Source of the DNA: a virus
Lineage: Duplodnaviria; Heunggongvirae; Uroviricota; Caudoviricetes
DNA: 64,000 bases
Virus record (IMG/VR): IMGVR_UViG_3300042275_000481
Location: 38,172-102,171 of that record
Strand: one strand, 5' to 3'
Shown here: one piece after another, positions 1 to 64,000 of the stretch
Layout of the letters: each line of letters opens with the position of its first letter
Numbering within the stretch: the stretch's first letter is position 1
The notes under the pieces: model-generated
Databases searched by the model: none
The model's input: the letters and a program-made list of their open reading frames with translations, nothing else
Told to the model about the DNA's origin: nothing
Program-made: the position numbers and the translations under genes

Positions 1-1154
1 GAAATGCTATTTTTATCATTATAATATCGAAACATCTTATTGGAAGTAAGAGCAATTTTTATTTTGTCTGTGCCACTTAATTCCGCATAAACAGATTGGT
101 TAGGAAGCCAAATAATTGAGTTATTTTTAAATTCTCTATCCTTATTTGCAAAATTCACGAAATTTTTATAGACTTTTATAATAACTGGTTTGCCTATACC
201 ATATAATGGGTAACTCTCTAATTTTTTATAAACACCTGCTGTACTAGTTTCTTCTGTTCTTATTTCAGGAACAGTTGTAAAATCTAATACAGTTGTCATA
301 GGATATGTATATTCTTCTAGTACTATATCTGCAGCAGTATCATTTAATTCAAATACAGTTTCTCTATTTATGTACTCTTTTAAATCTGGCGTGCCTGGCG
401 CACCGATAGAATATGTTGTGGTTCTCTTATATTTTTCATAATAAACCAATTTCTTATTGTAACCTTGATTTACTAGTCCAATACATTCTGGGAGAAAGCG
501 TTGTGGTATGATTTCAGTAATATCTTGAACATTATTCAAAACACTTCTGATAGTTGAATTATATCTTCCAAAGTTATAGTCTATACCATTTTCAGTTGTT
601 TCCCTTTGGTATTCATCTATATAGATATATTTACCAAGAGTGCTGTCAAAATATGGTATTTTAAATTCCTTATTTTCATATATGTATGCTACTAAACTAG
701 GAGTATATACATCCCATCTCTTATAGATGTCATTGTATTCTATTGTTGCTGTAGGATATATAAGAGTGTTATCTTTTAAATCTGTAACGGTAGTCTCATC
801 AAATTCTATAAAATGTTCCCAAGTAGAGCCTACTAAGTCTTTCATTCTGTATTTGTATGGAATTATAGTTTGTAGAACAGGATTGTAATATAATTTATCA
901 ATAGCACTTGTTGAATTTATTTCTGGTGTTGTAATAGAAGTAACACCATAATAATTTTGAATGTCTCCTAAAATATTATTAAATGCAAATGGAGATTTAT
1001 AGAAATATGTACTAGCATCTGCCGTGAATTCGTATGTATATATTATTGGATCGTCAGCATACTTTGTTTTAAAATCTCTTCTTGCTAAGTTGGTCTTATT
1101 AAAATATTCCATGAATAAACTTATTGGAATGTCGTTAAGATATAGTCCTTTCAT
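1..1154 (-). CDS. hypothetical virion/tail-associated protein, 5'-proximal part; the gene runs off the window start
   Basis: Not in the supplied ORF track because it is truncated by the window edge. Minus-strand ATG at 1152-1154 preceded by a GGAGGTGG RBS (revcomp of 1157-1167). Continuous reading frame to position 1. Sits in a block of large structural-looking genes. Confidence 0.55.
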   Translation of the reverse strand, partial: MKGLYLNDIPISLFMEYFNKTNLARRDFKTKYADDPIIYTYEFTADASTYFYKSPFAFNNILGDIQNYYGVTSITTPEINSTSAIDKLYYNPVLQTIIPYKYRMKDLVGSTWEHFIEFDETTVTDLKDNTLIYPTATIEYNDIYKRWDVYTPSLVAYIYENKEFKIPYFDSTLGKYIYIDEYQRETTENGIDYNFGRYNSTIRSVLNNVQDITEIIPQRFLPECIGLVNQGYNKKLVYYEKYKRTTTYSIGAPGTPDLKEYINRETVFELNDTAADIVLEEYTYPMTTVLDFTTVPEIRTEETSTAGVYKKLESYPLYGIGKPVIIKVYKNFVNFANKDREFKNNSIIWLPNQSVYAELSGTDKIKIALTSNKMFRYYNDKNSI

Positions 1155-1213
1155 ATTTCCACCTCCAAATTTCTCATATAATTAATTGTTGTTGATAGTT
1201 AATATAATTAAAA

Positions 1214-1252
1214 AACAAAAAAAAGACAAGTTCCCCCTACCGCTTGGTAGGT
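1214..1252 (-). terminator. rho-independent terminator (hairpin ccctaccgcttggtagg plus T-run on the minus strand)
   Basis: A GC-rich inverted repeat at 1235-1252 is followed, on the minus strand, by a run of about 8 T (1214-1224). It lies at the 3' end of the ORF-less GC-rich region. Confidence 0.55.
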
Positions 1253-1860
1253 TTCACCGCATCCTTCCCGTCATCACCCCAGTGACGAATATCCTCCATA
1301 GCTGTTGCAAACTTCGCGACAAACTACTTCAAACATTTTCTTGTACCCTCATTCCGTCATCACGACGTTCAAAAGATACTGGGTGGTTAACCCGGGGTGA
1401 CACAGCTCATCGATTTTACCAGCTTCTTTCTAACGGGCCCAACCTGAGCTTCCACCTTCAATCCACTGATCGACTTACTGTACTACATGATTTGTTATTA
1501 CGGGACTCCATGCAGAGAGTATCCCAACCAATCGCCACCACAGCAATTGGATTCAAAGTTTTCAATGCAAACTTTGCAGCATCTTGGTTTAGTAAAACTG
1601 GCAACCAAGTACCATAAAACAGTTTGCTAATTTTTAAAAGGTAATCAACGAACCTCCTGATTTTAAAGGCAATCAAGCGCCACATGTTTGAACTATTGAT
1701 TCCAAATTATAATGGGGAAATCAACAAACCCTCTACTGTGGTAAATAAATTTACCACCAAAAATACTCAGTATCAAATTACTGAACTGACCAAGCTACAG
1801 TTCATACCAATTTAGCCAGCCTGTACTGATTACTAATATTGGGGAATAGTATAGTTGTCT
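1215..1860 (-). ncRNA. candidate large structured non-coding RNA (~640 nt), class unassigned (ROOL/GOLLD-like size)
   Basis: GC content is clearly elevated relative to flanks. No credible ORF: the only ORF, 1186-1617 on the plus strand, lacks an RBS and has odd composition. Many local helices are visible (e.g. ccggggtgacac / gggcccgttag). An intrinsic terminator ends it on the minus strand, the same orientation as the neighbouring genes. Confidence 0.4.
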
Positions 1861-1936
1861 ATTCTATTCAGATTTATAATATATATTTAAAATTTGATGG
1901 TTTCTAAAAAGAAATAAATAACCAAAAGGTTATTTA

Positions 1937-2164
1937 TTATTCTTTAGTTGCTCTTTTGAAAATCCCTAGGAATTTTTTACTTTCTTCTTTTGCTTCTACA
2001 ACTTTCTTTAATTCAGGTTTACCTTGTTTAGCTTGTTCTTGTAAAAGTCTAGCTTTTTGTGCTACTGTTAAAGCTTGTTGTTGAATTTGTTCAGCTTCTT
2101 GTGCGTCTACTTTTTTAAGTTTTCCAGCAACTTCTTTAGCTGATTTTTTGAATTTTTCGAACAT
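1937..2164 (-). CDS. small Lys/Glu-rich protein, unknown function
   Basis: 75-aa ORF with RBS. The hairpin aaataaccaaaaggttattt lies immediately downstream (1911-1936). Confidence 0.45.
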   Translation of the reverse strand: MFEKFKKSAKEVAGKLKKVDAQEAEQIQQQALTVAQKARLLQEQAKQGKPELKKVVEAKEESKKFLGIFKRATKE

Positions 2165-2218
2165 AATTTTTTCCTCCTTTATTTTCTAGGTTAAGTACCT
2201 ATAAATAATTGTTCGGAA

Positions 2219-2758
2219 TTATGAATTTAAAACTATGATTTGAATTTTTACTTCAGTTCTCGGGTTTATTGAGTAGTATTTGTTTGTATTTAAGGATACA
2301 ACTCGTTTATCATCATCAAAAACTATATTGTGAAGCACATCCACAAGAAATTTTATATAGTTGTCAAGGTCAGGTCTGATAGCCGGGAGTATAACTTTTT
2401 CCTCTTTCAGAACAGCCTTCTTGATTGAGTCACCGTCAGGTGTCTTCAGATAAAAATCAGCATTTATTTTTACATAATACTCAGCATCTTTATTAGCTAT
2501 TAATTTATTTAGCTTATCTCTTGTTAATACATCTAATTGACTAGCATAAAATTTATTAGCTTTGTCCATTTGTTTTGCTTTTTTATTGTAGAATCTTTTA
2601 CCTCTACTTGTATATCTTTCTCTCACATAATTTTCAGGATGTCCTGGATATATAAATTTTACATTTATTTCTTCTTTATTTATAGTATGTTCATCAGTAA
2701 TCTTTTTGCTATATTCTTTATCTAAAAGTTTTTCTTCTATTTTTTCTCTTTTGGCCAT
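2219..2758 (-). CDS. rusA: RusA-like Holliday junction resolvase
   Basis: Motif RPDLDNYIKFLVDVLHNIVFDDDKRVVSL matches the RusA catalytic signature (PD-DN ... DDD). 179 aa. Confidence 0.65.
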   Translation of the reverse strand: MAKREKIEEKLLDKEYSKKITDEHTINKEEINVKFIYPGHPENYVRERYTSRGKRFYNKKAKQMDKANKFYASQLDVLTRDKLNKLIANKDAEYYVKINADFYLKTPDGDSIKKAVLKEEKVILPAIRPDLDNYIKFLVDVLHNIVFDDDKRVVSLNTNKYYSINPRTEVKIQIIVLNS

Positions 2759-3591
2759 TTGATTCTCTTCTTTCCGTATAAAAATTTCAGAAGATCTTCT
2801 ATTATATCTTTTTTTAGATTGCTCCTTAATAATCTATGCTTAACTCCTGAATATAATACTAGTTTTTTATCATTGTTAGTTACCCTATCAAAAGCATACA
2901 TTGGTCCGTCAAGAGGTACTAAATCATCATTTTCAGATATATACATTCTAGCTGGAATATCCAACTTTGAATCTTTTGTAGTTCTTCTAATTGATGAAAC
3001 TAGTCTTATGAAGTTTAAAAACACTGAGAGTTTTAAATTACCAAATCTTTCATCAAACTCTTTTTTATAATCAGTTCCACCATCACCAGAGCTAGTACTA
3101 ACAAATTCTTCAATAATTTCTTTTGCTTCTTTATCATTCTTGAGTGATTTCTTTAATACATCTTTAGCAATTTCATCTTCTTTTGAAGATTTTAAGAATC
3201 CTCCGATTTTACTTAATAGTCTATTGTCCCCACCATATTTCAATGCTGGTGCTAATAATACTATTTTTTCAGCTCCAAATTTCTCAGCAAGATAGAATGC
3301 TAATGCTCCACCCATTGAGAATCCCATTATATAAACTTTATCATGTCTAGCTCTGAAAACGATATATTCTTTTTCTATATCATCCAAAGCTTGTTTATAA
3401 TTAAATGTATTTGGGTCTACATCTTCTCCATGTCCTTGTACTAATGGAAAATAATAATTTTTAATCTTATTTTTCTTTAGTATACCTTCAAGTCCAGGAT
3501 ATGATATATTTGGATTACTTAAATATCCATGAATTATAAATAATCCAATATTCTCTTTTTCTCTTCTTTTAAATATATTCATTTTCCTCAT
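2737..3591 (-). CDS. alpha/beta-hydrolase fold esterase/lipase
   Basis: GFSMGG nucleophile-elbow motif (GxSxG). The HG oxyanion region is near the N-terminus. 284 aa. The stop overlaps the downstream rusA start. Confidence 0.65.
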   Translation of the reverse strand: MRKMNIFKRREKENIGLFIIHGYLSNPNISYPGLEGILKKNKIKNYYFPLVQGHGEDVDPNTFNYKQALDDIEKEYIVFRARHDKVYIMGFSMGGALAFYLAEKFGAEKIVLLAPALKYGGDNRLLSKIGGFLKSSKEDEIAKDVLKKSLKNDKEAKEIIEEFVSTSSGDGGTDYKKEFDERFGNLKLSVFLNFIRLVSSIRRTTKDSKLDIPARMYISENDDLVPLDGPMYAFDRVTNNDKKLVLYSGVKHRLLRSNLKKDIIEDLLKFLYGKKRIKWPKEKK

Positions 3592-3658
3592 CTCCCTTAT
3601 ATATAAAAAGTTGTTAATTTCGATTTAAAAAAATAAAGAGGCTGTAATAACCTCTTTA

Positions 3659-5857
3659 TTATCCTGTTTTACTCATCCATGGTACTGATTTCATATTAAG
3701 AGTTCTACCAACTTTTTTCTTTCTTAAGGTGATATACTCATTATTTTTATCTCTACGATTTTGACTGAAATCATTCCATAATTGTCCCGTCAAGGTAGCA
3801 TTACCTTCACCAGAGACTCTATTTATCATTTGTTTCCAATATTTATTCATAGGTTCAGAGTCACCGTTATAAAGTGCTCCTAATCCTGCCATATTATCTA
3901 AGAATACTGTAAATGATGGATTAGCTGATAAAAAGCTAAAACGTTTAACCATAGCCAAATATGGATATAAGTCTGTAATTGTAAATGAGCCGGAAATTGC
4001 TCTTGGAAGTTTGTCTTTAGTCCATAAGTTTGCATCTCCACCTTTAATCCAAGTTAAGTCAGATATAAGTGCAAGGTCTGATGTAAATAGACCAGGGATA
4101 TCAGCTCTAACAAAGAATGGTGATACAAATCCGTTATCAGCAGCTTGTCTTGGTAAGGCAAACGCTAATAAACTAAAGAATGGTACATATACATATTGGA
4201 ATATACTCAATGGGTCTCCATATGGAGAAACAAAGTTAAAGTTGAAGTTAAGATTTTTACTGTAATTCGAGTTTGCCCATAAATTTGGATACATAACTTT
4301 CATACCATTAGTTACAGAGAATGCTTGAACTAATGAGCTTAAATCTTGTTCAGTTGCAAGATTTTTAACACTCTGTAATATACCTGATAAACCACTAGCA
4401 TCACCTTTTACACCCTGCAATGTACTTTTAAATGTATCTATTTGAATATCTAAAACACCAGCCATTCTTCTCATAGCGCCAATTTTGTCAGTTCCCATAC
4501 CCGTTATAAGATTCAATCTCTGGAATTGGTCTGACGCAGCATTGGCTCTGTCCTCTAAACCTGATGAGAATTCTTGGTTACTAATTGCCTCAGATACAGC
4601 ACTCATAGTTACATAGAATCCTAATGACGATTTGTACTTCGCTTGTAATGTTTCTCCATAATTAGATGAATTAGAAAGCGGATCGAAAAACGAGAATAGA
4701 TTGAAACTATTATTATTTTTGGTTCCCAATCCAAGTTTAATCCACATAGTATTTAACATCGTTTCTAAATATGAGTAGTATTGATTGTATTTTGCTTGGA
4801 AGGTGTAGTATCTTTTATCCTTTTCTGCAAAATCAGGATCTAACCCATTTTTTAGTAAGTAACTCATAACTTCTTCTACACCTTCGGTTTGGTTTGTATA
4901 GTTTGATGTAGAAATAGTTTTGTTATTAAAATCAGACGCACTTGATGAAGATGTAGCATTCTTATAAATACTACTAGCACCAGTTCTTAAACTTTGAGTA
5001 AAAGAACCACCGTTAAATTTTGGCAGACCAGGCGTCAAGCTTAAGAATACAGAATCTTTAACAAATGTATTTATTGTTGTTCTATTATTTGGGTCTGAAA
5101 TATGATTAAATAGTGGTGGACCACCTAATAAAAGGTTTCCATATAAATTCGCACTATTATTATCTGTTGAAGGGTCTAATGGAGTATTTTGTAAGAAGGT
5201 AATATTATATTGCCCAACTTGTCCATTTGTAGCATTTCTGAGTTGTGACAAGAAACTATTGCTTCCTGTGCTCCATGATTTTTCCATTGCAAGACCATAT
5301 CTTGTCTCAGTTACACCATCTTGGTATACAAGTGCTGATGTGATGATTTCGCCAACAGTTTTGATTGTTTGTCCAATTGCAGTCTTTTCGCCGCCAACTA
5401 AATTAGCAAGCGCATTTATACCTTTACCTAGCGTGGCAGAAGGGTCATTAAAGAAGTCGCCGACAATATTCGCGCCAGTTGTTGGCACCCAATCCCAAGC
5501 ACTATTTACTGCTCCTTTAATAGAAGACCATGCAGATGATAAACCAGGTTTAACTTTACCTTTTACTGTATCATAGTCAATTGTTGAGAGTGGGTTATAT
5601 GCACTACTTGCGAAATTAGAAGCTACATTCCCTACATTATTTAGGAAGTCGCCAGCAGCTCCTATTGCATTTGCTAAATCAGGATTTTCACTAACTTTTT
5701 TTATAGTTGTTAATATATCTTCTCCAGCGTCTTCGGCAAAATCTATTAAATTATCTGTAACGTCACCAATTTTATCAAAAGCATCGGAGGCGAAGTTTGA
5801 AACGTCTGATGCAGTATCTTTTATACCATTCCAGGCATCTTTCATAAATTTAAACAT
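3659..5857 (-). CDS. large virion-associated structural protein (hypothetical)
   Basis: 732-aa ORF rich in Gly/Ser/Asn/Thr, typical of tail/baseplate proteins. It immediately follows the 998-aa protein on the same strand. Confidence 0.5.
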   Translation of the reverse strand: MFKFMKDAWNGIKDTASDVSNFASDAFDKIGDVTDNLIDFAEDAGEDILTTIKKVSENPDLANAIGAAGDFLNNVGNVASNFASSAYNPLSTIDYDTVKGKVKPGLSSAWSSIKGAVNSAWDWVPTTGANIVGDFFNDPSATLGKGINALANLVGGEKTAIGQTIKTVGEIITSALVYQDGVTETRYGLAMEKSWSTGSNSFLSQLRNATNGQVGQYNITFLQNTPLDPSTDNNSANLYGNLLLGGPPLFNHISDPNNRTTINTFVKDSVFLSLTPGLPKFNGGSFTQSLRTGASSIYKNATSSSSASDFNNKTISTSNYTNQTEGVEEVMSYLLKNGLDPDFAEKDKRYYTFQAKYNQYYSYLETMLNTMWIKLGLGTKNNNSFNLFSFFDPLSNSSNYGETLQAKYKSSLGFYVTMSAVSEAISNQEFSSGLEDRANAASDQFQRLNLITGMGTDKIGAMRRMAGVLDIQIDTFKSTLQGVKGDASGLSGILQSVKNLATEQDLSSLVQAFSVTNGMKVMYPNLWANSNYSKNLNFNFNFVSPYGDPLSIFQYVYVPFFSLLAFALPRQAADNGFVSPFFVRADIPGLFTSDLALISDLTWIKGGDANLWTKDKLPRAISGSFTITDLYPYLAMVKRFSFLSANPSFTVFLDNMAGLGALYNGDSEPMNKYWKQMINRVSGEGNATLTGQLWNDFSQNRRDKNNEYITLRKKKVGRTLNMKSVPWMSKTG

Positions 5858-5871
5858 GTATTATTCGCCTC

Positions 5872-8868
5872 CTATTGTCCTTGTAATATACTATCTAAAC
5901 TCTTTGGAAAGCCACCCTCTAAAAAAGGATTGCTACTTCCACTAGAACTAGATGTCTTTTGGTCTATTGAACCAGTATTTGCAACTACAGCATTTCGTTG
6001 TTGATTACCAGTTTGTAGAAGATTTTGTATTACTGCTAGTTGAGAATTCATTTGAGCTACAAGACCAATTAATGATACTTGTTGGCCATCAAATTCTACT
6101 AAATCATCTATACCAGGAGTTACTGGCATTACTTTGATTGCTTCTTTTGTACCTTGATCTTTAGCATATTTAAGATCTCTTGTATATGTCGCTAATTGAG
6201 TTGTAATACCAACAGCCATTGGGGATTTCTTTTCAAGTTGTCCCATTTTAGCTGCTTGTGATATACCACTATTAGCTAAACTTTGTCTATCAATTGATGG
6301 AACAGGTTTAACTTGGAATTCTTTTTTACTCCAGTCAATACTTACTTGTTCTTCATTTGGTTTACCATTTAAAGAGTCTCCTGCAATAAATTGCGACATT
6401 GAAGCTGCAGTTGACATTGAAGAACTTCCTTTAGAAGTAGTTCCAGTTGCAAATCTAGGTGTTGCTGATGATCTAGATGCACGTCCTTTCCCACCAGTTG
6501 CCAATCCTAAAACAGAGGTAACAATAGGTCCAATACCAGGTAATGCTGCATTAATAGCAAGTTTAGCAGCTTTCATGGCAAGTTCTTCTAATTTGCCCAT
6601 TTTAAGGTCTGTTCTTGTCGTTACATCTTGCATTTTATTTACAACATAAACAGGTGATGCAGGTTCTTTCTTAACCATTCTAATTCCAAATGAAGTTGCT
6701 TCATCTGATAGATAGTCTTTTGAAGAACTATTTTTCAATCTAGAATTTTTTCGTTTTTCTACTTTTTCAGCCATTTGTTGTGCAATAATAGCACCTTGGT
6801 CAAATACTCTAATTGCCATAGCACCTTTAATAGCAGTAGCTTGTAGAGTATTATCCACTTTTGCGACAAATGGGTCTTTCTCACTTAATCCAGTGAAAGG
6901 ACCTGATGCTTCATCATATTCGTATCTATCTGTATCTGTATTTCTAGAAAGATCTAATCCGAATTTAGAAATATCTGCTCTTTCTTCTGAAGAAAGCATT
7001 GGAGCTGGGTCATTCAAACTCTTGATTAATTCGCCCATTCTTTGTAAGTCTGGGTTATTTCTGATTTGGTCTTCAGGAGTTTTGTCTAATCTGCTTAGAA
7101 TACCTTCTCCACCACTTCCAGCTCCAGATATTTGATTTACAACAAAAACAGGCATAACTAAATCGTCTGTTGATATATTAGGAGCTTCAGTTAATTTTAC
7201 CATTTCTAATAATTTATTAGCCACATATACTGGCATAACAGCTTCATCGCTGCCTGCCGAAATAGTTTCAGCATCCTTCATACTTATCATACCAATTGAT
7301 GTTATTTGATTGGCCACATATACTGGCACAGTTTTTCCTGTCTCATGATAATAATATGGTACATTTGGTCCTTCAGATGGGGAAGCTAAATCCTTAGTCT
7401 CTGCAAATGATAAAGATTCTTGAAGGGCTTTTTTCCTGCCTTGATCTGCAAGTGATAACTGCTTACCAAAGAAATTTTTTCGTTTTTCCTTGTTCTCAAC
7501 TCTTTTTAATGCTAGCTCGGTTTCTAATACTTTTGCCATTATTTCATCAACTAGAAGAGCTTTATTCATTCTTGGTTGAAGACCATATAAATTAGCTTTT
7601 TGGAATAATAACTGAGGGTCTTTTTGTGCTAATTCTGTTAATTGGTCTTTTGTTTCTTGTTGTTCTTTTGTTAAATCACCTGTTTTAGACAGATGATAAA
7701 ATTCTTTACCTCTATTTACAAGTCTCTTTTCCTCAGTAAGACCAAATTGTCTAGCCTTAGACGCACCTTTTTTTGCTCCTTCAACTATACCATCTTTAGA
7801 GAAAACACCTGTAACTCCGCCGAGTATTCCACCAACAACAGATTTAGCCGCTCTAGTTGGCGCAGACGCAACTTTATTAACAGCACGCCCAATAATACCT
7901 CTTTGTTTTAATCCTTTTTCTTTTCGTCTGAAACCTTCTTTTATCTGAGCTTTAGCTCTAGCAGCATCTTCTCTAAGCTTTTTAATTTGCTCAGGTGACA
8001 TACCTGCCTCACCAGTTACAAAGGCATAACTAGTATATTTTAATATTCTATGGAAAGGTTCTGAACGAACTATAGCTCCACCATACATTGTTTTTGATTT
8101 TCCTGTGATTAAGGATATGTATAGTAAAGTCTTATTTATAATCATATTGGTTAAATCTTTATATTTTACTTTATCTGGAACTTCTATTTCCATTTCATAA
8201 GCGAGTCCAGATAATTCAACAACATTAAATAAATCTTTCAGAACTTGTTGCAATTCTTTCTTTAATTTACCATATTGTTTGGTAATTTTTTTAGGAACTC
8301 TAAATGATTTATCATATGCTTTTAGGAATTTTCTAATTTCTCTAGGGCTTCTAGCATCTTCAGTTCTTTTAGCAACCATTTGGAAAGCATTAACACCAAA
8401 AGACCTTGCTTTTTTACCATTTCTCTTTCTTTCAGTTCTTATATTTTGAACTTCTTTAGCAACTTCTCGTTCATCAGTTTTAATATCTTTAAGAAGAATT
8501 TCTAAATCTTCTTGTTTCATATTTATAATTAATGTCTCAGTAACTTGCTTATTTATATCAGTTTCATTAGCATTAGGACCTAGAAGATTAATGTCCCCGT
8601 ATTGTACCAAAATGCTATTCTTATGATTCATAGACCAGGTGCTTACCATTTTGTATACATATCTTCTTAGTTCGCTAACCTTAGAATCTGACATACTTAG
8701 TGTTTGATAATTCTCCCTGGCAATAGCTGATGATACCGCCTCTGCAGTATATCCTGATAACTGTTTAGCAGTTATCATAGATGCAACATTTGAATTACTA
8801 GAGCGCCCGCTAGGTACACCATTACCTAAACCAACCGTATTATTTACAGAAGATGCCATAGGTATCAC
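5872..8868 (-). CDS. large virion protein with internal short repeats (VPVYVANQ-type); tape-measure-like or internal/ejected protein
   Basis: 998-aa ORF. Repeated motifs VPVYVANQITS / MPVYVANKLLE / MPVFVVNQISG / SPVYVVNKMQD. Coiled-coil-like K/E-rich central region and a Gly-rich C-terminus. Confidence 0.5.
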   Translation of the reverse strand: MIPMASSVNNTVGLGNGVPSGRSSNSNVASMITAKQLSGYTAEAVSSAIARENYQTLSMSDSKVSELRRYVYKMVSTWSMNHKNSILVQYGDINLLGPNANETDINKQVTETLIINMKQEDLEILLKDIKTDEREVAKEVQNIRTERKRNGKKARSFGVNAFQMVAKRTEDARSPREIRKFLKAYDKSFRVPKKITKQYGKLKKELQQVLKDLFNVVELSGLAYEMEIEVPDKVKYKDLTNMIINKTLLYISLITGKSKTMYGGAIVRSEPFHRILKYTSYAFVTGEAGMSPEQIKKLREDAARAKAQIKEGFRRKEKGLKQRGIIGRAVNKVASAPTRAAKSVVGGILGGVTGVFSKDGIVEGAKKGASKARQFGLTEEKRLVNRGKEFYHLSKTGDLTKEQQETKDQLTELAQKDPQLLFQKANLYGLQPRMNKALLVDEIMAKVLETELALKRVENKEKRKNFFGKQLSLADQGRKKALQESLSFAETKDLASPSEGPNVPYYYHETGKTVPVYVANQITSIGMISMKDAETISAGSDEAVMPVYVANKLLEMVKLTEAPNISTDDLVMPVFVVNQISGAGSGGEGILSRLDKTPEDQIRNNPDLQRMGELIKSLNDPAPMLSSEERADISKFGLDLSRNTDTDRYEYDEASGPFTGLSEKDPFVAKVDNTLQATAIKGAMAIRVFDQGAIIAQQMAEKVEKRKNSRLKNSSSKDYLSDEATSFGIRMVKKEPASPVYVVNKMQDVTTRTDLKMGKLEELAMKAAKLAINAALPGIGPIVTSVLGLATGGKGRASRSSATPRFATGTTSKGSSSMSTAASMSQFIAGDSLNGKPNEEQVSIDWSKKEFQVKPVPSIDRQSLANSGISQAAKMGQLEKKSPMAVGITTQLATYTRDLKYAKDQGTKEAIKVMPVTPGIDDLVEFDGQQVSLIGLVAQMNSQLAVIQNLLQTGNQQRNAVVANTGSIDQKTSSSSGSSNPFLEGGFPKSLDSILQGQ

Positions 8869-8954
8869 CTTACTTTCTAATTTGAATTTTTATCATATAA
8901 AATATTGTTGAGCTTGAAACAATTAATTATTATTTAAAAAAGAAAATAAAGGAG

Positions 8955-10502
8955 TTGAATGCTATGAAGATTACAAGAGAGAATCTAGATCCAGCAATTC
9001 TAGAAAAATTAGATCGTCTGGATCAGCTATATAATGACTTCAACGATAATAGAAAAAATGAATTTCTATCATTTGATGGGAAATCATTCCATGGACAGAA
9101 AATAAATGACTTGTCTTTAAGAAAGATGACTTCTATAAATGAATTAGAAGTACTTAAAGGGCATTTATACAAAGAAGAAACTACTATAAAAAATAGCTTT
9201 ATGAGCAACTTTAATGTTAACAATCGTGCAATAGAAAATCTAAAAACACAAATAGTCAAATTAAAAGGAATTACTTTCTTTGAGACTAAATCTCAGATAA
9301 GAACATTCAAGAAATATAAAGATTCACTTCTTATTTTAGATAGAGATGGAAATTTTACTAACTTTGATATCAAAGCAGATGAAGTTAACTATGAGCTTAA
9401 TCTTGCTGAAAAGGTAAAAAATCTGTTTGCAATTAAGAACTTCTTACCATACGATATTCTAGACTTCCAAATTTTTAGAACAGGTTTTCTATTTTCTACA
9501 TCACATTATGGTATTTTCTATGCAGATGTGGCAGAAAATACGATTGAAGTGATATTCCCAGAACAATGGGTTTTAAAAATCAAAGTAATAGATGACAACG
9601 ATATTTTATTTATTTCCAAAGATGGTAGCTTTTCTATATATGACTTTGACAGAGGACTAAAAATAGAGTCTTTCAACAAAATTAAGCAATTAAATCAAAC
9701 TATCAAAAGAATAGAAATAGGAAGAAATCCTAAATATAACAGAATTTATGTATTAGCTCAAAATGAAGCAACAAATCATACAAAACATATCCTGCATGTC
9801 TTTGAAAAAGATAATGCTGGTATAGGATACAACGATATTACAGCAAAAGTTTTCCCAGGATATAATGTATTAAATTCTATAATAAATACATTATGTTTAT
9901 GTGATACAAATGTACTAGTATGTGGACTAAGGGATAAACACCTTTTTACTTGGAAATATGATAAAGAAAAAATGAATATTAAATTTGAAGAGATGATATT
10001 TGATAAAGTATCGTTTGAAAAATTGAACTTCATTAAATTCGAAAATCAAATTCTATATACATCGTTAGATAACAAACTAATTGGAATGAATCTTTCAGGA
10101 GATGTTATCTATAATATAGAACTAGACAATAGTGAAATATTAGATATTATCTTTGATGAAAATAACAGCTTTTATGCTATTTCAGATAATAAAGTATCAT
10201 TCTATTCAATACCATCATACAACAAAACCGAGTTAGAATTTACAGCAAAAGTTTATGAAGGTCCATCAACTAATAACATTGAAATATTTGTTAAAAGCAA
10301 TACAGGTGACCAATTAATATCATTTGTTGACCCAGATACATTAGAAGAAATACAACCGAATTATCATATCATATATAACAATGATTCATTTATAAAAATA
10401 AGTGGCAGAAACGTTAAAGAACTTGTTATGAAGATAAGAATAACGCCAAGTACTGAAATTGAAGGTATAGTTGTTAATGCCAATAGAATATTCTTGAAGT
10501 AG
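8955..10502 (+). CDS. hypothetical protein
   Basis: 515-aa ORF. TTG/ATG start with an AAAGGAG RBS. Diverges from the minus-strand structural block across an 86-bp intergenic region. Confidence 0.5.
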   Translation: MNAMKITRENLDPAILEKLDRLDQLYNDFNDNRKNEFLSFDGKSFHGQKINDLSLRKMTSINELEVLKGHLYKEETTIKNSFMSNFNVNNRAIENLKTQIVKLKGITFFETKSQIRTFKKYKDSLLILDRDGNFTNFDIKADEVNYELNLAEKVKNLFAIKNFLPYDILDFQIFRTGFLFSTSHYGIFYADVAENTIEVIFPEQWVLKIKVIDDNDILFISKDGSFSIYDFDRGLKIESFNKIKQLNQTIKRIEIGRNPKYNRIYVLAQNEATNHTKHILHVFEKDNAGIGYNDITAKVFPGYNVLNSIINTLCLCDTNVLVCGLRDKHLFTWKYDKEKMNIKFEEMIFDKVSFEKLNFIKFENQILYTSLDNKLIGMNLSGDVIYNIELDNSEILDIIFDENNSFYAISDNKVSFYSIPSYNKTELEFTAKVYEGPSTNNIEIFVKSNTGDQLISFVDPDTLEEIQPNYHIIYNNDSFIKISGRNVKELVMKIRITPSTEIEGIVVNANRIFLK

Positions 10503-11489
10503 GTGAGAGAGATGACAGAAAAGATTAAAAAAATAAAAGATAGAATTTATGAGTTTGATTTTTCTAATACTGAGTTAGTCGATGGTAGTGAACTTGCCGA
10601 AGTTAATGGTGTTAGCGATTTTGTCATGGCTTTCAGAAGACGTGACTTAGATAAAGGTGTAATTGTTACGCCATCAGGCTATAGGAACGGTCTGGTATAT
10701 AAATCCTCAAATGATGGTGAAATATACAACAATCCTAACTGGATTCCCGATGTTATAAACTTCGCTTTCAATATATTCGGTCTTAAAAAAGGACGTTTCT
10801 ATAAACTAACCGTTATTGGTCGTGATACAGGTTCTAATAATATTATAACAGATGACAGAAGTCTAAGAGTTACAAATGAAGACAAAGAACTATTAATGGA
10901 CTTCGATCTTCATAATGTGGACGAAAATACTGAATACCATGCTATATTTAGAACACTTGATAATGAATCTAACCTTTTCTTCTCAATAGGAAAAATCGTT
11001 GTTAGCAATATTATTATTGAAGAAGTTGAAATCATTGGTGACGATGTACAAGAAACTGAGATTATACCAGAGAATGTATTTGAAAAAGGCAAACTGCAAC
11101 TTGCAGCTTATGGAATCTTTACAACTCAACCAAACACAGATACAGACTATAAAGGAAGATATATCCCAATGCTTCGTTATAGTGGAAAAGGAATAAATCT
11201 ATATTTTGATAAAAATACTAACCAGTATATTCTTGAAAGAGATAACATCGAAGATATACTTGGCGAGGCTTTTACGAATTTAAATTATATTATCGATTTT
11301 AACTTTAATAAAGTCGTTAACAAAGATTTATTCACAGATTATAATATTGTAGATGTCAATACAGACCTCTCGCCTAATACGCTTAAACAAGGTTATCTTG
11401 TATTTGAATTTACAGATGCCGATAACAATTCAGTCCTTTATACTAATAAAGATGGTAGAATGGTTATCCTGATTCATAAATTATACTAA
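10503..11489 (+). CDS. hypothetical protein
   Basis: 328-aa ORF, start overlaps the upstream stop (translationally coupled). Confidence 0.5.
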   Translation: MREMTEKIKKIKDRIYEFDFSNTELVDGSELAEVNGVSDFVMAFRRRDLDKGVIVTPSGYRNGLVYKSSNDGEIYNNPNWIPDVINFAFNIFGLKKGRFYKLTVIGRDTGSNNIITDDRSLRVTNEDKELLMDFDLHNVDENTEYHAIFRTLDNESNLFFSIGKIVVSNIIIEEVEIIGDDVQETEIIPENVFEKGKLQLAAYGIFTTQPNTDTDYKGRYIPMLRYSGKGINLYFDKNTNQYILERDNIEDILGEAFTNLNYIIDFNFNKVVNKDLFTDYNIVDVNTDLSPNTLKQGYLVFEFTDADNNSVLYTNKDGRMVILIHKLY

Positions 11490-11501
11490 GGAGTGAGATA
11501 A

Positions 11502-11720
11502 ATGGCTAAAAAAAGTTTAAACTTAACTGGTACAGCTGGACAAACATACGATTTAGACCAAATTGAACAAGAGACTCGTCTTAATGCCGAGAGACCACTT
11601 GTTATTCAGGTTCATAAATACAACCCTGCAAGTCAGCTTTCCGAAGAAAATAAAAAACCAAATCCTTCAAATCTAAAACTAGGTCAAATGTGGTTGTCTA
11701 AAAAAGATAGTACATTATAA
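11502..11720 (+). CDS. small hypothetical protein
   Basis: 72-aa ORF with a GGAG RBS. Confidence 0.4.
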   Translation: MAKKSLNLTGTAGQTYDLDQIEQETRLNAERPLVIQVHKYNPASQLSEENKKPNPSNLKLGQMWLSKKDSTL

Positions 11721-12415
11721 TGCCTAGAGAAATAATCACAGCTACCGTACTTTCTGAGGACACAACTGCAACACCTACAACTACTGAAGAAAGTACACTT
11801 AGCGAAGACCAGAATTTAGATGGCGACCTAAATGACCTAATTAGTAGTTTAGATGAAGGAGAAACAGAAGAAAGTCCTACTGGTGGCTTTGGTTTGAGCT
11901 TTACTCCAGATAAGGAATACGATTTAGATGCAATTATTGAAAGTATTTCTCGTGATAATGACGAATATGCTCTTATTATGCGAGTTAATACTGAATCTGA
12001 AATTGTTCAAGCAATTATAGACAGATGTATTGAAGAATTAAAGATAGAATACAGTGCAGAAAATCTAGAAGATATACTTGATTATCAAAATATATTTAAT
12101 GCTTATTTTGAGGAGCATTTTGTTGAATATAGTGAGGAAGCTCGTGAGGCTGGAATTCCTGGTGAAATCATAATTGATGAAAAACAATCTAAAGTTGAGG
12201 TTCTTCGTTCAGATATGAAAAAATATCTGTTTGAGGAAATTAAACCAGGAGACAAAGTTAAGCCTGTTCTTAATTACGCAAAAACTATGACAGAGTGGGC
12301 AGAACTTGGTGATGGTGATATGACTATCCCTGAAGATTTTGACACCATAGAATTGTATCAAGCTAGAATAGATGCATTAAATGAAAGAATTTTAGAATTA
12401 CAAGAGGAAGAATAA
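11720..12415 (+). CDS. acidic hypothetical protein
   Basis: 231-aa, strongly acidic (D/E-rich) ORF overlapping the upstream stop. Confidence 0.45.
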   Translation: MPREIITATVLSEDTTATPTTTEESTLSEDQNLDGDLNDLISSLDEGETEESPTGGFGLSFTPDKEYDLDAIIESISRDNDEYALIMRVNTESEIVQAIIDRCIEELKIEYSAENLEDILDYQNIFNAYFEEHFVEYSEEAREAGIPGEIIIDEKQSKVEVLRSDMKKYLFEEIKPGDKVKPVLNYAKTMTEWAELGDGDMTIPEDFDTIELYQARIDALNERILELQEEE

Positions 12416-12424
12416 AATATTATA

Positions 12425-12535
12425 GAAATATATAGTGATACGCTATAATATCTCTGCTATCCGAAATGTCACTCGAGAAAGAGAGGGAGGAATTCCTCTC
12501 GAGTGTGTCATTCCGAGGCGAGGAACCCAAAGCTA
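12425..12535 (+). ncRNA. candidate small structured RNA with its own promoter-like element (tgatacgctataat)
   Basis: AT-rich -10-like element tagtgatacgctataat, followed by GC-rich nested hairpins (cactcgag...ctcgagtg; ggaacc...ggttcc). No ORF. Confidence 0.3.
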
Positions 12536-12559
12536 GGTTCCAGGAATGTTTTAATGTAT

Positions 12560-12705
12560 AATATTTTGACATTATAGAAAAATTAGTGATACGCTAAGAT
12601 ATGTATTGTGGAAAGAATCCGAAGCTGCACTTAACCTACCGCAACCGGCCTCCGAGTGCGCTTCCGGCATTCTCGCCCGGATTTGCGCATTAATGCCATT
12701 GTAAT
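12560..12705 (+). ncRNA. second candidate small structured RNA; promoter TTGACA-17-gatacgctaagat
   Basis: TTGACA followed 17 nt later by a -10-like gctaagat. It repeats the tagtgatacgcta box of the first element. Followed by a GC-rich ORF-less segment (ccggcctccgagtgcgcttccgg...). Confidence 0.3.
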
Positions 12706-12715
12706 TGTATAATGT

Positions 12716-12752
12716 AAAAAAAAAAGAATAACCGAAAGGTTATTCTTTAACT
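12716..12752 (-). terminator. intrinsic terminator hairpin gaataaccgaaaggttattc (bidirectional)
   Basis: Perfect hairpin flanked by an A-run and a T-run. It sits at the convergence point of plus- and minus-strand units. Confidence 0.5.
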
Positions 12753-13171
12753 TCAAAGAAGAATAATCTTGATGAATAACCCTGACCAACAAATAGTCTG
12801 GGCCATTCTTTTTCATTAAAGACATATTCTTTAGTGGCAAGTCTAATACTACTACGACCTGGTTTGTGATACCATCTTCCACTTTTCTTGTGTCTCTTGA
12901 CAAAATGAAAGTCACCGTCACCATATCTAAAAGCGATAATGGTTTTGCCTTTCTTTTGTTTAAGAACTTTCTTCTTTGAAATTAAACGAAGATGAGGATA
13001 TCTATTTAGAATAAATCTTATGATTTTAATATCATTTATAAGACTTGGCTTTCTAAAATCAATAGCATCTCTACCTTCCGAACCTGGCTCTTCACCCTCA
13101 ATGCCCAGTTGGGTAAACTGGTTTCTGCCTAGTGCATAACCTAGGCAATTTGCTTTAGAATATTTTCCCAT
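12740..13171 (-). CDS. hypothetical basic protein
   Basis: 143-aa ORF with an RBS. Confidence 0.45.
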   Translation of the reverse strand: MGKYSKANCLGYALGRNQFTQLGIEGEEPGSEGRDAIDFRKPSLINDIKIIRFILNRYPHLRLISKKKVLKQKKGKTIIAFRYGDGDFHFVKRHKKSGRWYHKPGRSSIRLATKEYVFNEKEWPRLFVGQGYSSRLFFFEVKE

Positions 13172-13229
13172 TAAATACTCCTCCTTATGTATACTAAATT
13201 TATAATATATAAATAAAATTCAGAGGAAT

Positions 13230-13262
13230 ACAAAAAAGAATAACCAAAAGGTTATTCTTCTT
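13230..13262 (-). terminator. intrinsic terminator hairpin gaataaccaaaaggttattc
   Basis: Second copy of the same hairpin family, with a flanking T-run. Confidence 0.5.
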
Positions 13263-13566
13263 TTTTAATGGCGTCATCACGATGATTTAATTCTGTTTCG
13301 ATTTCAACTTTCTTGTCTAGCAAATAATTTTTATCTTCTCTGCTAGTGACCAGATAGTAATAGTTATCAATAACTTTTAAATATCTTCTAAGACTTGAAC
13401 TTTTAGCGTCCGAGATTTTTACTGTATTTTTTGAAATATTATCTACAAAATAACCTTTTTCAGGTCTATCTTTTAAATAATCCCCAGCTGCTTGCAAGTT
13501 TTTAATTTTTCTTTGTTGTGATTTAATACTTTTTTCCATATTTTTCCAATTAACTTTTCTTGACAT
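13252..13566 (-). CDS. hypothetical protein
   Basis: 104-aa ORF. Confidence 0.4.
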   Translation of the reverse strand: MSRKVNWKNMEKSIKSQQRKIKNLQAAGDYLKDRPEKGYFVDNISKNTVKISDAKSSSLRRYLKVIDNYYYLVTSREDKNYLLDKKVEIETELNHRDDAIKKEE

Positions 13567-13577
13567 ACTATCACTCC

Positions 13578-14048
13578 TTATAATTTTGCAAATAGTTGTA
13601 TTGCTTCATCATCCATATCCTCAACTATCTCTAATTTCTTTAATAAATTATCTAGATTGTCTTCGATATTCTTATCATATCTTTGGAAGTTAGTCATATT
13701 AAATGGATCTTTATCATTAAAAATATAAATATAAAAACACCTGTTAGTTCCAGTATATATAATATCCCTATCATAAAGACTATCTGATATTTGGTTTCCT
13801 ACATCATCTAATCGAATAAGTAAGTCTAGGTATTCTATTCCAATTTTATCAAATATATTCATAAAACCATATATTTGGTCTTTTTCTCCATTTATTGGCC
13901 TTATTTTAATTGTACTAATAATTCGGCTTTCTCCACTTATATTCATAACATTTTTTTCATAATCGTAAAGTATATATGAGTTATCATTAATATCAACTGC
14001 ATTGATTATCTTTGTCAGGAGATTAATTATTTTATTTAAAGAGTCCAA
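13578..14048 (-). CDS. hypothetical protein
   Basis: 156-aa ORF. Confidence 0.4.
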   Translation of the reverse strand: MDSLNKIINLLTKIINAVDINDNSYILYDYEKNVMNISGESRIISTIKIRPINGEKDQIYGFMNIFDKIGIEYLDLLIRLDDVGNQISDSLYDRDIIYTGTNRCFYIYIFNDKDPFNMTNFQRYDKNIEDNLDNLLKKLEIVEDMDDEAIQLFAKL

Positions 14049-14114
14049 TTATATCACTTCCTTAAATATCTGTTTTGTGTGTTATAAAAGTTTAAGAATC
14101 AAAAAAAGAGGAAA

Positions 14115-14471
14115 TTAATCCTCTTTAAATAATTTATCTTTATTCCCTTTAAAATCTTTTATAAATGCATTATATGCTTCTATAGCATCTTCTTCATTAT
14201 CATATTCCCCTAGTACATGCACCCCATAATGCCACACTCCATTACTATCTTCAAATGTATACATGTCACTAAAACTGAATATTTTTTTGTTGATTTCTTC
14301 CTTTGTATCAGGAAGCCAATACTCTGCCGCATCATCTGTACAATCCACTACATCTATATTTAGAGCTGAACAAGATGTATCACTATAAATAATTTCCTCA
14401 GCTGAAAATAATGCAAATTCATATTCTGTTGATTTATATCCTTTTGGGTCTGATATTACAATATAGTTCAT
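14115..14471 (-). CDS. hypothetical acidic protein
   Basis: 118-aa ORF. Confidence 0.4.
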   Translation of the reverse strand: MNYIVISDPKGYKSTEYEFALFSAEEIIYSDTSCSALNIDVVDCTDDAAEYWLPDTKEEINKKIFSFSDMYTFEDSNGVWHYGVHVLGEYDNEEDAIEAYNAFIKDFKGNKDKLFKED

Positions 14472-14500
14472 AATTTCCTCCTTATAAAATGAGACGAAGA

Positions 14501-14866
14501 TTAAACTTCGTCGTATTCATTTAGTTTTATCCACAATTTAACATCATCATAAATAGAACTTTCTGTTAAGAACTTTGAAACTCTTTTTAATTTATTTTGT
14601 GGTATTTTAGATAATACATCGATAGTCTCTTCTATAGAAAAGATTCTAGGCTCTTTCATTATAAGATATAATTTGATAGGTTCGCCAAAAGAAACACCAT
14701 GATGAGAGTCAACTAGTAAACAACAACGCCCTTCTTCATATAAAACTATCCCAACTTTTTGGATACTCTTCTCGGTAAAGTTAGAAATTAAAGAAGCTAT
14801 TTTATAATCAATTGTAATTTTTCCAGTCATATATCTATCTATAAAATCTTTTACTATTTTATGCAC
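14501..14866 (-). CDS. hypothetical protein
   Basis: 121-aa ORF. Confidence 0.4.
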   Translation of the reverse strand: MHKIVKDFIDRYMTGKITIDYKIASLISNFTEKSIQKVGIVLYEEGRCCLLVDSHHGVSFGEPIKLYLIMKEPRIFSIEETIDVLSKIPQNKLKRVSKFLTESSIYDDVKLWIKLNEYDEV

Positions 14867-14897
14867 ATTTTTTCTCCTTAAAATAAAGGCAAAGTCC

Positions 14898-15953
14898 TTA
14901 GACTTCGCCTTTTAATAGCATATCGATTGAAATCGGATATGTTGTGAATATTTTTGCGTTTAATTCTAAGAAATGATTCACACTGTATGTTTGTTTTGGT
15001 TTATTAAATCTCACCATAATATTCGTTTGATTAGAATACAAAACATCATCAGCGCGAATTATTTCAAAGTTCTGCTTTATTTCGTCATAATGTTCTAAAA
15101 TCAGTTTTTCATATGTGTTTCGTTTATTTAAAGCATCCTTTTTAATCGGGAAGTTGATATATTCAGTATCGAGTATTTTTCCACTCTCAACTAAATGCTC
15201 AACAGCTTTGATAGCACGATATGGACCAACATTTTCAATAGTATTTAAACTATATCGCTGAGTTCCAAGTATCGCCGAAATAAGTGAAACAAGTTCTGAT
15301 GAAAGGTGTGTTGACCTTTTAAACAGTTTTGAAACAGCGTTTGCTTCATCTAATAAATCTGAGTCCATGCTTTTTATATTAAGCATAAACACATGATTAT
15401 TGATTAGCTGGGCCATTATCTCGTCATTTGATAGTATAATTGCAATTTCATTTGATGGAACTTGTTGGACTAAATACTTAATCATTACAAATTCATCGAA
15501 CTCACTTGTGTCAACAAACTGACAGTTAGGAACTCGACTCAAAACTTTCTTAGAAATATCAATTGCTTTTTTAACCATCTCATGACGATTTGCACGTTCA
15601 GGGTCATAGAAATATTTTTCATAATGCTCTTTCTTATAACCTGGAAATTTTGACTTCATTAAATCGCATTCTGACTCACTATACATAAAATATAGTGACG
15701 TATATTTTCCTTGCTTATAGAAATAGTTTCTATAATGTGCAGCAATTCCAATTATGTCAGATGCAAGTTCTTCTATACTGTCCCTTGAAATACTCTCTTC
15801 ACTAAGAATATCTGGACGATAAACTTTTCGGATGATTTCTTTCAGGTCAATAATAACGTTTACATTGTTAGAAAATCTTATATTGTTGAGCTTTTCCTCT
15901 AATATAATATCGAGGTGCTCATATTTGATTTTTATTTCTTTGAATACAATCAT
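14898..15953 (-). CDS. hypothetical protein (possible nucleic-acid processing enzyme)
   Basis: 351-aa ORF. Its stop overlaps the upstream gene start by 1 nt. Confidence 0.4.
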   Translation of the reverse strand: MIVFKEIKIKYEHLDIILEEKLNNIRFSNNVNVIIDLKEIIRKVYRPDILSEESISRDSIEELASDIIGIAAHYRNYFYKQGKYTSLYFMYSESECDLMKSKFPGYKKEHYEKYFYDPERANRHEMVKKAIDISKKVLSRVPNCQFVDTSEFDEFVMIKYLVQQVPSNEIAIILSNDEIMAQLINNHVFMLNIKSMDSDLLDEANAVSKLFKRSTHLSSELVSLISAILGTQRYSLNTIENVGPYRAIKAVEHLVESGKILDTEYINFPIKKDALNKRNTYEKLILEHYDEIKQNFEIIRADDVLYSNQTNIMVRFNKPKQTYSVNHFLELNAKIFTTYPISIDMLLKGEV

Positions 15954-16741
15954 TATTTAGGATTACTATCTAAAACTTTCTGTTTTAATTCATCGACAGT
16001 GTCATGATAGTAGATCTTTACACCTCTTTCTTCGAGTATATCGTGAAGCACACTTTTTTTGATTCCGTCTAAATCACTTTCATTGTATCTGACTCTTTTT
16101 TGTTTGCTTAGAATCTTATCAATAAGTTCAGGGACGGTGTTTTTATAGAAATAACCAACTTTCATATCGTCAAGAATTTCTTGAAGTTCTGGTTTTTTCA
16201 TATTTTCTAAATCTTTTTTCTTGTATTTAGGTTTTTCAGGCTCTTTTTTTGAAGCTGCTGATGTCAATATTTTAGTCTTTTTAGCAACAAACATGCTTTT
16301 TTCTTTATGTTGAGCCCAAAGATTGGTATATCTTTCTTCTTTTGACATTTTCAAATACATGTCATTTACCTTAGAATACTCTGGCATATTTCTTACACTT
16401 TCATTCTTTATAACCTTGTCCATTGAAAGACTTTCTTTATAAGCCTCAATAAATTTAAAAGTTAATACTTGAAATGCAGAAACAGAGTATAAATCAAGAT
16501 ATTCGAAATGCTTTTCCATGAATTTAATCGGCAGTTTATAAAACGTGCAGAGATACGACCAATTAATGTTTTCGATATGTTGTTCTGCAACATCTAAATT
16601 GAATGCTTCTGATTTTGTCACAAGCAGCCATTCATAATTGGTCATTTCATCTTTAAATTCGCTTATATAGTGTTCTAAATCACGTGTTTTTTTAATGGAT
16701 TCCAGATCATATATTCGTTTATAATTTTGTTTTTCGCGCAT
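15953..16741 (-). CDS. protein with two C-terminal HeH/SAP (Rho_N-like) motifs
   Basis: KKPELQEILDDMKVGYFYKNTVPELIDKIL and KKSVLHDILEERGVKIYYHDTVDELKQKVL resemble Rho-N/HeH DNA/RNA-binding motifs. Confidence 0.4.
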   Translation of the reverse strand: MREKQNYKRIYDLESIKKTRDLEHYISEFKDEMTNYEWLLVTKSEAFNLDVAEQHIENINWSYLCTFYKLPIKFMEKHFEYLDLYSVSAFQVLTFKFIEAYKESLSMDKVIKNESVRNMPEYSKVNDMYLKMSKEERYTNLWAQHKEKSMFVAKKTKILTSAASKKEPEKPKYKKKDLENMKKPELQEILDDMKVGYFYKNTVPELIDKILSKQKRVRYNESDLDGIKKSVLHDILEERGVKIYYHDTVDELKQKVLDSNPK

Positions 16742-16743
16742 TT

Positions 16744-18177
16744 TTACATCTCCTGCACAATTTCTAGTTCTTCGATTTTGAATTGGTCGAATACTGCACT
16801 ATCTGTCATTGCAGTGAAAATAATATTGACTTGTTTACCTTGTTCAGGTAGATAATCACTGTAAATAAACGTTCTAAATGGTCTATTATCGATATATAAA
16901 ATACGATTATATTCATCATATTTTGTGACTGTTCCAGTATAACTGAATTTTAGTTTCTCAAAACCTTTACCATACGGTGCAAGGTTATAATGAGCATCAA
17001 ATATCTCAGTTGTATAATAATCCTCAAAAATGAATACATTCTCATCGACGTCATGTGCATTTTCTGCATAGTCTTTTTCGAAGTGTTCCTTCAATAATTG
17101 TAAATCTTTTTCTGGATTTCCAACACGAATTCCAATTGCTCCGTCATGTCCGCCACCATCAACTGTTGTATCTGGATTAGCTTTCAAGAAGCGGTTAAGG
17201 CCTTCATAAAGCGAATAACCAGGAACTGAACGACATGAAAATGATAGTGTTCCGTCTTTTTCTGTACCTACAAAAGCAGGTTTTTGTTCCTTATCTGAAA
17301 TCCTATTTGCTACTAAACCAATAAGACCACCGATTGGATAGTCATATTTATCAGCATCGATAACCATGAAACCGATATTTTCTTCTGGATTAGCCACATG
17401 TTCTTTAAAGATGTCACGAGTTTTCTCTTGACGTTCTCTGTTAACTTCACGATAGCCATTGATGTAGGTTCCATATTCGTTTGAACCAATGATATCTGAG
17501 ACGATATCTTCTGTTTCTCCATTTACACGTCCACTTGCATTGATTGTTGGTCCAACATAATATCCAAAAGTATCTTCTGTGATATAAGTATCTTTGTCAT
17601 CCATAATCCAACGTCCAACACCAAATCCAGCTAAGAATTTAAGTGTTCGTCCAGCCCAAAGTTTACGTTCTTTATAATAATTGATATTATCGAGAACATA
17701 TTTAACTAATAGTCGATTTTCACCAACTAATGGCATAACATCTGAAACAGTTGCAACAGCCGCAAATAATGCAGCATCTTTTAAAACATATTCATCTTCT
17801 TTTTTGCTTGGGTCTAATAATGCATTCCCAAGTTTAAGTGCAACAAATGCACCACAGATATGTTCATGTCTGTCATTTGTTACATGTGGATTGACAAGAA
17901 TATCAGCATTTGGAAGATTTTCCATATCTGGAATATGATGGTCTGTTACAATCATCACAAGCCCATTGCTCTTTCCATAATCAATAACGTTGTTTGCAGA
18001 TATTCCATTATCAACTGTGATAATAACTTCTGCGCCCATTTCTAGTGCTCTGTCAACGTGTTTTTCCTTAATTCCATAACCATCGTTAAGACGGTCTGGA
18101 ATGATGTAGTCACATTGTTTCACACCATAATGCTCTAAGATAATCTTCATAGCAGTTGTTGCCATTATACCGTCAGC
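16744..18177 (-). CDS. RecJ-like DHH-family ssDNA exonuclease, exon 2 of 2
   Basis: DHH motif IVTDHHIP and DHHA1 motif GGGH. The frame continues upstream of the annotated Met as ADGI, completing the RecJ motif I GDYD|ADG when joined to exon 1. Confidence 0.7.
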   Translation of the reverse strand, partial: ADGIMATTAMKIILEHYGVKQCDYIIPDRLNDGYGIKEKHVDRALEMGAEVIITVDNGISANNVIDYGKSNGLVMIVTDHHIPDMENLPNADILVNPHVTNDRHEHICGAFVALKLGNALLDPSKKEDEYVLKDAALFAAVATVSDVMPLVGENRLLVKYVLDNINYYKERKLWAGRTLKFLAGFGVGRWIMDDKDTYITEDTFGYYVGPTINASGRVNGETEDIVSDIIGSNEYGTYINGYREVNRERQEKTRDIFKEHVANPEENIGFMVIDADKYDYPIGGLIGLVANRISDKEQKPAFVGTEKDGTLSFSCRSVPGYSLYEGLNRFLKANPDTTVDGGGHDGAIGIRVGNPEKDLQLLKEHFEKDYAENAHDVDENVFIFEDYYTTEIFDAHYNLAPYGKGFEKLKFSYTGTVTKYDEYNRILYIDNRPFRTFIYSDYLPEQGKQVNIIFTAMTDSAVFDQFKIEELEIVQEM

Positions 18178-19363
18178 CTTAATTGGACTATATCTTCTAT
18201 AAATTGTTTAATTTATAGCAGTGCACTTCGAGTGGTATCGATCTCCACCCTACTCCGCTACATTCATCACGGATAGTCTCTTGACCTTCCTATTTCTAGG
18301 CTTGGCACAGGATAATTAGGTAACTTCCCCTGTTAGCATAACTTTTAACTATCATTTCCTATAGTTCCAAAAGTAAGTTATACACCTCGCTGATCCACGA
18401 GTTCACACTGTTTTACTACGACACTGTTATCGGTATAATATTTTCTAGGTTTTATTTCTAAATCTGGTGATATTAATAAAATATTAAATTCTTTTAATGA
18501 ATTATAATCTTTTTTATAAAATGTATCTAATATGATTTCTATATTATTTTCTTCACTGTAAGGTATTCTTAAAAGAGTTATCGAATTTTTTCTACAATAA
18601 TCATTTTTCATCTTATCATGAATTAATGCTGTTTTGTATCCTCTTTTTGAAGAATTAAAATGTTGTTCGCCATCAAATTCTATTAATTGATTTAGTATAT
18701 CTATATAATCAAATGGCATTTTCCTTTTATCTTTACAATCATCAAATCTATATTCACTATCTAAATAAAGATTTTTATCTTGTAGATATTTTGCAATATT
18801 TGATGAACCACTTCCTGGAATAGCACCAACTCTTTTAAGGTTTGCACATTCAGGACATCTTTTTCCTTGTTGAAAATTATTTGGAGTAGTATAAAAATAT
18901 GTTTCACAAATCTTATGCTTAACCCTTACTCTCATTTTGTTATTCCCAGAGTAAACAGGAGCATCTAATAATTCATAATCTGGATCATTAAATATACCTT
19001 CTAAATAATTTTCTTTCACGAGATATTGCCCTCTGCCTATTTTTTTCCGATTTTCATACTTTACTCTTCTTAAATTTTTTGTCTCGCAAGAACAGCGAAT
19101 CTTTCCTTCTTGAAATAATTTTCAGGAAGTGTTTATAACTTCACCACAGTCATGTTCTATCATAATAATAGATTTATTATTTTTATAATTCTTGAAATCA
19201 TATTTTTTACTTAAATTAAACCTAGAATCTAATTTTTTTATTTTCTTTTCTAATTCATTTCTTGTTAATCTCTTTGGCATAATTTTTCTCCTCCATATTA
19301 TAAATTACATAATATATTGTTTAGATTATGAATCAGAAAAGTTATAAAAATTTAATTTCTTTT
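18178..19363 (-). mobile_element. group I intron (minus strand) in the RecJ-like gene, carrying a decayed homing endonuclease gene
   Basis: Exon 1 ends with U of GAT (GDYD). The intron ends in G (..aag) before gct-gac-ggt (ADG). R element (revcomp of ggatagtctcttgacc, 18271-18286) and S element (revcomp of gactatatc, 18186-18194) are present in the correct order for a minus-strand transcript. Confidence 0.6.
18378..19280 (-). pseudogene. frameshifted intron-encoded homing endonuclease (zinc-ribbon + Vsr/DUF559-like nuclease family)
   Basis: ATG at 19278-19280 with a GGAGG RBS. The N-terminal module (IEHDCGEVI) reads in one frame, then shifts (~19120) into the 18378-19019 ORF. That ORF starts with GTG and contains CPECA and FDGEQHF...LLRIPY. 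Confidence 0.5.
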
Positions 19364-19621
19364 ATCGTAGTCGCCAATAATACAATAATGTTTATCCTTA
19401 TTATTAGCAATATAATCCACAAATTGTTCCTGATTTCCAATACCTGTGATTTCTGATTGTAAAAACTTTGTCAACCAGCTCTTCTTGTACAAATCTTGGA
19501 AATCCTCAAAAATCTTTTGAGGGTCAGAATAGCCGCTTTCTTGAAAGATTACAGACTCAACTTGTGAGTAGCCTTCAATCATCGGGTAATCTGATAATCT
19601 TTTTTGTATGTATTTCCTCAT
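19364..19621 (-). CDS. RecJ-like DHH-family exonuclease, exon 1 of 2
   Basis: 89-aa ORF ending ...HYCIIGDYD(KRN*). GDYD is the N-terminal half of RecJ motif I. The stop codon lies within the intron. Confidence 0.6.
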
Positions 19622-19637
19622 TTATATCTTTCCTCCT

Positions 19638-20078
19638 TTAATTTCTTAACATTAATAGCACCTTCAATTCATCTGATTGGTTTTCTTCTTTAACCCACTG
19701 ATTAAGCCGTGGGCTTACGTTTGATATTTTTATTTTATCGATATTCTCTAAAAAGAATAATTCTGAGAATTTCTGAGTTGATTCGAATGTTCTCCAAAAC
19801 ATATAGATTTCATATTTTAAATCTTTGTCACCTACGATACTATTAAAGAGGTCCATTACTATATTTAATGAAAATGTATTCAAAACTTTATGTCTCATTA
19901 CAATGCATAATGCGTTCACTTTCATATAAGTTCCTCTTTGAGAATCAATTATTTTAGGTAAATATACTTTGTAGAAGCTATTTGGTAATGTATCATATCT
20001 TTCAAGCACATAACGATAACCTTTTGCTCGTATATCTTCTTTCAAATGCTTTCTTTTTGCTCTTTGATTTTTACTCAT
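19638..20078 (-). CDS. hypothetical protein
   Basis: 146-aa ORF with an RBS. Confidence 0.4.
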   Translation of the reverse strand: MSKNQRAKRKHLKEDIRAKGYRYVLERYDTLPNSFYKVYLPKIIDSQRGTYMKVNALCIVMRHKVLNTFSLNIVMDLFNSIVGDKDLKYEIYMFWRTFESTQKFSELFFLENIDKIKISNVSPRLNQWVKEENQSDELKVLLMLRN

Positions 20079-20121
20079 AAAATACTCCTTTCTAATTGAT
20101 TGTTGATATGGGTTTTAATAT

Positions 20122-20160
20122 TAAAAAAATAGCGGGAATAATCCCGCTATTTATCATAAT
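20122..20160 (-). terminator. intrinsic terminator (agcgggattattcccgct plus T-run)
   Basis: Hairpin followed by a TTTTTTT run on the minus strand, directly downstream of the 20163 ORF. Confidence 0.55.
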
Positions 20161-20162
20161 AT

Positions 20163-20720
20163 TTATTTTAGATACTCGTCTAACACTGTATTTAAACGGT
20201 CTAGCTTAGCAACCTCTAAAACAGGGTGCTCAATGTATCTTTCTGGATGTTTCGCAAAGCGAATAACTTCTTTCACATCTTTTTTCGGATATTGAGTCCA
20301 ATCAAAGACTTTTCTCCCTAGAAGTTTTCCAGAAATGGTGAGTTCTTCTAACCAGTCATAATATTGATCGCGGCCAATTCTATGTTTTTTAAGAACTTCA
20401 AATACTTTCGCATCTGTATTCTTAACTTCAAGAATGACCTTTGCAGCAGTTTTGAAATAAACTGTGCGGTTGGTTAAAATGAGATTTTGTTGTTGCCATA
20501 CATTTTGAGATTGTTTGTATTTTCCAGCTTTTGTGCCATCTTTGTAGCGTCTGGAAAATTTCTCATTTTGTACGTCTAGCTGGGAATAATTTTTCCAAGC
20601 TCTTTTTGCTTTTTGGCGGTCAACTTGAAGTTGGTCAGCCAAAGTGTTGATCATTTGATTCGTGATTTTCTTTTTCTTACTAGTCGCAAGAGTGAAAATC
20701 AAAGTTTCTAAAGCGTTCAT
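20163..20720 (-). CDS. hypothetical protein
   Basis: 185-aa ORF downstream of gap. Confidence 0.4.
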   Translation of the reverse strand: MNALETLIFTLATSKKKKITNQMINTLADQLQVDRQKAKRAWKNYSQLDVQNEKFSRRYKDGTKAGKYKQSQNVWQQQNLILTNRTVYFKTAAKVILEVKNTDAKVFEVLKKHRIGRDQYYDWLEELTISGKLLGRKVFDWTQYPKKDVKEVIRFAKHPERYIEHPVLEVAKLDRLNTVLDEYLK

Positions 20721-20748
20721 GATTTCCTCCTTTTAATTTATTTTTTTG

Positions 20749-21765
20749 TTACTTAATACTCTTCTTAACTAAATATTCTGCAGTTCTAATAAGTTGTGCA
20801 GCATAACTCATTTCATTATCATACCAGGAAATGACCTTAACAAGCTGTTTCCCGTCTACTTCAATAAGTTGAGTTAATTGTCCGTCAACTAATGAACCGT
20901 AAGTCATACCGATTGTATCGCTTGAAACGATTGGGTCTTCTGTGTAACCAAGTGTTTCATTTGCAGCAGCTTTCATTGCGTCATTGATTTCTTGAACTGT
21001 AACATTTCTGCTAAGCTCAACTGTCAAGTCTACAACAGAACCTGTTGCTGTTGGTACACGTAAAGCAATACCATCCAATTTACCTTTTAGTTGAGGTAAT
21101 ACAAGTCCAACTGCTGATGCAGCGCCTGTAGATGTTGGAATAATATTTGATGCAGCTGTTCTGCCGCGTCTTGAATTTACACCTTTTGGATGTGGTCGAT
21201 CTAATGTCACTTGGTCATTTGTATAAGAGTGAACTGTTGTCACATAACCTTTAACAATACCAAATGAATCATCTAAAACTTTTGCAACTGGTGCTAAACA
21301 GTTTGTAGTACAAGATGCACCACTAATTACTGTTTCTGAACCATCAAGTGTTTCATGGTTTACACCAAATACGATCGTTTTTAAGTCACCTTTTGCTGGT
21401 GAATTGATAATAACTTTTTTGGCACCTGCTGTGATGTGCGCCATTGATTTTTCTTTTGACGCATAAAAGCCGGTACATTCTAAAACGACATCAACATTTA
21501 ATTCTCCCCAAGGAAGTTGTGATGCATCTTTTTCAGCATAGATTCTAATCTTTCTCCCGTCAACTACTAAGTAGTCTCCCTCAACGGAAATCTTATCCGA
21601 CATATAACGACCTTGTGTGGTGTCATATTTTAATAGGTGTGCTAATTCAGCAGGATTAGATAAATCGTTAATCGCTACCACTTCAAATGTTGGATTGTCA
21701 TGTACAAGTCTGTACGCTAATCTCCCGATACGACCGAAGCCGTTAATTGCAATTTTTGCAGCCAT
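20749..21765 (-). CDS. gap: type I glyceraldehyde-3-phosphate dehydrogenase
   Basis: N-terminal NGFGRIGR Rossmann motif. Active-site [10 protein letters not shown]. Full-length 338 aa with conserved WYDNE near the C-terminus. Confidence 0.9.
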
Positions 21766-21863
21766 AGTTTATTTCCTCCTTTTATATTTTATTTCACTTC
21801 TCGAACCAATATTATAATATATGTTTAAAGAGAAAGATAGACCATATTGGTCTATCTTTCATT

Positions 21864-22412
21864 TTATTCAGGAATTACTAATATACCATAATTTCCATCA
21901 TTACGTTTGTAAATAGTCGAAATTAAGGCATTATTATCTTTATCTTTGAAAATAAAGAATGAGTGTCCAAGAAGTTCCATTTCTTCAATTGCTTGTTCAC
22001 GAGTTATAGTTTCTAACGGAATAAACTTTTCCCTTGCAATCTTTCCTGTTTCTTCTTGTTCTTCATTATAAATTGCTTCTAATTCTTCTTGTAAATCAAG
22101 AATATTAAAAGCTAATTTATTTCCATTTCTATGCTTCATTCGCATAGTTTTATATTTTCTAATTTGTCCTTCTAATTGATTAACAACTTCAATAACAAGA
22201 GCATAAAAATCTGTACCAGAATGTGACGCTCGGATGTTGCCTGGAATTGCTATTTCTAATTTTAGTTGATGTCCTTCTTTCTTGAGCGTTGCTCTTCCAT
22301 CTACACTATCAACAAACCTCTTTAACTTTTCTACCTTCTCAATAACATAAGTTTTCATTGCATCGGTAAATTCAATTTTTTTCTTGTCTGAGTAGAATTC
22401 CATAATTTTCAT
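21864..22412 (-). CDS. hpf: ribosome hibernation promoting factor (long HPF/YfiA family)
   Basis: N-terminal RaiA/HPF fold region. C-terminal dimerisation domain ...EEMELLGHSFFIFKDKDNNALISTIYKRNDGNYGILVIPE is characteristic of long-form HPF of Firmicutes. Confidence 0.75.
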   Translation of the reverse strand: MKIMEFYSDKKKIEFTDAMKTYVIEKVEKLKRFVDSVDGRATLKKEGHQLKLEIAIPGNIRASHSGTDFYALVIEVVNQLEGQIRKYKTMRMKHRNGNKLAFNILDLQEELEAIYNEEQEETGKIAREKFIPLETITREQAIEEMELLGHSFFIFKDKDNNALISTIYKRNDGNYGILVIPE

Positions 22413-22518
22413 CCCTTCTTTTTTAATTATAATTTATTTCTTCTTCAGGTCATATTTATAATATATAAATAAAAGCATATTTACCCCCTTAAGTCTAGAG
22501 GTAAATATGCCTTATTTT

Positions 22519-22770
22519 TTATGCTAAGAACGCCTCTAGATCCTTTTTAGGTCTATAACCGACCATGGTTTGCATGTCATCTCCATCTAATTTAATTATA
22601 GTTGGGACTCCAGCAATTCCATACGACATAGCTTCTAATTGGCCTTCATCAGTGTCAATGTAATATTCTGTCATATCTAGGTTTTGTTCTTGTTTAATTT
22701 CTTCTAATATTGGTGTGATCATCTTGCAAGCGCCGCAATTTTGGGATTTGAATAATAATATTTTTGCCAT
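22519..22770 (-). CDS. thioredoxin/NrdH-like redoxin
   Basis: 83-aa thioredoxin-fold protein with a CGAC redox motif. cis-Pro region GVPTII. Next to the RNR gene. Confidence 0.65.
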   Translation of the reverse strand: MAKILLFKSQNCGACKMITPILEEIKQEQNLDMTEYYIDTDEGQLEAMSYGIAGVPTIIKLDGDDMQTMVGYRPKKDLEAFLA

Positions 22771-22985
22771 TGTTAGTTCTCCTTATTGTTTTTGTACTTT
22801 TTTAATCTTTGCCCAATCGTTTGTTCAGAGCAGTTAAAAATTCTTGCAATTTCTCTTTTTTTAAGGCCTTGCTCCAGTAATTCTTTCATTTTTTTGTCAT
22901 CTTTTTCTGAAAAATTTTTAGATACTGTATTCTTTTTAGCTTTACTGCTAGATTCTAAAAGTTTAATTGGAATTTTTATATGTTC

Positions 22986-23555
22986 TCATGCTTTTCTCTG
23001 TAATATTTTTGCAACATAACGATCGGATATTTTAAATTTCTTTCCGATTTCTATCATAGATATTCCATCTGAGAATAATTTGAATATTTCAATAATATTT
23101 TCTTTTTTTAACTTTGAATTCTGATGGTCTTCACCTTTTAAAGTGTTTATTAATCCATTTTTATAAGCATGAATAACATTTTTACTAATTGACATTATTT
23201 CTAAATTTCCAATTTTATTATTTAGTTTATTTCCATCTTTATGATTTACGATAAAATTTTTTGGAATTTCACCTATAAAATTTTCTGCAACTAATCTATT
23301 TATTCTAAAGGATTTATTCTTATTATTTTTATGAAGTTTTATAGTATAATATCCTCTTTCTAAAATTCTTTTTTTTATATAGCCATATTGATTTTTAACC
23401 CTGCCAAAATTTGAAATATAATAGTTATTATATCCTTTAATATTCTTTCAAATTTCGTCTAAGATAGGTTTTTGATCTTCAACGATAGGTTTATTAAAAT
23501 TTGCTTTAAGTAAACCGGCTTTAACAGCATGTTTTATATTTTCAGATTGGGTAAC
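22986..23555 (-). pseudogene. decayed HNH homing endonuclease (second NUMOD4-HNH module plus NUMOD1/HTH tail) interrupted by in-frame TGA codons
   Basis: Reading-through translation gives ...NNLE*VTQSENIKHAVKAGLL...DEI*KNIKGYNNYYISNFGRVKN...VNHKDGNKLNNKIGNLEIMSISKNVIHAYKNGLIN... The second TGA falls at the conserved Trp of the NUMOD4 WK-I-GY motif. The 3' part corresponds to ORF 22986-23195. Confidence 0.45.
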
Positions 23556-23870
23556 TCATTCTAAATTGTTCATATGGTTATTGAGTTTGTTTCCATCTTT
23601 ATGATTAACAAAAGATTTATTACTAGGATTATCAATAAACATTATAGCTACTAATCTATGGACCATGAATTGTCTTCTTTCCATATTTTTCTGTAAAGAT
23701 ACTCTATAGTATCCATTTTCAGATAATCCTAGTTTTTTCAATTGTCCCTTATATTTTTTGTTATTAATAACCCTATCTAATGATCTTATATTTCCTAGAT
23801 TTGATACTTGATAGTAACTCTCGTATCCAATTATATCTTTCCATATTTCTGTCATATTACCTACCTCCAA
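23556..23870 (-). CDS. HNH homing endonuclease (NUMOD4 + HNH_3 motifs), free-standing
   Basis: EIWKDIIGYESYYQVSNLGNIRSL (NUMOD4) and VHRLVAIMFIDNP...VNHKDGNKLNNHMNNLE (HNH). Confidence 0.65.
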   Translation of the reverse strand: MEVGNMTEIWKDIIGYESYYQVSNLGNIRSLDRVINNKKYKGQLKKLGLSENGYYRVSLQKNMERRQFMVHRLVAIMFIDNPSNKSFVNHKDGNKLNNHMNNLE

Positions 23871-23933
23871 TTTTTAACTATAATTAATTGTTATAAAAAA
23901 TTAAAAGTAAAATATATGATGTATGCTATAGGG

Positions 23934-24465
23934 CTACAATCTATCAGAAGCACAACTACCAGTAGCACAATCTGGATCTTCATCTGCTTCTTCTTTATAG
24001 TATTCATCAAGTTCTAAATATTTTGTTAGTAATTCGTGGGAAAGGTCATCTAATCCTTCAATAGCTTCTTCATATTCTTCTTTAGTAATAGTTTGATATG
24101 GAGCTTGTGCATATTGATGGTCAGTCAATGGTAAGAATGAAACCGCTGTGAAAGATTTCCAGTTTTCATATAACCATTCTGTTGCTGCTTCCCACTCATC
24201 ATTTTGAACAGATACTGTAATCGATGTATTTTGGTCAGTATAGTGTTCTTGGAATCTCTTATATCTGTCTAGTTGTTCAATAACTGAGACGTCAAATTTA
24301 GTTCTCTTTGCTTCTGATTTAACTGGGAAATATATTACAGCTGTTGTATCAGGTCTTGTAATATCATCTTCAATTCTCCAGTTAAGCTTACTAATCACTT
24401 TGAACATTGGGTTTGTTTTATCAATGCGAATAGTTCTATAATAATATGGACTGTGGCTCATATGT
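23934..24465 (-). CDS. nrdJ: class II (NrdJ-like) ribonucleotide reductase, exon 3 of 3 (C-terminal part)
   Basis: Continues the conserved ...SS-G-x-E-P...Y-x-RR region as (V)HMSHSPYYYRTIRI. C-terminal redox cysteine pair DCATGSCASDRL. Confidence 0.65.
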
Positions 24466-25938
24466 CGTTTTATTCTATCAAGGTCGTTAATCTTGATACG
24501 TTCTCTTATGAACTGCTTATATTTTCATATAAGACTAGACTATATCACGATCCTTCTAAGGATCCTTTCCATTTCGATTTAAGGGATTTTCACCCACCAC
24601 TTGGCCCTACTCCTGTTGACAAATTTATATTAGCGCTTGTCCTTGGGATAGTCGTTGCACATCTAATTTAATTTTAACTTTTCTTTTAAGGTTTCTTCTA
24701 TTTTTAATTTGATTTTTTTCTTAGAGAGACTAGATACATCAATCCTCAAGAGCTGCTCGCCTGCAAAGTTATTTCTAATATTATCCCTTTGTTTAATAAT
24801 TTCAAGTTCCTTTGCTAGACTATCTCTATTAAATGATTCTTTATGAAATCTTCCATCAATTTCTATAAATTTAATATCATCATGTTCTATTTTAAAATCA
24901 AATTCAAATTTATCATTACCTATTTGTTGATAGTAGTTTTGTTGAAATATTATGTTATTTTTTTCTAAAAATAAACGAGTTATTTTTTCTCCATAAGGTT
25001 CTCTTTCACAGGTACATTGTAAATTTTGGTTTATCATATTTACAGTAGTATACCATTCTCTTGGTTTATCATATTTACAATTAATATGTTTTACCTTTAT
25101 TTTAGAATGAGCATTTTTGTAGTTAGATGAATCTAATAATTCAAAACCTTTCTGTTCTAAGAGTTTTTTAACATCTTCAATAGATCTTGTCCTAGATTTA
25201 ACTCGTTTTTCCTGGCCACAAATAGGACACCCAAAGCCGCGAGTTAAATTATTTGGAGAAACTTTTCACTCATGACCACAAATATTATGTCTATGTAATA
25301 TCTTAGTATCTTTATTAATATATTCTTCTAAAGCAATATATTCATTATTATAAATATCATATAGATTCTTTTTATACTCTTGGTTCGTAAGCTTAAATGT
25401 ACCATTGCAAATAGGACATCCATGTTTACCAGATAAAATAGAATTAGGCGTTGTTTTTCACTCATGACCACAAATATTATGTCTAATAGTGATAGCTGTA
25501 CGAGTTCCTTTATATTCTTCTAATGCAGTATATTCATTCTCATAAATATGATGGAGTTTAAATCTAAAAGCTCTATCGTCAAGTATTCTTCCACTACAAA
25601 TAGGACATCGCTGATTTGATGATAAAAATTTTACCAGTGGCATTTTTCATGTGAAACCACAATCTAGATGCTTAAATTCCATCAGTGATTTATTATTAGT
25701 ATAATCTGATTCATTAGAAATTAAAATATATTTTCCATGCCCTTTTTCAAAAACCTCATTTTTTATATCAACAAATTGTTTTCGTTTCATACAATACACT
25801 CTCCCTCTTATTAAAGAATAATATATTGTTTAGTTAAAATTAAATTATTTTGCTCAGGATTACCATATCTTTTGACTTAGGCTTCCCTGAATTAAAAAAG
25901 TTTTCTTATACTATTGCTAGTATAAGGCGCAATATTTT
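24466..25938 (-). mobile_element. group I intron (RNR intron 2) carrying a heavily decayed homing endonuclease gene
   Basis: Proposed 5' splice site after U of ..gctggcgt. The 3' end ...aataaaacg (omega G) is homologous to the end of the ORF-less Clp intron. R (24645-24660) and S (24548-24556) elements present. The 5' portion (aattcagggaagcc...atcctgagc, 25850-25905) resembles the 5' portion of intron 3. Confidence 0.55.
24663..25790 (-). pseudogene. multiply frameshifted homing endonuclease (zinc-ribbon + Vsr/DUF559-like family)
   Basis: ATG at 25788-25790 with an AGGGAG RBS. Fragments are MKRKQFVDIKNEVFEKGHGKYILISNE..., then ...NQRCPICSGR... (25458-25643), then the nuclease-domain remnant IEIDGRFHKES...LLRIDV (24663-25037). 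All are in different frames. Confidence 0.5.
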
Positions 25939-26798
25939 ACGCCAGCGCTACTTGAATTAGCAACTAATCCAAGTGTTCCTGAAGGTTTAACAGCACTTAC
26001 ATTAAGTGAATGAGATAAACCAAGTTCATCAGCATACTCATCTGCAGACCTTCTAATTACTCCGTAAAGCCAATCCATAAATTTATTTTCTTCTTCAATA
26101 TTCATACCTGTTGCTTCAATCATATCCATCCATGAAGATGGTGAAACACCGAGTAATCTATCTTCTTCTTGTGTTTTGTCCCACTCTTCTAATTCAAGCG
26201 TGTTCATGGTGACACGATAAGCAGAACGAGTTAAAACACGAAGGTCTTTTTCAAGTAAATCATAGTTGATAGTTTTATCTTCATTTAGGTAAAATACAAC
26301 ATTGAATGTAACTAAGTTACATGTCTGTTTTGAGCGTAACAAAATCTCGGCACAAGGATTGAGTCCTCTAGCTTGAGGGTGTCTCTTCTTGATTTCACTT
26401 TCATTCATAAATCCTGGTTCACCGAATGACTTGATATTCTCCATCCAAGCAGTTACTTCTTCCTTAGTTGGTTCATATCCTTCTTCGACAACCATTGTAT
26501 TATTTGAAATCCAATAGTGAGAAATTTTTCTATCACTAAAATCCGTGAAGTTTGTTTTGGCTTTTGCCATTTCATCATCTGTTCTTGAGAATAGTGCAAT
26601 CATAGCACTTCTTCTTACACCACCAACAACAATCGCTTCAGCAATTGAGTTTGCAATGTGCATCATATGAATTGGTCTTAGTTTTCCATCAATTGGCGCT
26701 TTTGTAAGAATGTTTCCGTGACTATCTAAATAATCTCCAGTAACAACTTCATGCATCTTTTTGATAGATTGAATGAATGGTTCGGCACCACTTGCATA
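25939..26798 (-). CDS. nrdJ: class II (NrdJ-like) ribonucleotide reductase, exon 2 of 3
   Basis: Contains GGVRRSA, the active-site loop NPCAEI (N-x-C-x-E) and the KPSGTLGLVANSSSAG motif. The exon ends inside the Val codon ahead of intron 2. Confidence 0.7.
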
Positions 26799-27987
26799 CA
26801 TATGTTAGCTCATAGTTTCTTATGAGATCAGACTATATCTTCAACCCTAGAACTATCTAGGATTGCCTCGCACTTCGAACTATAAGTTCTACTCTACTCA
26901 CTTCTTTACTTAGATTATGTTCTAAGCTATGTTTTCGATAGTCGTTGCACGTTCAAATATATCATCTAGAATTTCATGTATCTGACTAATTTGATTATAT
27001 CTTATTCTTATTAAATTGATATTATTTTCTTTTGCTATTTCATTTTTTCTGAAGTCATTTTCTTTCAAAATTTTGAATGATTCTTCCCCACCCCAATTAT
27101 CTTGAGGTATAAAATGTTGTATTCCGTCAAACTCAACTATTAAATTTTTTTCTTTAATCCAAAAATCCAATCTTAAATTTCCAAATAATTTATGCGTTTT
27201 ATTATATTTATATTTAATATTTTTAGAATTCAAATAATCTATAATAATTCGTTCACCATTTGAAGCTTGACAAAATGGACATCTTTGACCTTGTTGAAAG
27301 TCATTAGGTCTCATAACAAAAGTATTTTTGCATTTTTTATGATAATGTTTTATTTTTGTATATGAATTAATATATTCCTCATTTACAGTATATTGATTAG
27401 AACCTAATTTCTTAACTAAATTTTTATACTGTTGATGTGTTTTTCTAATTCCGCCATTGCAAACCGGGCATCTTCTTCCAGCTGAGATGAATTTATTGGC
27501 TGTTGCATAGTAATCATTTCCACATTTTTTATGTGTAAATTTCAACTTACTGTGATTATTCTCATAATTACCTTCAACTATATACTCATCTTGTACTAGA
27601 TCATATATTTGTTTTTGTATATCTTCTAGTGTGAATGCATGAAATTTTTTTCTTTTTTCATTAGCACATAACGGACAACGTCTTCCTTGTTTGAATTTAT
27701 CAGGTGTTACTGAATAAATATTACCGCAAGCAAGATGTTCTACTTTTAATTTAGTTTTCGAAGTAGTATAAGTTTCTAACCATTTATACTCATTCGCATC
27801 ATCAAATTTTTTATTAATATCATTTAAGAATTTTTTATGTTTAGTCATTTTAATACAGTCCCTTCTATAATAATATATAAGCTTCGCTCAGGATTGTCTC
27901 CATCATTACATGGTAAGAGTTTCCCTGAATTCACGAGGTTGCTATAATATATTGTTATATTAAGGTGGCTATGCTTTTGGGGCGTTA
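26799..27987 (-). mobile_element. group I intron (RNR intron 1) carrying an intact homing endonuclease gene
   Basis: Exon 1 ends ...TFGG with U before the in-intron TAA. The intron ends in G just before tat-gca-agt (YASGAEP). R (26927-26940) and S (26830-26838) elements present. Confidence 0.6.
26922..27848 (-). CDS. intron-encoded homing endonuclease: four tandem zinc-ribbon (CxxC...CPxC) modules plus a C-terminal Vsr/DUF559-like PD-(D/E)xK nuclease domain
   Basis: Repeats of H..CGN.Y...P..F..G.RCP.C. C-terminal IVEFDGIQHF...D...K...INLIRIRY. The 3' end reads through the R element of the intron core. Confidence 0.6.
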   Translation of the reverse strand: MTKHKKFLNDINKKFDDANEYKWLETYTTSKTKLKVEHLACGNIYSVTPDKFKQGRRCPLCANEKRKKFHAFTLEDIQKQIYDLVQDEYIVEGNYENNHSKLKFTHKKCGNDYYATANKFISAGRRCPVCNGGIRKTHQQYKNLVKKLGSNQYTVNEEYINSYTKIKHYHKKCKNTFVMRPNDFQQGQRCPFCQASNGERIIIDYLNSKNIKYKYNKTHKLFGNLRLDFWIKEKNLIVEFDGIQHFIPQDNWGGEESFKILKENDFRKNEIAKENNINLIRIRYNQISQIHEILDDIFERATTIENIA

Positions 27988-28986
27988 ACCACCGAAGGTT
28001 TTGAGTGGCTCTCCAGCTGGTCGGATGTTATTAAACACCATTCTAATATTCTTATAATCATGGTCAATTTCATAACTCATGTATTTTAAGAATTCAGTTA
28101 CAGCTTTACCCCAACCATCTCTGCTGTCTCCAACAATAATTGAAATAGTTCCATCAAGTTTTAGAACCTGAGTTTTGTCTTTTCTCATTGTCTTTGGAAG
28201 TGGGTTGTAAGGCACAACTTGTAATTTTACATCGCTTCTAAATCTTGGAAGTTTTTCTGCAACATCCCAAGTAATTCTGTATCCAACTCCAGCACCAACA
28301 GATAATAGATATAAAATATCATAGAATGAGTCTAATGTGTCTGGTTCAATAAATGAGCAGTTGAATAAACTTAAAGGATAACGTTCTGCAGCACTTGATC
28401 CACCTGTGAACATTGCACGTCCACTAAGGAAAGCTCTAAGATTAAACTGCATGTCAAATAATTGCTCAGCTTCTCTTTTAAGAAACTGCATAACTTTTTC
28501 TTCACGTTCACGAGTATCCATATTGATATTATGGTCTGTGGCACGTAAAATTGTTTCTTTAAATGTTTCTCGTCTACCTAATTCAACTACATCTCGACTA
28601 TATGTTCTCAAATAAGTAAATTTACTTACAGGGCCCATATGTTTTGGGTAGCTGTCATAGTTCACAAGGAAACTCGGTGCTAAGTACTCAGAGCTATAAA
28701 CAACATCTTTCAACGATTCTCTTCGTTTCGCTCTTGCATTTCTTCTTAATATATAATGCTCAACAGCTTCAGGATATTCCCTGATTGCATGTTGCACTTT
28801 GTTTTGAATCTCTTCTATTCCAATACCATCATAAACAACTACAGATTTAGCCATCTCTTGAATCTTTGAGTATAGTTCCTCTGCTCTTTCTTCTCCATAA
28901 GTCTCTCTGAACGCTTTGTAGATTGCCTGTTCGATTTTGGAGACATCGAATTTTTGCAATTCACCAGTTCTTTTACGAATATACAT
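27988..28986 (-). CDS. nrdJ: class II (NrdJ-like) ribonucleotide reductase, exon 1 of 3 (ATP-cone N-terminus)
   Basis: N-terminal ATP-cone (RKRTGELQKFDVSKIEQAI). Exon ends ...KTFGG. Confidence 0.7.
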
Positions 28987-29273
28987 GACCCATCATCCTT
29001 TCCCTCAATTTCACAAAAAACGGGATATAAGGCTAATATGCTTAAGTGTATAACAACCTTATTTCTTCTAGACATGAAGTATAATTTTTTAGTAAGAAAT
29101 TTTTATTGTTATTCATAAACATATCATCTTTTGTTTTTCAGAAATTGGACAGTAACCACTGTCAGAAGTATTTCTTAATTTATTGTTGTTAGGATTTTTC
29201 GTTTTTAAATTATATACTTTTTGTAAAAAATTTAATCAAAAAAAGAAGGATTCGAAAATCCTTCTTATATTAG

Positions 29274-30719
29274 TTATTCTACCCAGAATCTGGCAAATCC
29301 CTCAAGACCGCCAAGATCTAAATCAATATATACAGACTCATAGTTCTTAGTTTTGAGTTCTGCTTTAGCAATTTTAGGATTATTATTGAAGTCAATATGC
29401 TCAAAATATTTTTGAATTGCATCCAATGTTCTTACTGGAAGCTCATCTGAAAGTCGAACATAGAAGTCAAAGAATTCTTTGTCTTCATCTAAATCGCAAT
29501 GCATTTTGAATAGATTTGCTTCTTTACTGTTATTGCATTTGATTCTTCCAACTCTTATAAAGTCACTGTTAAAAACAGATGGAGTTGGTGAAGCAAAGAT
29601 TTCGCCAAAATCATGTGCTGATAGAAGCGGTTCTTTATCTTCATACAATAACAAATCCAAACTTCCTCTAACTCTGTCCACATCTAGTGGATGAGTAAGT
29701 TCTAGTGAAATATTGCCTTTGTCATCTTTTACTTCTCGATACATATCAGTATCAAGGACTTTGTTAATAGCGTCTCCACTTTCGATATTGAATGTATTTC
29801 CATATTCTGGAACTATGAAATCAAATACTTCTTCAGAGCTCTTAATCGCTGCAACAACGAAGTCTTCAATAGATTCGTCATTTGATTGAGCCAAGAATAG
29901 AATATATTTTTCATTATTGCCTATATATGTTAATGTATCCATAGTAGAAAATGCTGGTATCAAGTTGTAACCTTTGGTTGCAACAAAAGTTTGAAGATTG
30001 TATGGGCCTTCACCATAGATATCTTTGAATTCATCGTAAAGATGTTCACTAGGGATATAAACAATTGCGCCAAATGATTCGTTATCAGCAATGATATCAA
30101 AATCATAAGATGTCATTTGTTCTTCTCCATCATCAAAGAGTTCATCTTCTTCACCGCTAGCTATACCTAATAGTTTTTCCACATCCTCGTCAGATGCAGC
30201 TCCACCAGAAAGTAAGTTAATCAGTTTATTTACAAAATCTGTGGTTTCTTCCATTTCGTCATCAGGAATTCCTAAATCTTCTTGCATCTTCTCTAATAGT
30301 TCATCCATGTTACCAAAAGGGTTTTTACCAGCGTTAGGTGACATCTTTGACATATCAGGAGTATGATTACCTCCTAGAAATTTATCAAGAACCATTTTCA
30401 AACCAATGTTATCCAAAGAGAAGTGTTTTTCATTACCATTCCCAGAAGTCATCATATGTCCTGAGAGCTCTTCTAGAAAGTCAGGATCAGAATTGCTATT
30501 TAGCATTTGAGCGAATTTTTCCATTGCACTTTCTAATTCACTTTCTGTTACTCCAAACATTTCTGTTATTTCAGATGCAGCATCTCCAAAGGGTTTACCT
30601 CTGCCTGGATGATTATTTCTTTTAGGTTGAACATCTTCTTCGATGTCAATATTTTCTTCCATTCCAGAAATAGAGAAGTTTGTTTCTTTATCTTTGTCGT
30701 TATCATCAAAGAAATTCAT
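29274..30719 (-). CDS. large acidic hypothetical protein
   Basis: 481-aa D/E-rich ORF downstream of clpP on the same strand. It ends at a hairpin terminator (aaaaagaaggattcgaaaatccttctt, 29240-29270). Confidence 0.45.
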   Translation of the reverse strand: MNFFDDNDKDKETNFSISGMEENIDIEEDVQPKRNNHPGRGKPFGDAASEITEMFGVTESELESAMEKFAQMLNSNSDPDFLEELSGHMMTSGNGNEKHFSLDNIGLKMVLDKFLGGNHTPDMSKMSPNAGKNPFGNMDELLEKMQEDLGIPDDEMEETTDFVNKLINLLSGGAASDEDVEKLLGIASGEEDELFDDGEEQMTSYDFDIIADNESFGAIVYIPSEHLYDEFKDIYGEGPYNLQTFVATKGYNLIPAFSTMDTLTYIGNNEKYILFLAQSNDESIEDFVVAAIKSSEEVFDFIVPEYGNTFNIESGDAINKVLDTDMYREVKDDKGNISLELTHPLDVDRVRGSLDLLLYEDKEPLLSAHDFGEIFASPTPSVFNSDFIRVGRIKCNNSKEANLFKMHCDLDEDKEFFDFYVRLSDELPVRTLDAIQKYFEHIDFNNNPKIAKAELKTKNYESVYIDLDLGGLEGFARFWVE

Positions 30720-30772
30720 ATATTTTCCTCCTTTTGGAAAAGAGGGGGAAAGATTATTCCCCCAATTTTATT

Positions 30773-31369
30773 TTATTTATCAGATGGTTTCTTGATTTCG
30801 TCAATAATTCCATATTTTAATGCATCTTCTGCAAACATCCAACTGTCACGTTGTGTATCTTTTTTAAGTTGAGTAACTGTCTTGTTACATGATTTTGCAA
30901 TCATCTTAAGCAATTTCTCATTTAATTGTTTTGTAAAGTCAAGAGAAACTTCCATATCTTGGATATTTCCTTGAGTTCCACTAGATACTTGATGAAGCAT
31001 TACAGTTGCATTTGGTAGCGCAAAACGCTTGTCACCTTGAGACAGAATAGCTGCGCCCATAGATGCAGCAAGACCTTTAACACAAGTATAAACTGGTGCT
31101 TCAATATCTTTCATAACATCAATAATAGCCAATCCGTCAAGAACGGATCCTCCCGGACTGTTGATGTATAATTGAATAGGTTGTTTGCTAATTTTATTCA
31201 AATGTAACAATGTTTGTGTAATATAGCTAGCTTGTCTTTCATCAACAACACCTTCTAAATGGACAACACGGTCGTCAATTTGTGCACGTTGAATATCATA
31301 TTTAGGTTCTGAGTAATAAGTCCCTGAACTAGTCATAGGCTTATTAATATTTTTCGGATCAAAATTCAT
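30773..31369 (-). CDS. clpP: ClpP-family serine protease (S14; ClpP/NfeD-like)
   Basis: YINSPGGSV, Ser nucleophile in GLAASMGA, His in MLHQVSSG. 198 aa. Confidence 0.8.
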   Translation of the reverse strand: MNFDPKNINKPMTSSGTYYSEPKYDIQRAQIDDRVVHLEGVVDERQASYITQTLLHLNKISKQPIQLYINSPGGSVLDGLAIIDVMKDIEAPVYTCVKGLAASMGAAILSQGDKRFALPNATVMLHQVSSGTQGNIQDMEVSLDFTKQLNEKLLKMIAKSCNKTVTQLKKDTQRDSWMFAEDALKYGIIDEIKKPSDK

Positions 31370-31433
31370 ATTTTCCTCCTTGATTTTTAGAATTGAGGGG
31401 AAGATTTCTCTTCCCCAATTTAATATTTTTTAT

Positions 31434-32543
31434 TTATGGATTTATAATAATTCCGGATCCATCAGTAATAACTTGTGGCAACTCACCATTCCATGTATTT
31501 AAATACTCGATATATTGAATATAATCAAAGATTACCTTTAATTCTTCTGGAGTACTTCCTGAAGTATCAACTGTATATGTTGTAACCTCTGTAACTGGAT
31601 CTGTGGTCGATGTAACTGGCATACCTAATGTTCTGGCAACATCAACGACCTTAGCTGACAATGCAGCTGCTTCAGCCTGAGCGATTGCAAGAATAGCGTT
31701 TGCTTCACCTTTAGCTTCTTCTAGAGCCGATTCTGCTTCAAGAATAGTTGTTGCTAATTGTTGTTCAGCCTGAATGATGGCAATTTGTTTTTCAGTTTCA
31801 GCTTTTAATCTTTGTTGATCTGCAATCATCTTAGCTTCAACAGCTGCTTCAAAAGCATCTGAAAATGCAAAATCTGTAAGATAAATCGCAACAATTTCAA
31901 CAGGCATTCCTCTACCATTAATTTCCTCAACAATTAAGGTTTCTATAGAAACAGATAATGCGGATCTTTGTGAAATTAAATCCTCAGCGGTATATTGTGA
32001 TAAAGACGATTTAGTTCTTTCCATAACAAGCGAACCTAATCTATCTCTAACATTTTGAACATCTCCACCATATTTTTCATAGATTGTTTGAGCTTGTTCT
32101 CTCTTAATTCTCCACTGAACTGTAAGCATTGCGTCTACAGGCTGGGAATCGTTAGAATAGAATGATATTCCCATATCTTCAAGATTGTCATATCTGATTT
32201 CTTGAACTTTTAATGTATATTTGTGATATTTTTCTAATGGGCTTTTAACCTTTAAACCAGGTTCATATACAACTCCTTGAATATCTCCTAATTGAGTAAC
32301 AACCACTACTTCGGTTGCATCAATAGTTTGAAACATTCCAAATAATACAATTAATGCGCCAAGTGGAGCAAGTAACACAAGTTTACGGAATTTCCATCCG
32401 AACTTATATTGTTCTTCTGTATATTTTTCAACAGTTCCATCATATTTTACTTTTTGTTTCTCAACAATATATGAATGTTCTCCTAGGCCAAGACCAATGA
32501 ATAAACCAATAACTAAAATAAATGCAAAAATAATTAAAAACAT
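31434..32543 (-). CDS. SPFH/band-7 (stomatin/prohibitin/HflKC-like) membrane protein
   Basis: N-terminal TM helix. SPFH core domain. Long Ala/Glu/Gln coiled-coil (AEQQLATTILEAESALEEAKGEANAILAIAQAEAAAL). Confidence 0.75.
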   Translation of the reverse strand: MFLIIFAFILVIGLFIGLGLGEHSYIVEKQKVKYDGTVEKYTEEQYKFGWKFRKLVLLAPLGALIVLFGMFQTIDATEVVVVTQLGDIQGVVYEPGLKVKSPLEKYHKYTLKVQEIRYDNLEDMGISFYSNDSQPVDAMLTVQWRIKREQAQTIYEKYGGDVQNVRDRLGSLVMERTKSSLSQYTAEDLISQRSALSVSIETLIVEEINGRGMPVEIVAIYLTDFAFSDAFEAAVEAKMIADQQRLKAETEKQIAIIQAEQQLATTILEAESALEEAKGEANAILAIAQAEAAALSAKVVDVARTLGMPVTSTTDPVTEVTTYTVDTSGSTPEELKVIFDYIQYIEYLNTWNGELPQVITDGSGIIINP

Positions 32544-32612
32544 AATTTGTACCTCCCAATTTTCTTAAAATTTTTTACTCAAAGTTTAAAAGAAGGGAAT
32601 CCGAAGATTCCC

Positions 32613-33216
32613 TTATACTGATACTACTTCTTTTTCTTTTTGCTTGGACTCGATACGATCAATAGCCACAAGCATTTGTTTTCTTACAGCGCGCTTCAAT
32701 CCACGTGCACCATAAGTTTCGATATCAGCTGTCTTAATGATATCATCGATATCAGATTTAATGAATTTAACATCTTTTTCCATTTCCATGTACTCTTGAT
32801 ATTCTTTCTTGTATCTGTCGATTAGTGTTTCAGCGATATCTTTTTCAAGACCGTTGAACACAATGATTTCATCTAAACGGTTGATGAATTCTGGACGGAA
32901 ATGCTTTTCAACATTTTCTCTAATTTCGCTTGACTCAGTTTTATGAGTTACGAATCCAGAACTTCTAGGTTTAGCAAAGTCTTTACCATAACCTAAGTTC
33001 GTTGTGAAAATAATAATCGCATTTCTAAATGAAACACGATTTTTATGGTTATCAGTCATTTCACCTGTATCTAAGATATTCAATAATGTATCGAATACTT
33101 TTGGATGAGCTTTTTCAATTTCATCAAATAGAACGACTGAGTTTGGATACTGTTTGATTTTTGCAACTAAACCTGATTCATCATCATGGCCTATATCTTT
33201 TGTGTTACGATAGTTC
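32613..33216 (-). CDS. ClpC/ClpA-like double-AAA+ ATPase, exon 3 of 3
   Basis: GHDDESGLVAKIKQYPNSVVLFDEIEKAHPKVFDTLLNILDTGEMTD (D2 Walker B/sensor), RPEFINRLDEIIVF (sensor 2), GARGLKRAV. The 5' boundary is uncertain (33191-33216). Confidence 0.65.
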
Positions 33217-33491
33217 GCTAAACTATCTCTTTATATTTCTATAAAGAACTGACTATATCTTCACCCGATAAACGGGGTACTGCATTTCGAGTTCGCTTGA
33301 ACCCTACTCCCATAAGGGATAGTCGATGAACCTTCATCTCATTGAGATGTTTGGCTGCGGATTGCCCAATCTCTTGCCTTTTTACCATCTCTCCGACGTT
33401 ACTCTTCGATTAACAGGTAGCTAAGAGCTCTAAGGGGTTTCCCGCAATTAACAGTATTTTCTTTTGTATATCACTATACAATGGGGCGTAT
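33217..33491 (-). mobile_element. ORF-less group I intron (Clp intron B)
   Basis: R (revcomp of gggatagtcgatgaacc, 33316-33332) and S (33251-33259) elements. Conserved gcggattgcccaatct and gctctaaggggtttcccgcaatta blocks. Proposed 5' splice site after U of tgg-att. The 3' splice site is ambiguous: ..tagcg or ..gatata. Confidence 0.5.
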
Positions 33492-33628
33492 AATCCACCC
33501 AGGGGCACTACCAGTAATTTTTGTTACATCCATTTCAGTACCATATTCACCCATATTTAATTTGATTAAGTTTCGTTCAGCACCACAGAATTGCTTTGCA
33601 ACAATTTTACAAGTTTCGGTTTTACCGA
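33492..33628 (-). CDS. ClpC/ClpA-like ATPase, exon 2 of 3 (46-aa micro-exon)
   Basis: Encodes VGKTETCKIVAKQFCGAERNLIKLNMGEYGTEMDVTKITGSAPGWI. This is the remainder of the D2 Walker A (GPTG|VGKTE) through the ...G-A-P-P-G-Y-like motif. Confidence 0.6.
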
Positions 33629-33938
33629 CCGTTTATATTCCATCGAAATCGTTAATTTCAATGCGTTCTCTTATGAACTGCTTATACTTTCATATAAGAC
33701 TAGACTATATCATCACCTTTTTCAGGTGGTTTACATTTCGACTCACTTGAGTCTACTCCTTACGGATAGTCGTTGAACTTTTCTCTTATTAAGAGACTTA
33801 GCTGCTGATTGCCCAATCTACACACTTTTCAAGCCTTGGCTTTTCCTCACGGATCGCAGTGGCAGTGTAGCTCTAAGGGGTTTCCAGCAATTAGTAAACT
33901 TTGCTTATGTAAATTTCTTTACATAGGGGCTAAATTTA
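33629..33938 (-). mobile_element. ORF-less group I intron (Clp intron A)
   Basis: Exon 1 ends GPTG (ggt, U) followed immediately by TAA. The intron ends ..ataaacg (G) before gtcggtaaaacc. R (33754-33768) and S (33693-33701) elements, plus the gctgctgattgcccaatct and gctctaaggggtttccagcaatt blocks. Confidence 0.65.
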
Positions 33939-35408
33939 ACCCGTAGGACCTGCAAATACCATTGATGTCAATGGTTTCTCTGGATCGACTAATCCTCTTT
34001 CAATGTATCTTAGGTTCTCAATAACACGGTTCAATGGTCTTTCTTGACCTAATAGAACACGTTTCAACTCTTTTGCAGTTGCTTCTGTTTTGTTGTCAGC
34101 AATATTGATATCATATTTGACTTTAATCGCTGTGCGAACATCATCTGTGAAAACAATTTCACCGTCTTCATTGAAAACAGTTGAACTGGCAAATGCAAGT
34201 TCCAACATATTAATTGCTTTTGCTGGATTTGCTTGGTCAAGGGTGTATTTTTCAGAATAGTCTAAGACTTTTCTTACTAAATCGTCCTCAGCCTTCTTAC
34301 CAAAATATTCTTCGATATCAGGTTGTACACCTTTAAGAATTTGATAAGTTTGTTGTTTTGTAGGCTCACTAATGTTTACCTTATGGAAACGTCTTTCTAA
34401 TGCTTTGTCTTTGCTGATGTGTTTTTGATATTCATCATCAGTTGTAGTCCAAATCATTTGAATTTCACCACGAGTGATATATGGTTTAAGAATATTACCA
34501 CCACTTGCAGCTCCTTCTGCGTCTCCTAATTTCACCATCATATGTGCTTCATCAATGAACAGAATTACTTCTGGATTTTCTTTGACAAGTTTAATGATGT
34601 TCATAAGTTTTTCTTCAAAATCACCACGATATCTAGTTCCAGCAACTAATGCACCTGGATCTAATTGGTATACAATTTTGTTTCTGAACTTTTTAATAAC
34701 ATTTTTATTATTAATACGATTTACGAATTCATATACTGCAACAGTCTTACCTGTACCAGCAGGTCCAACGAGAATCGCATTTCTAATTGATTTTCCTGAC
34801 AAAGCCATTTGAATTTGATTAACAGCATTGTCTGCACCGATTACAACTGGTTTCGCTTGTTTCACATATCTGTTAAGATTTGTTAACTCACGGATTTTTT
34901 CCAATGCATCGATTTCTTGTTTAGTTGCAACAATATTAAATGCTTCAACAATTTTCTCAGACATTTGGTCAACTTTTTGAGTTGAACCGCCGAGAACAAA
35001 TTCAAGAATACTTCTAAGTTTATAACTTGGGTCTGAAAATAACACTTTAATAAGGTCTTCAACTTGCATTTGTCTGCGTTGTGCAAGAGCATCTCTTTTA
35101 AGTTGATTTCTTACAGCATTACCTTCTTCATGCCAAGTAACTTCAAAACGTTCTCCGCCTACATCCAATCCAGGATATAGTTCCAAGAATACCTTTTCAA
35201 AATCTTCTCCCTTAACTTCGTATTCTTGTAAGATATTCGTTAGAGTTTCATACGTCTCAGCAAATCTTTCAGTATCTTTATTCTTCTTCAAGAAGATTGT
35301 TGTACCTAAGAATAGATGAGGTGTACCAACCCAATTTTGATAGTTCTTAATTGCAATTTGTCCCGCTTTTTGCGAAATCATTTCGACTTCTTGTGATAGT
35401 GCCTTCAT
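33939..35408 (-). CDS. ClpC/ClpA-like ATPase, exon 1 of 3 (Clp-N repeat, D1 AAA+, start of D2)
   Basis: D1 Walker A GPAGTGKT. Walker B ILFIDEAH. ALERRF. Ends at ...MVFAGPTG (first half of the D2 P-loop). Confidence 0.75.
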
Positions 35409-35420
35409 TCTTTTCCTCCT

Positions 35421-35849
35421 TTAGAATCCAAAATCATCATCATCATCGTCTTCATGAGGATTGACTTGAACGGTATTTTGTTTGTTTTCATATTCTTTAA
35501 GATCTGTAAATGACATTTCCTTAACAGTTGCCATAATTTCATCGATTTTGTCGAGAATTTGTTCATCTGTAAGTGCTTCTGGTCTTTCACCAGTCATTTG
35601 TTCCATTATATCTGCAAAATCTGGATCTGATAAAGCTTCTAGATCCGTCATCGCACCAACATATCGTGATATTACCATAAAGTTAGCTCTGAAGTCAGCG
35701 CTTTCTTTATACTCAATATTTCTTTTTGCTTCTTTTACAGTAGCTTCTATTTTTTCAATAACTTCTAATTTTGCTTTCTCAACGGGTCCAAGACTCGCTT
35801 CTTCTTCTAGACCATCATCATCTAAGAAGAAATCATCAAAATCAGCCAT
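35421..35849 (-). CDS. acidic protein (poly-Asp C-terminus)
   Basis: 142-aa ORF ending HEDDDDDDFGF. Lies between the VWA gene and the Clp ATPase gene. Confidence 0.45.
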   Translation of the reverse strand: MADFDDFFLDDDGLEEEASLGPVEKAKLEVIEKIEATVKEAKRNIEYKESADFRANFMVISRYVGAMTDLEALSDPDFADIMEQMTGERPEALTDEQILDKIDEIMATVKEMSFTDLKEYENKQNTVQVNPHEDDDDDDFGF

Positions 35850-35907
35850 ATTAGTTCCTCCCTGTTTCTATAATTTTGTTGGGAACATAGAAAAATAAAG
35901 ACGGATC

Positions 35908-37383
35908 CTAGAAGAATCCGTCTTGTTGTTTTTTCATTTTAACCCAATCAGCGTCTTTTTTCAACGCTTTAACTTCACCATATGGTTCTTTCAGTGATAA
36001 ATGTTTTTCATCTGCAAGAACGATCCAAAGATTTCTTAGTGTTCTTGGTTTTGGAATTTCAGAATCACCAAAGCCATCAGTAAAGTATACCATTAGCGCA
36101 TTTTTATATGCACCAGTTTCATTGATATGATTGATTACAGGAATGAAAGAAGTTCCTCCACGACCTGTAACTTTTGTATTTACATCACGAGGATATTTTG
36201 CATCATAAATTCTTCCAATTTCAGCATCACATTCGATGATAGTAACTTTTGTATCATAATCTTTAACGATATTGAAAATTTCGTTGATTACATACTCAAT
36301 ATCACTATTTGACATAGAACCTGATGTGTCAATTGCAACAACAAGTTGTATATGTCTCTTTGGAAGTTTACCAGATAAGTCAGCACGATATGGTTGACGT
36401 CTGTTTAGACGTGTTTTAGTTCTTCTGTATGGAACAGGAACTGTACCCATATACTTTTTAAGAATCTGTTTCCAACTAATTTCTGGTTTTCTAAGAAGAT
36501 GTTTAATCTGTTCGATTACACCTGCAGGCATAAGTCCACGAGATTTTTCATCCATCTTATTATAAACATCTGCAATTAAACCTTTAACTCTGTCTTTCGC
36601 ATCTTCACTATCAACTTTTTCCCATTGATGTGGTGCTTGACCATTTTGATTATTTTGAGTTGCAGGTGCATTAGGATCTGGTTCACCTTCTCCTTGACCT
36701 TGTCCTGGCATAGCAAACTTGCTAGGTTTACTTTTCTTATTACTATCACCATCTTGTGGCTTAGGACCAAAGTTCTTCAAGAACTTATAATAATAGTCAA
36801 TCGAACTGTTTTCTTTCGGTGTTCTATTACTTTCTTGATTCATTTTTGCGGTTGTGTAAGCGTCAGGTGGAAGACGTAATGTCTTCGATCTGTCGTTTTT
36901 ATCTAATCTTATATCTTGTTGAACCATTGATGAAACAGATGCACTTGAAGCTTTTTCAAGGTTCACATGTTGTTCTGGATCATTTGCACCATTTAACTCA
37001 CCAAATACTGATGGATGATTATAAACTAATCTCAAAATCTCAGAAATAACCAATGCTGTAAATTCAGCATATGGATATTTAGCTAAGAATAATGGATTGA
37101 AATGCAATTCAAGTGGTTCTTTACTTACATCAATATCAAGTGGGCCTCGAATATTGAAGTTAACTTTTGTTGTCATGTTAACTAGAACTGAGCCCCAGAA
37201 AACATCGTGTGCCATGATTAAGTGAATTTTTTCAAATTCAATTACTTGCTCAAAAGCCTCTCTAAGAGGAGGGAGGATCTTTTCATCGACCTTCCCTTCA
37301 TTTATCAAAGCAGAAGCCTCAGCTTGATCTACAAGTTCACGGCAGATATTATATACTTCTAAAATATTAGTCTTTCCTGCCAT
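35908..37383 (-). CDS. von Willebrand factor A (VWA) domain protein, partner of the MoxR ATPase (DUF2201/ViaA/CoxE-like)
   Basis: MIDAS motif in VVAIDTSGSMSNSD. Further VWA elements (TDG..D). Long N-terminal region with a Gln/Pro/Gly-rich linker. Immediately downstream of, and tightly spaced (10 bp) with, the MoxR gene. Confidence 0.7.
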   Translation of the reverse strand: MAGKTNILEVYNICRELVDQAEASALINEGKVDEKILPPLREAFEQVIEFEKIHLIMAHDVFWGSVLVNMTTKVNFNIRGPLDIDVSKEPLELHFNPLFLAKYPYAEFTALVISEILRLVYNHPSVFGELNGANDPEQHVNLEKASSASVSSMVQQDIRLDKNDRSKTLRLPPDAYTTAKMNQESNRTPKENSSIDYYYKFLKNFGPKPQDGDSNKKSKPSKFAMPGQGQGEGEPDPNAPATQNNQNGQAPHQWEKVDSEDAKDRVKGLIADVYNKMDEKSRGLMPAGVIEQIKHLLRKPEISWKQILKKYMGTVPVPYRRTKTRLNRRQPYRADLSGKLPKRHIQLVVAIDTSGSMSNSDIEYVINEIFNIVKDYDTKVTIIECDAEIGRIYDAKYPRDVNTKVTGRGGTSFIPVINHINETGAYKNALMVYFTDGFGDSEIPKPRTLRNLWIVLADEKHLSLKEPYGEVKALKKDADWVKMKKQQDGFF

Positions 37384-37393
37384 AATGGCCTCC

Positions 37394-38851
37394 TTATTCT
37401 TCTTTCATTAAGTTTTTAAGCGTACTGTCGAATTCAGAAAGTTGCAATAAGACCTCACGTGCAAAGCATTTAGAAATCTTAGAGAATACATTCTTTCCAT
37501 CTTTTGCAATAACTTTCTCTACATTTGAAAGACCTTTTGCGAAGGTGATTCTTGTAGAATCGTCAAGCATTTGAACGAATTCTGTGATTTGATCCTTATA
37601 GTTATTGTATTCTTTTGCAATCTTCAAATCAGATGATTTTTTCTTATTTTCAAAGTCAACAATTGTTTCAGCGATGTAGTAAATAACTGTGTCAGCAGTA
37701 ATCTTTCTACGAAGTGCACCTTGTTTGTTGAATTTAACTTTAAGTTCATTACTGATTGTTGCGGTTTTACCATTGATAAGTTCTTCTGGTTTAATAAGTG
37801 TGCTTGTATCTTTTAAGTTACGGATAAATGCACGACCTGCTGTTTGACCAACTTTACCAATGATCATTCTTTGCATATCGCCATCTTCGTCTGATCTATC
37901 TTGACGACTTAGAAGAGGGGTTTTAGCAAATACTTGGAAACTTTCATAAATATATGCAACAATTTCCCAAGAACGTGGTGATGGATGTTGCTCATCAGTA
38001 TCCTTATGAGAGTTGTCTTTTGTCATAAATTGACTTTCATCAACAGCAATTGCGTTGATAACGTCTGTATTAATTCCTTTATCAAGAGCATAATCTACCC
38101 AGTCGCTTAACTTAGCATCAACAACGATTTTAAGGAAGCGGTCTTTTTGAGCGTCATCCATTTCGTTAGTTGCATAAGTTGAGTTTTGAGATGATGGATT
38201 GACTGCGCCTACAATCGTAACCCACCAAGGTAAGTCATAACCATTGATATTTTTGTTAAGAACGATGTTCATTAATTCTTTCATTGTTTGTGGTTCTGTA
38301 CGGTTAAGCTCATCAATAAATAGTAAGAAAGGTTTAATTTCTCCACTTTCGATTAATGCAATTTTAAGTTCTGCTGGTAATTCTTCACCGAATTTAAATT
38401 CGTTGATTTCTCCATCAACAAGACGTTCCATTTGAGAACGTGTTGCTAATACTTTTGCTTTCTTAGTTTTAGGGTCTGTATAAACCATACCTTCATCAGT
38501 AAGTTTAAGAGCTCCACCTAAGAAACCTTCTTCTTTTGCAATTCTGTAATATTCTTTTTCAAGTTTCATAATATTACTTGTTACATAATAAGGAACGAAA
38601 CGAACTTCTGTTCCTCCATCTTTAGTTGGGCTTGCAAATGGTAAACCAGTTACTTCCCCTTCTTTTAGAGATCCACCTTCAACTACGTTACTGAACCCTC
38701 CAAGTTCTTTTGCAGCTTGGTGAATAATTTCTGTTTTACCGATACCATGAGGACCTGATAAAAGCATTGTAATACCTTTACCTCTTGGTGTAATAAGATT
38801 TGCTAAATATGCGCGCTTAACTAAGCGCTTTGACACTTCAATTGTTGCCAT
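37394..38851 (-). CDS. MoxR-family AAA+ ATPase (AAA_5)
   Basis: Walker A LSGPHGIGKTE. Walker B LLFIDELNR. Sensor-1/Arg-finger region TIVGAVNPSSQNSTYATNEMDDAQKDRF matches the MoxR ..ATQNP...LP.A.LDRF signature. Confidence 0.75.
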   Translation of the reverse strand: MATIEVSKRLVKRAYLANLITPRGKGITMLLSGPHGIGKTEIIHQAAKELGGFSNVVEGGSLKEGEVTGLPFASPTKDGGTEVRFVPYYVTSNIMKLEKEYYRIAKEEGFLGGALKLTDEGMVYTDPKTKKAKVLATRSQMERLVDGEINEFKFGEELPAELKIALIESGEIKPFLLFIDELNRTEPQTMKELMNIVLNKNINGYDLPWWVTIVGAVNPSSQNSTYATNEMDDAQKDRFLKIVVDAKLSDWVDYALDKGINTDVINAIAVDESQFMTKDNSHKDTDEQHPSPRSWEIVAYIYESFQVFAKTPLLSRQDRSDEDGDMQRMIIGKVGQTAGRAFIRNLKDTSTLIKPEELINGKTATISNELKVKFNKQGALRRKITADTVIYYIAETIVDFENKKKSSDLKIAKEYNNYKDQITEFVQMLDDSTRITFAKGLSNVEKVIAKDGKNVFSKISKCFAREVLLQLSEFDSTLKNLMKEE

Positions 38852-38948
38852 AATTTTGTTTCCTCCCTGTTATTTGTTTTGTCGAGTTATAATTTTCCAG
38901 TAACTCGCATTTATAATATATAGTTTAAAACTTATTTAAAAATACAAC

Positions 38949-39599
38949 TTAGTTTTCACTAAGTTGTATGTTTTCATAATCTAGCTCCTCATGGAAGATA
39001 ACTTTCTTCGATTGAGGTTGTTGATTTTTTATCATTTCAATTATTTCTAAGAATTTGTCAAAATTATTATCGTACATTTTAAGATAATTAAAGTTTGACT
39101 TCTTAACTGCTTCATCTTGTGCTCGTTCATCATCAATATCTCTTAGTCTGTAATGTGTATTGTCAGATGCTTTAATGTTCACGATAAGATTAAGGCTTGT
39201 AATATAAAAATCTGGAATGTGAAATCTTTGATTACCTTCTGCATCTATATACGGAAAAGTCATTGGAGCTGGCCCCATAACATCACCTGGGTTGTCCCAA
39301 TCAAGATAAACATCGAGATATTCTAAAAATTTTCTTTCATAACTTCCAGTATATGGAGTTGTAGTTCCATCTTCCCATTTGTATTCTCCAGATATGCTTC
39401 TATTTGAAAGCATTTTCTTTTGTTGTTCTGGTTCATCAAGTAAATGGACTTTTCCATATTTTTGTTTCATTCTTCTCTTAAACATTTCACGATATGCTTC
39501 TCTTGCTCGTTCATCAGCAAAGCGTTCATATCGGCCAGTTGTAACGTTAAACTTAGTTGGCTTGCCAGTCATAACACACTTTCCATGCTCTTTTGTCAA
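38949..39599 (-). CDS. hypothetical protein (TTG start), separated by a single in-frame TGA from the upstream zinc-finger ORF
   Basis: 216-aa ORF. The same frame as 39615-39746 continues through one TGA (...IVFN*RNKYALTKEHGKC...). Confidence 0.4.
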   Translation of the reverse strand: MTKEHGKCVMTGKPTKFNVTTGRYERFADERAREAYREMFKRRMKQKYGKVHLLDEPEQQKKMLSNRSISGEYKWEDGTTTPYTGSYERKFLEYLDVYLDWDNPGDVMGPAPMTFPYIDAEGNQRFHIPDFYITSLNLIVNIKASDNTHYRLRDIDDERAQDEAVKKSNFNYLKMYDNNFDKFLEIIEMIKNQQPQSKKVIFHEELDYENIQLSEN

Positions 39600-39614
39600 A
39601 GCATATTTATTTCT

Positions 39615-39746
39615 TCAATTGAAAACAATTTGCATTGCTGGTAATCCGTGCAGTTCATCCTTATGTTCTTTCTCCATATGGTTGTATAATGCATCTTCAA
39701 CTATATAGTTTTTCTTACAAAATGGACATTTATGCATTTGTGCCAT
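39615..39746 (-). CDS. small C2H2-like zinc-finger protein (43 aa)
   Basis: ATG with a GAGGTGAG RBS. KCPFCKKNY...HMEKEH (C-x2-C...H-x3-H). Confidence 0.4.
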   Translation of the reverse strand: MAQMHKCPFCKKNYIVEDALYNHMEKEHKDELHGLPAMQIVFN

Positions 39747-39950
39747 ATTCTCACCTCGATCTTCTCACATATAATTAATTGTTCTTATTCTAACACCTCT
39801 TAGAATTAAAAGGTGTCAAAATAGACCGAAGAGAGGATCTATTTTGACGTTCAAAGAGAAATGAAGAAAGAAACTATGAAGAGATATCTTTGTGGGGTCT
39901 CTAGTCCCACTAATAATTTGTTCTGAATTTTCTCATGAAATTTCTAAGGT

Positions 39951-40571
39951 TTATGTTTGTAGTTTCACGAAAAGTTTAACAGAATCTGAGTCTTCCATCT
40001 CTTCAATTTTTTTAGCAAATTTCTTCTCTTTTAATAGTCTTAATATTGATTCTTTTTCCTCTGTATTACTTATTTTACCAAATACTTTATAAAAGATTTC
40101 CTCGTCAGCTGCGTCCTGATGTTTCAATAATCTGTATTTATTTGCCTTAGCAATACTTTCGCCAGACATTGGAATAGATCTTTTAGTTTCAAAACTTGGG
40201 TAATCAATAATTTGATCGAGTTCTGATTTAGTAAACTGAACTTGTGCTGCGCCTACTAATAGATAACAAATCTCAATCTTTTCTCTTTCTAGATATGAAA
40301 GAATCATGCTTCTTGAAGAATTATTAAAATCAATATATTTTAGAATTGAAAATACCATCGACTTAGTAGGCTTAGAATCAAACATAAAATCAATTTCGTC
40401 TAACGTGAATTTCTTATTAAATAAAATGAAATATTTTTCAAGCTTGTCATCTTCAATAATGATTTCAGGTGAGATCCATGCTCCATCACTAGTGACATAA
40501 ATACTCGGTAATAACTTTGTTAAAAATGATTTATTTATTTTCTCTTTAATTTTATCTAAGAATTCTTTCAT
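39951..40571 (-). CDS. hypothetical protein (N-terminus possibly longer; the frame is open back to ~40750 without a canonical start)
   Basis: 206-aa ORF from the ATG. The frame is open a further ~60 codons upstream, starting right after a TAGGAGGAG RBS, with only ATT/ATA as candidate starts. Confidence 0.4.
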   Translation of the reverse strand: MKEFLDKIKEKINKSFLTKLLPSIYVTSDGAWISPEIIIEDDKLEKYFILFNKKFTLDEIDFMFDSKPTKSMVFSILKYIDFNNSSRSMILSYLEREKIEICYLLVGAAQVQFTKSELDQIIDYPSFETKRSIPMSGESIAKANKYRLLKHQDAADEEIFYKVFGKISNTEEKESILRLLKEKKFAKKIEEMEDSDSVKLFVKLQT

Positions 40572-40772
40572 TTTAGCTGGTGATATTTCATTTACTATTA
40601 TACATTTCTCTATATTATTGTATTGGCTCCAGAATCTAAATTCGCTTGAATTAATAATCTCATAGTTTTCACTATCAAAATATTCTCCAAATTTTATCTC
40701 TGGGTCGCCATAAATAGGAGTAGCTCCACTCCAATTTTTTGTAGTTTGTAGAATTTTTATTTTAATCTCCTC

Positions 40773-41543
40773 CTATAATAAAACTCTAAATAATGGAATC
40801 AAATAATTAACATAGTTATAAACAATATCGACATCATCAATCAAACGGTCAGGTAAGCTGTCCATTTTATAATCGCCACGGACAACAAAGTTCCCTGTAT
40901 CTAATTGTCTGTATATATTCTTGTCTAACTGTCTCGCTAAATATTTAGTTCTGTATCTTTGCAAATATGCAAAAATCTGGTCTGGCATAAGTTTCTCTGA
41001 CATTTCAAATATCTTTTTCATATCTGCAATTAGATAATCTTTTTGTTTTTCTTGAAATTCTTTACTTATACCTTTTATTTCTAACACATCTTCGCTAGCA
41101 CTGTAATAGAATTCTTTACCATTTATATAAGCATAACTTGTATACTTTTTCTTTGGTCTGAACTCAAACATTTCTTTTACTAGAAGATGTTGCGGTTCTT
41201 TCTTAATTATAAATAATGCGTCTTTCTTAATAGACAAAATATCGTCTTCCATGATTTGATTCAGTACAACAAAATCTTTTCGAACATCAATAAGTGTGTT
41301 GATTAATTCTTCACCTATTTTAGGATGTTTACGAATTTGTTTACCAATATAAACATTTCTGATATCGTTTGCCATATCTTCTAATTTTTTGATTTCATCA
41401 CTCGGAAGAAGCTTCTTATACTTCAGAGTAGTGAAACCTGCCGAGCGAATATCATACTCACTGATATTGACATTTTTAAGATATTCAATATCTTTGTTGA
41501 GATAATTCGTTCGTTCAACTAATTCTTTTGCTAATCTATCCAA
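40773..41543 (-). CDS. hypothetical protein
   Basis: 256-aa ORF. Confidence 0.4.
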   Translation of the reverse strand: MDRLAKELVERTNYLNKDIEYLKNVNISEYDIRSAGFTTLKYKKLLPSDEIKKLEDMANDIRNVYIGKQIRKHPKIGEELINTLIDVRKDFVVLNQIMEDDILSIKKDALFIIKKEPQHLLVKEMFEFRPKKKYTSYAYINGKEFYYSASEDVLEIKGISKEFQEKQKDYLIADMKKIFEMSEKLMPDQIFAYLQRYRTKYLARQLDKNIYRQLDTGNFVVRGDYKMDSLPDRLIDDVDIVYNYVNYLIPLFRVLL

Positions 41544-41555
41544 GTGACTCCCTCC

Positions 41556-42113
41556 TTAAATATTATTATTCTCCATAAATTCCAATAATAAATCTTTGTT
41601 ATTTCTAATTTCTTTAAGATTATCATGTGTGATTTCAATTATATTGTAGTTTCCATGAAATATTTGTTTAACCTTTTTTAATACAATCTTGTTGTATTTT
41701 TCCTCATCATGATAATTTCTTTCTGCTCTTTCTACTTCTGGTTCAACATCTTTAATAAATAAGACATTGACTTTATCTGATTTATCTACTTTTGTTACAG
41801 CATCAAGAAATCCTTCAATTGATGCGACTATGATATTTGTTTTGTCCTCATCCAGTTTTGCCACTGGTGTTCCATAACGATATGGAGCGAATTCGTCCTT
41901 AACTTGCGCTATTAAAGCTCCGATATTATCGTAGTTATCATATTGCTCATCTGTTAAGAAATAATATTCTCTTCCTTCTTTTTCGTTATCTCTTGGAGGT
42001 CGTGTTGTAGTTTGGGTTAGCCAGTTATACTTCTCCGGTTCAAATAGTTCTAATTTCTTTGCCAGAGATGTTTTTCCACTACCTGATGGACCCATTATAA
42101 ATAAGTAATTCAT
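41556..42113 (-). CDS. guanylate kinase-like (d)NMP kinase
   Basis: P-loop MGPSGSGKTS. QTTTRPPRDNEKEGREYYFL matches the guanylate-kinase TTR-pR-gE-dG-dY-F signature. Confidence 0.65.
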   Translation of the reverse strand: MNYLFIMGPSGSGKTSLAKKLELFEPEKYNWLTQTTTRPPRDNEKEGREYYFLTDEQYDNYDNIGALIAQVKDEFAPYRYGTPVAKLDEDKTNIIVASIEGFLDAVTKVDKSDKVNVLFIKDVEPEVERAERNYHDEEKYNKIVLKKVKQIFHGNYNIIEITHDNLKEIRNNKDLLLEFMENNNI

Positions 42114-42124
42114 ATTTCCTCCTG

Positions 42125-42469
42125 TTAGTATAGTTTTCTATTTACCCTTTTTATAATCATATCCAGAAGTAATTGTACCCAACTATCAGTAAACTCATAT
42201 GGATACCATTTTTTACCACTAGGGAATGTTATTATAATTGGATAAGCATCATTTGTATGAATATCTACATCTTTAAAAGGTGTTCCTTTTACCTTTGTAT
42301 AATAATCAAATACATCTGCTTCTAAATCTGTTCCAAAATTTGAGTCAAAGTCTTTTAGAATGTCTAAAACGATAAATATACCATATGCTTCCATGCTCAT
42401 ATTAACATACTTTTTTAAATCATTCAGTATCTTTGATTTGGCAGTGCTGCCTACATTGTATAAGTTCAT
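42125..42469 (-). CDS. hypothetical protein
   Basis: 114-aa ORF. Confidence 0.4.
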   Translation of the reverse strand: MNLYNVGSTAKSKILNDLKKYVNMSMEAYGIFIVLDILKDFDSNFGTDLEADVFDYYTKVKGTPFKDVDIHTNDAYPIIITFPSGKKWYPYEFTDSWVQLLLDMIIKRVNRKLY

Positions 42470-43348
42470 TTAATCCTCCTCTTTAAGAATATCCTTTGCT
42501 AAGATGTCACATATTTCATTAAAATTATTGTCATCGTGACCTCTTGTCCATTTAAACAGAATAACATGGTCTGTTTGTTTTGATAAATTGTAAATCTCTT
42601 GAATCAATTCTTTATTAGCTATATCTTTCTTTGCATAGTTTTTGAAGTTATTATTCTTCCAAGTATAATACCATTCCCTGAATACTTTAACGCCATATTC
42701 AGAATCTGATATAACAACTTGGTACTTCTTCTTTCCAAAGTTTTCTATAGCTACTTTAATACCAGTTAGTTCACCGATATTATTAGTTCCGTCTTGAACT
42801 TTTCCAGATAATCCTAAATAACTAAATTTCTTATCTGTGAATTCATCTAGAACGCCATTTGAATCTTCTTGCAGCAATTTCGCTACACCATAACTCGCTT
42901 CGTTAGTATCTTTTTTAAAGCTACCATCTGTATAAGTGACATCAATCTTTTCATCACTTATTTCGGCAAGTATAGATATTTCAAGGAATATCTTTTCTAA
43001 TACAATATGATTACCTTGATTAAAAATTGTAGCTAGTGAATATATGATATTATTTGTTACCTCAATCACACTATTAATTTTCTGAAATAATGTTTCTTGC
43101 AACAATATCATCTGCTCTGTAAGATTTACTGGTGCGTCTAATATTGGAACCAACACATAATTATAATTTAATTCTTTTGCCTTTCCTGGCAGCTGTGTTT
43201 TTATCTTTGATGTGTAAGCCAGTTCTTTCAAAACTTTCTGATCCAGAAAGTTCTCCATACTAGTGCTATCATTAACAAAGATGTTGCAAATTATATATTT
43301 CAATATATTTCTCCTCCTGTAAATAAATTTATATTGCTCACATCTCAT
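42470..43348 (-). CDS. protein with C-terminal RNase H1-like domain
   Basis: YTDGSFKKDTNEASYGV, SDSEYGVKV..W...WKNN, WTRGHDDNNFNEICDILAKD follow the RNase H1 DEDD pattern (TDGS ... DS.Y ... W.KGH.G...NE.AD.LA). Confidence 0.55.
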   Translation of the reverse strand: MRCEQYKFIYRRRNILKYIICNIFVNDSTSMENFLDQKVLKELAYTSKIKTQLPGKAKELNYNYVLVPILDAPVNLTEQMILLQETLFQKINSVIEVTNNIIYSLATIFNQGNHIVLEKIFLEISILAEISDEKIDVTYTDGSFKKDTNEASYGVAKLLQEDSNGVLDEFTDKKFSYLGLSGKVQDGTNNIGELTGIKVAIENFGKKKYQVVISDSEYGVKVFREWYYTWKNNNFKNYAKKDIANKELIQEIYNLSKQTDHVILFKWTRGHDDNNFNEICDILAKDILKEED

Positions 43349-43419
43349 AAATATAATATATAAATGAAAAAAATATTAAGAAAAGACAAACCAGATGGTT
43401 TGTCTTAAATATTAACTAA

Positions 43420-44715
43420 TTATGTTGTTTTAACTGTTTTCTTTGGAGTTACACTACTACCTTTAGAGCTGCTATTATTACTTTGATTTCCGTATACTAC
43501 TTTTTTCGCAGCTTCAACATTGGCAGGTTTAGTGCTTGGAGTTGAAACTTTATTTTTAACTTTATTAAAGGCTTTCTTGATACCAGTAGCAGCTCGTCCT
43601 ACACCACTAGTTTGTTGCCAGTTTTGTTTTTTAGCTGTACTATAATCAGCCTGTGCCTTAGCACGTTTAGCGCCTACATCAGTTTTTATTTTATTAACAT
43701 TTTGTTTTTTATTTAGTTTATATTGTTTTTTATTTTGTACTTTTTGAGAAGCTAGTTTAGCAACTTTGTTGTAATCACTTTCAGCTGTAGCTTGTTTCAT
43801 TTTACCCTTTAAGGCTTTTTTACTTTCTTTGTATTTTGCTTTTGCAGTTGCTTTTGCATCAGATACAAGTGCTTTTCCAGCTTGTGAAAGAGTACGATTG
43901 TTTGCTTTATGAGCTTTCTTAAGGTCACCAGCAGCATTTCCTCTGAAAAGACCCTCATTTAGTGATATAAAGTTTTCAGACTCATTGATGATTCCCTCAA
44001 TAACCACAATTTCTTCATATGACATTGCAGATAGAGCTTCAGAAAGTTGATCTAGTGATACAGAAGTAATATCATTATAAATATCTAAAGCTTCTATAAT
44101 AGAGACTTTATTTTCTGAAATAATGTCTTCTTCATTAATTTCACTAGCTTCTACTAGTTCGAAACCAAGCTGTTCAGCAAGATAATTGAATGTGTATTTT
44201 TCAGTATCTAACTCTAGTTCTTCAAATAATTGTAATAATTCGTCTTCATCATAAACTTCGCCTTCTACAACAACTTCTTCAACTTCTTCGTTTTCATCAT
44301 GTTCGTCAGTTGGATAAACATCTTCATTGTCAGTATCAGGTTCAGCAGTTTCAGCATCGCCTTCATCAGTTGCTTCGTTGTCTGTTTTAGCAATGTCACC
44401 CTTAGAAGTTAATTCTTCTTCATCTAATACTTCAAAACCAAGTTGCTCAGCAAGATAATTGAAAGTATATTTGTCAGTATCTAATCCTAAATTTTCAAAT
44501 AGCTCTGCTAATTCTTCTTCAGAATATGATTCAACAATAACTTCTTTTATTTCTTCTACTTCTTTGTGTGAATCTTTAGTATAAATTTCTTTGTTTCCTA
44601 ATTGAACCTTATAAAGTTCAGGTTGATTTTCTTTAGTAGCTTCATTATCTGTCTTAGCAATGTCACCCTTAGAAGTTAATTCTTCTAATAATGATTGTAA
44701 TTTTTTATTTAACAT
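43420..44715 (-). CDS. acidic tandem-repeat protein (paralogue of 51202-54045)
   Basis: 431 aa. Two copies of ...TSKGDIAKTDNEAT...EVEE..VVE...EEL.(E/Q)LFE.L.LDT(D/E)KYTFNYLAEQLGFE. Lys-rich C-terminal third. Confidence 0.5.
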   Translation of the reverse strand: MLNKKLQSLLEELTSKGDIAKTDNEATKENQPELYKVQLGNKEIYTKDSHKEVEEIKEVIVESYSEEELAELFENLGLDTDKYTFNYLAEQLGFEVLDEEELTSKGDIAKTDNEATDEGDAETAEPDTDNEDVYPTDEHDENEEVEEVVVEGEVYDEDELLQLFEELELDTEKYTFNYLAEQLGFELVEASEINEEDIISENKVSIIEALDIYNDITSVSLDQLSEALSAMSYEEIVVIEGIINESENFISLNEGLFRGNAAGDLKKAHKANNRTLSQAGKALVSDAKATAKAKYKESKKALKGKMKQATAESDYNKVAKLASQKVQNKKQYKLNKKQNVNKIKTDVGAKRAKAQADYSTAKKQNWQQTSGVGRAATGIKKAFNKVKNKVSTPSTKPANVEAAKKVVYGNQSNNSSSKGSSVTPKKTVKTT

Positions 44716-44717
44716 AA

Positions 44718-44948
44718 TTATTCCTCCTTATCCTTTTTATTGTTATTATACTCTACTTCTATATTATCTACGTCTAATTCTTCTAAAATAGTACCAAAAA
44801 TAATTTCTTGCTCTAATGCTCTTTTTTCTTTCTCAGAAAGGTTAAAAGCATCTTGTTTAACTTCGGATTTTTTAATCTCCTCATTTAACTTTTTAAATAA
44901 AGCCATAATATTCCTCCTTATACGTCTTTCATATAATATTTTGTTCAT
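44718..44948 (-). CDS. small hypothetical protein
   Basis: 76-aa ORF overlapping the upstream stop. Confidence 0.35.
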   Translation of the reverse strand: MNKILYERRIRRNIMALFKKLNEEIKKSEVKQDAFNLSEKEKRALEQEIIFGTILEELDVDNIEVEYNNNKKDKEE

Positions 44949-44965
44949 ACTAAATACTATTAAAA

Positions 44966-45000
44966 TGGCAAAAAAAAAAGATAACCGAAGTTATCTTTTA
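44966..45000 (-). terminator. intrinsic terminator hairpin gataaccgaagttatc with A/T runs
   Basis: Fourth member of the aaccgaa-loop hairpin family. Confidence 0.45.
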
Positions 45001-45489
45001 TAAGTTATCGATAATAAACTCAATTAATTCAGCTTTTTTCATTCTAGAATAACCATGAAGGTCATTTTCCTTAGCCATCTCTTTAAGCTCAACTAGAGTC
45101 ATTTTTCTTAAATTATCTCTAGTAAGAGTTTCAGAAGGTTCTTCGATTTCCTCTTCTTCAAATTCCTTTGTAAGTTCTTCTTCATGATCTGCTAAAGTTT
45201 TTATACCTTTGATCTCTTCATTATAATTCTCATGAAACATACTTAACTGAATCGCATTGTCTTTTTCTTCTTTAATTTCTTCCTCTTGAATAGTCTCTTC
45301 TTCAATTGGTTGTTGTACTCTTGTTATTGTTTCTGGCTCACGTTTTGGATCCATTTTAAACATTGATTCATATTTTTCATATGATTTGTTAATATCATTT
45401 TCTTTAGTTTTTCTTGGTCTAATTGTTATAATTAAAAATATAATAACTAAGAGGCCAATCACACCATAAATAATGTATTCCTGTGGCAT
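44998..45489 (-). CDS. membrane-anchored protein with C-terminal Rho_N/HeH motif
   Basis: N-terminal TM helix (IIYGVIGLLVIIFLIITI). C-terminal LRKMTLVELKEMAKENDLHGYSRMKKAELIEFI (Rho-N-like). Confidence 0.45.
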   Translation of the reverse strand: MPQEYIIYGVIGLLVIIFLIITIRPRKTKENDINKSYEKYESMFKMDPKREPETITRVQQPIEEETIQEEEIKEEKDNAIQLSMFHENYNEEIKGIKTLADHEEELTKEFEEEEIEEPSETLTRDNLRKMTLVELKEMAKENDLHGYSRMKKAELIEFIIDNL

Positions 45490-45505
45490 TGTCTGGTTCT
45501 CCTCT

Positions 45506-46216
45506 CTAAATAGTTGCGAATATCTGGTTAATTTTTACAAAACCACTCTGGCTTGTTATATTAACATATCTTTTGTTATTGTCATCTCTATCGCTATAAT
45601 AGAGCATATAACTAACACCATCTTCAGATTCATCTAAGTTTATAGCTTTTTTAGCTTTTTTAGATAAAAACTGATATGATAGTATTCTTTTGATTGGAAA
45701 TTCAATAATTTTTTCCGCAGTCTTTGTTTTAACTGCCTCATTATTTTCATCCTCATATAACACAAGATTGTCCTCAAAATTTGAGAAATCAAGCTCATAT
45801 GAATAGACCAATTTCTTTTCAATATCATCAATACTGTTTATTATATCATGATGCTTTGGATTGTCAATGTTGGAACATACAAAATTCTGTTCATTTCCAT
45901 CACGATCATCATATACAATCTTAAATTCATCATCTGTAACGATCATATCTTTAAGATTCTTTTTGATAGCCGCTTTCTTAAACTCATTGATATATTCTAA
46001 TTCAAGAGTTAGATTCTTGTCCTTAATCCATTTAAGAAATTCATTATCATCATTATTAATAAGCTCTCCATATAAAATAAAGAACTGATCTTTCTTATAG
46101 AAAAATTTATTCCCAACAAAATAAATCTTTTGTACAATATTGTTATTTATGAGTGTATAAATATTATCAAAATATTTAACTACTTCAAATATCTCTTTCT
46201 GTTCAAAATTATTCAT
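45506..46216 (-). CDS. hypothetical protein
   Basis: 236-aa ORF. Confidence 0.4.
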   Translation of the reverse strand: MNNFEQKEIFEVVKYFDNIYTLINNNIVQKIYFVGNKFFYKKDQFFILYGELINNDDNEFLKWIKDKNLTLELEYINEFKKAAIKKNLKDMIVTDDEFKIVYDDRDGNEQNFVCSNIDNPKHHDIINSIDDIEKKLVYSYELDFSNFEDNLVLYEDENNEAVKTKTAEKIIEFPIKRILSYQFLSKKAKKAINLDESEDGVSYMLYYSDRDDNNKRYVNITSQSGFVKINQIFATI

Positions 46217-46233
46217 AAAAACGAGGATGAGGA

Positions 46234-46626
46234 TTATTCATCCTCGTCCTCTTCATCTTCCTTTCTCTCTACGAGTAAAACATCGATTTCTAAAAAGTCA
46301 CACAACATCGAGAAAGTTGTATCTAACATAGAACGTCTATGTCTAAGCCCGCTAATTATATTATAACCTAATTTTTGTCCTTCAGCGGTGTCTCCGCCTT
46401 TGATATCACTACAATAATCATATAAATCAGAATATACTAAGTCTTTAGCATTGATCCTCTCTACAATTGCTGCTTTTAGTGGTGAGTCATCTGGATGTGG
46501 GTCAAATGTTAAAGGTTTAACAGATGTACTAGGTTTTTTACTCTTCTTAGCTTTTGCTCTTTTAACTTTATCGACATTAGCGACTATGGTTGTTAGATCC
46601 ATATCTATTTTTCTATTTTTTGCCAT
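46234..46626 (-). CDS. hypothetical protein with acidic tail
   Basis: 130-aa ORF. Confidence 0.4.
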   Translation of the reverse strand: MAKNRKIDMDLTTIVANVDKVKRAKAKKSKKPSTSVKPLTFDPHPDDSPLKAAIVERINAKDLVYSDLYDYCSDIKGGDTAEGQKLGYNIISGLRHRRSMLDTTFSMLCDFLEIDVLLVERKEDEEDEDE

Positions 46627-46647
46627 AATCGTTGTCCTTTCTTACTG

Positions 46648-47682
46648 CTACTCTTCGTCGTTGAAGATATCATCGACAGCAGACGAATCGTTAAAATTAA
46701 CAGAAGCTACCGGTGTTTCCTCTACATTTCTCATGTTTACGATGCTTTTTTCATTTTTGCGAGGTGGAAGATTACCCCTTGTTGGTTGTGCTTGTAATTC
46801 CTCATCCATGTAGTCTTGTGGACTAACTTCATCTGGTTGAGGTCTCAAAGCTGGTTGTTGTCTTGTTTTAAATGTATTTCTAGTTGCAGTATTTCCATAT
46901 CTTGGTTGTGTTGCAGCTTGTTGTTGTCTTGGTTGATATGTGTTATTTCCATAGGCAGGTTGTTGAGGTGTTTGTTGTTGATATTGACTTTGCCTTGGTG
47001 CTTGTTGTTGATAACCTTGTTGAGGTGCTTGATATGATGGAGCATTATAAGTTGGAGATCCATCATTATCATTTAGCATTGCTAACATAGTTAATTGAAC
47101 TTGAATTCCGCTTAAGTCAATGTCTTTAACAATTGTATAAACTGTTAAGAATTCTTCAGCAGTCATTGGCGATGCAAAGTTTGAACTTGAAATTTGAATT
47201 GTCGCACCAGGAACTTTATTTCTGATGTTAGATTCTGGGTCAATATTTTCAACTGTTGCCACACCGAATGAAATCCAATTGTTATCTCTACCAATTCCAT
47301 CAATAATGAAAGGTTCTTGAAACTGACTCTTAACTTCTAGAACTCCTTCAATTTCTTCAAAAGTGTTAGGGTCTAACAATAAGTCCTTAACGATTTCCAT
47401 TTGCTCTCTTATTGCAAATAATTGTGGAAATGAAGTATAGAGTGTTTCATTTGTTTCGTAAGTTTCCCCACGATATCCAAACACTAAATAGATATTTGGA
47501 TTGATGTTTAAAGTTGTAACAGGTTTGTTTGTACGGTTGTTAGTATAAGTGCTTTTATATACTAGATTTGCTGTAGAGCCGTCATTACGTTCTCTTGTAA
47601 ATGTTCCTTTTACGGAAAGTTTGAATTGTGCGATTGTGCTATCGAATAGCACCATTTCTACTTGATTAAAATTCATATTCAT
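46648..47682 (-). CDS. candidate single-stranded DNA-binding protein (globular N-domain + Q/P-rich disordered linker + acidic tip)
   Basis: Architecture only: a ~200-aa folded domain, then a Gln/Pro/Tyr-rich low-complexity linker (QQGYQQQAPRQSQYQQQ...), then C-terminal ...VDDIFNDEE reminiscent of the SSB DDDIPF tip. Sits directly upstream of a helicase. Confidence 0.35.
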   Translation of the reverse strand: MNMNFNQVEMVLFDSTIAQFKLSVKGTFTRERNDGSTANLVYKSTYTNNRTNKPVTTLNINPNIYLVFGYRGETYETNETLYTSFPQLFAIREQMEIVKDLLLDPNTFEEIEGVLEVKSQFQEPFIIDGIGRDNNWISFGVATVENIDPESNIRNKVPGATIQISSSNFASPMTAEEFLTVYTIVKDIDLSGIQVQLTMLAMLNDNDGSPTYNAPSYQAPQQGYQQQAPRQSQYQQQTPQQPAYGNNTYQPRQQQAATQPRYGNTATRNTFKTRQQPALRPQPDEVSPQDYMDEELQAQPTRGNLPPRKNEKSIVNMRNVEETPVASVNFNDSSAVDDIFNDEE

Positions 47683-47700
47683 TTTTATTTTCTCTCCTTG

Positions 47701-49125
47701 TTATTCGTAGTTGTCTATTTCAATGATTTTTTTAGCATTTTTCTTATAGAATCTTTTTCTGGTTTTCATCTGATTAACGGTCGATGGATACCCAATGTCT
47801 GTTACGTCAATTAATATTGAGGATTTATTTTCCCCTTGTCTCAATCTTCCCATTATTTGTTCAGTCTTTACTAAACTTCCGAATGGAACAAAATTTATCA
47901 AAATTTCTAAATCTTGGACATCAATTCCTTTATCAAACATCTTGTCATTCGTTAGAATAACGTCTTGCTTTAGTGCTTCTTCTCGTTCTGATTTTTTGAC
48001 TTCACCAATAAATAAACCTGTACTTAAATTTATGTTCTCATCTAAATCAGCTTTAAGTTTTTTTATTAAACTTATTGTTGGAAGCATTATAGCTACTTTC
48101 TTTTTCCGTTCTTCTAGTTTAAACTTCTCAAAGATATCCAATACAACTTTGAGAAATATCTCATAACTTTCATTCTCTAGGTTGGAAGCCCATTTACCTG
48201 CATTGAAACCATACTTCGTTTTAGAAGCAAGTTGTTCGTCAAGGGATGGTTTACTATCCATTTTGAAGAGAACTACAGTGTGATATTTTTCACCATATAT
48301 TCCTTTACCATTAAAATATGGAATTCGTCTTAAAACTTTTCCATATAAATGGTCATCCGTATAGCTACTACGACTTGGTGTCGCAGTTAAGAAGATTGTA
48401 TACTCAACATTGCTCAGAGAGTTAATCATACACACATTTTTAAAATTAACGTGTGCTTCATCAAAAACTCTGATTCCAATTTTGAGCTTATTCATCAATA
48501 AATTTATTGAATTATAATCTTCATCTAGCATATTAGTCAGTGTCCTGTGTATAGCAATATATACTTTTCCACTAGGACTCTTCTTTTCTTTTTCTACAAT
48601 CTCTGTCCCTGAAAGGATTACAACGTCACCTTGCTTTAGATTTGTGTGTTTAAGAAATTCTCTCTCCCACTGCAAGGCAAGTTCGACAGTATCAACAATA
48701 ACTAAAGGTCTTTTTTTATACTTAGATATCACGTTTATAGTAACATAAGTTTTACCTTTACCTGTTCTTAATGATAATAATCTCTCTCTCATATAGTTAT
48801 CATTTTTCATTTTCATTAGAAAATTGATACTATCTTTTTGCAAGTCGTCTCTGGGACCATAATTCATAGTATATACTACTTGAGATGATTTGGATGTTGT
48901 TTTGTAGTTATATGATACATCTTTGTTAGGAAAGTGCTTTTGTATCTGGTCTAATCCAATACTTGATGGGAAATACAGATCATTGTCTATTAATGTAAAT
49001 GCTGAAAGTGTATATTTATGTTGAACTTTATCCCACAGGGAATATTGATAGTTTACATTCTTATACGCTTGTGATTCTAAATCAACATTTCGTACAATAA
49101 TAGAGTTTCTTCCCACTTCTATCAT
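47701..49125 (-). CDS. SF2 (DEAH-type) helicase
   Basis: Motif I LRTGKGKT. Motif II VFDEAH. Motif III LTATP. Motif VI QIMGRLRQ. Confidence 0.7.
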   Translation of the reverse strand: MIEVGRNSIIVRNVDLESQAYKNVNYQYSLWDKVQHKYTLSAFTLIDNDLYFPSSIGLDQIQKHFPNKDVSYNYKTTSKSSQVVYTMNYGPRDDLQKDSINFLMKMKNDNYMRERLLSLRTGKGKTYVTINVISKYKKRPLVIVDTVELALQWEREFLKHTNLKQGDVVILSGTEIVEKEKKSPSGKVYIAIHRTLTNMLDEDYNSINLLMNKLKIGIRVFDEAHVNFKNVCMINSLSNVEYTIFLTATPSRSSYTDDHLYGKVLRRIPYFNGKGIYGEKYHTVVLFKMDSKPSLDEQLASKTKYGFNAGKWASNLENESYEIFLKVVLDIFEKFKLEERKKKVAIMLPTISLIKKLKADLDENINLSTGLFIGEVKKSEREEALKQDVILTNDKMFDKGIDVQDLEILINFVPFGSLVKTEQIMGRLRQGENKSSILIDVTDIGYPSTVNQMKTRKRFYKKNAKKIIEIDNYE

Positions 49126-49140
49126 CCGCTCTCACCTCTC

Positions 49141-51063
49141 TTAATAGTATAAATAATCCATTAGACTTTCTTCATCTTTTTCATACGTTTTTAAGTTTAT
49201 GAATTGCTCAGGTAGTCTTTCAAATGCTAATGCTTTTGCGATTGGACCATTCAATACTGTATTCGATACTCTTAGTATCTCATAATTATTTAATCTCTTC
49301 TTAGAGAAATCTAATTTGTTTCCTGTCTCTTTGTCCACGATTAATACAGAACTAATCATTTCAGCATGAACTGACATAATATCTAGTCCATTTTCTAAGA
49401 TAAGATCATCAAAGTTATTTACTAATTCATCATAGTTTTTGACATCAAGATGCCCACTAGATTCAATAAGGTCAAGAATTTGTTGCAATGATTTTGTTAG
49501 TTCATTGTTTTTAGCCATGAACGTAAATACAGCTTCATTATCGTCAAAATCGCTTCCTTTAAGTTTTATAACTTTAGTACTTTCTTCTTCCCCATCAAAA
49601 TCATATTCTTCGTCAAACTCATCTTTAATATTATTCATATTATAATATAATTTGACTTCTGGTGTCTTGTATGTAAAGACTTTCTTTCCTTGATGAATGA
49701 TTTCAATCTTTTCTGTATATTCACCAATTTCATCTTCATCTTGGTCTTCGATAGGAACTTTGTAAACAAGTACATCCGTATCTGGGTCTTTGATGAAAAT
49801 AGAATTCATATTGATTGAGAAATAGTCTAAGAATGGTTTCTTATCGTTGTAATTCCAATCAATTTTTTCTGAATTTGTGGTCAATAAATGTTTTGCGGAA
49901 AGCAATTTCTGTGTAAGTGGATTTGTTAGAAGTAATACAGATAATAATCCAGTATTTAAATCCTCATTGATTTCAGATAATTCTGAACCATAACAAGTTC
50001 TACAAACATGTCCTTCAGCCGCACATGTAACTGGCGAGCGCAGACCAATAATTTTTCCAATCAAATCTTTATTCTTGTTGGAATCTACTGTTAACAATTC
50101 GGACTCTTTCTTTCCATCTTTGTCAATAATGTAGTAATGTCTTCCATGGATTTGATCTAATTTCTTCTGAGTTTCTATATTATATTTAATATAATGCTCA
50201 GTTCCGCAGTCAACATGACTATGGTCATGATAACGGTCAATTAATGCTAATGATAATTTTCTTGTAAGATAGCCAGATTTTCTTACTTGTCTAGCGTTTG
50301 TTATGAGCGCCTTTCTTGTACCTTTTGCATTAATGAAATAGTTTTGAATAGTCTTTAAACCATTTAGATAATTCTCATCAATAGCATGGGGTATAATACT
50401 GCCATCAATATCAGGTTTCAGACCAATGAACCCAATTGCTTGTGTAAGCTGTTTCTTGTTAATTCCTGTATCCGCAGTCATAAATGGATAAAGTTCTGTC
50501 TCTGGACGGTCTAAGAAGAATTTCTCTATCTCATGTCCAAGTTTACTAAACTCATCTTCAATATCATTAAACTGCATTCTATCTTCTAACTTGTAGTTGA
50601 ATATTGCTTCTGCTTCTGGATCTTCCACATATAAGCGAACAAAGTCATGGAATGATATACTATTTCCAGCAAGTACATTTAACTCACCAGATAAGTCTGA
50701 CATTTCATTAATTGTTTCAGCTATAGTTTTTCGAAGATTATCAAAGTCAACTACAGTCTTTCCTTTGGCGATTATACTATTAAAATATTCATTAAGATTG
50801 TCCGCTGTGACAGATGCGAATCCGAAGATAAAATCTTCAGTCAAGACGACATCTTTTTCAACAAACGGTTTCATAATAAGTAAATTAATCAGCACTCTAC
50901 CAAGTGTTGCGTCAATAATCTGAGCTCCAATTTGTATCTTTGCAGGATTCTTTCTGGCGCTATAATCTTGCAAAATCAAATTCTTCAGATCGTTCTTCGT
51001 GTACTCATATTCTTCGTATTTACTGAAGATATTCGTGAAATTAAATAGTCTTTCTGAGCTCAT
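49141..51063 (-). CDS. multisubunit RNA polymerase beta'-like subunit, C-terminal-half fragment
   Basis: GTRKALITNARQVRKSGYLTRKL matches rpoC ...G.RKGL.DTALKTA.SGYLTRRL. RSPVTCAAEGHVCRTCYG matches the beta' ...C....GVC..CYG region. Followed by an ...LLTNPLTQKLL... segment aligned to the trigger-loop region. Confidence 0.6.
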   Translation of the reverse strand: MSSERLFNFTNIFSKYEEYEYTKNDLKNLILQDYSARKNPAKIQIGAQIIDATLGRVLINLLIMKPFVEKDVVLTEDFIFGFASVTADNLNEYFNSIIAKGKTVVDFDNLRKTIAETINEMSDLSGELNVLAGNSISFHDFVRLYVEDPEAEAIFNYKLEDRMQFNDIEDEFSKLGHEIEKFFLDRPETELYPFMTADTGINKKQLTQAIGFIGLKPDIDGSIIPHAIDENYLNGLKTIQNYFINAKGTRKALITNARQVRKSGYLTRKLSLALIDRYHDHSHVDCGTEHYIKYNIETQKKLDQIHGRHYYIIDKDGKKESELLTVDSNKNKDLIGKIIGLRSPVTCAAEGHVCRTCYGSELSEINEDLNTGLLSVLLLTNPLTQKLLSAKHLLTTNSEKIDWNYNDKKPFLDYFSINMNSIFIKDPDTDVLVYKVPIEDQDEDEIGEYTEKIEIIHQGKKVFTYKTPEVKLYYNMNNIKDEFDEEYDFDGEEESTKVIKLKGSDFDDNEAVFTFMAKNNELTKSLQQILDLIESSGHLDVKNYDELVNNFDDLILENGLDIMSVHAEMISSVLIVDKETGNKLDFSKKRLNNYEILRVSNTVLNGPIAKALAFERLPEQFINLKTYEKDEESLMDYLYY

Positions 51064-51201
51064 ACATACCTCCTATGAAGCTTAAATTCTCATGGTGCTT
51101 CAAGTATATAATATATTTTTATATTAATTTTAAACGTTTAAATTTTTTTGACTATGATAAATAAGGACTAACTTTTGTTAGTCCTTTTAATTAAAATAAT
51201 A

Positions 51202-54045
51202 TTATTTACTTTCTTTTAAGTTAACTAATTCTTGTGATTTTGCTTTTGCAGCCTCACCATATCTATCATGAAGCTGTTCTTGTAGTTTCTTAGCAAGAAT
51301 AGTTGTTCTTACAAGTTCTTCATAAAGAGGATCTTGCGATTCACGAGCGATAAGAAGAGACATTTGATTTTCCAATTTGTTTCTCTTTTCATCAGCAGTT
51401 AATACAACTTTACTATCTTTAGAGAAATAATCTGCTTCTAATAGGAAAGCTTCTTTAATAGATTTATAACCTTCAGTTACATCTTCAGGTTGAGCTTTTT
51501 CATCTTCTTTTTCATCAGCAGGATCTTCTAATTCACCATCATTATTGATAGTGTCAGATCCAGCATCATTAAGTTCTTCAGTTGATTTAGGTTCTTTTTC
51601 TTCGGCTTCTTCAATGATTTCAGCACGAACTTTTTTACCTTCTTCGTCAGCAGCATCATGAGGTTTAACAGAAACTTCATCATTTTTAACTTCTGGTTCA
51701 ACTTCGCAATCAGAGTCTTTCTTAGTTTTTTCTTTTTCCTCAGCTGGATTTAGAACTTCTTCTTCATTAACAACAGAATCTTCAGATTCTTCCTTTTCAT
51801 CATCATCTGATTCTTCATCATGATCTTCATCTTTAGAATCGTCTTCTAATTTTTCAGGAACTTTGTCTTCGTCATCTTTGTCGCCTTTAGTATTCTTTTC
51901 AAGTTCTTCTGGAAGTTCTTTCTTTTCTTCAGCTTCTACAACAACTTCTTTAACTTCTTCAACTTCTTTATGTTCATCACTTGGATAAACATCAGCATTG
52001 TCATCTTTAGGAGCGTCTGCAGAACCATCATTTTCTTTAGTAGCTTCATTGTCAGAATGAGCAGCATCACCTTTAGATGTTACTTCTTCAACAACAACTT
52101 CTTCTACATCATCTTCTTGCTTATGTTCATCAGCATAAAGATCTTCATTATCTACTTGGTCAGCATTTTCAGGATCATCTTTACCTTTAACTGCATCTTT
52201 TGTAGGATTATTAACTACATCAATAGCAGCAATTCCAGCTGTAGACATTTCTTTAAGAACAGCGTCAAGAACTTCTAAAGCTTCTTGTAATCTTGCAGCG
52301 TCAGATTCAGTAATTTGTTCTGATGGATTAGAAACAGGAAGTTCGATTTCGATTTTTTCTTTATATACTTTAAGATCCGCTTCGCTATCAGCAGGAACTT
52401 CAAAGTCTTCATTTAATTTTTTACCAGTAAATACACCATAAACTTCTTTTAGAGCTTCAGTAACGATTTCTTGTTCTTTATCACTAAGTTCTTTAGCAAA
52501 TTTTTCGTTTTCTCTAATTGGAAGTGTGATAAATACTGCATTTTCAGAAACTTGAATAGCGTCTTCAACGACTACTTCTTCAACTTCTTCAACTTCTTTA
52601 TGTTCATCAGCTGGGAAGACATCTTCATTATCATCTTTAGGTTCTTCTGATTCTGGTTTTCCTTCATCAGTAGCTTCATTATCTGTCTTAGCAACTTCAC
52701 CTTTAGATGTAACTTCTTCTTCAATAAGTTCTTTTTGAACTTTCTCAGGGTCAACTTCATCTGGTTGTGTTACTAATTCACCTTTAGAGTCTAATGTATC
52801 AGACTTAACATCATTAAGTTTATCTGCTTTTCCAGCATTTTCAACTTCTTTATTTGCTTTATCTAATTGCTCACCTTCTACAACAACTTCTTCGACTTCT
52901 TCTTTTTCCTCATGTTCATCTTTTGGATAAACATCTTCGTTATCGTCTTTAGGCTCTTCTGAAGTTCCTTCACCGTCTTTAGTAGCTTCAGGTTTAGCTG
53001 CTGCATCACCTTTATCAGTTACTTCTTCAACGACTACTTCTTCGACTTCTTCTGCTTCTTTATGTTCATCACTTGGATAAACATCTTCGTTATCGTCTTT
53101 AGGTTGTTCAGATTTTCCATCTTCTTCTTTAGTTGCTTCGTTATCTGTCTTAGCAACTTCACCTTTAGATGTAACTTCTTCTACAACAACTTCTTCGACT
53201 TCTTCGTCTTCATTATGTTCTTCTTTTGAATAAACATCTTCATTATCTGTATCTGGTTCTTTAGTTTCTGCGTCAGCGTCATCAGTAGCTACAGGTTCAG
53301 CTGCTGCATCACCTTTGTCAGTCACTTCTTCTTCACGTAGAGGTTTCATATCCCTAAGGATATCAAAGATACTTTCTAATGATTCGTTTACGCTTTCGAT
53401 GTTTTCATCTTTAGTTAGCGCTTTTTTATCTTGTTTGATAGTATCATCTCCTTCTTTATCTTTTGTATCATTAACATCTTTATCATTTGCTTGAACTTCT
53501 GGTTCTAATTCTTTTTCTTCAGCATCGATCTCATCATTTTCAGGAGATTCTACTTCTGCATTGACCTTTTGTCCACTAACTCTAGCACTTTCTGGTCCGT
53601 TATTTTGCATAGCTAGACGTTTTTGTTTCATCATTTCTGCATTTGCATTAGTTTCCCTAGCTTTTGCATTAGTTTCTTGAGGTGTATCAGCTTCTAATAA
53701 AACGTCAGCTTTAACAAATTTAGTATTAGGGTCATTAAGCTCTTTTAAGAATTTTGCACGTTCTTCAACAGCAAGTTCTCTCATAGAACTTACACCATAC
53801 TTCTCAAGAAGAAGATTCATTTTTTCTTTAGCAGAAAGGTCCTTGCTTTCAACAATTACTTCTTTTACTTCCTCAACTGCACTATGAGAATCCTTAGTGT
53901 ATACATCGGAATTTTTTAATTCTGGGTTACTTAATTCTGGGTTTGCCTTCTTAGTTGCTTTAGTTTCTAATTCTTCTAGAAGATTATCCAAAGCATTTTG
54001 TGTTTTTCCCTCATTAAGAAGACTACGTAGTTTATTTTTATCCAT
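51202..54045 (-). CDS. giant acidic tandem-repeat protein (947 aa)
   Basis: At least 5 tandem copies of a ~50-aa unit EEVTSKG(D/E)xAKTDNEATxE...PKDDNEDVYPSDEHKEVEEVEEVVVE. N-terminus is paralogous to 43420-44715 (VYTKDSHSAVEEVKEVIVES vs IYTKDSHKEVEEIKEVIVES). Confidence 0.55.
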   Translation of the reverse strand: MDKNKLRSLLNEGKTQNALDNLLEELETKATKKANPELSNPELKNSDVYTKDSHSAVEEVKEVIVESKDLSAKEKMNLLLEKYGVSSMRELAVEERAKFLKELNDPNTKFVKADVLLEADTPQETNAKARETNANAEMMKQKRLAMQNNGPESARVSGQKVNAEVESPENDEIDAEEKELEPEVQANDKDVNDTKDKEGDDTIKQDKKALTKDENIESVNESLESIFDILRDMKPLREEEVTDKGDAAAEPVATDDADAETKEPDTDNEDVYSKEEHNEDEEVEEVVVEEVTSKGEVAKTDNEATKEEDGKSEQPKDDNEDVYPSDEHKEAEEVEEVVVEEVTDKGDAAAKPEATKDGEGTSEEPKDDNEDVYPKDEHEEKEEVEEVVVEGEQLDKANKEVENAGKADKLNDVKSDTLDSKGELVTQPDEVDPEKVQKELIEEEVTSKGEVAKTDNEATDEGKPESEEPKDDNEDVFPADEHKEVEEVEEVVVEDAIQVSENAVFITLPIRENEKFAKELSDKEQEIVTEALKEVYGVFTGKKLNEDFEVPADSEADLKVYKEKIEIELPVSNPSEQITESDAARLQEALEVLDAVLKEMSTAGIAAIDVVNNPTKDAVKGKDDPENADQVDNEDLYADEHKQEDDVEEVVVEEVTSKGDAAHSDNEATKENDGSADAPKDDNADVYPSDEHKEVEEVKEVVVEAEEKKELPEELEKNTKGDKDDEDKVPEKLEDDSKDEDHDEESDDDEKEESEDSVVNEEEVLNPAEEKEKTKKDSDCEVEPEVKNDEVSVKPHDAADEEGKKVRAEIIEEAEEKEPKSTEELNDAGSDTINNDGELEDPADEKEDEKAQPEDVTEGYKSIKEAFLLEADYFSKDSKVVLTADEKRNKLENQMSLLIARESQDPLYEELVRTTILAKKLQEQLHDRYGEAAKAKSQELVNLKESK
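51930..53340. repeat. imperfect tandem DNA repeats (~150-bp units) inside 51202-54045
   Basis: Recurrent blocks such as ttcttcaacttctttatgttcatc...tggataaacatcttc(g/a)ttatc(g/a)tctttagg at ~51950, ~52580, ~52880, ~53040, ~53200. Confidence 0.6.
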
Positions 54046-54138
54046 AGTAGAATTCCTCCTTTTTTATTCATAATTCATCTATATAATTTATTGTTTAATT
54101 AAATAAGGTGCAAATTCTAAATTTTTAAAATTTTTATC

Positions 54139-54390
54139 TTATTCTAATATGATTTTCTTGATATTGCTTGTTAATTGAACTTCATGACAATATAGTTTAG
54201 AAGCATTTTGGATATGTCCTGTGCCCTGAGCTATAACAACATTTTCATTTTTGTATAGAATTGTTAACGAAGCCAATGGTGTTATAATATGACTAGAAAG
54301 AGTAGTGCTATCTGGAGCATGTAGGACTTTATAATAGTCTATTTGATTTTCGCATTCTAATTCGTAATATTTATCTGCAAATAAATCCAT
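54139..54390 (-). CDS. hypothetical protein
   Basis: 83-aa ORF. Confidence 0.35.
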   Translation of the reverse strand: MDLFADKYYELECENQIDYYKVLHAPDSTTLSSHIITPLASLTILYKNENVVIAQGTGHIQNASKLYCHEVQLTSNIKKIILE

Positions 54391-54402
54391 GATATCACTC
54401 CC

Positions 54403-55194
54403 TTAATTTATAATTATATATCCATTATTTTCTGTTGCAAAAGATATTTGAAAATTGACAAACTTATCTCCCTCTGCAATAGACAGAAATTTTAGTGTGC
54501 GTATATTTCCTAATTCTTCCTTTACAACAACTTCTTCATTATTTAATAATGCAACTGTTATTGTATCCGAACCCTCAATTTTAAAGTATGTTTTTTTATA
54601 AAATTGAAAATTAGAAGTTTCAGAGTATAAGTTAGTCCAATCAGTTAAATCTGTAATATAGTATCCGTAATCATCTAATGGCAAATCATAATCGAATTCA
54701 GAATTGAAATGATATTCACCATTAATTATAAATTGTAATTTGTTCTTAGTCCACATTACATTGTCGCTATTTTTGTCATAAACTGTAAGAACTCTCTTAT
54801 TGATTGGATTGACAGTTTCATCATATCCAGATAGTTGTTCGTAACCATTTGGGTCAATATCTTCATAAATGTCAGAATCTTGGTCAAATAAATCAACAAA
54901 TTCGATATAATTAATTCCTCTAATAACAGCAATTATTCCATCATTAGTAATTAATGTATTTTCATCAGTTGAGCCAGATATTCCTGATACTTCCCTATTA
55001 TAGATATAAAAAGCATGATTATTATAGTCAGCTGGCAGAGTTCTTAAACTCCAATCAGAAATCTCATAATGAATTCCATTTAGTAATAAGCCATTATTTG
55101 CACCATTATTATTTCGTTTCAGTTCAAGCACATCTGTTGGTTGGTCTATCATTGGGCTACTATTATTAATAGTATTTATAATATATCTTTTCAT
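54403..55194 (-). CDS. hypothetical protein
   Basis: 263-aa ORF. Confidence 0.4.
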   Translation of the reverse strand: MKRYIINTINNSSPMIDQPTDVLELKRNNNGANNGLLLNGIHYEISDWSLRTLPADYNNHAFYIYNREVSGISGSTDENTLITNDGIIAVIRGINYIEFVDLFDQDSDIYEDIDPNGYEQLSGYDETVNPINKRVLTVYDKNSDNVMWTKNKLQFIINGEYHFNSEFDYDLPLDDYGYYITDLTDWTNLYSETSNFQFYKKTYFKIEGSDTITVALLNNEEVVVKEELGNIRTLKFLSIAEGDKFVNFQISFATENNGYIIIN

Positions 55195-55586
55195 TAGAAC
55201 GCCACCCCAATCACTAAATCTATATCCTTACTACAAGTTATTTCAATTGGGTCATCTTGTATTGCAATCAAAATATATCCCTCTTTATATGGAAATACTG
55301 TATACTCATCTGAATTGCCATTGATTGTAATTGCTCCATCACCAGATGATTCGTCCATAAGAATTAAAAACATTCCACGATAAAACGGAGTGACTATATT
55401 AGTATTGGCGATGATATTATATCTATAAAAAAATAAATCTTTGAAAACGCCATTAACAGGCACTATATCATTGTCATGATAGTATTTCTCTACCATATCA
55501 AATACACTAAAATCTGGTGCAAGTTTAATAAAATAGTCCTGCAGATTTTTGTTTATACTCTTCATAATATCACTCCTTTGACTCAT
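55194..55586 (-). CDS. hypothetical protein
   Basis: 130-aa ORF overlapping the downstream start by 1 nt. Confidence 0.4.
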   Translation of the reverse strand: MSQRSDIMKSINKNLQDYFIKLAPDFSVFDMVEKYYHDNDIVPVNGVFKDLFFYRYNIIANTNIVTPFYRGMFLILMDESSGDGAITINGNSDEYTVFPYKEGYILIAIQDDPIEITCSKDIDLVIGVAF

Positions 55587-55637
55587 ATAATTAATTGTTC
55601 AACTTTACCACTTTTTAAGAATCAAAAAAAAGGATAC

Positions 55638-56063
55638 TTAATATCCTTTTAATTCATCTCGTACTTTCATTATTGTTTTTCCAAGCATGTTCAAGCCATT
55701 TCCATCACAGACTCCCCAAAATTTATCTCCCCAAGTGTTGCCTTCTATTAAAACAGCATCACCAGTATCGAGAAGCATATCTTGTAAATCTGGCTCTGAG
55801 AATTTTGCTCTTATCACATGTTCCATCACTTCAACCTTGATTTCTTCCCAGTCTTCCCTTAACTTTACTTGTCTTCCTAATCTTTTTGCTTCATTAGGTG
55901 GAAGATTCTGGAATTGACTTTTTATTGAAAGGTCAAATGTTTTCTGTGCATGGAATGCAGCTTCTGCATTTTGATAAGTTCTACCATATAAAGTTAGTTC
56001 ATGAGGGTAAAAATTACTTAGAAAGTAATAGCCGCCCTTGAACTCTGCAATTTTATTGTTCAT
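55638..56063 (-). CDS. NADAR-domain protein (YbiA/DUF1768 family)
   Basis: GGYYFLSNFYP...YQNAEAAFHAQK...WGDKFWGVCDGNGLNMLGKTIM matches the NADAR signature. 141 aa. Confidence 0.7.
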   Translation of the reverse strand: MNNKIAEFKGGYYFLSNFYPHELTLYGRTYQNAEAAFHAQKTFDLSIKSQFQNLPPNEAKRLGRQVKLREDWEEIKVEVMEHVIRAKFSEPDLQDMLLDTGDAVLIEGNTWGDKFWGVCDGNGLNMLGKTIMKVRDELKGY

Positions 56064-56736
56064 AATAATTATAAACAGCGCCTTTACCTTTAATCAGTAC
56101 ATCTAAAATATCAGGCATTTCATTGTATCCAAATTTTGGAATTAGAAACTCCTTACCTTCTATATCTAGATTTTCTGCAAAGTCTGCAATATTCTTAATT
56201 TCATCATCTACAAAGATATTCCAATCTATATTCAATTTCTTGATATAATCTGATTTCTTTTCATGCAAAGGAACTGCAATCAATTCAATCTTAGAGTGAT
56301 TGAAGTACTTTTTAATGAATTTCTTTTTAGATTTTAGCATTTCTTCATCCACATATCGTGTCAAGATATAAACCTTTTTAACACGAATATGCTCCATGAA
56401 AGCCTTATTCATAAGAGTCTTCTTGGCAAAATCTGTTGGCTCCATGTTGGCGTACAAATCTGTTGAGAAGTAATCTTTTCGAATCATTTGATGTATAAAT
56501 TCTTTAATTGACAGTAGATTCTCCAGATTTTTGTACTCATCTTTAAGCAACCAGTCAGTAAGTTTGAATGTTGGTCGATTAAGCACGTCTTTATCTTTCA
56601 ATGGCCCAAGGTCGTTAAAGAATCTATTATATCTTAGCCAATTTTCTCGAATTGCTCTGTATTGGCCTGGACTAATATTTACTAGAACTTCGTCCATATC
56701 TATGATAAAGTTTCCAGATAGATTGCTTACATTCAT
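56053..56736 (-). CDS. HAD-superfamily 5'(3')-deoxyribonucleotidase-like phosphatase
   Basis: Motif I FIIDMDEVLV (DxDxV). Length and C-terminal Asp cluster (IFVDDE) are consistent with HAD nucleotidases. Confidence 0.5.
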   Translation of the reverse strand: MNVSNLSGNFIIDMDEVLVNISPGQYRAIRENWLRYNRFFNDLGPLKDKDVLNRPTFKLTDWLLKDEYKNLENLLSIKEFIHQMIRKDYFSTDLYANMEPTDFAKKTLMNKAFMEHIRVKKVYILTRYVDEEMLKSKKKFIKKYFNHSKIELIAVPLHEKKSDYIKKLNIDWNIFVDDEIKNIADFAENLDIEGKEFLIPKFGYNEMPDILDVLIKGKGAVYNYYEQ

Positions 56737-56747
56737 GGTGTTCCTCC

Positions 56748-57671
56748 TTAGTTTTCGTTAAGTTTTAATAATACTAATAAATCCATATAATCTTTAAATC
56801 TTGCATATTTGACCAACTCGTCAAACAATGCGTTTTTCAAGAATAAATCTGAGTTCTCAATAAGGAAATCTTCTGTAAGATAATCCTTCATATTTAGAAT
56901 ATAACCCAATAAGTCATAAGTGAATGCTGCTGGATTGTTTGTTCTTAATATGTCAAATAGATAACCAATTTGATTTTCAGAAATTCTGTTTATGAAGTTT
57001 TTAAGCTCCACATTGAAAGTTTCGTTTGTTGGTTCATATTTAAATGAAGAATCTTTAAGCACTTTTTCAATGAAGAAAATATTCTTGACATTTGTAAGCG
57101 CTGAAAGAACGAATCTTACAGTTAATACTTTGTTTGCAAAGATTTTTTCAATTAAATCTTCTGACCATTCAATATTTAAGTTTCTATTCTTAAATACATC
57201 AGCTGTTAAATACTCCACATTGTCAAGCAAGAATTGTTCATCTTCAATAAGTTTTGAGTTATTGATGATTTGAACTCTTGTGTCGTATGGAATAGTGTCT
57301 TTGAAATTTTCGAATATTTCTTTGCTAACTCTCATTGGATTTGTATTCTTGATCGCCTCATCAACTTTGTCTCCAAGAGAATTAATAAATACTGGAACTA
57401 AGAGCGGGTCTAATGATTTTTCTTGACTTTCAATCCAAAAATTCAAGTCAAAATACTCATCTTCATACATAGATATAAGTTCAAAACTCAACTCTGGTGA
57501 TGTAGAAAACGCCTCCTTTGTTAAGTATCTTCCAAATTCTTGTACGAATTCCATTGTTAGTTTATATTTTTTACACTGCATATTGATAAGATTTTCTTTG
57601 TCTTCATATGCATTTAGTATAAGTTTAATCGCTTTAATATCTGATTCTTTAACTTCTCGTATTTTAATCAT
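56748..57671 (-). CDS. hypothetical protein
   Basis: 307-aa ORF. Confidence 0.4.
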   Translation of the reverse strand: MIKIREVKESDIKAIKLILNAYEDKENLINMQCKKYKLTMEFVQEFGRYLTKEAFSTSPELSFELISMYEDEYFDLNFWIESQEKSLDPLLVPVFINSLGDKVDEAIKNTNPMRVSKEIFENFKDTIPYDTRVQIINNSKLIEDEQFLLDNVEYLTADVFKNRNLNIEWSEDLIEKIFANKVLTVRFVLSALTNVKNIFFIEKVLKDSSFKYEPTNETFNVELKNFINRISENQIGYLFDILRTNNPAAFTYDLLGYILNMKDYLTEDFLIENSDLFLKNALFDELVKYARFKDYMDLLVLLKLNEN

Positions 57672-57684
57672 ATATTTCTCCCTT

Positions 57685-57981
57685 CTAATTTCTTAATCGT
57701 ATAAATAGTTTTAATTCATCTGATAGTCCGCCAGGAAGTATTCTATGAAGTAATGTAGGAACAACTTCACGGAGTTCTAACTCAGTTTCAAATAACACGT
57801 CTTTATGAAATCCTCTTCCCTCAGAGTCTATTCCAGTTAAATAAACTATACGGACATGTGTATATACTGATTTATTTACAAAATTCATCAATTTAAATGT
57901 CTCATCCATATCTTCCTCAGAGTTCATTATATCGACTATCATTGATAAAGGAATTGTTATATTTCCTACTTTTCGTTCCAT
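57685..57981 (-). CDS. hypothetical protein
   Basis: 98-aa ORF. Confidence 0.35.
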   Translation of the reverse strand: MERKVGNITIPLSMIVDIMNSEEDMDETFKLMNFVNKSVYTHVRIVYLTGIDSEGRGFHKDVLFETELELREVVPTLLHRILPGGLSDELKLFIRLRN

Positions 57982-57983
57982 GC

Positions 57984-58328
57984 TTATAGGGCACCTCCTT
58001 CTTTCTCATCATACTTCATTTTTTTCTTAATACGCTTTTCTTCTTTTACAATAGATTTAGGAAAGTTATAAACAGTTACAAGCACTATATCTTTTTCTGT
58101 CATAGAAAATATAAATACAAAGCTTCCGTAAACTTTGACAATTTGGTTTTTTCCCTTATAACGTTCAAAATACTTTTTACCTTTTTCACTATTGAAATCA
58201 TCTATTTCCATTCCAAAAATAAATGCTTTCTCTGCAAAACGTCTCAGCTTTCCTATTGTTATTCTTTTACCTGTTTCTAGGATTCTTTCCTTACCACGTT
58301 GTAATGCGTGGTCACTAACAACAATCAT
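57984..58328 (-). CDS. hypothetical protein
   Basis: 114-aa ORF overlapping the upstream radical-SAM gene stop. Confidence 0.35.
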   Translation of the reverse strand: MIVVSDHALQRGKERILETGKRITIGKLRRFAEKAFIFGMEIDDFNSEKGKKYFERYKGKNQIVKVYGSFVFIFSMTEKDIVLVTVYNFPKSIVKEEKRIKKKMKYDEKEGGAL

Positions 58329-59047
58329 TGTACATCTTTTCCTTCTTTATCTTCCCAATGACTGTATACTTTTCCGTCAGCTCTGAAAATTTCATATCTT
58401 CCGTGGCTGTCTTGACAACTTGCATCTAGTCTTACACTAACTTTCTTATTGCCATTGAATTTATCAACGATTGCATATATATTGGAAAGATCTTTCATTT
58501 CATTTGCATCAATCCATTTATTCGTATCTTCATCTTCTGTTGTTTGAAGAACTTTAAACGTGATTTGTTCAAACCCCATTGGACTGAAATTCTTTGCTGT
58601 AAGGAAATCAAATTCGTTAGTTAATAGAATGACTAATCGATTTTTTGCATTTGGAAGTCTTCTCAAACTCCATGCTTGAAGATATTCCTTACTATTTGTA
58701 ATACTGTATGCTAATACAGACAATTCGTGAAAATCATAATTCTTGACGCTGTAATTCTTTGTTTGTAATTCAGTATGATAACCCTTTAAGGTTTCCAATA
58801 CATCACTTAACCAATGACTATTTAAAGTCGGATCGGATGCTCCTGTAATCACAAAATCTTTATATTTACCAGATTCAGTTAATGCTTTTAATTTATTCAG
58901 ATACTCCTCCCGATTCTCTGAATACATATCTGGAAATCTTTTTCTTCCACTTGCGATGCACATTGGGCACTTAAATGGACATGGTTCATAAGGCATGCTT
59001 ACTTGTAAGTTCATGATAAACCTCCTCTTTCTATTGCAGTAATGCAA
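58325..59047 (-). CDS. radical SAM domain protein
   Basis: N-terminal CPFKCPMC (C-x3-C-x2-C) cluster. Downstream Gly-rich VITGASDPTLN segment (SAM-binding GGE-like). Confidence 0.5.
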   Translation of the reverse strand: MHYCNRKRRFIMNLQVSMPYEPCPFKCPMCIASGRKRFPDMYSENREEYLNKLKALTESGKYKDFVITGASDPTLNSHWLSDVLETLKGYHTELQTKNYSVKNYDFHELSVLAYSITNSKEYLQAWSLRRLPNAKNRLVILLTNEFDFLTAKNFSPMGFEQITFKVLQTTEDEDTNKWIDANEMKDLSNIYAIVDKFNGNKKVSVRLDASCQDSHGRYEIFRADGKVYSHWEDKEGKDVQ

Positions 59048-59654
59048 ATAATTTGCATGAATCTGACAATGTTTTGTTTTGACCTGTAATTACTCTGGCC
59101 GTGTCTCTAAAAACGTGGTGTTTTAAATCACGATTCAATATTTTGAATAAATCTTCTTCGGTCCAATTGAATTTATACAAAGCATAAAAATATAATGGAA
59201 TTGCATAAGTTCTAAAAACTTTCTTCCCGACTTTGTAATGTGATGTATTTATAAGATAATCTAATTCTGTTACTTTATATACGTAACAGTGGGCATTGCT
59301 CACAGATACTATAGTTGCTAGTTCATCCCAATAATAATTTATTAAGAGCGATTCTCTTCTCTTAATAAAATAGTCATAGTCTTCTCTTTCATCGTCAGTC
59401 ATATTCTCTTTTTTAAATTCAATATCTTTAACGCCTTCTAATTTGTAGTCAATAGTTGAGAAATGTACAAATCCTTCTGTAACAAATGCTCTTGATTTTC
59501 CATATTTTGGGAACTGCTCTTGACCTCTTATTTTGAAGACTGCCTTCATAAAGTCTTTCAACTCTGGTCGACCAATGACTCTGTGACCTTCGATATAAGG
59601 TTTGACTTTTGCGTTTATTGTAGTTGAATACAATGCGTAGGTTTCTCCTCTCAT
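59031..59654 (-). CDS. hypothetical protein
   Basis: 207-aa ORF. Confidence 0.4.
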   Translation of the reverse strand: MRGETYALYSTTINAKVKPYIEGHRVIGRPELKDFMKAVFKIRGQEQFPKYGKSRAFVTEGFVHFSTIDYKLEGVKDIEFKKENMTDDEREDYDYFIKRRESLLINYYWDELATIVSVSNAHCYVYKVTELDYLINTSHYKVGKKVFRTYAIPLYFYALYKFNWTEEDLFKILNRDLKHHVFRDTARVITGQNKTLSDSCKLFALLQ

Positions 59655-59662
59655 AATATCGC

Positions 59663-60169
59663 CTACATTAACTCAAATCTTAATTTCAAAGATTCTGGGA
59701 ATTTCTTTTCATATATTTTAAATTCCCAATATATGTCTCTAAAATTATTTCTAAACAATCTTCCGCCAGTAGAATAATAACCAGTAAGAACTCTGTAACA
59801 AGTTTCACTGACATTGTCACCCTTTTTATAGTCAATATCATAATAGCGAGAATCATCGCTAAATGTATAAAAAGTTGAAACGTGTTGTAATTTAGTTGGT
59901 CCAATTGAACCGAAAAATACTTGAAGATTAGCAGCTCGACCAGTATAATCATTGGTTAAAGCATGGTCATCCTCTCTCATTGCTTCGTCAATTATTGTAA
60001 TTTTTTCAACTATTTCATCATACAAGTCACTAATGTCTTTACCTTCAAAGAAGTCATCCTTCTCTTTTTGTAGTTGTAACTTTCGTTCTTCTTTTTCTAT
60101 ACGTTGTCTTTCAATTTCTTCCTGCTCTCTAATTTTAGTAGCTTTCTGTTCTTTCCATTTTTTAAACAT
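59663..60169 (-). CDS. hypothetical protein with N-terminal coiled-coil
   Basis: 168-aa ORF. Confidence 0.4.
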   Translation of the reverse strand: MFKKWKEQKATKIREQEEIERQRIEKEERKLQLQKEKDDFFEGKDISDLYDEIVEKITIIDEAMREDDHALTNDYTGRAANLQVFFGSIGPTKLQHVSTFYTFSDDSRYYDIDYKKGDNVSETCYRVLTGYYSTGGRLFRNNFRDIYWEFKIYEKKFPESLKLRFELM

Positions 60170-60223
60170 AGAATAACCTCCCTTTAATAAAATAAAGAGA
60201 ACCCGAAGGTTCTCTTTTTATTT

Positions 60224-60397
60224 TTAGTCTAAATATTCTTCATCATCAAAATCATCGTATTCTTCACCTTCGAATACTTCGTCAAGTTCTTCCTCAGTGA
60301 TTGCTAATTCTTCAATTAGTTCATCATCTGAATAACCGTGTTCTTGAAGTAAAACGATTGCGTTGTAAAGTAATACCATTGCTCTTTCTTTGTTCAT
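60224..60397 (-). CDS. small acidic protein (57 aa, below the ORF-track cutoff)
   Basis: ATG at 60395-60397. Ends ...EEYDDFDDEEYLD. A hairpin terminator (agagaaccttcgggttctct) lies immediately downstream at ~60194-60222. Confidence 0.35.
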   Translation of the reverse strand: MNKERAMVLLYNAIVLLQEHGYSDDELIEELAITEEELDEVFEGEEYDDFDDEEYLD

Positions 60398-60407
60398 GAT
60401 GTATCCT

Positions 60408-61496
60408 TTATAGTTCTATAATATTTTCTAAAATTTGTTCAATCTTATTAAAATTCCAATAGGGTATCCTAATAAGTTTTATACCTTTTTGCTTACAATA
60501 TTCATCTTTTAAATGGTCATTGTATTTTTGTTCAGACAACTTATCTAAACCGAAAATAGGTTCATAATGAAATTCACCATCATATTCTATTAAGGTATTA
60601 CTATCAGATAGAAAAAAGTCAAATCTTAGTGGATTGATAAATTTCAAATCTTCAAACGAAAACTCTCTTTCAAACTGTATCTTTCTATTTTCTAGCCATT
60701 CTGATATTTTATTTTCACCCTTTGATGACTTACAAATAGGGCACCTATCACCAGATAGGAATCTTGTTGGACTAACGTCATATATATTACCACACTTATT
60801 ATGTTTTATTCCTATTTTTGTATGTGTGTTTGTATAATCTTCTAAAACACTATATTCGTCGCCTATTAGATTAAAAACTTCTTCCTTAAATTCTTTGGTG
60901 GATTTCTTAAATTTTCCATTACAAATAGGACACCTATCACCAGATAGGAATCTTGTTGGACTTACTTTATATTCACTATCACACACAAGATGACGCATTT
61001 TTATCTTTGAGTCGCAATTAACATAATCACTTAAAACACTATATTCGTCACCTACTAGATTAAAAACTTCTGCTTTAAAGTCCTCGGTAGATTTTTTTAT
61101 CAGTCCTGCACATTTTGGACAACCATGTCCTTTTAAGATATTTACAGGTGTTGGTTCATATTCAAAACCACATTTTTTGTGCCTCATAAGTATAGGAGTT
61201 TTGTTATTTTTATAATCACCCAATACTTCATATTCAGGTCCTAATATATCCATAACATCGTCTTTAAAGGTATCAATAGTTTTTCTTAGACCGTTTCCAA
61301 CTTTTATAATAGCACATTTTGGACAACCATGTCCCCGATTTATCATTCGGCTAGGATGTGCTTCAAATATATTTCCACACTTCTTGTGCTTCATGGTTAT
61401 TTTTGTATTGGTGTTTGTATACTCTCCTAAAACTTCATACTCATCACCAAATTTTACTTCAACTTCTTTAATAAATGATTCAGTAGTTCTTTTCAT
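60408..61496 (-). CDS. free-standing homing endonuclease (zinc-ribbon repeats + Vsr/DUF559-like nuclease)
   Basis: Five tandem H.KCG..(Y/F)...P...L.G.GCP.C modules. C-terminal IEYDGEFHYEP...D..K..YC...GIKLIRIPYWN. Confidence 0.6.
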   Translation of the reverse strand: MKRTTESFIKEVEVKFGDEYEVLGEYTNTNTKITMKHKKCGNIFEAHPSRMINRGHGCPKCAIIKVGNGLRKTIDTFKDDVMDILGPEYEVLGDYKNNKTPILMRHKKCGFEYEPTPVNILKGHGCPKCAGLIKKSTEDFKAEVFNLVGDEYSVLSDYVNCDSKIKMRHLVCDSEYKVSPTRFLSGDRCPICNGKFKKSTKEFKEEVFNLIGDEYSVLEDYTNTHTKIGIKHNKCGNIYDVSPTRFLSGDRCPICKSSKGENKISEWLENRKIQFEREFSFEDLKFINPLRFDFFLSDSNTLIEYDGEFHYEPIFGLDKLSEQKYNDHLKDEYCKQKGIKLIRIPYWNFNKIEQILENIIEL

Positions 61497-61558
61497 AAAA
61501 ACCTCCCTATACCTAGAATGTATAAATAAATTATTTGTTCTAAGTAAAGGGATTATTT

Positions 61559-62218
61559 TTACAGTTCAATTATGTTACTCTTATATTTTGTTTGGTCGAT
61601 GTCCTCAATATAGACACCCAAGCTTTCTAAAAGAATATATCCATTTTGCATATTTTTACTTACCATTGTTCGGTAGTCAATAAGTGGTCGTAGATATTCA
61701 GGAATTCTTTCCACACCTTTTGGAACAGCAACAACGCTCATTCCAAATCGTGAAATATCAATTTCAGGTTCATCTACGTTTCGATTAAATACTGTGCGAC
61801 TAATTGCGCCATATTTTTTCGGATAAGTATCTTTTAGTTTCTCTAATTCTGGATGATTTTCATCTACTGTTTTTAACTTAAGTAGATTTACTTTTTCTGG
61901 TGGAACTATTTGATTTTCAGGTTCTAGCGCATTCCATATAATTGCTCCTCTAACCTGTTCAAGCGTAGATGGATCTTTATATTGCTCAAATTGCTCTATA
62001 CTCTTTGGAAGTGAATATAATAATTCTCCGCCTCTTAGTGATTCTTCAATTTCTAAACCTAATTCATCAAATTTATTAATAATAGTTCTAATATTAATAT
62101 CTTCCGCTGACAGAATATCTTCCTGTAAAATTGTCGTAAATTGTTCACGTAATTTCTTAGGAACGTTTGTTTTCCTTATGGCTAACATATATCTTCCATT
62201 GAGTTCGTTAACTCTCAA
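61559..62218 (-). CDS. 3'-terminal exon of an intron-interrupted gene of unknown product
   Basis: The ORF begins with TTG inside conserved intron-3' sequence (..cataagagaacg|cattgagag..). The true acceptor is probably ~62180-62200. Confidence 0.45.
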   Translation of the reverse strand: MRVNELNGRYMLAIRKTNVPKKLREQFTTILQEDILSAEDINIRTIINKFDELGLEIEESLRGGELLYSLPKSIEQFEQYKDPSTLEQVRGAIIWNALEPENQIVPPEKVNLLKLKTVDENHPELEKLKDTYPKKYGAISRTVFNRNVDEPEIDISRFGMSVVAVPKGVERIPEYLRPLIDYRTMVSKNMQNGYILLESLGVYIEDIDQTKYKSNIIEL

Positions 62219-62455
62219 TGCGTTCTCTTATGAACTGCTCATACTTTCATATGAGATGAGACTATATCTTCATCTTTCGATGTTTCCTGTTTCGGACCAC
62301 TTGGTCCTACTCCTTACGGATAGTCGTTGAACCTTCATCTCATTGAGATGTTTGGCTGCGGATTGCCCAATCTACACACTTTTCAAGCCTTGGCTTTTCC
62401 TCACGGATCGCAGTGGCAGTGTAGCTCTAAGGGGTTTCCCGCAATTAAGGAAATT
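62219..62455 (-). mobile_element. ORF-less group I intron (unknown-gene intron 2); boundaries approximate
   Basis: R (62318-62333) and S (62249-62257) elements, plus the gctgcggattgcccaatct and gctctaaggggtttcccgcaatt blocks. Nearly identical to Clp intron A. Confidence 0.55.
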
Positions 62456-62461
62456 TTATAA

Positions 62462-62550
62462 GAGCATAACTGTTTACCCTTAATATCAAGAACTGGTTTG
62501 TCTAATAGACGCCCAAGTTCACCTGTAATTAAACCGGCATACATAATTTT
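62462..62550 (-). CDS. internal micro-exon of the unknown intron-interrupted gene (approx. boundaries)
   Basis: Only one frame is open between the two introns: KIMYAGLITGELGRLLDKPVLDIKGKQ... It begins right after an intron-terminal G (..gagtttaattg|aaaatt). Confidence 0.4.
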
Positions 62551-63768
62551 CAATTAAACTCGCTAAGTTTAATTCGCTTTCGCTGCTCATATTTTCATAT
62601 GAGATAAGACTATATCTTCAGATATTTATTGAACGTAAATATCTGTCTTCCTTTTCCAATAGGCTTCTATTGTACTCGCATTGCGATAGTCGTTGAACTT
62701 TTTTCTTAAAATTAATTCTTCAAGTATATTTTCAAGTTGTTTATAATTTTTATATGATAATCTTAATAGTGTATACTTAGATAATTGTATAATATTATTT
62801 TTTCTATTGTCTCGTTCTCTAATAACATCAATAGATTCAAATAATGATTTTTCTTTAAAATGTTGTATTCCATCATATTCAATTATTAGATTTAAAGAGT
62901 CAATAATAATATCTACTCTTAAATCCGTATTGAATAATTTAGAATCAAATTCAAATAAAATATTATTTTTTTCTAAGAACTGAATTATTTTTCTTTCACC
63001 TTTAGAAACTTTCTTAGAACAAATAGGACATCTACTAGCAACAGATTTTGATATGAAATTGTTCGCTTTTACGTCCCATTCATGACCACATTTATTATGT
63101 CTTAGTTTAATTTTTGTTCTAGTGTTTGTATATGGTGATATTAATGAATACTCATCCCCAACAGTTTCCTCTAGTTTTCTTTTAAACATTTCTTCAGTCC
63201 AAGTTCCTTTCCCAGAACAATACGGACAAGAATTTTTTTGATTCAAAAGATTATTTGCTCTCATTTTGAATTCATGACCACATTTATTATGCTTAAAAAT
63301 TGATGATTTATTTGCATAACCTGAATAATCTAATACTGAATACTCATTATCTAATTCTATTTCTAGTCTTTTTATAAGATTTTTTTCAGTTAATCTTATA
63401 GAACCTGAACATTTAGGACACCTTCTTCCATTATTAAACGTATTAGGTGCTACTAAATACTCATGGCCACATTTATTATGTCTTATTAAGATTTTAGTTT
63501 TTGAATTTATATAATCATTCCCAAGAACTGTATATTCCATTCCAACTTGATTTTTTACTTTGTGTTTAAAACTTTCTAGTGTATCTTTTTTCATAATATC
63601 ACTCCTTAATAATTTGTTCAATGAGTGACAACATGAAATAAAAAGTTCTTAATTTTAAGAAACTTAGCTGCTGATTGCCCAATCTTTCAGATTTTCAAAC
63701 ATTCACGCTCACTTTTGCAAGTCACGTTGTAGTTCTGAAAGCTCTAAGGGGTTTCCAGCAATTAAAAA
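62551..63768 (-). mobile_element. group I intron (unknown-gene intron 1) carrying an intact homing endonuclease gene; 5' boundary approximate
   Basis: R (62674-62689, inside the 3' end of the HE ORF) and S (62618-62626). 5' blocks gctgctgattgcccaatct (63661-63679) and gctctaaggggtttccagcaatt (63742-63764). Confidence 0.55.
62626..63621 (-). CDS. intron-encoded homing endonuclease (zinc-ribbon repeats + Vsr/DUF559-like nuclease)
   Basis: Four H.KCGHE(Y/F/W)...N....RCP.CSG modules. IIEYDGIQHF...D..R..K......LLRLSY. Confidence 0.6.
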   Translation of the reverse strand: MNKLLRSDIMKKDTLESFKHKVKNQVGMEYTVLGNDYINSKTKILIRHNKCGHEYLVAPNTFNNGRRCPKCSGSIRLTEKNLIKRLEIELDNEYSVLDYSGYANKSSIFKHNKCGHEFKMRANNLLNQKNSCPYCSGKGTWTEEMFKRKLEETVGDEYSLISPYTNTRTKIKLRHNKCGHEWDVKANNFISKSVASRCPICSKKVSKGERKIIQFLEKNNILFEFDSKLFNTDLRVDIIIDSLNLIIEYDGIQHFKEKSLFESIDVIRERDNRKNNIIQLSKYTLLRLSYKNYKQLENILEELILRKKFNDYRNASTIEAYWKRKTDIYVQ

Positions 63769-64000
63769 GATTTTATAGAAGAACAATGCCACTTATTCTT
63801 CTTGTTTCTGGTCGCGAGAATTCTCTTATAAAGGAATTCAGACTTCATCGCAATAATAGGTTTATACTCATCTAACAGACCCATATTTCCAGTCATTTTC
63901 CAGAATATCTGTTTTAAAACTTCTGTTACAACATCGACATAGATGTTCATAACTGTCATTTGTTGAGTTTTATTTTCTTTGTCAAGTCCAAGTTCAGCTG
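63769..64000 (-). CDS. upstream exon of the unknown intron-interrupted gene (partial; continues beyond the window end)
   Basis: The frame is open from position 64000 to the in-intron TAA at 63762-63764 (...NIYVDVVTEVLKQIFWKMTGNMGLLDEYKPIIAMKSEFLYKRILATRNKK...). Confidence 0.4.

Follow-up and report, generated by a model that had tools for sequence, protein, structure and literature searches.

A candidate gene for a large structured noncoding RNA in an uncultivated jumbo phage distantly related to AR9 and PBS1 of Bacillus

To our knowledge, very few bacterial or phage noncoding RNAs longer than ~500 nt have elaborate conserved folds, the examples being ribosomal RNA, group II introns, OLE, GOLLD, ROOL and HEARO, and nearly all of those we know of do something unusual, such as catalysis, the guiding of nucleases or assembly into RNA-only cages. 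Other RNAs are built on repetition or self-contact. Sponge RNAs of the CsrB/RsmZ type consist of repeated similar stem-loops with conserved loops, the number of which varies between homologues, and the pRNA of phage phi29 is an early phage RNA that multimerises through loop-loop contacts. ROOL, with a mean length of 581 nt, is a many-helix noncoding RNA that low-GC Gram-positive bacteria have in their phages and prophages, where it forms RNA-only cages via kissing loops and has no known protein partner or function (PMC5737381, PMC12286853). In Staphylococcus phage K, a Kayvirus, an abundant intergenic RNA of ~635 nt named lnc001 is made from its own early promoter and has no known function (PMC9241854). 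In phage AR9, the early genes are transcribed by an injected virion RNA polymerase that recognizes the consensus AAATATATATTAT-(6N)-G+1, and late promoters follow the consensus AACA-(6N)-TA/G (PMC5312081).

Here, we describe a candidate large RNA in a 64-kb stretch of viral DNA (the window), corresponding to positions 38,172-102,171 of the IMG/VR virus record IMGVR_UViG_3300042275_000481. No GenBank phage matches the window at the DNA level. The window encodes a multisubunit-type RNA polymerase beta'-like protein with 33% identity to that of the Bacillus phages PBS1 and AR9 and ~30-32% identity to its counterparts in Staphylococcus jumbo phages, and it contains three group I introns with Rfam scores of 85-98 bits. 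Given the polymerase match, the group I introns, a recorded contig of at least 127 kb and the lack of a DNA match in GenBank, sequence comparison makes this uncultivated phage distantly related to the jumbo phages AR9 and PBS1 of Bacillus. Its host is probably a low-GC Gram-positive bacterium. A sequence-only reading of the window had singled out positions 1215-1860 as a candidate large structured RNA. Our analysis indicates that the locus is quite probably an independent gene for a highly structured noncoding RNA of ~650 nt, because it has an AR9-type early promoter and a predicted terminator of its own, is bounded by the terminator of one neighbor and the late promoter of the other, contains no conserved open reading frame (ORF) and folds into helices that show compensatory change. 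It can credibly be regarded as a new family of large structured RNAs in phages, one not described before and known from few sequences. The predicted unit and its surroundings are as follows.

1937-2164, minus strand: gene for a 75-aa K/E-rich protein, the upstream neighbor of the element
1904..1947, minus strand: terminator hairpin of the upstream 75-aa gene (inverted repeat I1), marking the upstream boundary of the element
1870..1891, minus strand: AR9-type early (virion RNA polymerase) promoter, with AAATATATATTAT at 1888..1876, six bases at 1875..1870 and G+1 at 1869
1217..1869, minus strand: predicted ~650-nt noncoding RNA, recognized by its GC island, lack of a conserved ORF, folding z of -3.4, homologues and covariation
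1217..1269, minus strand: terminator module, made up of an extended stem, the hairpin CCUACC-AAGC-GGUAGG (1251-1236) and U8 (1224-1217)
1179..1190, minus strand: AR9-type late promoter AACA-ATTAAT-TA, belonging to the downstream 827-aa gene; it lies outside the RNA and marks its boundary
ATG at 1154, running off the window, minus strand: gene for an 827-aa protein, the downstream neighbor of the element

Among described RNAs the element is nearest in kind to ROOL and GOLLD, and our verdict is that it is a member of neither. It resembles ROOL in its size, its ornateness and its phage setting. However, ROOL and GOLLD often adjoin tRNA genes, whereas the flanks of the element are protein-coding, ARAGORN detected no tRNA or tmRNA gene in the 64-kb window, and the element is known from one phage lineage only. 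GOLLD, likewise a large RNA of phages and prophages, combines a conserved half with a variable one and has no known function. In addition to the absence of a tRNA association at our locus, the two differ in that GOLLD keeps its 3' region, whereas the element keeps its 5' two-thirds and varies in its 3' domain. The parallel with lnc001 lies in size, early expression class and a large lytic phage of Firmicutes as the setting, with the expression of the element being a prediction. Unlike the element, lnc001 adjoins a tRNA gene and has a host-type promoter rather than a virion polymerase promoter. A four-sequence profile of the element, run with nhmmer --max against the lnc001 region (NC_005880.2, 12800-15000), found nothing there. 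As a separate observation, the 3' part of lnc001 resembles the DUF3800-I motif, with a score of 43.4 bits where the gathering score is 44.2.

At the Rfam gathering score, no family matches the element in a search of the whole window. A more permissive cmscan with 4227 families at E<=10, covering positions 1100-2000 of the window and 400-1250 of the divergent copy L061, returned hits of 9-20 bits to unrelated families, which is chance level. ROOL (RF03087) was matched neither at the gathering score in the window nor at E<=10 in these two divergent copies, and for GOLLD (RF01998), the domain polarity of which is opposite, there was no covariance-model match. HEARO/omega RNA, OLE, group II intron, RNase P, 6S RNA and phi29 pRNA gave no Rfam match at E<=10, no riboswitch, T-box or leader family was matched in Rfam, and neither ARAGORN nor Rfam reported a tmRNA or tRNA-like structure. 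The group I intron model (RF00028) found nothing in the element at E<=10 while scoring the true introns of the window at 85-98 bits, and the element is intergenic. A diversity-generating retroelement (DGR) template or retron noncoding RNA was also considered; no second, TR/VR-like copy is present in the window, and the neighbors are RusA, a hydrolase and virion proteins. Of the families that had been named as leads, cmscan at E<=10 therefore matched none (ROOL, GOLLD, HEARO, tmRNA, RNase P, group II intron). The proposal of a large structured RNA stands, since membership of a class was never part of it.

Homologues were found in close relatives of the phage. Nine contigs, located through the neighboring proteins, represent the same phage at 99.9-100% identity. 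The informative variants are L061 (Logan SRR28714108), L280 (Logan ERR1198919) and L281 (JGI 3300042269, partial), and a fifth copy, L293 (ENA), has deletion errors of the long-read type and was left out of the covariation analysis. In all four of these relatives the element occupies the same slot, with the promoter and +1 conserved. In L001 and L002, in which the large downstream protein shows 39% identity, the element is missing and the terminator of the upstream 75-aa gene is followed directly by the large gene. In L062 (24% identity in the large protein), the slot holds a 174-aa ORF driven by an early promoter. Because the element is lacking in the former and replaced by an ORF in the latter, the slot accommodates varying early cassettes, in the manner of accessory ("moron"-like) genes. 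Outside this phage lineage, no homologue was found by exact-pattern scans of IMG/VR, of GTDB genomes and of a metagenome collection from which this phage itself is absent, the hits being checked with nhmmer, nor by DNA similarity among GenBank phages or plasmids, nor in the first 50 kb of AR9. The 827-aa neighbor has no tblastn match among GenBank phages and, in the protein database, just three clusters besides its own.

The four good copies fall into two sequence types, A (window and L280) and B (L061 and L281). Over the 5' ~390 nt, identity among all four is 80-97%, and the last ~60 nt, consisting of GGGUGAU...GAUGCGGUGAAA and the terminator hairpin, are conserved as well. Between the types, the middle ~230-260 nt cannot be aligned; a closing helix that pairs RUCAYCC with GGGUGAU is common to both. 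Within type A, the window and L280 show 3.2% difference in the RNA, compared with 11.2% at third codon positions of the adjacent gene. Between the lineages, the upstream 75-aa gene and the 5' domain of the RNA form an island of high similarity, in which the third-position difference is 13% versus 40% in the large gene. Given this island, part of the 5' conservation may reflect recent recombination or ancestry rather than constraint, and the RNA probably contains a recombination breakpoint.

The difference in presence and absence between phages would also be expected if a selfish or mobile RNA, or what is left of one, had inserted between the two genes and had no function for the phage; it could be an intron-like ribozyme that lacks an ORF, the RNA of a retroelement or a cassette of the MITE type. 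Consistent with this, the phage has at least three group I introns, the ends of the element are complementary (AGACAA...UUGUCU) with a pairing that covaries, and T-runs flank the insert. However, no intron, HEARO or ribozyme model matches an element whose host phage has introns that are detected with high scores, its position is intergenic, it carries the phage's own early promoter and the 64 kb contain it only once. The window lacks a TR/VR-like copy, none of the flanking genes that were scanned encodes a transposase, and the element evolves more slowly than neighboring synonymous sites. We consider a functionless selfish element very unlikely.

The element has a GC content of 0.44-0.48 and peaks at 0.477 in a 300-nt window, against a mean of 0.317 (sd 0.041) for the window as a whole. 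This is the highest-GC island in all 64 kb, exceeding the three group I introns, and the GC enrichment first read in it is confirmed. The plus strand is C-rich, and an RNA from the minus strand is therefore G-rich. An alternative is a decayed or unrecognised protein gene, or a set of small-peptide genes, and two mechanical ORFs are present, one of 143 aa on the plus strand and one of 75 aa on the minus strand (1458-1685), the latter being reported by gene callers in several assemblies. As for the 143-aa frame, a long ORF is to be expected on the plus strand, given that this strand is G-poor. Neither ORF has a Shine-Dalgarno sequence or a Pfam match, a search of 5.8 billion protein clusters with the 75-aa ORF of the element returned only itself, and the ATG of this ORF is lost in L061. 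No ORF is common to types A and B, and indels shift the frame between them. A coding gene is accordingly the most remote of the readings that we considered. The absence of an ORF led by a ribosome binding site (RBS), as first read, was thus confirmed, and the protein searches that might have recognized a degraded gene did not do so.

The genes flanking the element all lie on the minus strand and, beyond the two immediate neighbors, include RusA, an alpha/beta hydrolase and a 732-aa virion protein. The locus had been placed inside the structural gene block; virion proteins are indeed nearby, but RusA and the hydrolase make the surroundings mixed. As for its limits, the stretch 1215-1860 is real, but the ends of the unit are moved to +1 at 1869 and to ~1217, with the promoter at 1888-1876. 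The promoter matches the AR9 early consensus at 13 of 13 positions with +1 at 1869, in agreement with annotated AR9 early promoters, and by its sequence belongs to the AR9-type early promoters. The match is also 13/13 in L061, whereas L280 (AAG...) and L281 (AAT...) are each off at one position, the L281 variant being one that is in use at an annotated AR9 early promoter. Motifs of the family TTTWWWYATATATTATAAAT occur 11 times in the window compared with 2.2 expected, mostly on the coding strand, and an early motif of this family also precedes other minus-strand genes of the window.

The minus-strand terminator that had been recognized at the other end is present as a hairpin followed by U8, and the hairpin covaries, occurring in the versions CCUACC/GGUAGG, ACUACC/GGUAGU and CUUACC/GGUAAG. 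However, it is atypical in having an 11-nt spacer between the hairpin and U8, due to which a simple terminator scan made no call. In the predicted fold, the extended lower stem closes this gap. On the upstream side, the hairpin at 1904..1947 is homologous to the terminator in L001, after which the large gene comes directly.

The location of the element directly upstream of the 827-aa gene, on the same strand and with its terminator 60 nt before the start codon, raises the alternative that it is a long 5' leader or attenuator that regulates this late gene in cis through the terminator. However, between the U-tract and its RBS the 827-aa gene keeps a late promoter of the AR9 type, and the late-promoter block CAACAATTAATTATATGA is invariant in L001, L061, L062 and L280, which include relatives without the RNA. 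Furthermore, the promoter of the element is of the early class whereas that of the 827-aa gene is late, and no riboswitch, T-box or other leader family matches the element. Because the gene keeps its own conserved late promoter downstream of the U-tract, the arrangement points to a separate early-class transcription unit of ~650 nt and not to a leader of the 827-aa gene, a role that we regard as improbable.

The predicted fold of the RNA consists of a conserved 5' domain of ~390 nt (P1-P10), a fast-evolving 3' domain of ~260 nt and the conserved terminator module. Its predicted parts, listed from the 5' end, are as follows.

1844..1869, minus strand: P1, 5'-terminal hairpin GAAUAG-A-AUAG-ACAA-CUAU-A-CUAUUC, which starts at +1
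1782..1804, minus strand: P6, hairpin UGAACUG...CAGUUCA
1583..1726, minus strand: set of four similar hairpins that share NUUGRUU-NCC as their 5' arm (direct-repeat family D1)
1726-1694, 1677-1656, 1649-1626 and 1609-1583, minus strand: the individual hairpins H1, H2, H3 and H4
1483..1550, minus strand: conserved core, comprising P9, P10 and a competing local hairpin (1525-1502); the most conserved block
1550-1528, minus strand: P9, hairpin CCAAU-loop-AUUGG, with U-A changed to C-G in L061
1515-1483, minus strand: P10, helix CUGCAUGG/UCAUGUAG, with G-C changed to A-U in L281 and G.U changed to A-U in type B
1273..1481, minus strand: 3' domain of type A, divided into subdomain 3a (1481-1402) and the multi-branch subdomain 3b (1401-1273)
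GUCACCCC/GGGGUGAU, minus strand: closing helix of subdomain 3b in type A

Minimum free energy (MFE) folding of the RNA strand gives z scores of -3.4 (window) and -4.7 (L061) against dinucleotide shuffles, compared with -1.7 and -2.2, respectively, for the opposite strand. Covariation was assessed in the four good sequences, which come from one phage lineage and are too few for R-scape-type significance, and the consensus structures were derived from the very alignments in which pairs were counted. Within these bounds, 98.7% of cells in the 5' domain of the four sequences are paired, and the domain contains 8 compensatory pairs, against 2.6+-1.2 in 500 shuffles, none of which reached 8, and 0-1 in controls with slid partners. 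One compensatory pair each falls in H1, H2, P9 and P10. For the 3' domain, the structure was predicted by MFE from a single sequence and the substitutions of its partner were then scored. Type A shows 2 compensatory pairs (P ~0.0008) and 2 broken pairs versus ~3.4 expected, the latter not being significant, and type B shows 3 compensatory pairs with 5 one-sided changes kept (P ~0.0005) and 0-1 broken versus ~4 expected. In the type A consensus structure, the window and L280 differ by 2 compensatory and 3 one-sided changes that keep the pair and by none that break it, and in the consensus structures of either type no substitution breaks a pair. In contrast, a crude two-sequence covariation test that considered every possible helix did not reach significance (16 compensatory pairs versus 14+-4). 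The homologue often fails to keep long-range pairs that are predicted from a single sequence; therefore, the global architecture is a prediction and is not established. One such MFE pairing, CUGCAU/AUGCGG, which joined the core to the 3' end, was dropped because it is broken in L061.

Taken over all helices, 109 cells are G.U and one is A.C, and 99.3% of cells are paired when read as the RNA strand versus 80.8% as the other strand. This imbalance of G.U over A.C indicates that the pairing belongs to the minus-strand RNA and not to the DNA or the other strand. It also bears on whether the locus acts as DNA, as an origin, packaging site or set of iterons, or through a ColE1 RNA II-like primer or R-loop transcript. 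Four copies of TTGRTTNCC within 145 nt, a GC island at a module boundary, several inverted repeats and a G-rich transcript would all suit such a role. However, in addition to the preservation of RNA-type pairs, the folding stability is strand-specific, the promoter and terminator frame the element exactly, the number of repeats is not conserved and the element contains no AT-rich unwinding region. A DNA-level element or primer transcript is thus an improbable alternative, on a par with the leader. The large structured RNA proposed for the minus strand gains support from four-copy covariation, strand-specific folding and an exact early promoter at its 5' end, and compensatory pairs are seen in the 5' domain as well as in both forms of the 3' domain. 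The generic hallmarks of a structured noncoding RNA (compensatory substitutions, no conserved ORF and strand-specific stability) are all seen in this set of only four sequences.

Several parts of the predicted RNA stand out. P1, which is RNAalifold helix 1, is invariant in the four sequences except for its loop, which is ACAA or ACUA, and this change is mirrored immediately before the U-tract by UUGUCU or UAGUCU. The 5' end and the 3' tail may thus touch through AGACAA/UUGUCU or, in the other version, AGACUA/UAGUCU. P6 is the clearest helix: in L281 it reads CAAACUA...UAGUUUG, with three compensatory pairs, two one-sided changes and none broken. Among the four related hairpins, H1 and H2 covary, and the copy number varies, with H2 and H3 missing from L280 and L293 through a deletion between repeats, and H3 and H4 missing from L281. 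The 13-nt loop of H1, CCCAUUAUAAUUU, is invariant in the four copies while the stem changes, and it contains the palindrome AUUAUAAU. Outside the RNA, the repeat-hairpin motif occurs at chance level. In the core, a pseudoknot involving P10 and the local hairpin at 1525-1502 is possible. The 3' domain of type B (L061 and L281) is unrelated in sequence to that of type A and yet has the same closing helix, with 3 compensatory pairs.

By analogy with AR9, we lean toward early transcription of the element by the virion polymerase. The virion-borne enzyme would transcribe the RNA immediately after injection, in the first minutes of infection. The RNA might then act in trans as a folded scaffold or decoy, with its repeated hairpins binding multiple copies of a protein, whether from the host or the phage, or of the RNA itself. 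This mode of action, suggested by the anatomy, is tentative and draws on the repeated hairpins, invariant loops and variable copy number, which resemble those of protein-sponge RNAs. Similar to the CsrB/RsmZ RNAs, the element has repeated hairpins with conserved loops and a variable copy number. However, no GGA motif is conserved in its loops, and compared with these RNAs and phi29 pRNA it is much larger, has extra domains and shows no Rfam match to either, if Rfam holds those families. The palindromic loop of H1 would make self-association by kissing loops possible, as in ROOL, GOLLD or pRNA. Given that the slot otherwise holds an early accessory protein gene, a role in host takeover or anti-defence would fit, and the RNA may be an accessory early host-takeover factor as opposed to an mRNA, a leader or a ribozyme.

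A further reading, which is speculative and rather unlikely, is that the element represents a new class of ornate RNA that is made by the virion polymerase at the start of infection, is not translated, and either assembles into an RNA-only multimer through the H1 palindrome AUUAUAAU together with the other repeated hairpins or soaks up protein. In the latter case, the protein soaked up would be a host defence or RNA-binding protein. In both cases, the phage would have a factor made of RNA for host takeover or anti-defence, the 3' domain of which can be swapped.

The distribution of the candidate gene is narrow, comprising one uncultivated phage lineage with no known host. Nevertheless, the RNA is small enough to be transcribed in vitro, probed chemically and examined by cryo-EM, its ends are precisely predicted, and nature already provides variants in which domains are deleted or swapped. 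The candidate adds a large ornate RNA in a different setting, that of an AR9-like jumbo phage and a consensus promoter for the virion polymerase. Given this promoter, the RNA would be among the first molecules to appear after the phage DNA is injected.

A form of the RNA (the predicted structured non-coding transcript of about 650 nt) that lacks hairpins H2 and H3, corresponding to window positions 1690-1618, is present in two independent samples, the relatives L280 and L293, and the deletion is situated between the repeats CTTGATTGCC and CTTGGTTGCC. Given its presence in two independent samples, the short form is a genuine natural allele, and an assembly artefact is ruled out.

Between the window and L061, a relative with the RNA in the same slot, the 75-aa gene (1937-2164) is 92% identical at the nucleotide level and the RNA 5' domain (1480-1869) about 88-90% identical, far closer than the genes on either side, at 65-73%. 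Such an island of similarity points either to a recombination breakpoint within the RNA, or to the RNA and the small 75-aa protein having been inherited together. In the distant relative L062, the slot of the RNA (L062 2780-3327) is occupied by a 174-aa ORF with an HExxH motif that is driven by an early promoter. This intergenic site apparently serves different early accessory cassettes as a landing place.

Other RNA features were also seen. In phage K (NC_005880.2), the 3' part of the published lnc001 region (833-969 in the coordinates of locus L292, minus strand) resembles the DUF3800-I RNA motif, scoring 43.4 bits, just below the gathering score of 44.2. A convergent intergenic region of the window (12420-12720) holds two tandem GC-rich elements of about 100 nt, each adjoined by the repeat AGCGTATCACTAnnnTTTCTATAAT, the plus strand of which resembles a sigma-70-type promoter with TATAAT at its end. 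These elements, with z-scores of -1.4 to -3.3 and no match in Rfam at E ≤ 1, are candidate small RNAs on the plus or minus strand. The three group I introns of the window (Rfam RF00028, 85-98 bits) fit an AR9-like phage, a kind in which introns often split genes:

33229-33506, minus strand, group I intron
33681-33948, minus strand, group I intron
62238-62540, minus strand, group I intron

The AR9-type early promoter motif TTTWWWYATATATTATAAAT has 11 matches in the window against 2.2 expected, several of them directly 5' of genes with good ribosome-binding sites. Additional early-type copies are as follows:

13217-13198, minus strand
21829-21810, minus strand
22473-22454, minus strand
38928-38909, minus strand
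43368-43349, minus strand
55193-55174, minus strand

An early-type promoter lies directly 5' of a gene (21864-22412, minus strand) for a phage protein similar to the ribosome hibernation/S30EA family (phrog_8990, E = 1e-9). The AR9-type late promoter, AACA-6N-TA, is found inside the invariant block CAACAATTAATTATATGA:

Window 1179-1190, minus strand, 5' of the 827-aa gene
L001 (a more distant relative without the RNA) ~3975-3990, 5' of the homologue of the 827-aa gene
L062 3389-3406, 5' of the homologue of the 827-aa gene

The block and motif precede the 827-aa gene and its counterparts alike, which suggests that the AR9 rules for late promoters apply in this distant phage group.

Follow-up and report, generated by a model that had tools for sequence, protein, structure and literature searches.

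Group I introns of subgroup IA are known from phages, among them the introns in T4 td, nrdB and nrdD, in the SPO1 DNA polymerase gene and in Staphylococcus Twort-like phages. In the Michel-Westhof classification, P7.1 together with P7.2 is the signature of this subgroup. Free-standing endonuclease genes also divide some phage genes. In Bacillus phage 0305phi8-36, the recA intron encodes I-Bth0305I, an endonuclease of the "EDxHD", Vsr-like family (PDB 3R3P; PMC3239194). We analyzed a 64,000-nucleotide stretch (the window) of a tailed-phage record (IMG/VR IMGVR_UViG_3300042275_000481, positions 38,172 to 102,171), in which an earlier note had read a RecJ-like gene as interrupted inside its motif I. 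Our analysis makes it very probable that a mobile group I intron separates two codons of motif I in this gene, which is carried by a large phage of low GC content. This type of element is well known; standard annotation misses the intron, and a literature search for introns in phage RecJ genes found no report at this site.

All features described here lie on the minus strand and are numbered by window position. Exon 1 of the RecJ-like gene (19364 to 19621, 86 codons) starts at an ATG (19621-19619) preceded by the Shine-Dalgarno sequence AAAGGAGG at 19639-19632 and ends in ...GDYD, with the GAT codon at 19366-19364. Its 3' end reads ...TGT ATT ATT GGC GAC TAC GAT and continues AAA AGA AAT TAA, which is the end (CIIGDYD plus KRN and a stop) that had been described for the 89-aa ORF at 19352-19621. 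The motif ADGIMATT had been placed ahead of the annotated Met of the downstream ORF, and it is there: upstream of Met 18165 the frame reads ...ATT AAG and then GCT GAC GGT ATA ATG (...IK, then ADGIM). Exon 2 (16744 to 18177, 477 codons plus stop) starts with GCT GAC GGT (ADG). The GAT/GCT join is obtained from one junction only, U19364/G18178, and the predicted ligated exon junction is GGCGACTACGAT/GCTGACGGTATAATGG.

Joining the two exons gives a DHH/DHHA1 protein of 563 aa, one residue from the ~564 of the earlier note, that is colinear with uninterrupted homologues of ~560 aa. We found more than 30 such full-length homologues without an interruption (556-563 aa, 51-77% identical); they read HYCIIGDYDADGIMATT across the junction, and their N termini align with the exon 1 product. 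The junction string CIIGDYDADGIMATT of the joined product is identical in 11 of 14 aligned full-length homologues. The product matches Pfam DHH (2e-17) and DHHA1 (9e-7) and PHROG 2484, "RecJ-like ssDNA exonuclease" (4e-56). Its best PDB sequence matches are the solved RecJ structures 8Y30 (2e-32) and 5F54 (1.5e-30), and these alignments run unbroken over residues 86/87. At the level of sequence, the agreement with uninterrupted homologues goes far beyond chance, and the joined GDYD/ADG is colinear with them and with the sequences of the RecJ crystal structures, which bears out the proposed interruption. The joined product contains DHH motifs I-IV (DxD, D, DHH, D) and DHHA1 with GGGH; D84 and D86 are nearly invariant in the family, and D88, D142, D165-H166-H167, D232 and G428-G429-H430 are invariant. 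Motif I is complete only in the joined product. Public gene calls on the identical contig divide the region into four ORFs (89, 52, 213 and 473 aa) and begin exon 2 at Met 18165, giving 473 aa instead of 563 and omitting the metal-binding Asp residues. The prediction that annotation would miss the true N terminus was therefore correct; the expected "two unrelated small ORFs" were right as to fragmentation and wrong as to number, there being four.

The group I intron (18178 to 19363, 1,186 nt, phase 0) lies between Asp86 and Ala87. It begins AAAAG and terminates AAUUAAG; its last base is G18178, the preceding exon base is U19364, and the unspliced RNA has an in-frame stop three codons past the 5' splice site. 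The 5' strand of P1 consists of the last seven exon bases, CUACGAU (19364 to 19370), which are complementary to GUCGUAG at 18422-18416 and place a U19364.G18422 wobble pair at the 5' splice site. The internal guide, CAGU/GUCGUAG (18416 to 18426, 11 nt), serves P1 and P10 together: CAGU (18426-18423) directly adjoins the P1 guide and pairs with the exon-2 bases GCUG (18177-18174). The guide pattern YRGYRTYGTRG is expected 0.56 times in 128 kb (both strands) and ~0.005 times for the intron on its own strand. The guide is identical in two other alleles (L001 and L139), and the P1 exon bases are GACTACGAT in all four intron-bearing alleles, with synonymous sites varying in intron-less alleles. P1 must close over a loop of ~940 nt. 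At the level of sequence, the splice sites that the earlier note had proposed at U19364 and G18178 are supported: a group I core lies between them, the guide pairs with exactly these two exon ends, and three further phage lineages, diverged from this one, carry the same intron between the same two codons.

A UAAAA linker joins the guide to the 5' strand of P3, CAGUGUG (18404 to 18410), leaving no P2; this strand pairs with 18225-18219. In a family alignment of 29 sequences, each of the four Watson-Crick pair types occurs in P3 columns 5-8/325-328, where every cell is paired. Two extra elements stand between the P3 5' strand and J3/4. The first is a hairpin (CUCG uggaucag CGAG, 18386 to 18401) supported by the family alignment and RNAfold. 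The second, a helix (GUAUAACUU / AAGUUAUGC, 18336 to 18383) enclosing the hairpin AACUAU-AGGAAAUG-AUAGUU, has 99% of its cells paired and compensatory changes in seven of nine pairs in the family alignment and is reproduced by RNAfold; its inner hairpin has two compensatory pairs between the window and L001. This second helix resembles an optional insertion of the P3.1/P3.2 type; the literature on that nomenclature states that P3.1 is an optional pairing, and we found nothing further there. We rejected GUUAUGC near J3/4 as the P3 partner of GCACUGC because family covariation assigns the segment to the 3' strand of the extra helix; the true P3 5' strand is 75 nt upstream of it. J3/4 (UAA), P4 (CAGG/CCUG), a minimal P5 of 4 bp (AGUU-ACCU-AAUU) and J5/4 occupy 18308 to 18335. 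P6 (GCC/GGU) and P6a (CCUA-GAAA-UAGG) occupy 18284 to 18306, a segment with a C-G to U-A compensatory change relative to L001.

After J6/7 (UCAAGA) comes the 5' strand of P7, GACUAU (18273 to 18278), which is invariant in the family and pairs with AUAGUC at 18191-18186. P7.1 (UCCG...CGGA, 18273-18254) and P7.2 (GGUGG...CCACU, 18249-18231), found by RNAfold and in the model alignment, fill 18231 to 18273 between P7 and the 3' strand of P3, and by these helices the intron is IA-like. Campylobacter- and Escherichia-phage sequences match this stretch at ~84% identity, and two of them are labelled homing or plain endonuclease genes in their records. The family alignment, RNAfold and the covariance model agree on the 3' strand of P3, UGCACUG (18219 to 18225), and on P8 (UAUAAAUU-AAAC-AAUUUAUA, 18198 to 18217; helix 9 of the family). 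The remaining bases, 18178 to 18197, comprise J8/7 (GAAGAU), the P7 3' strand and the tail CAAUUAAG, which ends at G18178. We found no P9 or P9.0 hairpin, the 8-nt tail being all that lies between P7 and the terminal G, and in each of the four RecJ-site alleles (the window, L001, L139 and L138) this tail is short, with a sequence that varies. P9 is listed among the usual group I pairings (PMC3873408); we judge it peripheral to catalysis and do not take it to define the class, yet its absence is a real departure.

We built a covariance model from 16 other phage introns, leaving out the window intron and its alleles. The model aligned with 18184-18414 from end to end, scored 154.9 bits (E 4e-39) and flagged no non-canonical pair. 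In the 29-sequence alignment, 91.4% of cells were paired versus 70.9% when shuffled, and the covariation score was 0.568, reached in none of 500 shuffles, versus 0.164; sliding the pairing partners lowered it to 0.06-0.10. P3, P8 and the extra helices are backed by covariation, and P4, P6 and P7 are invariant and complementary. The core thus comprises the P3-P8 and P4-P6 domains, the P3/P7 pseudoknot and conserved J3/4, J6/7 and J8/7. The single-sequence minimum free energy fold reproduces the helices, with a z-score of only -1.79. Rfam did not find the intron at the gathering threshold (50 bits for RF00028) in the whole window or at E<=10 in 18100-19450, and it gave no match to the introns of L138 and L139. 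The ORF-less allele L001 scored 23.3 bits (E 5.8e-4), below threshold, as are all four RecJ-site alleles. Of 11 family members of the same architecture, 4 passed RF00028 (58-73 bits) and 7 fell below. The apparent reasons for the miss are the endonuclease gene in the P1 loop, the lack of P2 and P9, the minimal P5 and the two extra helices that displace the P3 strand. The shortfall reflects missing or displaced parts of this copy and not a different class.

From these features we infer splicing and homing. In the pre-mRNA, the last seven bases of exon 1 would pair with GUCGUAG ~940 nt downstream to form P1, with the U19364.G pair at the splice site, and the P3-P8 core would fold with P7.1 and P7.2. 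Guanosine would attack after U19364; exon 2 would pair through its first four bases with CAGU beside the guide (P10), and G18178 would set the 3' splice site. The ligated exons would encode the 563-aa enzyme with its metal-binding motif I intact, and the endonuclease gene would once have spread the intron into intron-less RecJ alleles. Since P2 and P9 are missing, the tail is 8 nt, P5 is minimal and the P1 loop spans ~940 nt, efficient self-splicing may need help. Those same absences, the 4-bp P5, the long P1 loop and the low Rfam score leave room for a group I intron that is not autocatalytic and depends for folding and splicing on a maturase or chaperone supplied by the phage or its host. 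We regard this as unlikely, if the most serious of the alternatives: no part of the conserved catalytic core (P3, P4, P6, P7, P8, J3/4, J6/7 and J8/7) is missing, stabilizing contacts may come from the extra helices, P7.1 and P7.2, and we saw no maturase-like gene, the sole intron ORF being that of a nuclease.

This homing-endonuclease gene (18378 to 19280) has 300 codons and its own ribosome-binding site (GGAGGAG, 19294-19288). Its 3' end overlaps the guide, the P3 5' strand, the extra hairpin and the start of the extra helix, and therefore its translation and the formation of P1 and P3 would exclude each other. The endonuclease cassette in L1, the P1 loop (18446 to 19336, 891 nt), is absent from the 297-nt intron of L001; a BLAST comparison of the two genes aligned only positions 1-285 and 1177-2878 of the window gene. 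The putative endonuclease combines repeated treble-clef zinc ribbons in its N-terminal part (DUF4379/CapR-type in relatives and paralogues) with what appears to be a Vsr-like nuclease domain, closest to I-Bth0305I and probably of a Vsr/PD-(D/E)XK-like fold. An HNH class, the label of phrog_559, is not supported by that fold, nor is there an HNH Pfam match, and the name appears to be an annotation carry-over. A PDB sequence search with the endonuclease returned only noise and no significant match. The earlier note had named neither the intron class nor the internal endonuclease gene nor its premature stop.

That stop is an in-frame TGA at 19124-19122 (codon 53), which splits the endonuclease gene into the 52-aa and 213-aa ORFs. 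An assembly error was rejected, as two independent runs are 100% identical over the whole gene. The position is Trp or Phe in intact homologues and Trp in the closest one, from which TGA differs by a single transition (TGG to TGA). We infer that the TGA disables the window endonuclease or strongly attenuates it. Low-level readthrough, for example as Trp, would leave an attenuated enzyme and a still mobile intron, and it would fit the Trp codon of the closest homologue, the 247 open codons past the TGA and the retention of all invariant nuclease residues (D191, E201, G204, H207, D222, K225 and R238). We hold it to be quite improbable, as a recent nonsense mutation explains the same facts and the C-terminal tail is shifted in frame relative to intact homologues. 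Nor is TGA a sense codon elsewhere: the other long coding-strand genes of the window have no internal TGA, on which ground genetic code 4 was also rejected. All available copies are 100% identical and so carry no signal of selection downstream of the TGA.

The intron also occurs at the RecJ site of L001-L003 (297 nt, without an endonuclease gene), L139 and L138 (with an intact gene), and L141 is an intron-less allele, TGCATTATAGGAGACTACGAT/GCTGATGGTATTATGGCT. To judge from their sequences, the relatives show every stage of a homing cycle: empty site, intact gene, nonsense copy and gene-less intron. One lineage has a related endonuclease at the same site together with an apparently different ribozyme core. 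No close relative was found by megablast against 50,697 phage genomes or by a protein-guided IMG/VR search for the RecJ gene, and the spliced junction did not turn up in a scan of JGI metagenome contigs. A metagenome scan with a guide-P3 23-mer returned nothing useful, L143 being a chance match.

The window and L001 share 93% identity in the ribozyme part and 83% in the exons. The dN/dS values for this pair, at a dS of about 1-1.6, are 0.055 for exon 1 and 0.098 for exon 2, indicating strong purifying selection between two intron-bearing lineages, an argument that presumes an intron older than the split of these lineages; the intron may instead have homed into each independently. Such selection, the retention of every invariant family residue in both exons and the conservation of the guide, its paired exon bases and the ribozyme core make it very doubtful that the insertion killed the RecJ gene and left flanking ORFs as decaying remnants that are never rejoined, even though gene callers give only fragments and the intron's own endonuclease gene already has a nonsense codon.

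Slightly less credible still is a split enzyme, in which 89-aa and 473-aa products are translated apart and assemble without RNA splicing. Annotation pipelines do choose as start an ATG that follows the first four codons of exon 2, but only a weak AAGG precedes this ATG, the break falls in the middle of a DxDxDG metal-binding motif that is contiguous in all homologues, and such a split would not account for a full ribozyme core whose P1 and P10 guides match. An intein is rejected by stops in the host frame of the insert, and nothing points to a group II intron, neither a reverse-transcriptase ORF nor an Rfam match being present.

With a mobile group I intron as the preferred reading, the RecJ site leaves the current understanding of group I introns unchanged and bears on annotation. 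Public calls give a 473-aa "exonuclease" and three orphan ORFs where the predicted real product has 563 aa, and Rfam-based intron detection misses this intron and most relatives of its family. We suggest, tentatively, that the intron could exemplify an under-recognized minimal phage group I architecture, without P2 or P9, with extra helices and with an L1 endonuclease gene over the guide; if so, many phage genes would be misannotated as fragments. Self-splicing by the 297-nt ORF-less form would make that form a compact natural ribozyme with a layout that RF00028 systematically under-scores. The RecJ-site series is useful for the study of intron and endonuclease turnover, and the intact relatives P0122 and P0123 make candidates for Vsr-like homing endonucleases in which zinc ribbons form a new DNA-binding architecture and the target is known, a conserved sequence of 14 codons.

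Like bacterial RecJ (PDB 8Y30, 5F54, 1IR6 and 2ZXO), the joined product combines a DHH with a DHHA1 domain and keeps the DxDxDG motif I and the DHH motif; unlike it, the phage clade has no RecJ_OB (PF17768) recorded, identity is ~30-34%, some 110 residues at the C terminus have no domain assignment and the exonuclease role is a prediction. Compared with I-Bth0305I, the window endonuclease shares only ~20% sequence identity, has zinc ribbons and not NUMOD/HTH motifs as its DNA-binding part and carries a premature stop; its ORF lies in L1, whereas that of the 0305phi8-36 recA intron lies in P5. The intron differs from the phage subgroup IA introns named above in its host, a RecJ-like gene, in an endonuclease gene placed within the P1 loop and overlapping the guide, in lacking P2 and P9, in the two helices between the P3 5' strand and J3/4, and in falling below the Rfam threshold. 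It shares with them the P3-P8 core with P7.1 and P7.2, the U.G pair at the 5' splice site and the terminal G, an insertion point between two codons of a DNA-metabolism gene, within a highly conserved active-site motif, a homing-endonuclease gene, and a sporadic distribution of the intron in close relatives. At the split tape-measure and DNA polymerase I loci of Streptococcus, Lactococcus and Staphylococcus phages there are sequences that match parts of its core with 82-93% identity.

The RecJ-like DHH/DHHA1 exonuclease gene lies on the minus strand in two exons (19621-19364 and 18177-16744), and its reading frames are as an earlier note, which proposed a break inside motif I, had described them. 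The 89-aa ORF at 19621-19352 (minus strand) ends TGT ATT ATT GGC GAC TAC GAT AAA AGA AAT TAA (CIIGDYD-KRN*), and, in the frame of the 473-aa ORF (18165-16744), codons without a stop continue 5' of the called Met and read ATT AAG GCT GAC GGT ATA ATG (IK-ADGIM). Joining U19364 to G18177 restores RecJ motif I in a 563-aa product that aligns without a break across ...ciigDYDADGimatt... with RecJ sequences with solved structures (four distinct sequences matched, best 8Y30 at 2e-32). The joined protein also matches Pfam DHH (2e-17), DHHA1 (9e-7), and PHROG 2484, "RecJ-like ssDNA exonuclease" (4e-56). A search of 5.8 billion proteins found more than 30 uninterrupted full-length homologues (556 to 563 aa, 51 to 77% identical), with CIIGDYDADGIMATT across the junction in 11 of 14 aligned; it also retrieved the shortened 473-aa call of the window gene, labeled "single-stranded-DNA-specific exonuclease" at its source. 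Judged from the sequence, the joined motif I cannot be chance, and the split-gene observation is confirmed.

Very probably, the RecJ-like gene is interrupted by a mobile group I intron whose splicing at U19364/G18178 would restore motif I and whose endonuclease gene has been inactivated or attenuated; we regard this as the best explanation. The insert between the exons is 1186 nt (19363-18178), with the U just 5' of the 5' splice site and the G as last intron base that group I rules call for. The intron contains an internal guide of 11 nt, CAGUGUCGUAG (18426-18416), that forms gap-free pairing with the joined exon ends CUACGAU|GCUG: seven base pairs, one of them a U.G wobble, involve the 5' exon (P1), and the other four involve the 3' exon (P10). 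By chance, the degenerate guide pattern would occur 0.56 times across both strands of the window and about 0.005 times in the intron on its strand. The predicted core 3' of the guide is complete, comprising on the minus strand P3 (CAGUGUG, 18410-18404, with UGCACUG, 18225-18219), J3/4 (UAA), P4 (CAGG/CCUG), a minimal 4-bp P5 hairpin, P6/P6a, J6/7 followed by P7 (GACUAU, 18278-18273, with AUAGUC, 18191-18186), P7.1 and P7.2, P8, and J8/7 (GAAGAU).

Rfam did not report this intron, either at the gathering score or at E<=10, and we therefore sought relatives. At least 119 viral contigs of IMG/VR (L019-L137, alignment A2) contain the motif GCTAACAGGGG...ATCCTGTGCCAAG and define an intron family widespread in phages. 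Core stretches are 82 to 93% identical to sequences in an Enterocloster phage and at split genes of known phages, lying between split tape-measure gene fragments in Streptococcus phage Str-PAP-1 and Lactococcus phage 38502 and between fragments of a split DNA polymerase I gene in a Staphylococcus Twort-like phage. When 29 compact members of the family were aligned, 91.4% of cells held standard pairs, versus 70.9% after shuffling and 32 to 41% when partners were slid; the covariation score was 0.568, versus 0.164 shuffled (the observed value was reached by 0 of 500) and 0.06 to 0.10 slid. Four consecutive P3 pairs showed all four Watson-Crick types with zero unpaired cells, and our first P3 assignment was overturned by covariation. 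A covariance model built from 16 members, with the window and its alleles left out, aligned over its full length to window 18184-18414 (154.9 bits, E 4e-39), and no pair was flagged as noncanonical. The Rfam group I model RF00028 was passed by 4 of 11 tested members (58 to 73 bits), linking the family with the curated group I class; the other 7 fell below its gathering score. The single-sequence minimum-free-energy fold of the window intron recovered the same helices.

The anatomy is unusual. Only UAAAA separates the guide from the P3 5' strand, so P2 is absent, and the tail after P7 is just 8 nt (CAAUUAAG), leaving no P9. Between the P3 5' strand and J3/4 lie two extra helices on the minus strand. 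The first is a hairpin (18401-18386); the second, of 9 bp (18383-18375 with 18344-18336), encloses a hairpin (invariant loop AGGAAAUG). They may match the P3.1 pairing, which one paper counts as optional in group I introns (PMC3873408). The wider family likewise lacks P2 and has its P3 5' strand parted from J3/4 by two covarying helices. The low Rfam score is plausibly due to these departures and to the presence of the ORF; even the ORF-less allele scores only 23.3 bits. There is some chance, albeit a small one, that an intron of this form needs a protein cofactor to splice, which would modify the main explanation.

The endonuclease ORF (19280-18378, minus strand) lies within the P1 loop with its own Shine-Dalgarno sequence, and its 3' codons extend over the guide and the P3 5' strand, across the first extra hairpin, and into the beginning of the second helix. 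The gene has 300 codons and one in-frame TGA (19124-19122), because of which ORFs of 52 and 213 aa are called. With X at the stop, one PHROG family matched across the TGA position (4e-41), where two intact homologues, one of 291 aa (59% identical) and one of 293 aa (54% identical), carry Trp and Phe, respectively. The TGA also stands in independently assembled contigs that are 100% identical. We rejected TGA as a sense codon in the window genome, and low-level readthrough of this TGA is unlikely.

The nonsense copy represents one of four states of the same codon boundary among relatives. The intron is absent from L004, L005, L140-L142, and many more; it carries an intact endonuclease gene in L139 (same core family) and L138 (core seemingly arranged otherwise, by eye); it carries the nonsense copy in the window and the identical L011-L018; and it is a 297-nt ORF-less intron, lacking exactly window 19336-18446, in L001-L003. 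The exon ends in GACTACGAT in all intron-bearing alleles, as P1 requires, while in intron-less alleles synonymous positions vary: the exact GACTACGAT occurs in only one of five, and two of five end in C, not the required T. Between the intron-bearing window and L001 alleles, the ribozyme part is 93% and the exons are 83% identical, with dN/dS of 0.055 in exon 1 and 0.098 in exon 2 (dS, ~1 to 1.6). An exon 1 never joined to exon 2 should lose such constraint, which indirectly supports splicing in vivo, with the caveat that the two lineages could have acquired the intron separately. A dead RecJ-like gene is very improbable, and an enzyme working in two pieces is slightly less probable still. A scan of JGI metagenome contigs gave no match to the spliced junction.

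The L138 allele (2419-3645) is a diverged RecJ with the motif GDYD|VDG, an intron at the same site, a P1 guide that is also GUCGUAG, and P0122 as its related intact endonuclease. Rfam was blank on this intron, and R1, a covariance model of phage introns, gave 49 bits. By eye, its core has AAUU-GCUGG directly after P3 and a long P5 region, a layout that suggests recombination between the endonuclease/guide module and the ribozyme core.

Other genes in the window are also split. An AAA+/Clp-like ATPase gene (ORFs 33936-35408 and 32613-33083) is divided by two group I introns that lack ORFs (33229-33506 and 33681-33948, minus strand; Rfam, 85 and 98 bits), with an exon of ~174 nt between them. 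A divergent family-B DNA polymerase gene, whose C-terminal part is ORF 61559-62218, contains an Rfam-detected intron (62238-62540, minus strand) and is probably split by a second that Rfam missed (~62606-63760, minus strand), with a 3' core at 62606-62715 (27 bits with R1) and an endonuclease ORF at 62626-63621 (DUF4379, CapR, DUF559); ORF 60408-61496 is a further gene of that endonuclease family. The ribonucleotide reductase large-subunit gene is fragmented over 24536-28986 (minus strand), with ATP-cone and RNR_alpha at 27985-28986, the barrel at 25917-26801, and two introns undetected by Rfam. In one, endonuclease ORF 26922-27848 lies between halves at 27855-27927 and 26829-26917; in the other, halves at 25855-25889 and 24536-24628 flank 24663-25829, a region full of in-frame TGAs that is probably a decaying endonuclease gene. 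Further decayed genes may be represented by two long TAA/TAG-free coding-strand frames (minus strand), 22773-23873 with three in-frame TGAs and 38949-39950 with four; a P4-like motif, AATTGCTGG, at 22610-22618 gave no match there with R1. The window has 31.7% GC, and its use of stop codons is strongly skewed: among 54 frames open for at least 150 codons (both strands pooled, some not genes), TAA terminates 38, TAG 14, and TGA only 2. No tRNA genes were found in the whole window. Two genes upstream of RecJ, a position kept in L004 and L005, is a complete 338-aa glyceraldehyde-3-phosphate dehydrogenase gene (20749-21765, minus strand; Gp_dh_N and Gp_dh_C) in otherwise large-phage-like surroundings (contigs reach 127 kb). 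Genes for an S30AE/HPF ribosome-hibernation factor, a CofE-like F420 ligase, a PnuC NMN transporter, and thioredoxin are present in the relatives as well.

The main value of these results is a corrected annotation and a full homing-cycle series. We found no report of an intron in a phage RecJ-like gene in the literature searched, and the gene appears to be a new group I intron site. Its organization is the classic phage arrangement of T4 td/nrd, the SPO1 polymerase, Twort, and 0305phi8-36 recA, in which the codons that are most conserved in a DNA-metabolism gene are interrupted by a group I intron carrying a homing endonuclease; unlike those introns, this one has a RecJ-like host gene and a stripped-down architecture.

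Follow-up and report, generated by a model that had tools for sequence, protein, structure and literature searches.

Introns of the phage subgroup IA (IA2-like) interrupt td, nrdB and sunY of T4, orf142 and nrdE of the Staphylococcus phage Twort and the DNA polymerase genes of the Bacillus phages SPO1 and Bastille. Their likeness to the elements described here lies in the R and S elements (GUUCAACGACUAUCC and AGAUAUAGUC), the P7.1/P7.2 insertion, insertion at motifs that are conserved in polymerase and RNR genes, the looped-out endonuclease ORFs and the presence of several introns per gene (background in PMC3984707). Multi-intron phage genomes have been documented in the Herelleviridae, where a survey of the Bastillevirinae found introns in polymerase and RNR genes, two or three per gene, most of them IA2/IA3-like, with a maximum of six introns in two genes of one genome (PMC11878797). 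In that survey the endonuclease loop splits the ribozyme into halves, often detectable one-sidedly, and one group of endonucleases carries a VSR signature (PMC11878797). Also relevant are I-Bth0305I (3R3P; PMC3239194), an endonuclease whose gene lies in a group I intron of a phage, and the Agate phages, in which an early-gene group I intron endonuclease prefers TGA for Trp, replication genes are in the standard code and TGA stops are rare (bioRxiv 10.1101/2021.08.26.457843).

Here we analysed a 64,000-nt stretch of DNA (the window; GC content, 31.7%), on the minus strand of which seven group I introns (I1 to I7) interrupt four genes: one intron in a DHH/RecJ-like phosphoesterase gene and two each in the genes for a class II NrdJ, a Clp-type AAA+ ATPase and a divergent family B DNA polymerase (polB). 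The roles of these genes are in DNA and nucleotide metabolism and in protein quality control. The best explanation, to which we give a probability of about 0.88, is that the DNA comes from an uncultivated low-GC large phage with seven self-splicing phage IA-type group I introns, four of them with homing endonucleases. Polymerase and RNR targets, several introns per gene, ribozymes split by an endonuclease loop and a VSR-type nuclease are all shared with the Bastillevirinae introns, but the seven introns that the window has in four genes, all inside 46 kb, equal or exceed the top of that survey's range, and the Clp and DHH targets are absent from its list. The host genes also differ from those of the phage IA introns listed above: NrdJ here is a monomeric class II enzyme, the polymerase is a divergent member of family B, and the other two genes encode a Clp ATPase and a DHH phosphoesterase. 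The endonucleases are Vsr-like with zinc ribbons, whereas theirs are GIY-YIG or HNH.

Host genes, splice junctions and intron core

Removal of the introns restored continuous ORFs in all four genes (Table 1), and the spliced ORFs aligned with uninterrupted homologues without a gap across every junction. The DHH/RecJ-like ORF was compared with an intron-less homologue in the related locus L120, as was the Clp-type ATPase (62.6% identity over 717 aa, covering the I4 and I5 junctions), whose Pfam matches are AAA, AAA_lid_9, AAA_2 and ClpB_D2-small. Spliced NrdJ aligned contiguously with L. leichmannii RTPR (PDB 1L1L; E 3e-55) over the I2 and I3 junctions, and polB, the N-terminal part of which extends past the window, aligned with an uninterrupted homologue of 654 aa in the related locus L119 (78% identity) over those of I6 and I7. 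After splicing, the Pfam divDNApol match on polB rose from 49 to 101.5 bits and ran as one stretch. The insertion sites are strongly conserved motifs (DYD^ADG, FGG^YASG, SSAGV^H, GPTG^VGKT, APG^YIG, KKN^YAG and IKG^LAIRK).

Table 1. Interrupted genes, introns and endonuclease ORFs of the window (^, insertion point)
Feature	Position	Strand	Description
DHH/DHHA1 (RecJ-like) gene	16744..19621	-	Exons 19364-19621, 16744-18177; Pfam DHH, DHHA1; spliced ORF
Intron I1, 1186 nt	18178..19363	-	DHH/RecJ-like gene, at IIGDYD^ADGIMATT
I1 endonuclease ORF, 300 aa	18378..19280	-	One in-frame TGA, 19122-19124
Free-standing NUMOD4-HNH endonuclease, 360 aa	22773..23855	-	Tandem NUMOD4-HNH modules and HTH; directly downstream of nrdJ
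NrdJ, monomeric class II RNR with ATP-cone	23934..28986	-	Exons 27988-28986, 25939-26798, 23934-24465; Pfam; spliced ORF 796 aa
Intron I2, 1473 nt	24466..25938	-	nrdJ, at SSAGV^HMSHSPYYY
I2 endonuclease ORF, 375 aa	24663..25790	-	P6a loop; in-frame TGA at 25647-49, 25458-60, 25266-68
Intron I3, 1189 nt	26799..27987	-	nrdJ, at PLKTFGG^YASGAEP
I3 endonuclease ORF, 308 aa	26922..27848	-	Starts in P6 loop, through P7 5' strand; Pfam CapR, DUF4379, DUF559
Clp-type two-domain AAA+ ATPase	32613..35408	-	Exons 33939-35408, 33497-33629 (133 nt), 32613-33196
Intron I4, 300 nt, ORF-less	33197..33496	-	Clp-type ATPase gene, at ITGSAPG^YIGHDD, codon phase 1
Intron I5, 309 nt, ORF-less	33630..33938	-	Clp-type ATPase gene, within Walker A motif GPTG^VGKT
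Free-standing intron-endonuclease paralogue, 362 aa	60408..61496	-	Four zinc-ribbon repeats and nuclease domain; Pfam; directly downstream of polB
Divergent family B DNA polymerase (polB)	61559..64000	-	Exons 63795->64000, 62476-62541 (66 nt), 61559-62185; Pfam PF20286
Intron I6, 290 nt, ORF-less, without P2	62186..62475	-	polB, at VLDIKG^LAIRKT
Intron I7, 1253 nt, without P2	62542..63794	-	polB, at ATRNKKN^YAGLITG (KKxY motif)
I7 endonuclease ORF, 322 aa	62626..63594	-	Pfam DUF4379, CapR, DUF559

As judged from their sequences, the seven elements are group I introns. In every case U is the last base of the 5' exon and G that of the intron, and P1 contains a U·G pair. The P7 core is common to all seven, and P3, P4, P8, P9 and P7.2 are complementary though their sequences differ between copies, which have seven distinct P3 and seven distinct P8 helices. 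All seven introns have a perfect copy of the S element GATATAGTC (the window contains eight sites, seven of them intronic, where 0.64 would be expected), and the R element GTTCAACGACTATCC is found in six at no more than two mismatches (six sites against 0.05 expected), I1 retaining only GACTATCC. Helices P1-P9.1 of I2 and the helices of I3, I4 and I5 were verified. P1 is of 7 bp in I1 (CUACGAU/GUCGUAG) and in I7 (GAAGAAU/GUUCUUC); in I6 it is AAGGGU/GCUCUU, the Rfam model having misplaced it into the 66-nt exon. The P3 of I1 is ambiguous, and its sole good pairing, CAGUGU/GCACUG, would put two hairpins between P3 and P4.

Rfam RF00028 matched above gathering at 33681-33948 (98.5 bits, I5), 62238-62540 (91.7 bits, I6) and 33229-33506 (85.4 bits, I4). 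Because of their ORF inserts of 0.9-1.2 kb, the other four remained under the gathering score as whole elements, with partial matches of 41.1 (I3), 30.7 (I2), 25.1 and 19.9 (I7) and 23.1 bits (I1) that covered the post-ORF core of I1 and the 3' half of I2 and I3. A covariance model built solely from the 3' halves of I4-I6 (R1) recovered precisely the seven sites and then noise; I7 scored 65.6 (E 4e-11), I2 36.6, I3 25.1 and I1 18.8 bits, and the next match 13.3.

The sequence-only reading had proposed at least seven minus-strand group I introns in four genes, which the P7 core, the U and G ends, the restored frames and both covariance models bear out. It had suggested the Intron_gpI search just described and expected the subgroup to follow from architecture: the P7.1/P7.2 insertion sits between P7 and P3', as in the phage IA type. 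Its claim that each copy has both the R and the S element holds in full for S, and for R with the exception of I1. The boundaries it gave were exact for I1, I2 and I3, whereas those of I5 needed a correction of one base and those of I4, I6 and I7 corrections of 5-35 nt; joining the exons at its polB coordinates gives no continuous frame. It had also counted four ORF-less copies, of which there are three, and put the endonuclease ORFs in P6, which is right for I2, I3 and I7 and wrong for I1.

Endonucleases and in-frame TGA codons

The intron endonucleases combine N-terminal treble-clef zinc-ribbon repeats with a C-terminal Vsr-like nuclease domain. For a structural model of the I7 nuclease domain (pLDDT 83.5), the best PDB fold match was 3R3P, I-Bth0305I (TM 0.66/0.74, Foldseek), followed by Vsr and DUF559, and five nuclease paralogues share the invariant residues D, E-x-D, H and D. 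The endonucleases are predicted from the model to be Vsr-like, with the I-Bth0305I ('EDxHD') fold. A match to I-Bth0305I at the sequence level was looked for and not found. Besides being intron-encoded, they resemble it in the predicted fold of the C-terminal domain, in the conserved acidic/His residue set and in the Pfam family DUF559, which matches the endonucleases here. They differ in the N-terminal DNA-binding part, which here consists of 2-4 zinc-ribbon repeats (DUF4379/CapR) and in I-Bth0305I of NUMOD2/HTH motifs, and in ORF position, as I-Bth0305I interrupts P5 and the ORFs here P1 or P6.

The I1 ORF lies between the 5' splice site and the internal guide sequence (the P1 loop), its 3' end including the guide, and its C-terminal domain aligns with the remaining homing-endonuclease nuclease domains. 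The ORF loops are closed by ORF-flanking stems, that of I2 (1154 nt) by a perfect 15-bp stem. The I7 ORF starts after P6a, crosses P7, P7.1/7.2 and P3' and ends in the P8 loop; since this ORF and that of I3 overlap core helices, folding could suffer. The endonuclease genes have their own ribosome-binding sites, and a promoter-like motif, AACAATATATTAT, shared with other phage genes, occurs eight times against 0.8 expected, three times within introns, upstream of the endonuclease genes of I1-I3. Of the two free-standing endonucleases, the paralogue behind polB had no homologue detected in the examined part of L119, where polB is directly followed by a homologue of orf 59663-60169. The NUMOD4-HNH gene behind nrdJ has three in-frame TGA codons (23556-58, 23448-50 and 22986-88), two of them at NLE[W] and EI[W]K; with TGA read as W, it matches Pfam NUMOD4 twice, HNH_3 twice and HTH. 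The three TGA codons of the I2 ORF all stand at the aromatic position of CGHE[W/Y/F] zinc-ribbon repeats, and this ORF matches Pfam CapR and DUF4379 only if TGA is taken as W.

Within the window, in-frame TGA at Trp positions occurs in mobile nuclease genes only. The use of TGA for Trp in intron endonucleases, the standard code of the replication genes and the rarity of TGA stops recall the Agate phages; here, unlike there, TGA is restricted to those genes, the sole recognisable virion gene has none, and no suppressor tRNA was seen in the window, flanking or related loci. These last two points, the breakage of the I1 and I2 ORFs under the standard code (table 11) and one core gene that apparently ends in TGA (an ATGA overlap) would suit a standard-code phage in which the TGA-interrupted ORFs (I1, I2, the free-standing HNH gene and a DUF7487 gene) are decaying pseudogenes and only the ribozymes are maintained. 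Such decay is unlikely, given that all eight interruptions are TGA, whereas TAA, TAG and frameshifts are absent from the roughly 4.2 kb of these ORFs. At least five TGA codons stand where paralogues or the protein's other repeat have W, Y or F (CGHE[W], NLE[W], EI[W]K), and Pfam domains run across the TGA sites. Moreover, TGA is the stop of 1 of 57 core genes and of none of 27 long ORFs of relatives, and a like bias is published for intron endonucleases of the TGA-recoded Agate phages (bioRxiv 10.1101/2021.08.26.457843). That TGA is barely used as a stop, and that the nearest proteins to the phage GAPDH are those named from Izemoplasmataceae/Acholeplasmataceae, wall-less Mycoplasma relatives, might instead point to a host with genetic code 4 (TGA = Trp), the endonuclease codons being ordinary usage with no regulatory meaning. 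We regard this as very improbable: TGA makes up 0 of 103 Trp codons in the 57 core genes versus 8 of 20 in the mobile nuclease genes (Fisher p = 1e-7, partly circular), although a code-4 genome at 32% GC should favour it. Izemoplasma and Acholeplasma use the standard genetic code, which counts against such a host, and an assignment from a single gene is weak. TGA = Trp is described for Mycoplasmatales, and the related uncultured lineage RFN20 is reported with a TGA stop (PMC7301438). As to splicing, some copies, such as I1 with its ambiguous P3 or I3 and I7 with their overlapping ORFs, might not be autocatalytic, needing a protein cofactor or being splicing-dead in an inactivated gene. Their low covariance scores agree with this, as does the finding of the Bastillevirinae survey that about half of the introns tested by experiment spliced in infected cells only (PMC11878797). 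It is nevertheless quite unlikely, as frames and conserved catalytic motifs are intact in all exons, no copy has lost P1, P7 or the U/G boundaries, and the phage likely needs polB and nrdJ.

Relatedness, homing and spread

At least three sub-lineages can be distinguished: I4-I7, with the P4-P5 block AATTGCKGGAAACCCCTTAGAGC and with P5 extended at length; I2 and I3, with AATTCAGGGAA and a short P5; and the compact I1, without P9. The sequence-only reading had instead seen one family, with two near-identical blocks and a common 3' tail in every copy, near-identical ORF-less members and recent spread within the genome. In favour of a single recent invader amplified there, I5 and I6 are ~85% identical and have a ~95-nt P4-P5-extension block in common with one mismatch, I4 and I6 contain an identical 45-nt P4'-P6 segment, and the tail CAGTTCATAAGAGAACG is common to three introns. 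For all seven copies, however, this origin is highly doubtful. The remaining pairs are only ~50-75% identical (of the shorter sequence), the diagnostic blocks occur in four of the seven copies (I4-I7), and the copies differ in P5 architecture, in whether P2 and P9 are present and in where the ORF lies. In addition, a core part of I1 (~45 nt) is 93-95% identical to Streptococcus and Lactococcus phage introns, and the mosaic structure of I6 is better explained by recombination between co-resident introns than by simple copying. Recent spread inside the genome is plausible only for I5/I6 and for the P6 segment of I4/I6.

For catalytic activity, homing and expression timing, we infer the following course. 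Each intron would fold after transcription, its internal guide sequence pairing with the final 4-7 bases of the exon to form P1, which has a U.G pair at the splice site. An exogenous guanosine held at P7 would attack the 5' splice site, and the released exon would then attack behind the terminal G, giving an intact mRNA. The endonuclease genes of I1, I2, I3 and I7 occupy looped-out positions, and their products most likely cleave intron-less alleles of co-infecting relatives, repair copying the intron in (homing); such alleles do exist in L119 and L120. The three ORF-less introns would not move autonomously: I6, 66 nt from the endonuclease-bearing I7, would be co-converted with it, and I4 and I5 would be stranded or rely on a nuclease in trans.

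Phages everywhere carry introns of this type, which occur in 630 phage records and on more than 118 IMG/VR contigs, and BLAST found related introns in 226 Staphylococcus and 41 Bacillus phage records. The closest nucleotide match to a known phage intron reached ~79% identity over 62% of I5. In the phage collection, the introns closest to I5 and I6 are those of the 73-kb Pseudomonas phages phPLST, LP14, YH6 and Pa_WF01 (78-79% identity across P3-P8, the long P5 extension included), one of which is annotated 'Intron_gpI'. These phages are of an unrelated host phylum and phage type. The match shows that the module is horizontally widespread and not specific to this genome.

Detection, boundaries, and structure of seven group I introns

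The sequence-only reading had placed at least seven copies of one group I intron family on the minus strand, each with the R and S elements of the conserved core, and had proposed a search with the Rfam model Intron_gpI (RF00028; gathering threshold, 50 bits) as a check. In this search, the three ORF-less copies scored above the threshold (I5, 98.5 bits; I6, 91.7 bits; I4, 85.4 bits), while I1, I2, I3, and I7 remained below it as whole elements, their cores being interrupted by ORFs of 0.9–1.2 kb. An E-value scan of 17.5–29 kb gave no intron matches, because the ORF inserts defeat the filters. In short ranges, which had to be small sub-ranges for I1–I3, partial scores were obtained for the 3′ halves of I3 (41.1 bits) and I2 (30.7 bits), for I7 (25.1 and 19.9 bits), and for I1 (23.1 bits). 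A covariance model of our own, built solely from the 3′ halves of the Rfam-validated I4, I5, and I6 and applied to the entire window without filters, returned as its next-best matches I7 (65.6 bits), I2 (36.6 bits), I3 (25.1 bits), and I1 (18.8 bits), the remainder being noise at ≤13.3 bits. Because these four further sites were followed only by noise, with no eighth copy detected over the whole window, the family has seven copies in it.

The S element, GATATAGTC, occurs in exact form eight times in the window (0.64 expected), and seven of these sites are on the minus strand at the places proposed; together with the model matches, they bear out the number, strand, and location of the copies. 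The eighth, at 1139–1147 on the plus strand, has neither an R element nor other core elements near it and is most likely a chance occurrence; it was dropped as a further intron for want of the partner elements. The R element, GTTCAACGACTATCC with up to two mismatches, was found at six sites (0.05 expected). Thus, the S element is indeed exact in every copy, and the R element is present in six, being reduced to GACTATCC in I1. The inserts were also considered as inteins, group II introns, or IS elements, and these readings were rejected: some inserts lack coding sequence, the others hold separate ORFs that begin at start codons of their own, and the group I model matches them.

Coordinates of the introns and associated features in the window
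Feature	Gene or location	Position	Strand
Intron I1	DHH	18178–19363	minus
Intron I2	nrdJ	24466–25938	minus
Intron I3	nrdJ	26799–27987	minus
Intron I4	clp	33197–33496	minus
Intron I5	clp	33630–33938	minus
Intron I6	polB	62186–62475	minus
Intron I7	polB	62542–63794	minus
Micro-exon, 66 nt	polB, between I6 and I7	62476–62541	
Micro-exon, 133 nt	clp, between I4 and I5	33497–33629	
Free-standing endonuclease paralogue	immediately downstream of polB	60224–61496	
NUMOD4-HNH gene	immediately downstream of nrdJ	22773–23855	
DUF7487 gene	free-standing	38949–39746	minus
In-frame TGA	I1 endonuclease ORF	19122–19124	minus
In-frame TGA	I2 endonuclease ORF	25647–25649, 25458–25460, 25266–25268	minus
In-frame TGA	NUMOD4-HNH gene	23556–23558, 23448–23450, 22986–22988	minus
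In-frame TGA	DUF7487 gene	39615–39617	minus
Promoter-like AACAATATATTAT	upstream of gene starts	8897–8909, 19309–19321, 25818–25830, 27944–27956	minus
Promoter-like AACAATATATTAT	upstream of gene starts	38913–38925, 44933–44945, 51108–51120, 54083–54095	minus
Host-like accessory genes		20749–22770, 30773–32543, 49141–51063	

By Pfam, the interrupted genes encode a DHH/DHHA1 (RecJ-like) phosphoesterase (DHH), a class II ribonucleotide reductase with an ATP-cone (nrdJ), a two-domain Clp-type AAA+ ATPase (clp), and a "divergent family B" DNA polymerase (polB). The junctions were set by the reading frame, conserved motifs, and the U...G rule, and were then tested against uninterrupted homologues. 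Removal of the introns gave continuous host ORFs that aligned without gaps to such homologues at all seven junctions. The polymerase of the related viral contig L119 (78% identity, a single 654-aa ORF) aligned gap-free across ATRNKKN/YAGLITGELGRLLDKPVLDIKG/LAIRKT (slashes mark junctions), and the uninterrupted clp and DHH genes of the related contig L120 (IMGVR_UViG_3300014203_000042) across FAGPTG/VGKT, SAPG/YIG, and IIGDYD/ADG. The spliced NrdJ was contiguous with the Lactobacillus leichmannii enzyme (PDB 1L1L, E 3e-55) across FGG/YASG and SSAGV/H, and the spliced polB product gave a Pfam polymerase match in one stretch over both junctions (101.5 bits, compared with 49 bits for exon 3 by itself). 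Unless the introns are recognised, these four important genes would be mis-annotated as 11 fragments; the corrected coordinates yield complete proteins.

The boundaries first proposed were exact for I1–I3, one base off for I5, and 5–35 nt off for I4, I6, and I7, and in polB they joined exons that had no continuous frame. These errors arose because the hairpin and short tail after P9 had been left out of the intron, and because P1 of I6 and I7 had been missed. In I2, I4, I5, I6, and I7, this hairpin and the tail, which ends in the terminal G, are part of the intron; a 3′ end at 33217 was rejected for this reason, and one at 62219 because the base there is an A and the frame is broken. The Rfam placement of P1 of I6 inside the 66-nt exon was also discarded, being contradicted by the frame, the intron-less L119, and the P1 pairing; the frame, L119, and P1 (AAGGGU with GCUCUU) agree on 62475 as the first intron base. 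L119 and L120 are without an intron at five of the seven sites, and the introns are therefore variable within the phage lineage. In L120, clp and DHH are 3.7 kb apart (8804–12542), and in the window 13 kb apart (19621–32613), with nrdJ, HNH, thioredoxin, HPF, GAPDH, and other genes between them; the nrdJ-GAPDH block represents a lineage-specific insertion or rearrangement.

All seven copies have U as the last base of the 5′ exon and G as the last base of the intron, and a P1 of 4–7 bp has a U·G pair at the splice site (for example, CUACGAU with GUCGUAG in I1, and GAAGAAU with GUUCUUC in I7). As an alignment of the seven ORF-deleted cores with MAFFT misaligned P3–P5 of I1–I3 and was set aside, the helices were checked singly. 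P3, P4, P7, P7.2, P8, and P9 are complementary where assignable, and P4, P6, P7, and P8 are paired in each copy. The sequences of P3 and P8 differ from copy to copy with the pairing kept, and P4 exists in four paired variants (TTGCGGG/TCCGCAG, TTGCTGG/TCAGCAG, TTCAGGG/TCCTGAG, and ACAGG/CCTGT), which is the signature expected of selection on structure. P9 is present in every copy except I1, and P2 is absent from I6 and I7. For P3 of I1 (18206–18411, minus strand), the sole strong candidate is CAGUGU with GCACUG, and it is uncertain because it puts two hairpins between P3 and P4, an arrangement atypical for group I.

Every copy has an insertion of 29–46 nt after GACUAUCC, between P7 and P3′, which is an insert in the Rfam alignments. 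It consists of a conserved GGAGUAG-hairpin-CGAAAU in six copies, with I7 divergent at the same place, and corresponds to the P7.1/P7.2 elements of subgroup IA. From these elements and from BLAST relatives we infer that the introns are IA2-like, in an assignment that does not separate IA2 from IA1 or IA3. By sequence and structure, the seven elements are thus identified as group I introns, and guanosine-dependent self-splicing is predicted.

Relations among the copies and distribution in phages

A single family with near-identical blocks in every copy, and near-identical ORF-less copies suggestive of recent spread within the genome, had been proposed. This held only in part. The blocks are present in I4–I7 only, P4 and P5 differ between copies, and pairwise identities are about 85% for I5 and I6, and about 50–75% for the other pairs, ORF-less ones included. 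The two nrdJ introns, I2 and I3, have a distinct P4 and a short P5, and the P4′–P7 segment of the compact I1 shares 93–95% identity, over 45 nt, with Streptococcus and Lactococcus phage introns. I6 is a mosaic: it has the P5 extension and 3′ tail of I5 in almost perfect form, together with a P4′–P6 segment (45 nt) identical to that of I4. The pattern suggests recombination between co-resident introns of different genes, rather than simple copying.

Sequence related to I5 was found in 630 phage records (Staphylococcus, Pseudomonas, Escherichia, Bacillus, and others), the best outside match having 79% identity over 62% of the length of I5, and a 23-mer from P4–P5 was exact in more than 118 viral metagenome contigs. 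The intron type is very common in phages, and the present copies are further examples of a known phage group I type. A search of 17–36 kb for near-identity against 50,697 phage records matched nothing beyond short intron or homing-endonuclease gene fragments, so a close known relative is absent among them; a tblastn search with the 947-aa ORF gave no matches. Nothing matched in scans of viral contigs for the RNA polymerase and NrdJ or in a DNA scan of one metagenome, and look-ups of exact proteins aimed at more of the genome yielded short Logan/JGI contigs only. In a survey of the Herelleviridae, up to six introns in two genes were found in one genome, and two or three per polymerase gene (PMC11878797). 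The density seen here, with four genes holding seven introns within 46 kb, is at the top of the range described for phages. Two targets are added to the known list, a RecJ-like DHH protein and a Clp-type ATPase that is interrupted within the Walker A motif; these targets, and the endonuclease architecture described below, are modest additions.

Intron-borne endonucleases and their expression

Four copies had been counted as ORF-less and three to four as carrying endonuclease ORFs in P6. Only three lack an ORF, and four carry one (I1, I2, I3, and I7). The P6 region is indeed where those of I2, I3, and I7 begin: the ORF of I2 lies in the P6a loop, where a perfect 15-bp stem encloses a loop of 1154 nt, that of I3 begins within the P6 loop and extends through the 5′ strand of P7, and that of I7 starts after P6a and continues through P7, P7.1/7.2, and P3′ into the loop of P8. 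The ORF of I1 lies instead in the P1 loop, downstream of the 5′ splice site and ahead of the guide sequence, which is part of its last codons.

The N-terminal part of the endonucleases consists of two to four treble-clef zinc-ribbon repeats, CGHE[W/Y/F]...CPxC (Pfam DUF4379/CapR), and the C-terminal domain narrowly passes the cut-off of Pfam DUF559. Phmmer and profile searches against the PDB gave nothing significant. When the C-terminal domain was modelled with AlphaFold (pLDDT 83.5), the top PDB match in Foldseek was 3R3P, the catalytic domain of I-Bth0305I (probability 1.00, TM 0.66/0.74), followed by Vsr (1CW0/1VSR) and the DUF559 protein 3HRL. Residues D35, E46, D48, H52, and D69 (D, E-x-D, H, D) are invariant in five paralogues. 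By the fold match and the invariant residues, these are Vsr-like ("EDxHD"-type) endonucleases that share the C-terminal fold of I-Bth0305I, the E/D/H/D residues being conserved here. The DNA-binding part of I-Bth0305I, however, is made of NUMOD2/HTH motifs (PMC3239194), whereas the present proteins have DUF4379/CapR zinc ribbons in which NUMOD2/HTH was not found. The combination may be of engineering interest. To our knowledge, a Vsr/I-Bth0305I-type nuclease with a zinc-ribbon array is uncharacterised as a homing enzyme.

The fifth paralogue is free-standing, immediately downstream of polB. No homologue of it was detected in the covered part of L119, where polB is directly followed by a homologue of the next window gene. 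Also free-standing, and immediately downstream of nrdJ, is a gene with two tandem NUMOD4-HNH modules and an HTH.

Each endonuclease gene has a ribosome-binding site of its own. Moreover, the promoter-like sequence AACAATATATTAT, with up to one mismatch, occurs at eight sites (0.8 expected), all on the coding strand and 25–65 nt upstream of gene starts, three of them inside I1–I3 upstream of the endonuclease genes. From both features, these genes are probably transcribed independently.

If splicing follows the established route for group I introns, RNA transcribed from the four genes would fold around each intron, guanosine would attack after the terminal U of the exon, and the freed exon would attack after the terminal G, restoring the mRNA. 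The endonucleases would cut intron-less alleles of co-infecting relatives, and the introns would spread via repair; the alleles of L119 and L120, with 63–78% nucleotide identity around the sites, are possible substrates. Co-conversion with I7, only 66 nt away, would carry I6 along, and I4 and I5 have no nuclease nearby. Micro-exons of 66 nt in polB and 133 nt in clp separate pairs of related introns, and exon skipping or mis-pairing of the guide sequence is conceivable at both. Such events have reportedly been seen in phage Twort.

In-frame TGA codons in mobile nuclease genes

Four ORFs (those of I1 and I2, the NUMOD4-HNH gene, and the DUF7487 gene) are broken in the standard code, eight times and only by TGA; no TAA or TAG stops or frameshifts were found within them. 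Pfam domains run on across the TGA codons, and at least five of the eight fall at Trp or aromatic positions of paralogues or of the sister repeat (CGHE[W], NLE[W], and EI[W]K). The DUF7487 gene, which has an N-terminal C2H2 zinc finger and is readable only with its TGA as sense, was rejected as intron-borne, being free-standing and not within a split gene; a PD...xK-like segment (FHIPDFY...VNIKAS) indicates that it may be another mobile nuclease.

The TGA codons are confined to the mobile nuclease genes, which have eight of them in frame and 12 TGG. The 57 core genes (16,705 codons), including the virion-protein gene at 3659–5857, have 103 TGG and no in-frame TGA, and end in TAA (45), TAG (11), or TGA (1). 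This contrast is significant by Fisher's test (p = 1e-7), which is partly circular because the core ORFs were defined with table 11. In the related contigs, none of 27 long ORFs ends in TGA. The sole core TGA stop (58325–58328) is an ATGA stop/start overlap with the next gene, and reading it as Trp would add 16 residues.

Among the explanations for these ORFs, we rank a recoded phage first, a host using code 4 second, and decaying ORFs third. No tRNA gene, including a suppressor tRNA(UCA), was found in the window (about half of the presumed genome), L119, L120, or the related contig L126; phage-encoded suppressor tRNAs are present in only 35% of code-4 phages (bioRxiv 10.1101/2021.08.26.457843). 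The host is hinted at weakly by the phage GAPDH, which is identical on a 127,461-bp contig and whose nearest named cellular proteins are from Izemoplasmataceae, Acholeplasmataceae, and Fusobacteriaceae (69–73% identity). Besides GAPDH, the host-like accessory genes include those for thioredoxin, ClpP, the ribosome hibernation factor S30AE, and, judged by eye, an SPFH/band-7-like product; the window also encodes an RNA polymerase Rpb1-domain-5 protein.

For recoding there is a published precedent, as the TGA pattern matches the report of Borges et al. on Agate phages. In these phages, the replication genes keep to the standard code, and an endonuclease encoded by a group I intron of an early gene shows a preference for TGA; its synthesis, the authors propose, begins only once the code has switched (bioRxiv 10.1101/2021.08.26.457843). 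Here, however, the one recognisable virion gene is TGA-free, and recoded late genes were not found in the window. In this lineage, the reading of TGA as Trp may be limited to four nuclease genes, two of them free-standing and two belonging to the four intron-borne endonucleases. A joint reading, in which such use of TGA by selfish nucleases alone, as a throttle or late switch or as foreign codons, is combined with recombination between introns and with exon skipping, is speculative, and we put its probability at about one in four.

If recoding restricted to these genes is correct, then recoding, or weak read-through of UGA, would be a dedicated throttle or late switch for the endonucleases, not a general switch for late genes. 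Alternatively, with TGA still read as Trp, the endonuclease genes would shuttle between code-4 and standard-code phages and bring foreign codon usage with them. TGA-Trp confined to mobile nucleases would offer a clean natural test case for the proposal, made for the Agate phages, that recoding delays or limits endonuclease expression.

Follow-up and report, generated by a model that had tools for sequence, protein, structure and literature searches.

Homing-endonuclease genes with zinc-ribbon arrays and Vsr-like nucleases in a phage genome, some of them probably written with TGA for Trp

The 64,000-nt stretch of phage DNA that we analyzed (the window) contains five minus-strand genes whose sequences identify them as phage homing endonucleases of the type that couples a CapR/DUF4379 array to an EDxHD/Vsr nuclease. 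We consider it probable that all five are homing endonucleases and that those copies with in-frame TGA codons are intact genes imported from relatives in which TGA encodes Trp. The phage itself is related to the AR9/PBS1-like phages and has a multisubunit RNA polymerase (about 33% identity). The original prediction had placed all five copies correctly and had recognized a homing-endonuclease family, but its view that the architecture appeared unusual and that two copies were decayed did not survive the analysis.

Domain architecture and family membership

Copy A (26922-27848, minus strand) encodes 308 aa, with three zinc-ribbon units followed by the nuclease. It matched phrog_559 with an E value of 1e-75, matched the unit and nuclease HMMs, and exceeded the Pfam cut-offs for CapR, DUF4379 and DUF559. 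Copy B (62626-63621, minus) also has three units and probably starts at the ATG at 63594, giving 322 aa. Copy C (60408-61496, minus; 362 aa) has four units, copy D (18378-19280, minus; 300 codons) two, of which the first is degenerate, and copy E (24663-25790, minus; 375 codons) four, the last degenerate. Repeat numbers of three, four and five had been proposed; no copy has five. No further VSR-type copy emerged when all six frames of the window were scanned with HMMs. The copies are 30-40% identical among themselves and at most about 44% identical to proteins in any phage record, and phrog_559 E values range from 1e-37 to 1e-140.

The tandem repeat is real, with the unit H/C-x2-C-G-x2-[W/Y/F]-x3-P-x2-F/L-x-G-x2-C-P-x-C. 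Unit-HMM E values in intact copies lie between 1e-21 and 1e-31, CapR and DUF4379 exceed their cut-offs on the repeats, and the unit resembles DUF4379 repeat structures by profile (E 5e-5) and by Foldseek (E 6.5e-5). The predicted C-terminal motif, (I/V)E(F/Y)DGxQH...D..K...LIRIPY, is likewise present in the alignment. The family alignment shows no variation at D293, E304, G307, H310 and D327 and almost none at E261. The order of these residues and the Asp-His spacing match E170/D196/N208/H213/D222 of I-Bth0305I, the prototype of the EDxHD homing endonucleases (PDB 3r3p; PMC3239194), although the equivalent of N208 is Glu in the window copies. After Vsr, the closest solved nuclease domain is 3r3p, a proven homing endonuclease. 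A Pfam match to a DUF559/Vsr-like fold had been expected; DUF559 (comparison structure, PDB 3hrl) scored just above cut-off in copies A and B, but profile searches with the window copies reached neither Vsr nor I-Bth0305I (E above 10 for the latter). The link to EDxHD enzymes is drawn from fold and residue pattern, and copies A to E are presumed to be active nucleases.

This combination of domains had been thought unusual; it is not new. PMC12350094 (NAR 2025) describes an architecture in which an EDxHD/Vsr-like nuclease is joined to 3-5 CapR/DUF4379/DUF723-like domains, places it as an outgroup of the EDxHD/Vsr homing endonucleases and counts its UniProt matches in thousands. The family corresponds to PHROG 559, with matches in 843 phage records, and a member in one Staphylococcus phage record is already annotated as a 'VSR homing endonuclease'. 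Given that description and PHROG 559, the window proteins belong to a homing-endonuclease family already known under another name. Like the published members, they place several zinc-ribbon domains of about 60 aa ahead of a Vsr-like nuclease of about 100 aa and occupy both introns and free-standing sites, as in other large phages of the Firmicute type, AR9/PBS1-like jumbo phages among them. They differ in having 2-4 rather than 3-5 repeats, and two of them carry TGA for Trp, of which PMC12350094 makes no mention.

Other systems share only parts of this design. DNA binding by I-Bth0305I relies on two NUMOD2/HTH motifs, whereas the window copies carry zinc ribbons instead. Escherichia coli Vsr (PDB 1vsr/1cw0), a non-mobile enzyme of one domain that lacks a repeat array, nicks DNA specifically at mismatches; it has an internal zinc site of its own and intercalates with a segment at its N terminus. 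DUF4379 proteins of kinetoplastid mitoribosome assembly (PDB 6yxx_E2, 6sga_Fd mt-SAF33) have the same Pfam domain and fold as the window unit and also form tandem arrays that contact nucleic acid, but they are eukaryotic, organellar and RNA-associated, with no nuclease role in homing.

Introns and insertion sites

Copies A, B, D and E lie in introns and copy C is free-standing, as predicted. The ribonucleotide reductase gene contains two group I introns on the minus strand, both defined by Rfam matches and the junction in the syntenic relative L106. Intron 1 (26799-27987) holds copy A and was matched by Rfam Intron_gpI in two sub-threshold pieces, 27795-27997 and 26809-26932; its exon junction, FGG/YASG, is uninterrupted in L106, and U ends the 5' exon while G ends the intron. 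Intron 2 (24466-25938) holds copy E, with a partial Rfam match at 25792-25948 and a junction, SSAGV/HMSHSP, that is also uninterrupted in L106. Copy D sits in a group I intron of a RecJ-like DHH phosphoesterase gene (18178-19363, minus) that was assigned from its exon junction and had no match in Rfam. The last residues of exon 1 of this gene are ...GDYD, and the final base of the exon is U; the intron ends ...AGAAGATATAGTCCAATTAAG, after which the protein continues with ADGIMATTAM, and L106 again has an uninterrupted junction.

The DNA polymerase gene has two group I introns on the minus strand, separated by a mini-exon of about 45 nt (62541-62585). The first (62586-63794, 3' boundary approximate) holds copy B and matched Rfam in two pieces, 63630-63760 and 62588-62620; comparison with a second syntenic relative, L141, whose polymerase gene is uninterrupted, places the end of exon 1 after ...AAGAAGAAT at 63795. 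The second intron (62238-62540, junctions approximate) is ORF-less and matched Rfam RF00028 with 91.7 bits. Copy C begins 62 nt downstream of the polymerase stop codon and is missing from L141.

These locations bear on whether the genes might instead encode DNA-repair or regulatory zinc-ribbon proteins, such as Vsr-like nickases or DUF559 proteins, that lie in introns by chance. JGI names for some homologues ('very-short-patch-repair endonuclease', 'Zn ribbon nucleic-acid-binding protein') and the DUF4379 arrays of the RNA-binding mitoribosome assembly factors would suit such a role. However, four of the five copies are housed in group I introns that interrupt essential genes at conserved positions, L106 and L141 lack all five and have contiguous exon junctions and precise empty sites, and the nuclease domain resembles that of a proven homing endonuclease. 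We regard a role outside homing as extremely unlikely. In the homing reading, the array of two to four treble-clef zinc ribbons would bind an extended DNA site, and the Vsr-fold nuclease, probably a dimer like I-Bth0305I, would act through its conserved Glu/Asp/His/Asp set, presumably with Mg2+. The nuclease would cut a co-infecting phage's version of the host gene that lacks the intron or the endonuclease gene, and repair of the break by recombination would then copy intron and endonuclease gene into the cut allele.

In-frame TGA codons in four nuclease genes

Copy D had been called frameshifted and copy E shattered, yet both are single frames that run from a Shine-Dalgarno (SD) sequence and ATG to a TAA or TAG stop, interrupted by TGA only: once in copy D (19122-19124) and three times in copy E (25647-25649, 25458-25460 and 25266-25268). 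The TGAs of copy E fall on the conserved Trp of units 1-3, one in each; at the equivalent position 406 homologous units have W in 67% and an aromatic residue in 97%. Read with TGA as Trp, copy E matches phrog_559 in a single stretch over residues 7-371 (E 3e-57) and copy D over residues 4-264 (E 3e-42). Copy D has a strong SD, GGAGGAG; its nuclease motif is missing the first conserved Glu and its TGA stands at a usually-Pro position rather than a conserved Trp, so that this copy may be impaired. In copies A and B all Trp codons are TGG. Neither copy D nor copy E had a close relative among the sequences searched. Judged by their reading frames, all five genes are structurally intact.

Two further free-standing minus-strand genes contain in-frame TGA. 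One (22773-23855; 360 codons) encodes a tandem NUMOD4-HNH_3 homing endonuclease that ends in an HTH; this gene lies outside the zinc-ribbon/Vsr-like family and shows the same pattern, with TGAs at 23556-8, 23448-50 and 22986-8, all Trp positions; W is the residue in 29/37 loci for HNH and in 71/73 for NUMOD4. It is missing in a variant strain, L008. Its L106 orthologue is 52.5% identical and has TGA at all three positions, and pN/pS between the two is 0.52 (95% interval 0.44-0.63). A C2H2-finger and DUF7487 nuclease gene (38949-39746; phrog_15137; 265 codons) has one TGA (39615-39617), which falls on a Trp position; the homologue from L017, 65% identical, has TGG there. In-frame TGA is thus confined to four nuclease genes of three unrelated families; about 70 other window genes have none.

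The original prediction took copies D and E for decayed, and all four genes might be pseudogenes accumulating nonsense mutations: read by the standard code, their frames are broken, copies D and E have the degenerate units noted above, copy D has lost a conserved Glu, and no suppressor tRNA was seen. Against this, all eight disruptions are TGA, with no frameshift, TAA or TAG in 1,300 codons (P about 1e-5 under neutral nonsense mutation, below 1e-7 if all arose as TGG>TGA). Seven of the eight lie at a conserved Trp, SD and ATG are kept in all four genes, the family matches of copies D and E become full-length once TGA is read as Trp, and a diverged orthologue retains the TGA positions under purifying selection. 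These observations make decay very unlikely.

The TGAs could also be genuine stops, selected because near-cognate tRNA-Trp reads them inefficiently in Firmicutes and so inserts the correct residue while holding a toxic endonuclease at trace level. UGA-to-Trp decoding at low level has been reported for Bacillus subtilis. Such readthrough at Trp positions would restore the wild-type protein, the base after TGA is a purine in all eight cases and A in six, and the 52%-identical orthologue has kept its TGAs. Three TGAs per gene would nevertheless multiply to a negligible yield, and essential virion genes of a close relative, with up to seven TGAs each, need efficient decoding in that lineage. The share of Trp codons written TGA, 8/12 in the four window genes and 11/15 in two recoded late genes of the relative, is about equal and fits an equilibrium under true TGA=Trp coding. 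We consider attenuation by leaky stops unlikely.

Probable source and decoding of the TGA-containing genes

In the close relatives L139, L140 and L141, virion genes are TGA-recoded and replication genes standard-coded. One relative has 17 in-frame TGAs in its virion genes, and at 10 of these the aligned codon of the window phage is TGG. This substitution and the matching Trp-position TGAs of the HNH orthologue indicate that the nuclease genes use a TGA=Trp dialect. Copies D and E and the two unrelated nuclease genes would be written in the dialect of stop-codon-recoded relatives, which use it for late genes and a homing-endonuclease gene, and most likely entered an otherwise standard-coded genome by homing from them. 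They would be translatable only with a UGA-decoding tRNA, either the phage's own, encoded outside the window, or that of a co-infecting recoded relative. If so, endonuclease production would be restricted to late or mixed infection.

A precedent exists in recoded phages (Borges et al., bioRxiv 10.1101/2021.08.26.457843), where a group I intron endonuclease of the 'Agate' clade prefers TGA for Trp and some standard-code relatives are reported to possess a TGA suppressor tRNA already. As there, the window phage has in-frame TGA at Trp in homing-endonuclease genes amid standard-coded replication genes, seldom uses TGA as a terminator and has close relatives with recoded virion genes. It differs in that its own virion-region genes are not recoded, the window has no suppressor tRNA, and recoding is limited to the four nuclease genes.

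As a variant of import from recoded relatives, the genes may not be silent imports: the phage could carry, outside the window, a tRNA with anticodon UCA that suppresses UGA and is expressed late, so that the TGA genes are translated late in every infection, a timing device like that proposed for Agate phages. The otherwise lesion-free genes with SD and ATG, and the precedent of suppressor tRNAs and a TGA-biased intron endonuclease, are compatible with this, which we rate as possible but doubtful. The window and about 75 kb of relatives' contigs yielded no tRNA of any kind, suppressor included. The three virion-region genes of the window phage have 18 TGG and no TGA, against 17 TGAs in the relative's orthologues, and so give no sign of drift towards TGA or of TGA decoding by the phage itself. 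TGA ends only 2/49 long frames in the window, as a suppressor would favor, but PBS1, used as a control, has 2/32, which makes this rarity uninformative. The only TGA terminator outside the homing-endonuclease genes, at 58325, is part of an ATGA stop/start overlap and looks functional.

Zinc-ribbon arrays joined to a Vsr-like nuclease

All five genes of the original prediction are present on the minus strand of the window: copies A (26922-27848), B (62626-63621), C (60408-61496), D (18378-19280) and E (24663-25790). A regular expression, together with an HMM trained on the intact copies, recovered the predicted tandem zinc ribbons, with three units in A, three in B and four in C (unit HMM E-values 1e-21 to 1e-31). 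Across the five copies the number of units is two to four, and A, B and C each close with a domain of about 105 amino acids. Pfam matches to CapR (PF21817; E 1e-7 to 5e-12) and DUF4379 (PF14311, 'probable treble clef zinc finger'; E 1e-6 to 1e-13) were above cut-off in A, B, C and in E translated with TGA as tryptophan, and both domains matched copy D weakly. The full-length PHROGs profile phrog_559 takes in all five copies (A 1e-75, B 1e-73, C 3e-140 and, with TGA translated as tryptophan, D 3e-42 and E 3e-57). Scanning all six frames of the window with the HMM revealed no additional VSR-type copy. Because pairwise identity among the five is just 30-40%, they are old paralogues or separate acquisitions, not recent duplicates.

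To characterize the nuclease, we aligned 18 domains, all five window copies among them. D293, E304, G307, H310 and D327 (copy C numbering) are invariant and E261 and K330 nearly so; E261, D293, E304, H310 and D327 are each invariant or at least 90% conserved. The first conserved glutamate of the motif is missing from copy D. The copies match the composite EDxHD catalytic motif (Glu, Asp, x, His, Asp), and their residues follow the order of the I-Bth0305I active site (E170, D196, N208, H213, D222; PMC3239194), with the same Asp-to-His spacing of 17 residues, a mapping made by order and spacing and not by inspected superposition. Structure links the copies to I-Bth0305I and the EDxHD group through a common Vsr-like catalytic-domain fold. 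By contrast, the N-terminus of I-Bth0305I consists of NUMOD2/HTH, whereas copies A to E have no NUMOD or HTH match in Pfam and carry zinc-ribbon repeats instead.

The DUF559 match expected of the C-terminal domain proved only marginal in Pfam, where A and B score 22 bits with the cut-off set at 20.6, and the sole match in PDB sequences among nuclease-fold candidates was 3hrl (DUF559), at E 0.03. Neither 3r3p nor 1vsr was reached at E-values up to 10 by a single-sequence phmmer search or two profile searches of PDB sequences. Because sequence profiles miss 3r3p and Vsr, kinship to them is one of fold and motif, and the absence of sequence homology to EDxHD members fits the published term 'outgroup'. 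No HNH Pfam match was found in the five copies; the 'HNH endonuclease' label of PHROG 559 is a misnomer for a nuclease with a Vsr/PD-(D/E)xK-like fold.

Three features of the CapR/DUF4379-array plus EDxHD/Vsr-like outgroup (PMC12350094; PHROG 559) are present here: an N-terminus of tandem CapR/DUF4379/DUF723-like zinc-ribbon domains of about 60 amino acids, a Vsr-like C-terminal nuclease of about 100 amino acids and a match to the family profile. The homing-endonuclease interpretation was therefore right in substance but not new, since the combination of zinc-ribbon array and Vsr-like nuclease had been published before (PMC12350094). Copies A to E are divergent new members of an already described homing-endonuclease family, for which we found no biochemical study in the literature. 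The modular zinc-ribbon array is a candidate programmable DNA-binding scaffold.

Intron boundaries and empty sites

The lineage of the window could be placed only by an RNA polymerase subunit of the multisubunit type, about 33% identical to that of PBS1/AR9. There was no near-identical DNA match in an annotated phage collection, no tblastn match for a 947-amino-acid core protein and no close relative of copy E found in IMG/VR. Contigs matching window proteins were all 100% identical to the window and ended at homing-endonuclease copies. Seven contigs from independent JGI and Logan assemblies (L006, L019-L024) each end within or beside a VSR-type copy, and the repetition of zinc-ribbon modules seems to break up assemblies made from short reads.

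IMG/VR contigs of a syntenic relative (L105/L106, L139/L140 and L141), with core proteins 65-84% identical to those of the window, lack all five copies, and the relative's RNR, RecJ-like and DNA polymerase genes are uninterrupted. These uninterrupted genes fix the intron boundaries and show that the copy-bearing elements are insertions relative to close kin. Junctions against the relative place group I introns with copy A at 26799-27987 and with copy E at 24466-25938 in the RNR gene, an intron with copy D at 18178-19363 in the RecJ-like gene and a group I intron with copy B at about 62586-63794 in the DNA polymerase gene, all on the minus strand. Copy C is free-standing and lies 62 nt past the polymerase stop. 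Rfam gave partial group I signals on the flanks of copies A, E and B and no match in the copy D intron, which we defined from exon junctions and from the allele without it. This intron follows a 5' exon with a terminal U and has the 3' end AGAAGATATAGTCC...G; splicing it out gives GDYD/ADG, restoring RecJ/DHH motif I.

L106 and L141 supplied the sequences of the empty sites. With a slash marking the junction, the intron-less alleles in L106 read AGTGGAGAACCGCTCAAAACTTTTGGGGGC/TATGCTTCAGGAGCAGAACCATTTATTCAA and ...GCAAGTAGCGCCGGAGT/ACATATGAGTCATAGCCC for RNR and ...ATTGGAGATTATGAT/GCTGATGGAATTATGGCA for RecJ. Judged from their sequences, copies A to E are predicted homing endonucleases that would make site-specific double-strand cuts near the intron insertion site. 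As the family had already been described, the window adds to it only divergent new members, together with precise empty-site alleles usable as cleavage substrates.

Rfam recognizes the segment 62238-62540 as a complete group I intron lacking an ORF, and the polymerase gene holds twin introns (62238-62620, minus strand), one endonuclease-bearing and one ORF-less, with a mini-exon of about 45 nt between them; we found no junctions for the twins that fit both the reading frame and the U/terminal-G rules. Two more ORF-less group I introns (33229-33506 and 33681-33948, minus strand; Rfam 85 and 98 bits), separated by about 175 nt, lie just downstream of an ORF for an FtsH-like ATPase/protease (33936-35408), a gene that they probably divide into three exons. 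In the relative, the RNR gene carries another insertion, of about 1.07 kb (L106, 10113-11179), at the position of residue 150 in exon 2 of the window gene; its ORF has LAGLIDADG-like motifs (FIYGTMLGDSY and WFADDGT, assigned by eye) and uses TGG for tryptophan.

Nuclease genes with in-frame TGA

Copies D and E had been described as decayed, D by a frameshift and E by being shattered, and neither description survives. Copy E is a single frame from ATG at 25790 to TAG at 24663, broken by three TGA codons only, and copy D likewise forms one frame, in which TGA occurs once. Each TGA in copy E comes after H-x-x-C-G-x-x, at a position that is tryptophan in 67% and aromatic in 97% of 406 homologous units. 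Reading TGA as sense over the whole window merged just two more frames, both of them nuclease genes. One is a free-standing tandem NUMOD4-HNH_3 homing-endonuclease gene (22773-23855, minus strand; hereafter the HNH gene), with three TGA codons at NLE[W]VT, EI[W]K and KA[W]EH and an HTH domain after the last. The other (38949-39746, minus strand) encodes a C2H2 zinc finger and a DUF7487 nuclease (phrog_15137 'endonuclease', E 8e-71) and has one TGA, at 39615-39617, in a tryptophan position; gene callers report only its 216-amino-acid tail.

In these four genes TGA makes up 8 of the 12 tryptophan codons, against 0 of 119 in all other long ORFs (Fisher p = 3e-10). Seven of the eight fall on conserved tryptophan positions, the exception being that of copy D. 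The HNH and NUMOD4 positions are tryptophan in 29/37 and 71/73 loci, from one metagenome scan with the HNH protein in which relatives were all at most 53% identical and search patterns were back-translated with TGG. The DUF7487 position is TGG in a 65%-identical homologue. True decay would make these codons nonsense lesions in dying genes. Shine-Dalgarno sequence and ATG are intact in all four genes, 1,300 codons hold no frameshift, and the chance of all eight lesions being TGA is about 1e-5 under a single-hit nonsense model; we regard decay as very improbable. G-to-A hypermutation of the deaminase type, turning TGG into TGA, was ruled out: conserved Cys and Gly codons and motifs are intact, there is no TAG, and the TGAs are kept in a diverged orthologue.

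Copies D and E are intact genes written with TGA as tryptophan in an otherwise standard-coded genome region. They give a clear example of how standard-code annotation makes intact selfish genes look like pseudogenes, and this matters more than their family membership. A 491-amino-acid ORF at 35908-37383 (minus strand), which matches phrog_1314 'HNH endonuclease' (E 7e-49) and has TGG at every tryptophan codon, may be another nuclease gene of the replication module.

A recoded relative and the translation of TGA

L106 carries an orthologue of the HNH gene at the same RNR-thioredoxin junction, with 52.5% protein and 62% DNA identity. With TGA as tryptophan its frame is open throughout, and it has TGA at the same three tryptophan positions (3/3) plus a fourth. 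In a purifying-selection test of the HNH gene only, pN/pS between window and L106 was 0.52 (bootstrap interval 0.44-0.63). A diverged orthologue in frame, shared TGA positions and this ratio together argue that frame and TGA positions are kept under purifying selection, which is not the behaviour of a pseudogene. L008, a 98.9%-identical strain, lacks the HNH gene and differs in the last ~25 nt of the RNR gene, which indicates that the HNH gene was gained or lost recently.

Two observations concern the same neighbourhood. A 146-amino-acid ORF at 19638-20078 is also absent from L008, where sequence neighbouring window 19672-20075 is only 91% identical, making this another indel hotspot. Genes for glyceraldehyde-3-phosphate dehydrogenase (338 amino acids), a long ribosome hibernation factor (S30AE plus C-terminal domain) and thioredoxin follow in series at 20749-22770 (minus strand), an order kept in L106 (74%, 49% and 31% identity, respectively).

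The relative's orthologues of window virion-region genes are open only with TGA as tryptophan, with 7, 4 and 6 in-frame TGAs (17 in total; L139, L140), 10 of which align with TGG in the window phage, whereas its replication genes are standard-coded. The relative is therefore recoded at a stop codon in the manner reported by Borges et al. (10.1101/2021.08.26.457843), who also noted a group I intron endonuclease with a preference for TGA as its tryptophan codon and proposed that this postpones its production. Recoded stretches (L139 6675-18168, L140 and L141 10267-14543) cover virion-region and some other genes, with 4-7 TGAs per gene. Unlike Borges-type genomes, which have TGA in late or structural genes, the window phage spells tryptophan 18 times with TGG and never with TGA in three virion-region genes; its nuclease genes share with such recoding an in-frame TGA where homologues have tryptophan. 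A standard-coded phage stands beside TGA-recoded relatives, and its mobile nucleases alone use the recoded codon.

We favour the reading that the four nuclease genes would have come from recoded relatives by homing, because their TGA share is close to that of the relative's recoded late genes (11/15), while the window's late genes have none. Translation in the window phage would then depend on a suppressor tRNA. No tRNA, including a suppressor with anticodon UCA, was found in the 64-kb window, L001, L105, L106, L139, L140 or L141. We tentatively propose that homing-endonuclease genes cross a genetic-code boundary: four genes of three unrelated families, in the TGA-tryptophan dialect of recoded relatives, would sit in a standard-coded phage and, should that phage lack a suppressor tRNA, would be silent passengers, switched on only in co-infection with a recoded relative that supplies the tRNA. 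Such reactivation in mixed infection is conceivable, if short of probable. A suppressor tRNA of the phage's own, which would let it read these codons itself, is rather doubtful, and leaky readthrough of TGA is improbable; readthrough and decay are each less likely than either an own suppressor or silent passengers.

If the nuclease genes are silent passengers, co-infection by a recoded relative coincides precisely with the presence of a homing target, and the code difference would protect the recipient like a firewall and at the same time serve the endonuclease as a sensor of co-infection. The phage pair could test recoding as a timer or gate of homing-endonuclease expression, and also whether mobile introns bring recoded codons into standard-code genomes as code change begins.

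The rarity of TGA terminators in the window (2/49) was rejected as evidence of recoding, because a 42-kb PBS1 control is similar (2/32) and its two homing-endonuclease copies have no in-frame TGA. The only TGA terminator of a non-nuclease gene, at 58325-58327, overlaps the start codon of the following gene (ATGA); the gene that it ends has a weak Radical_SAM match, and its start is called differently between assemblies (212 and 229 amino acids).
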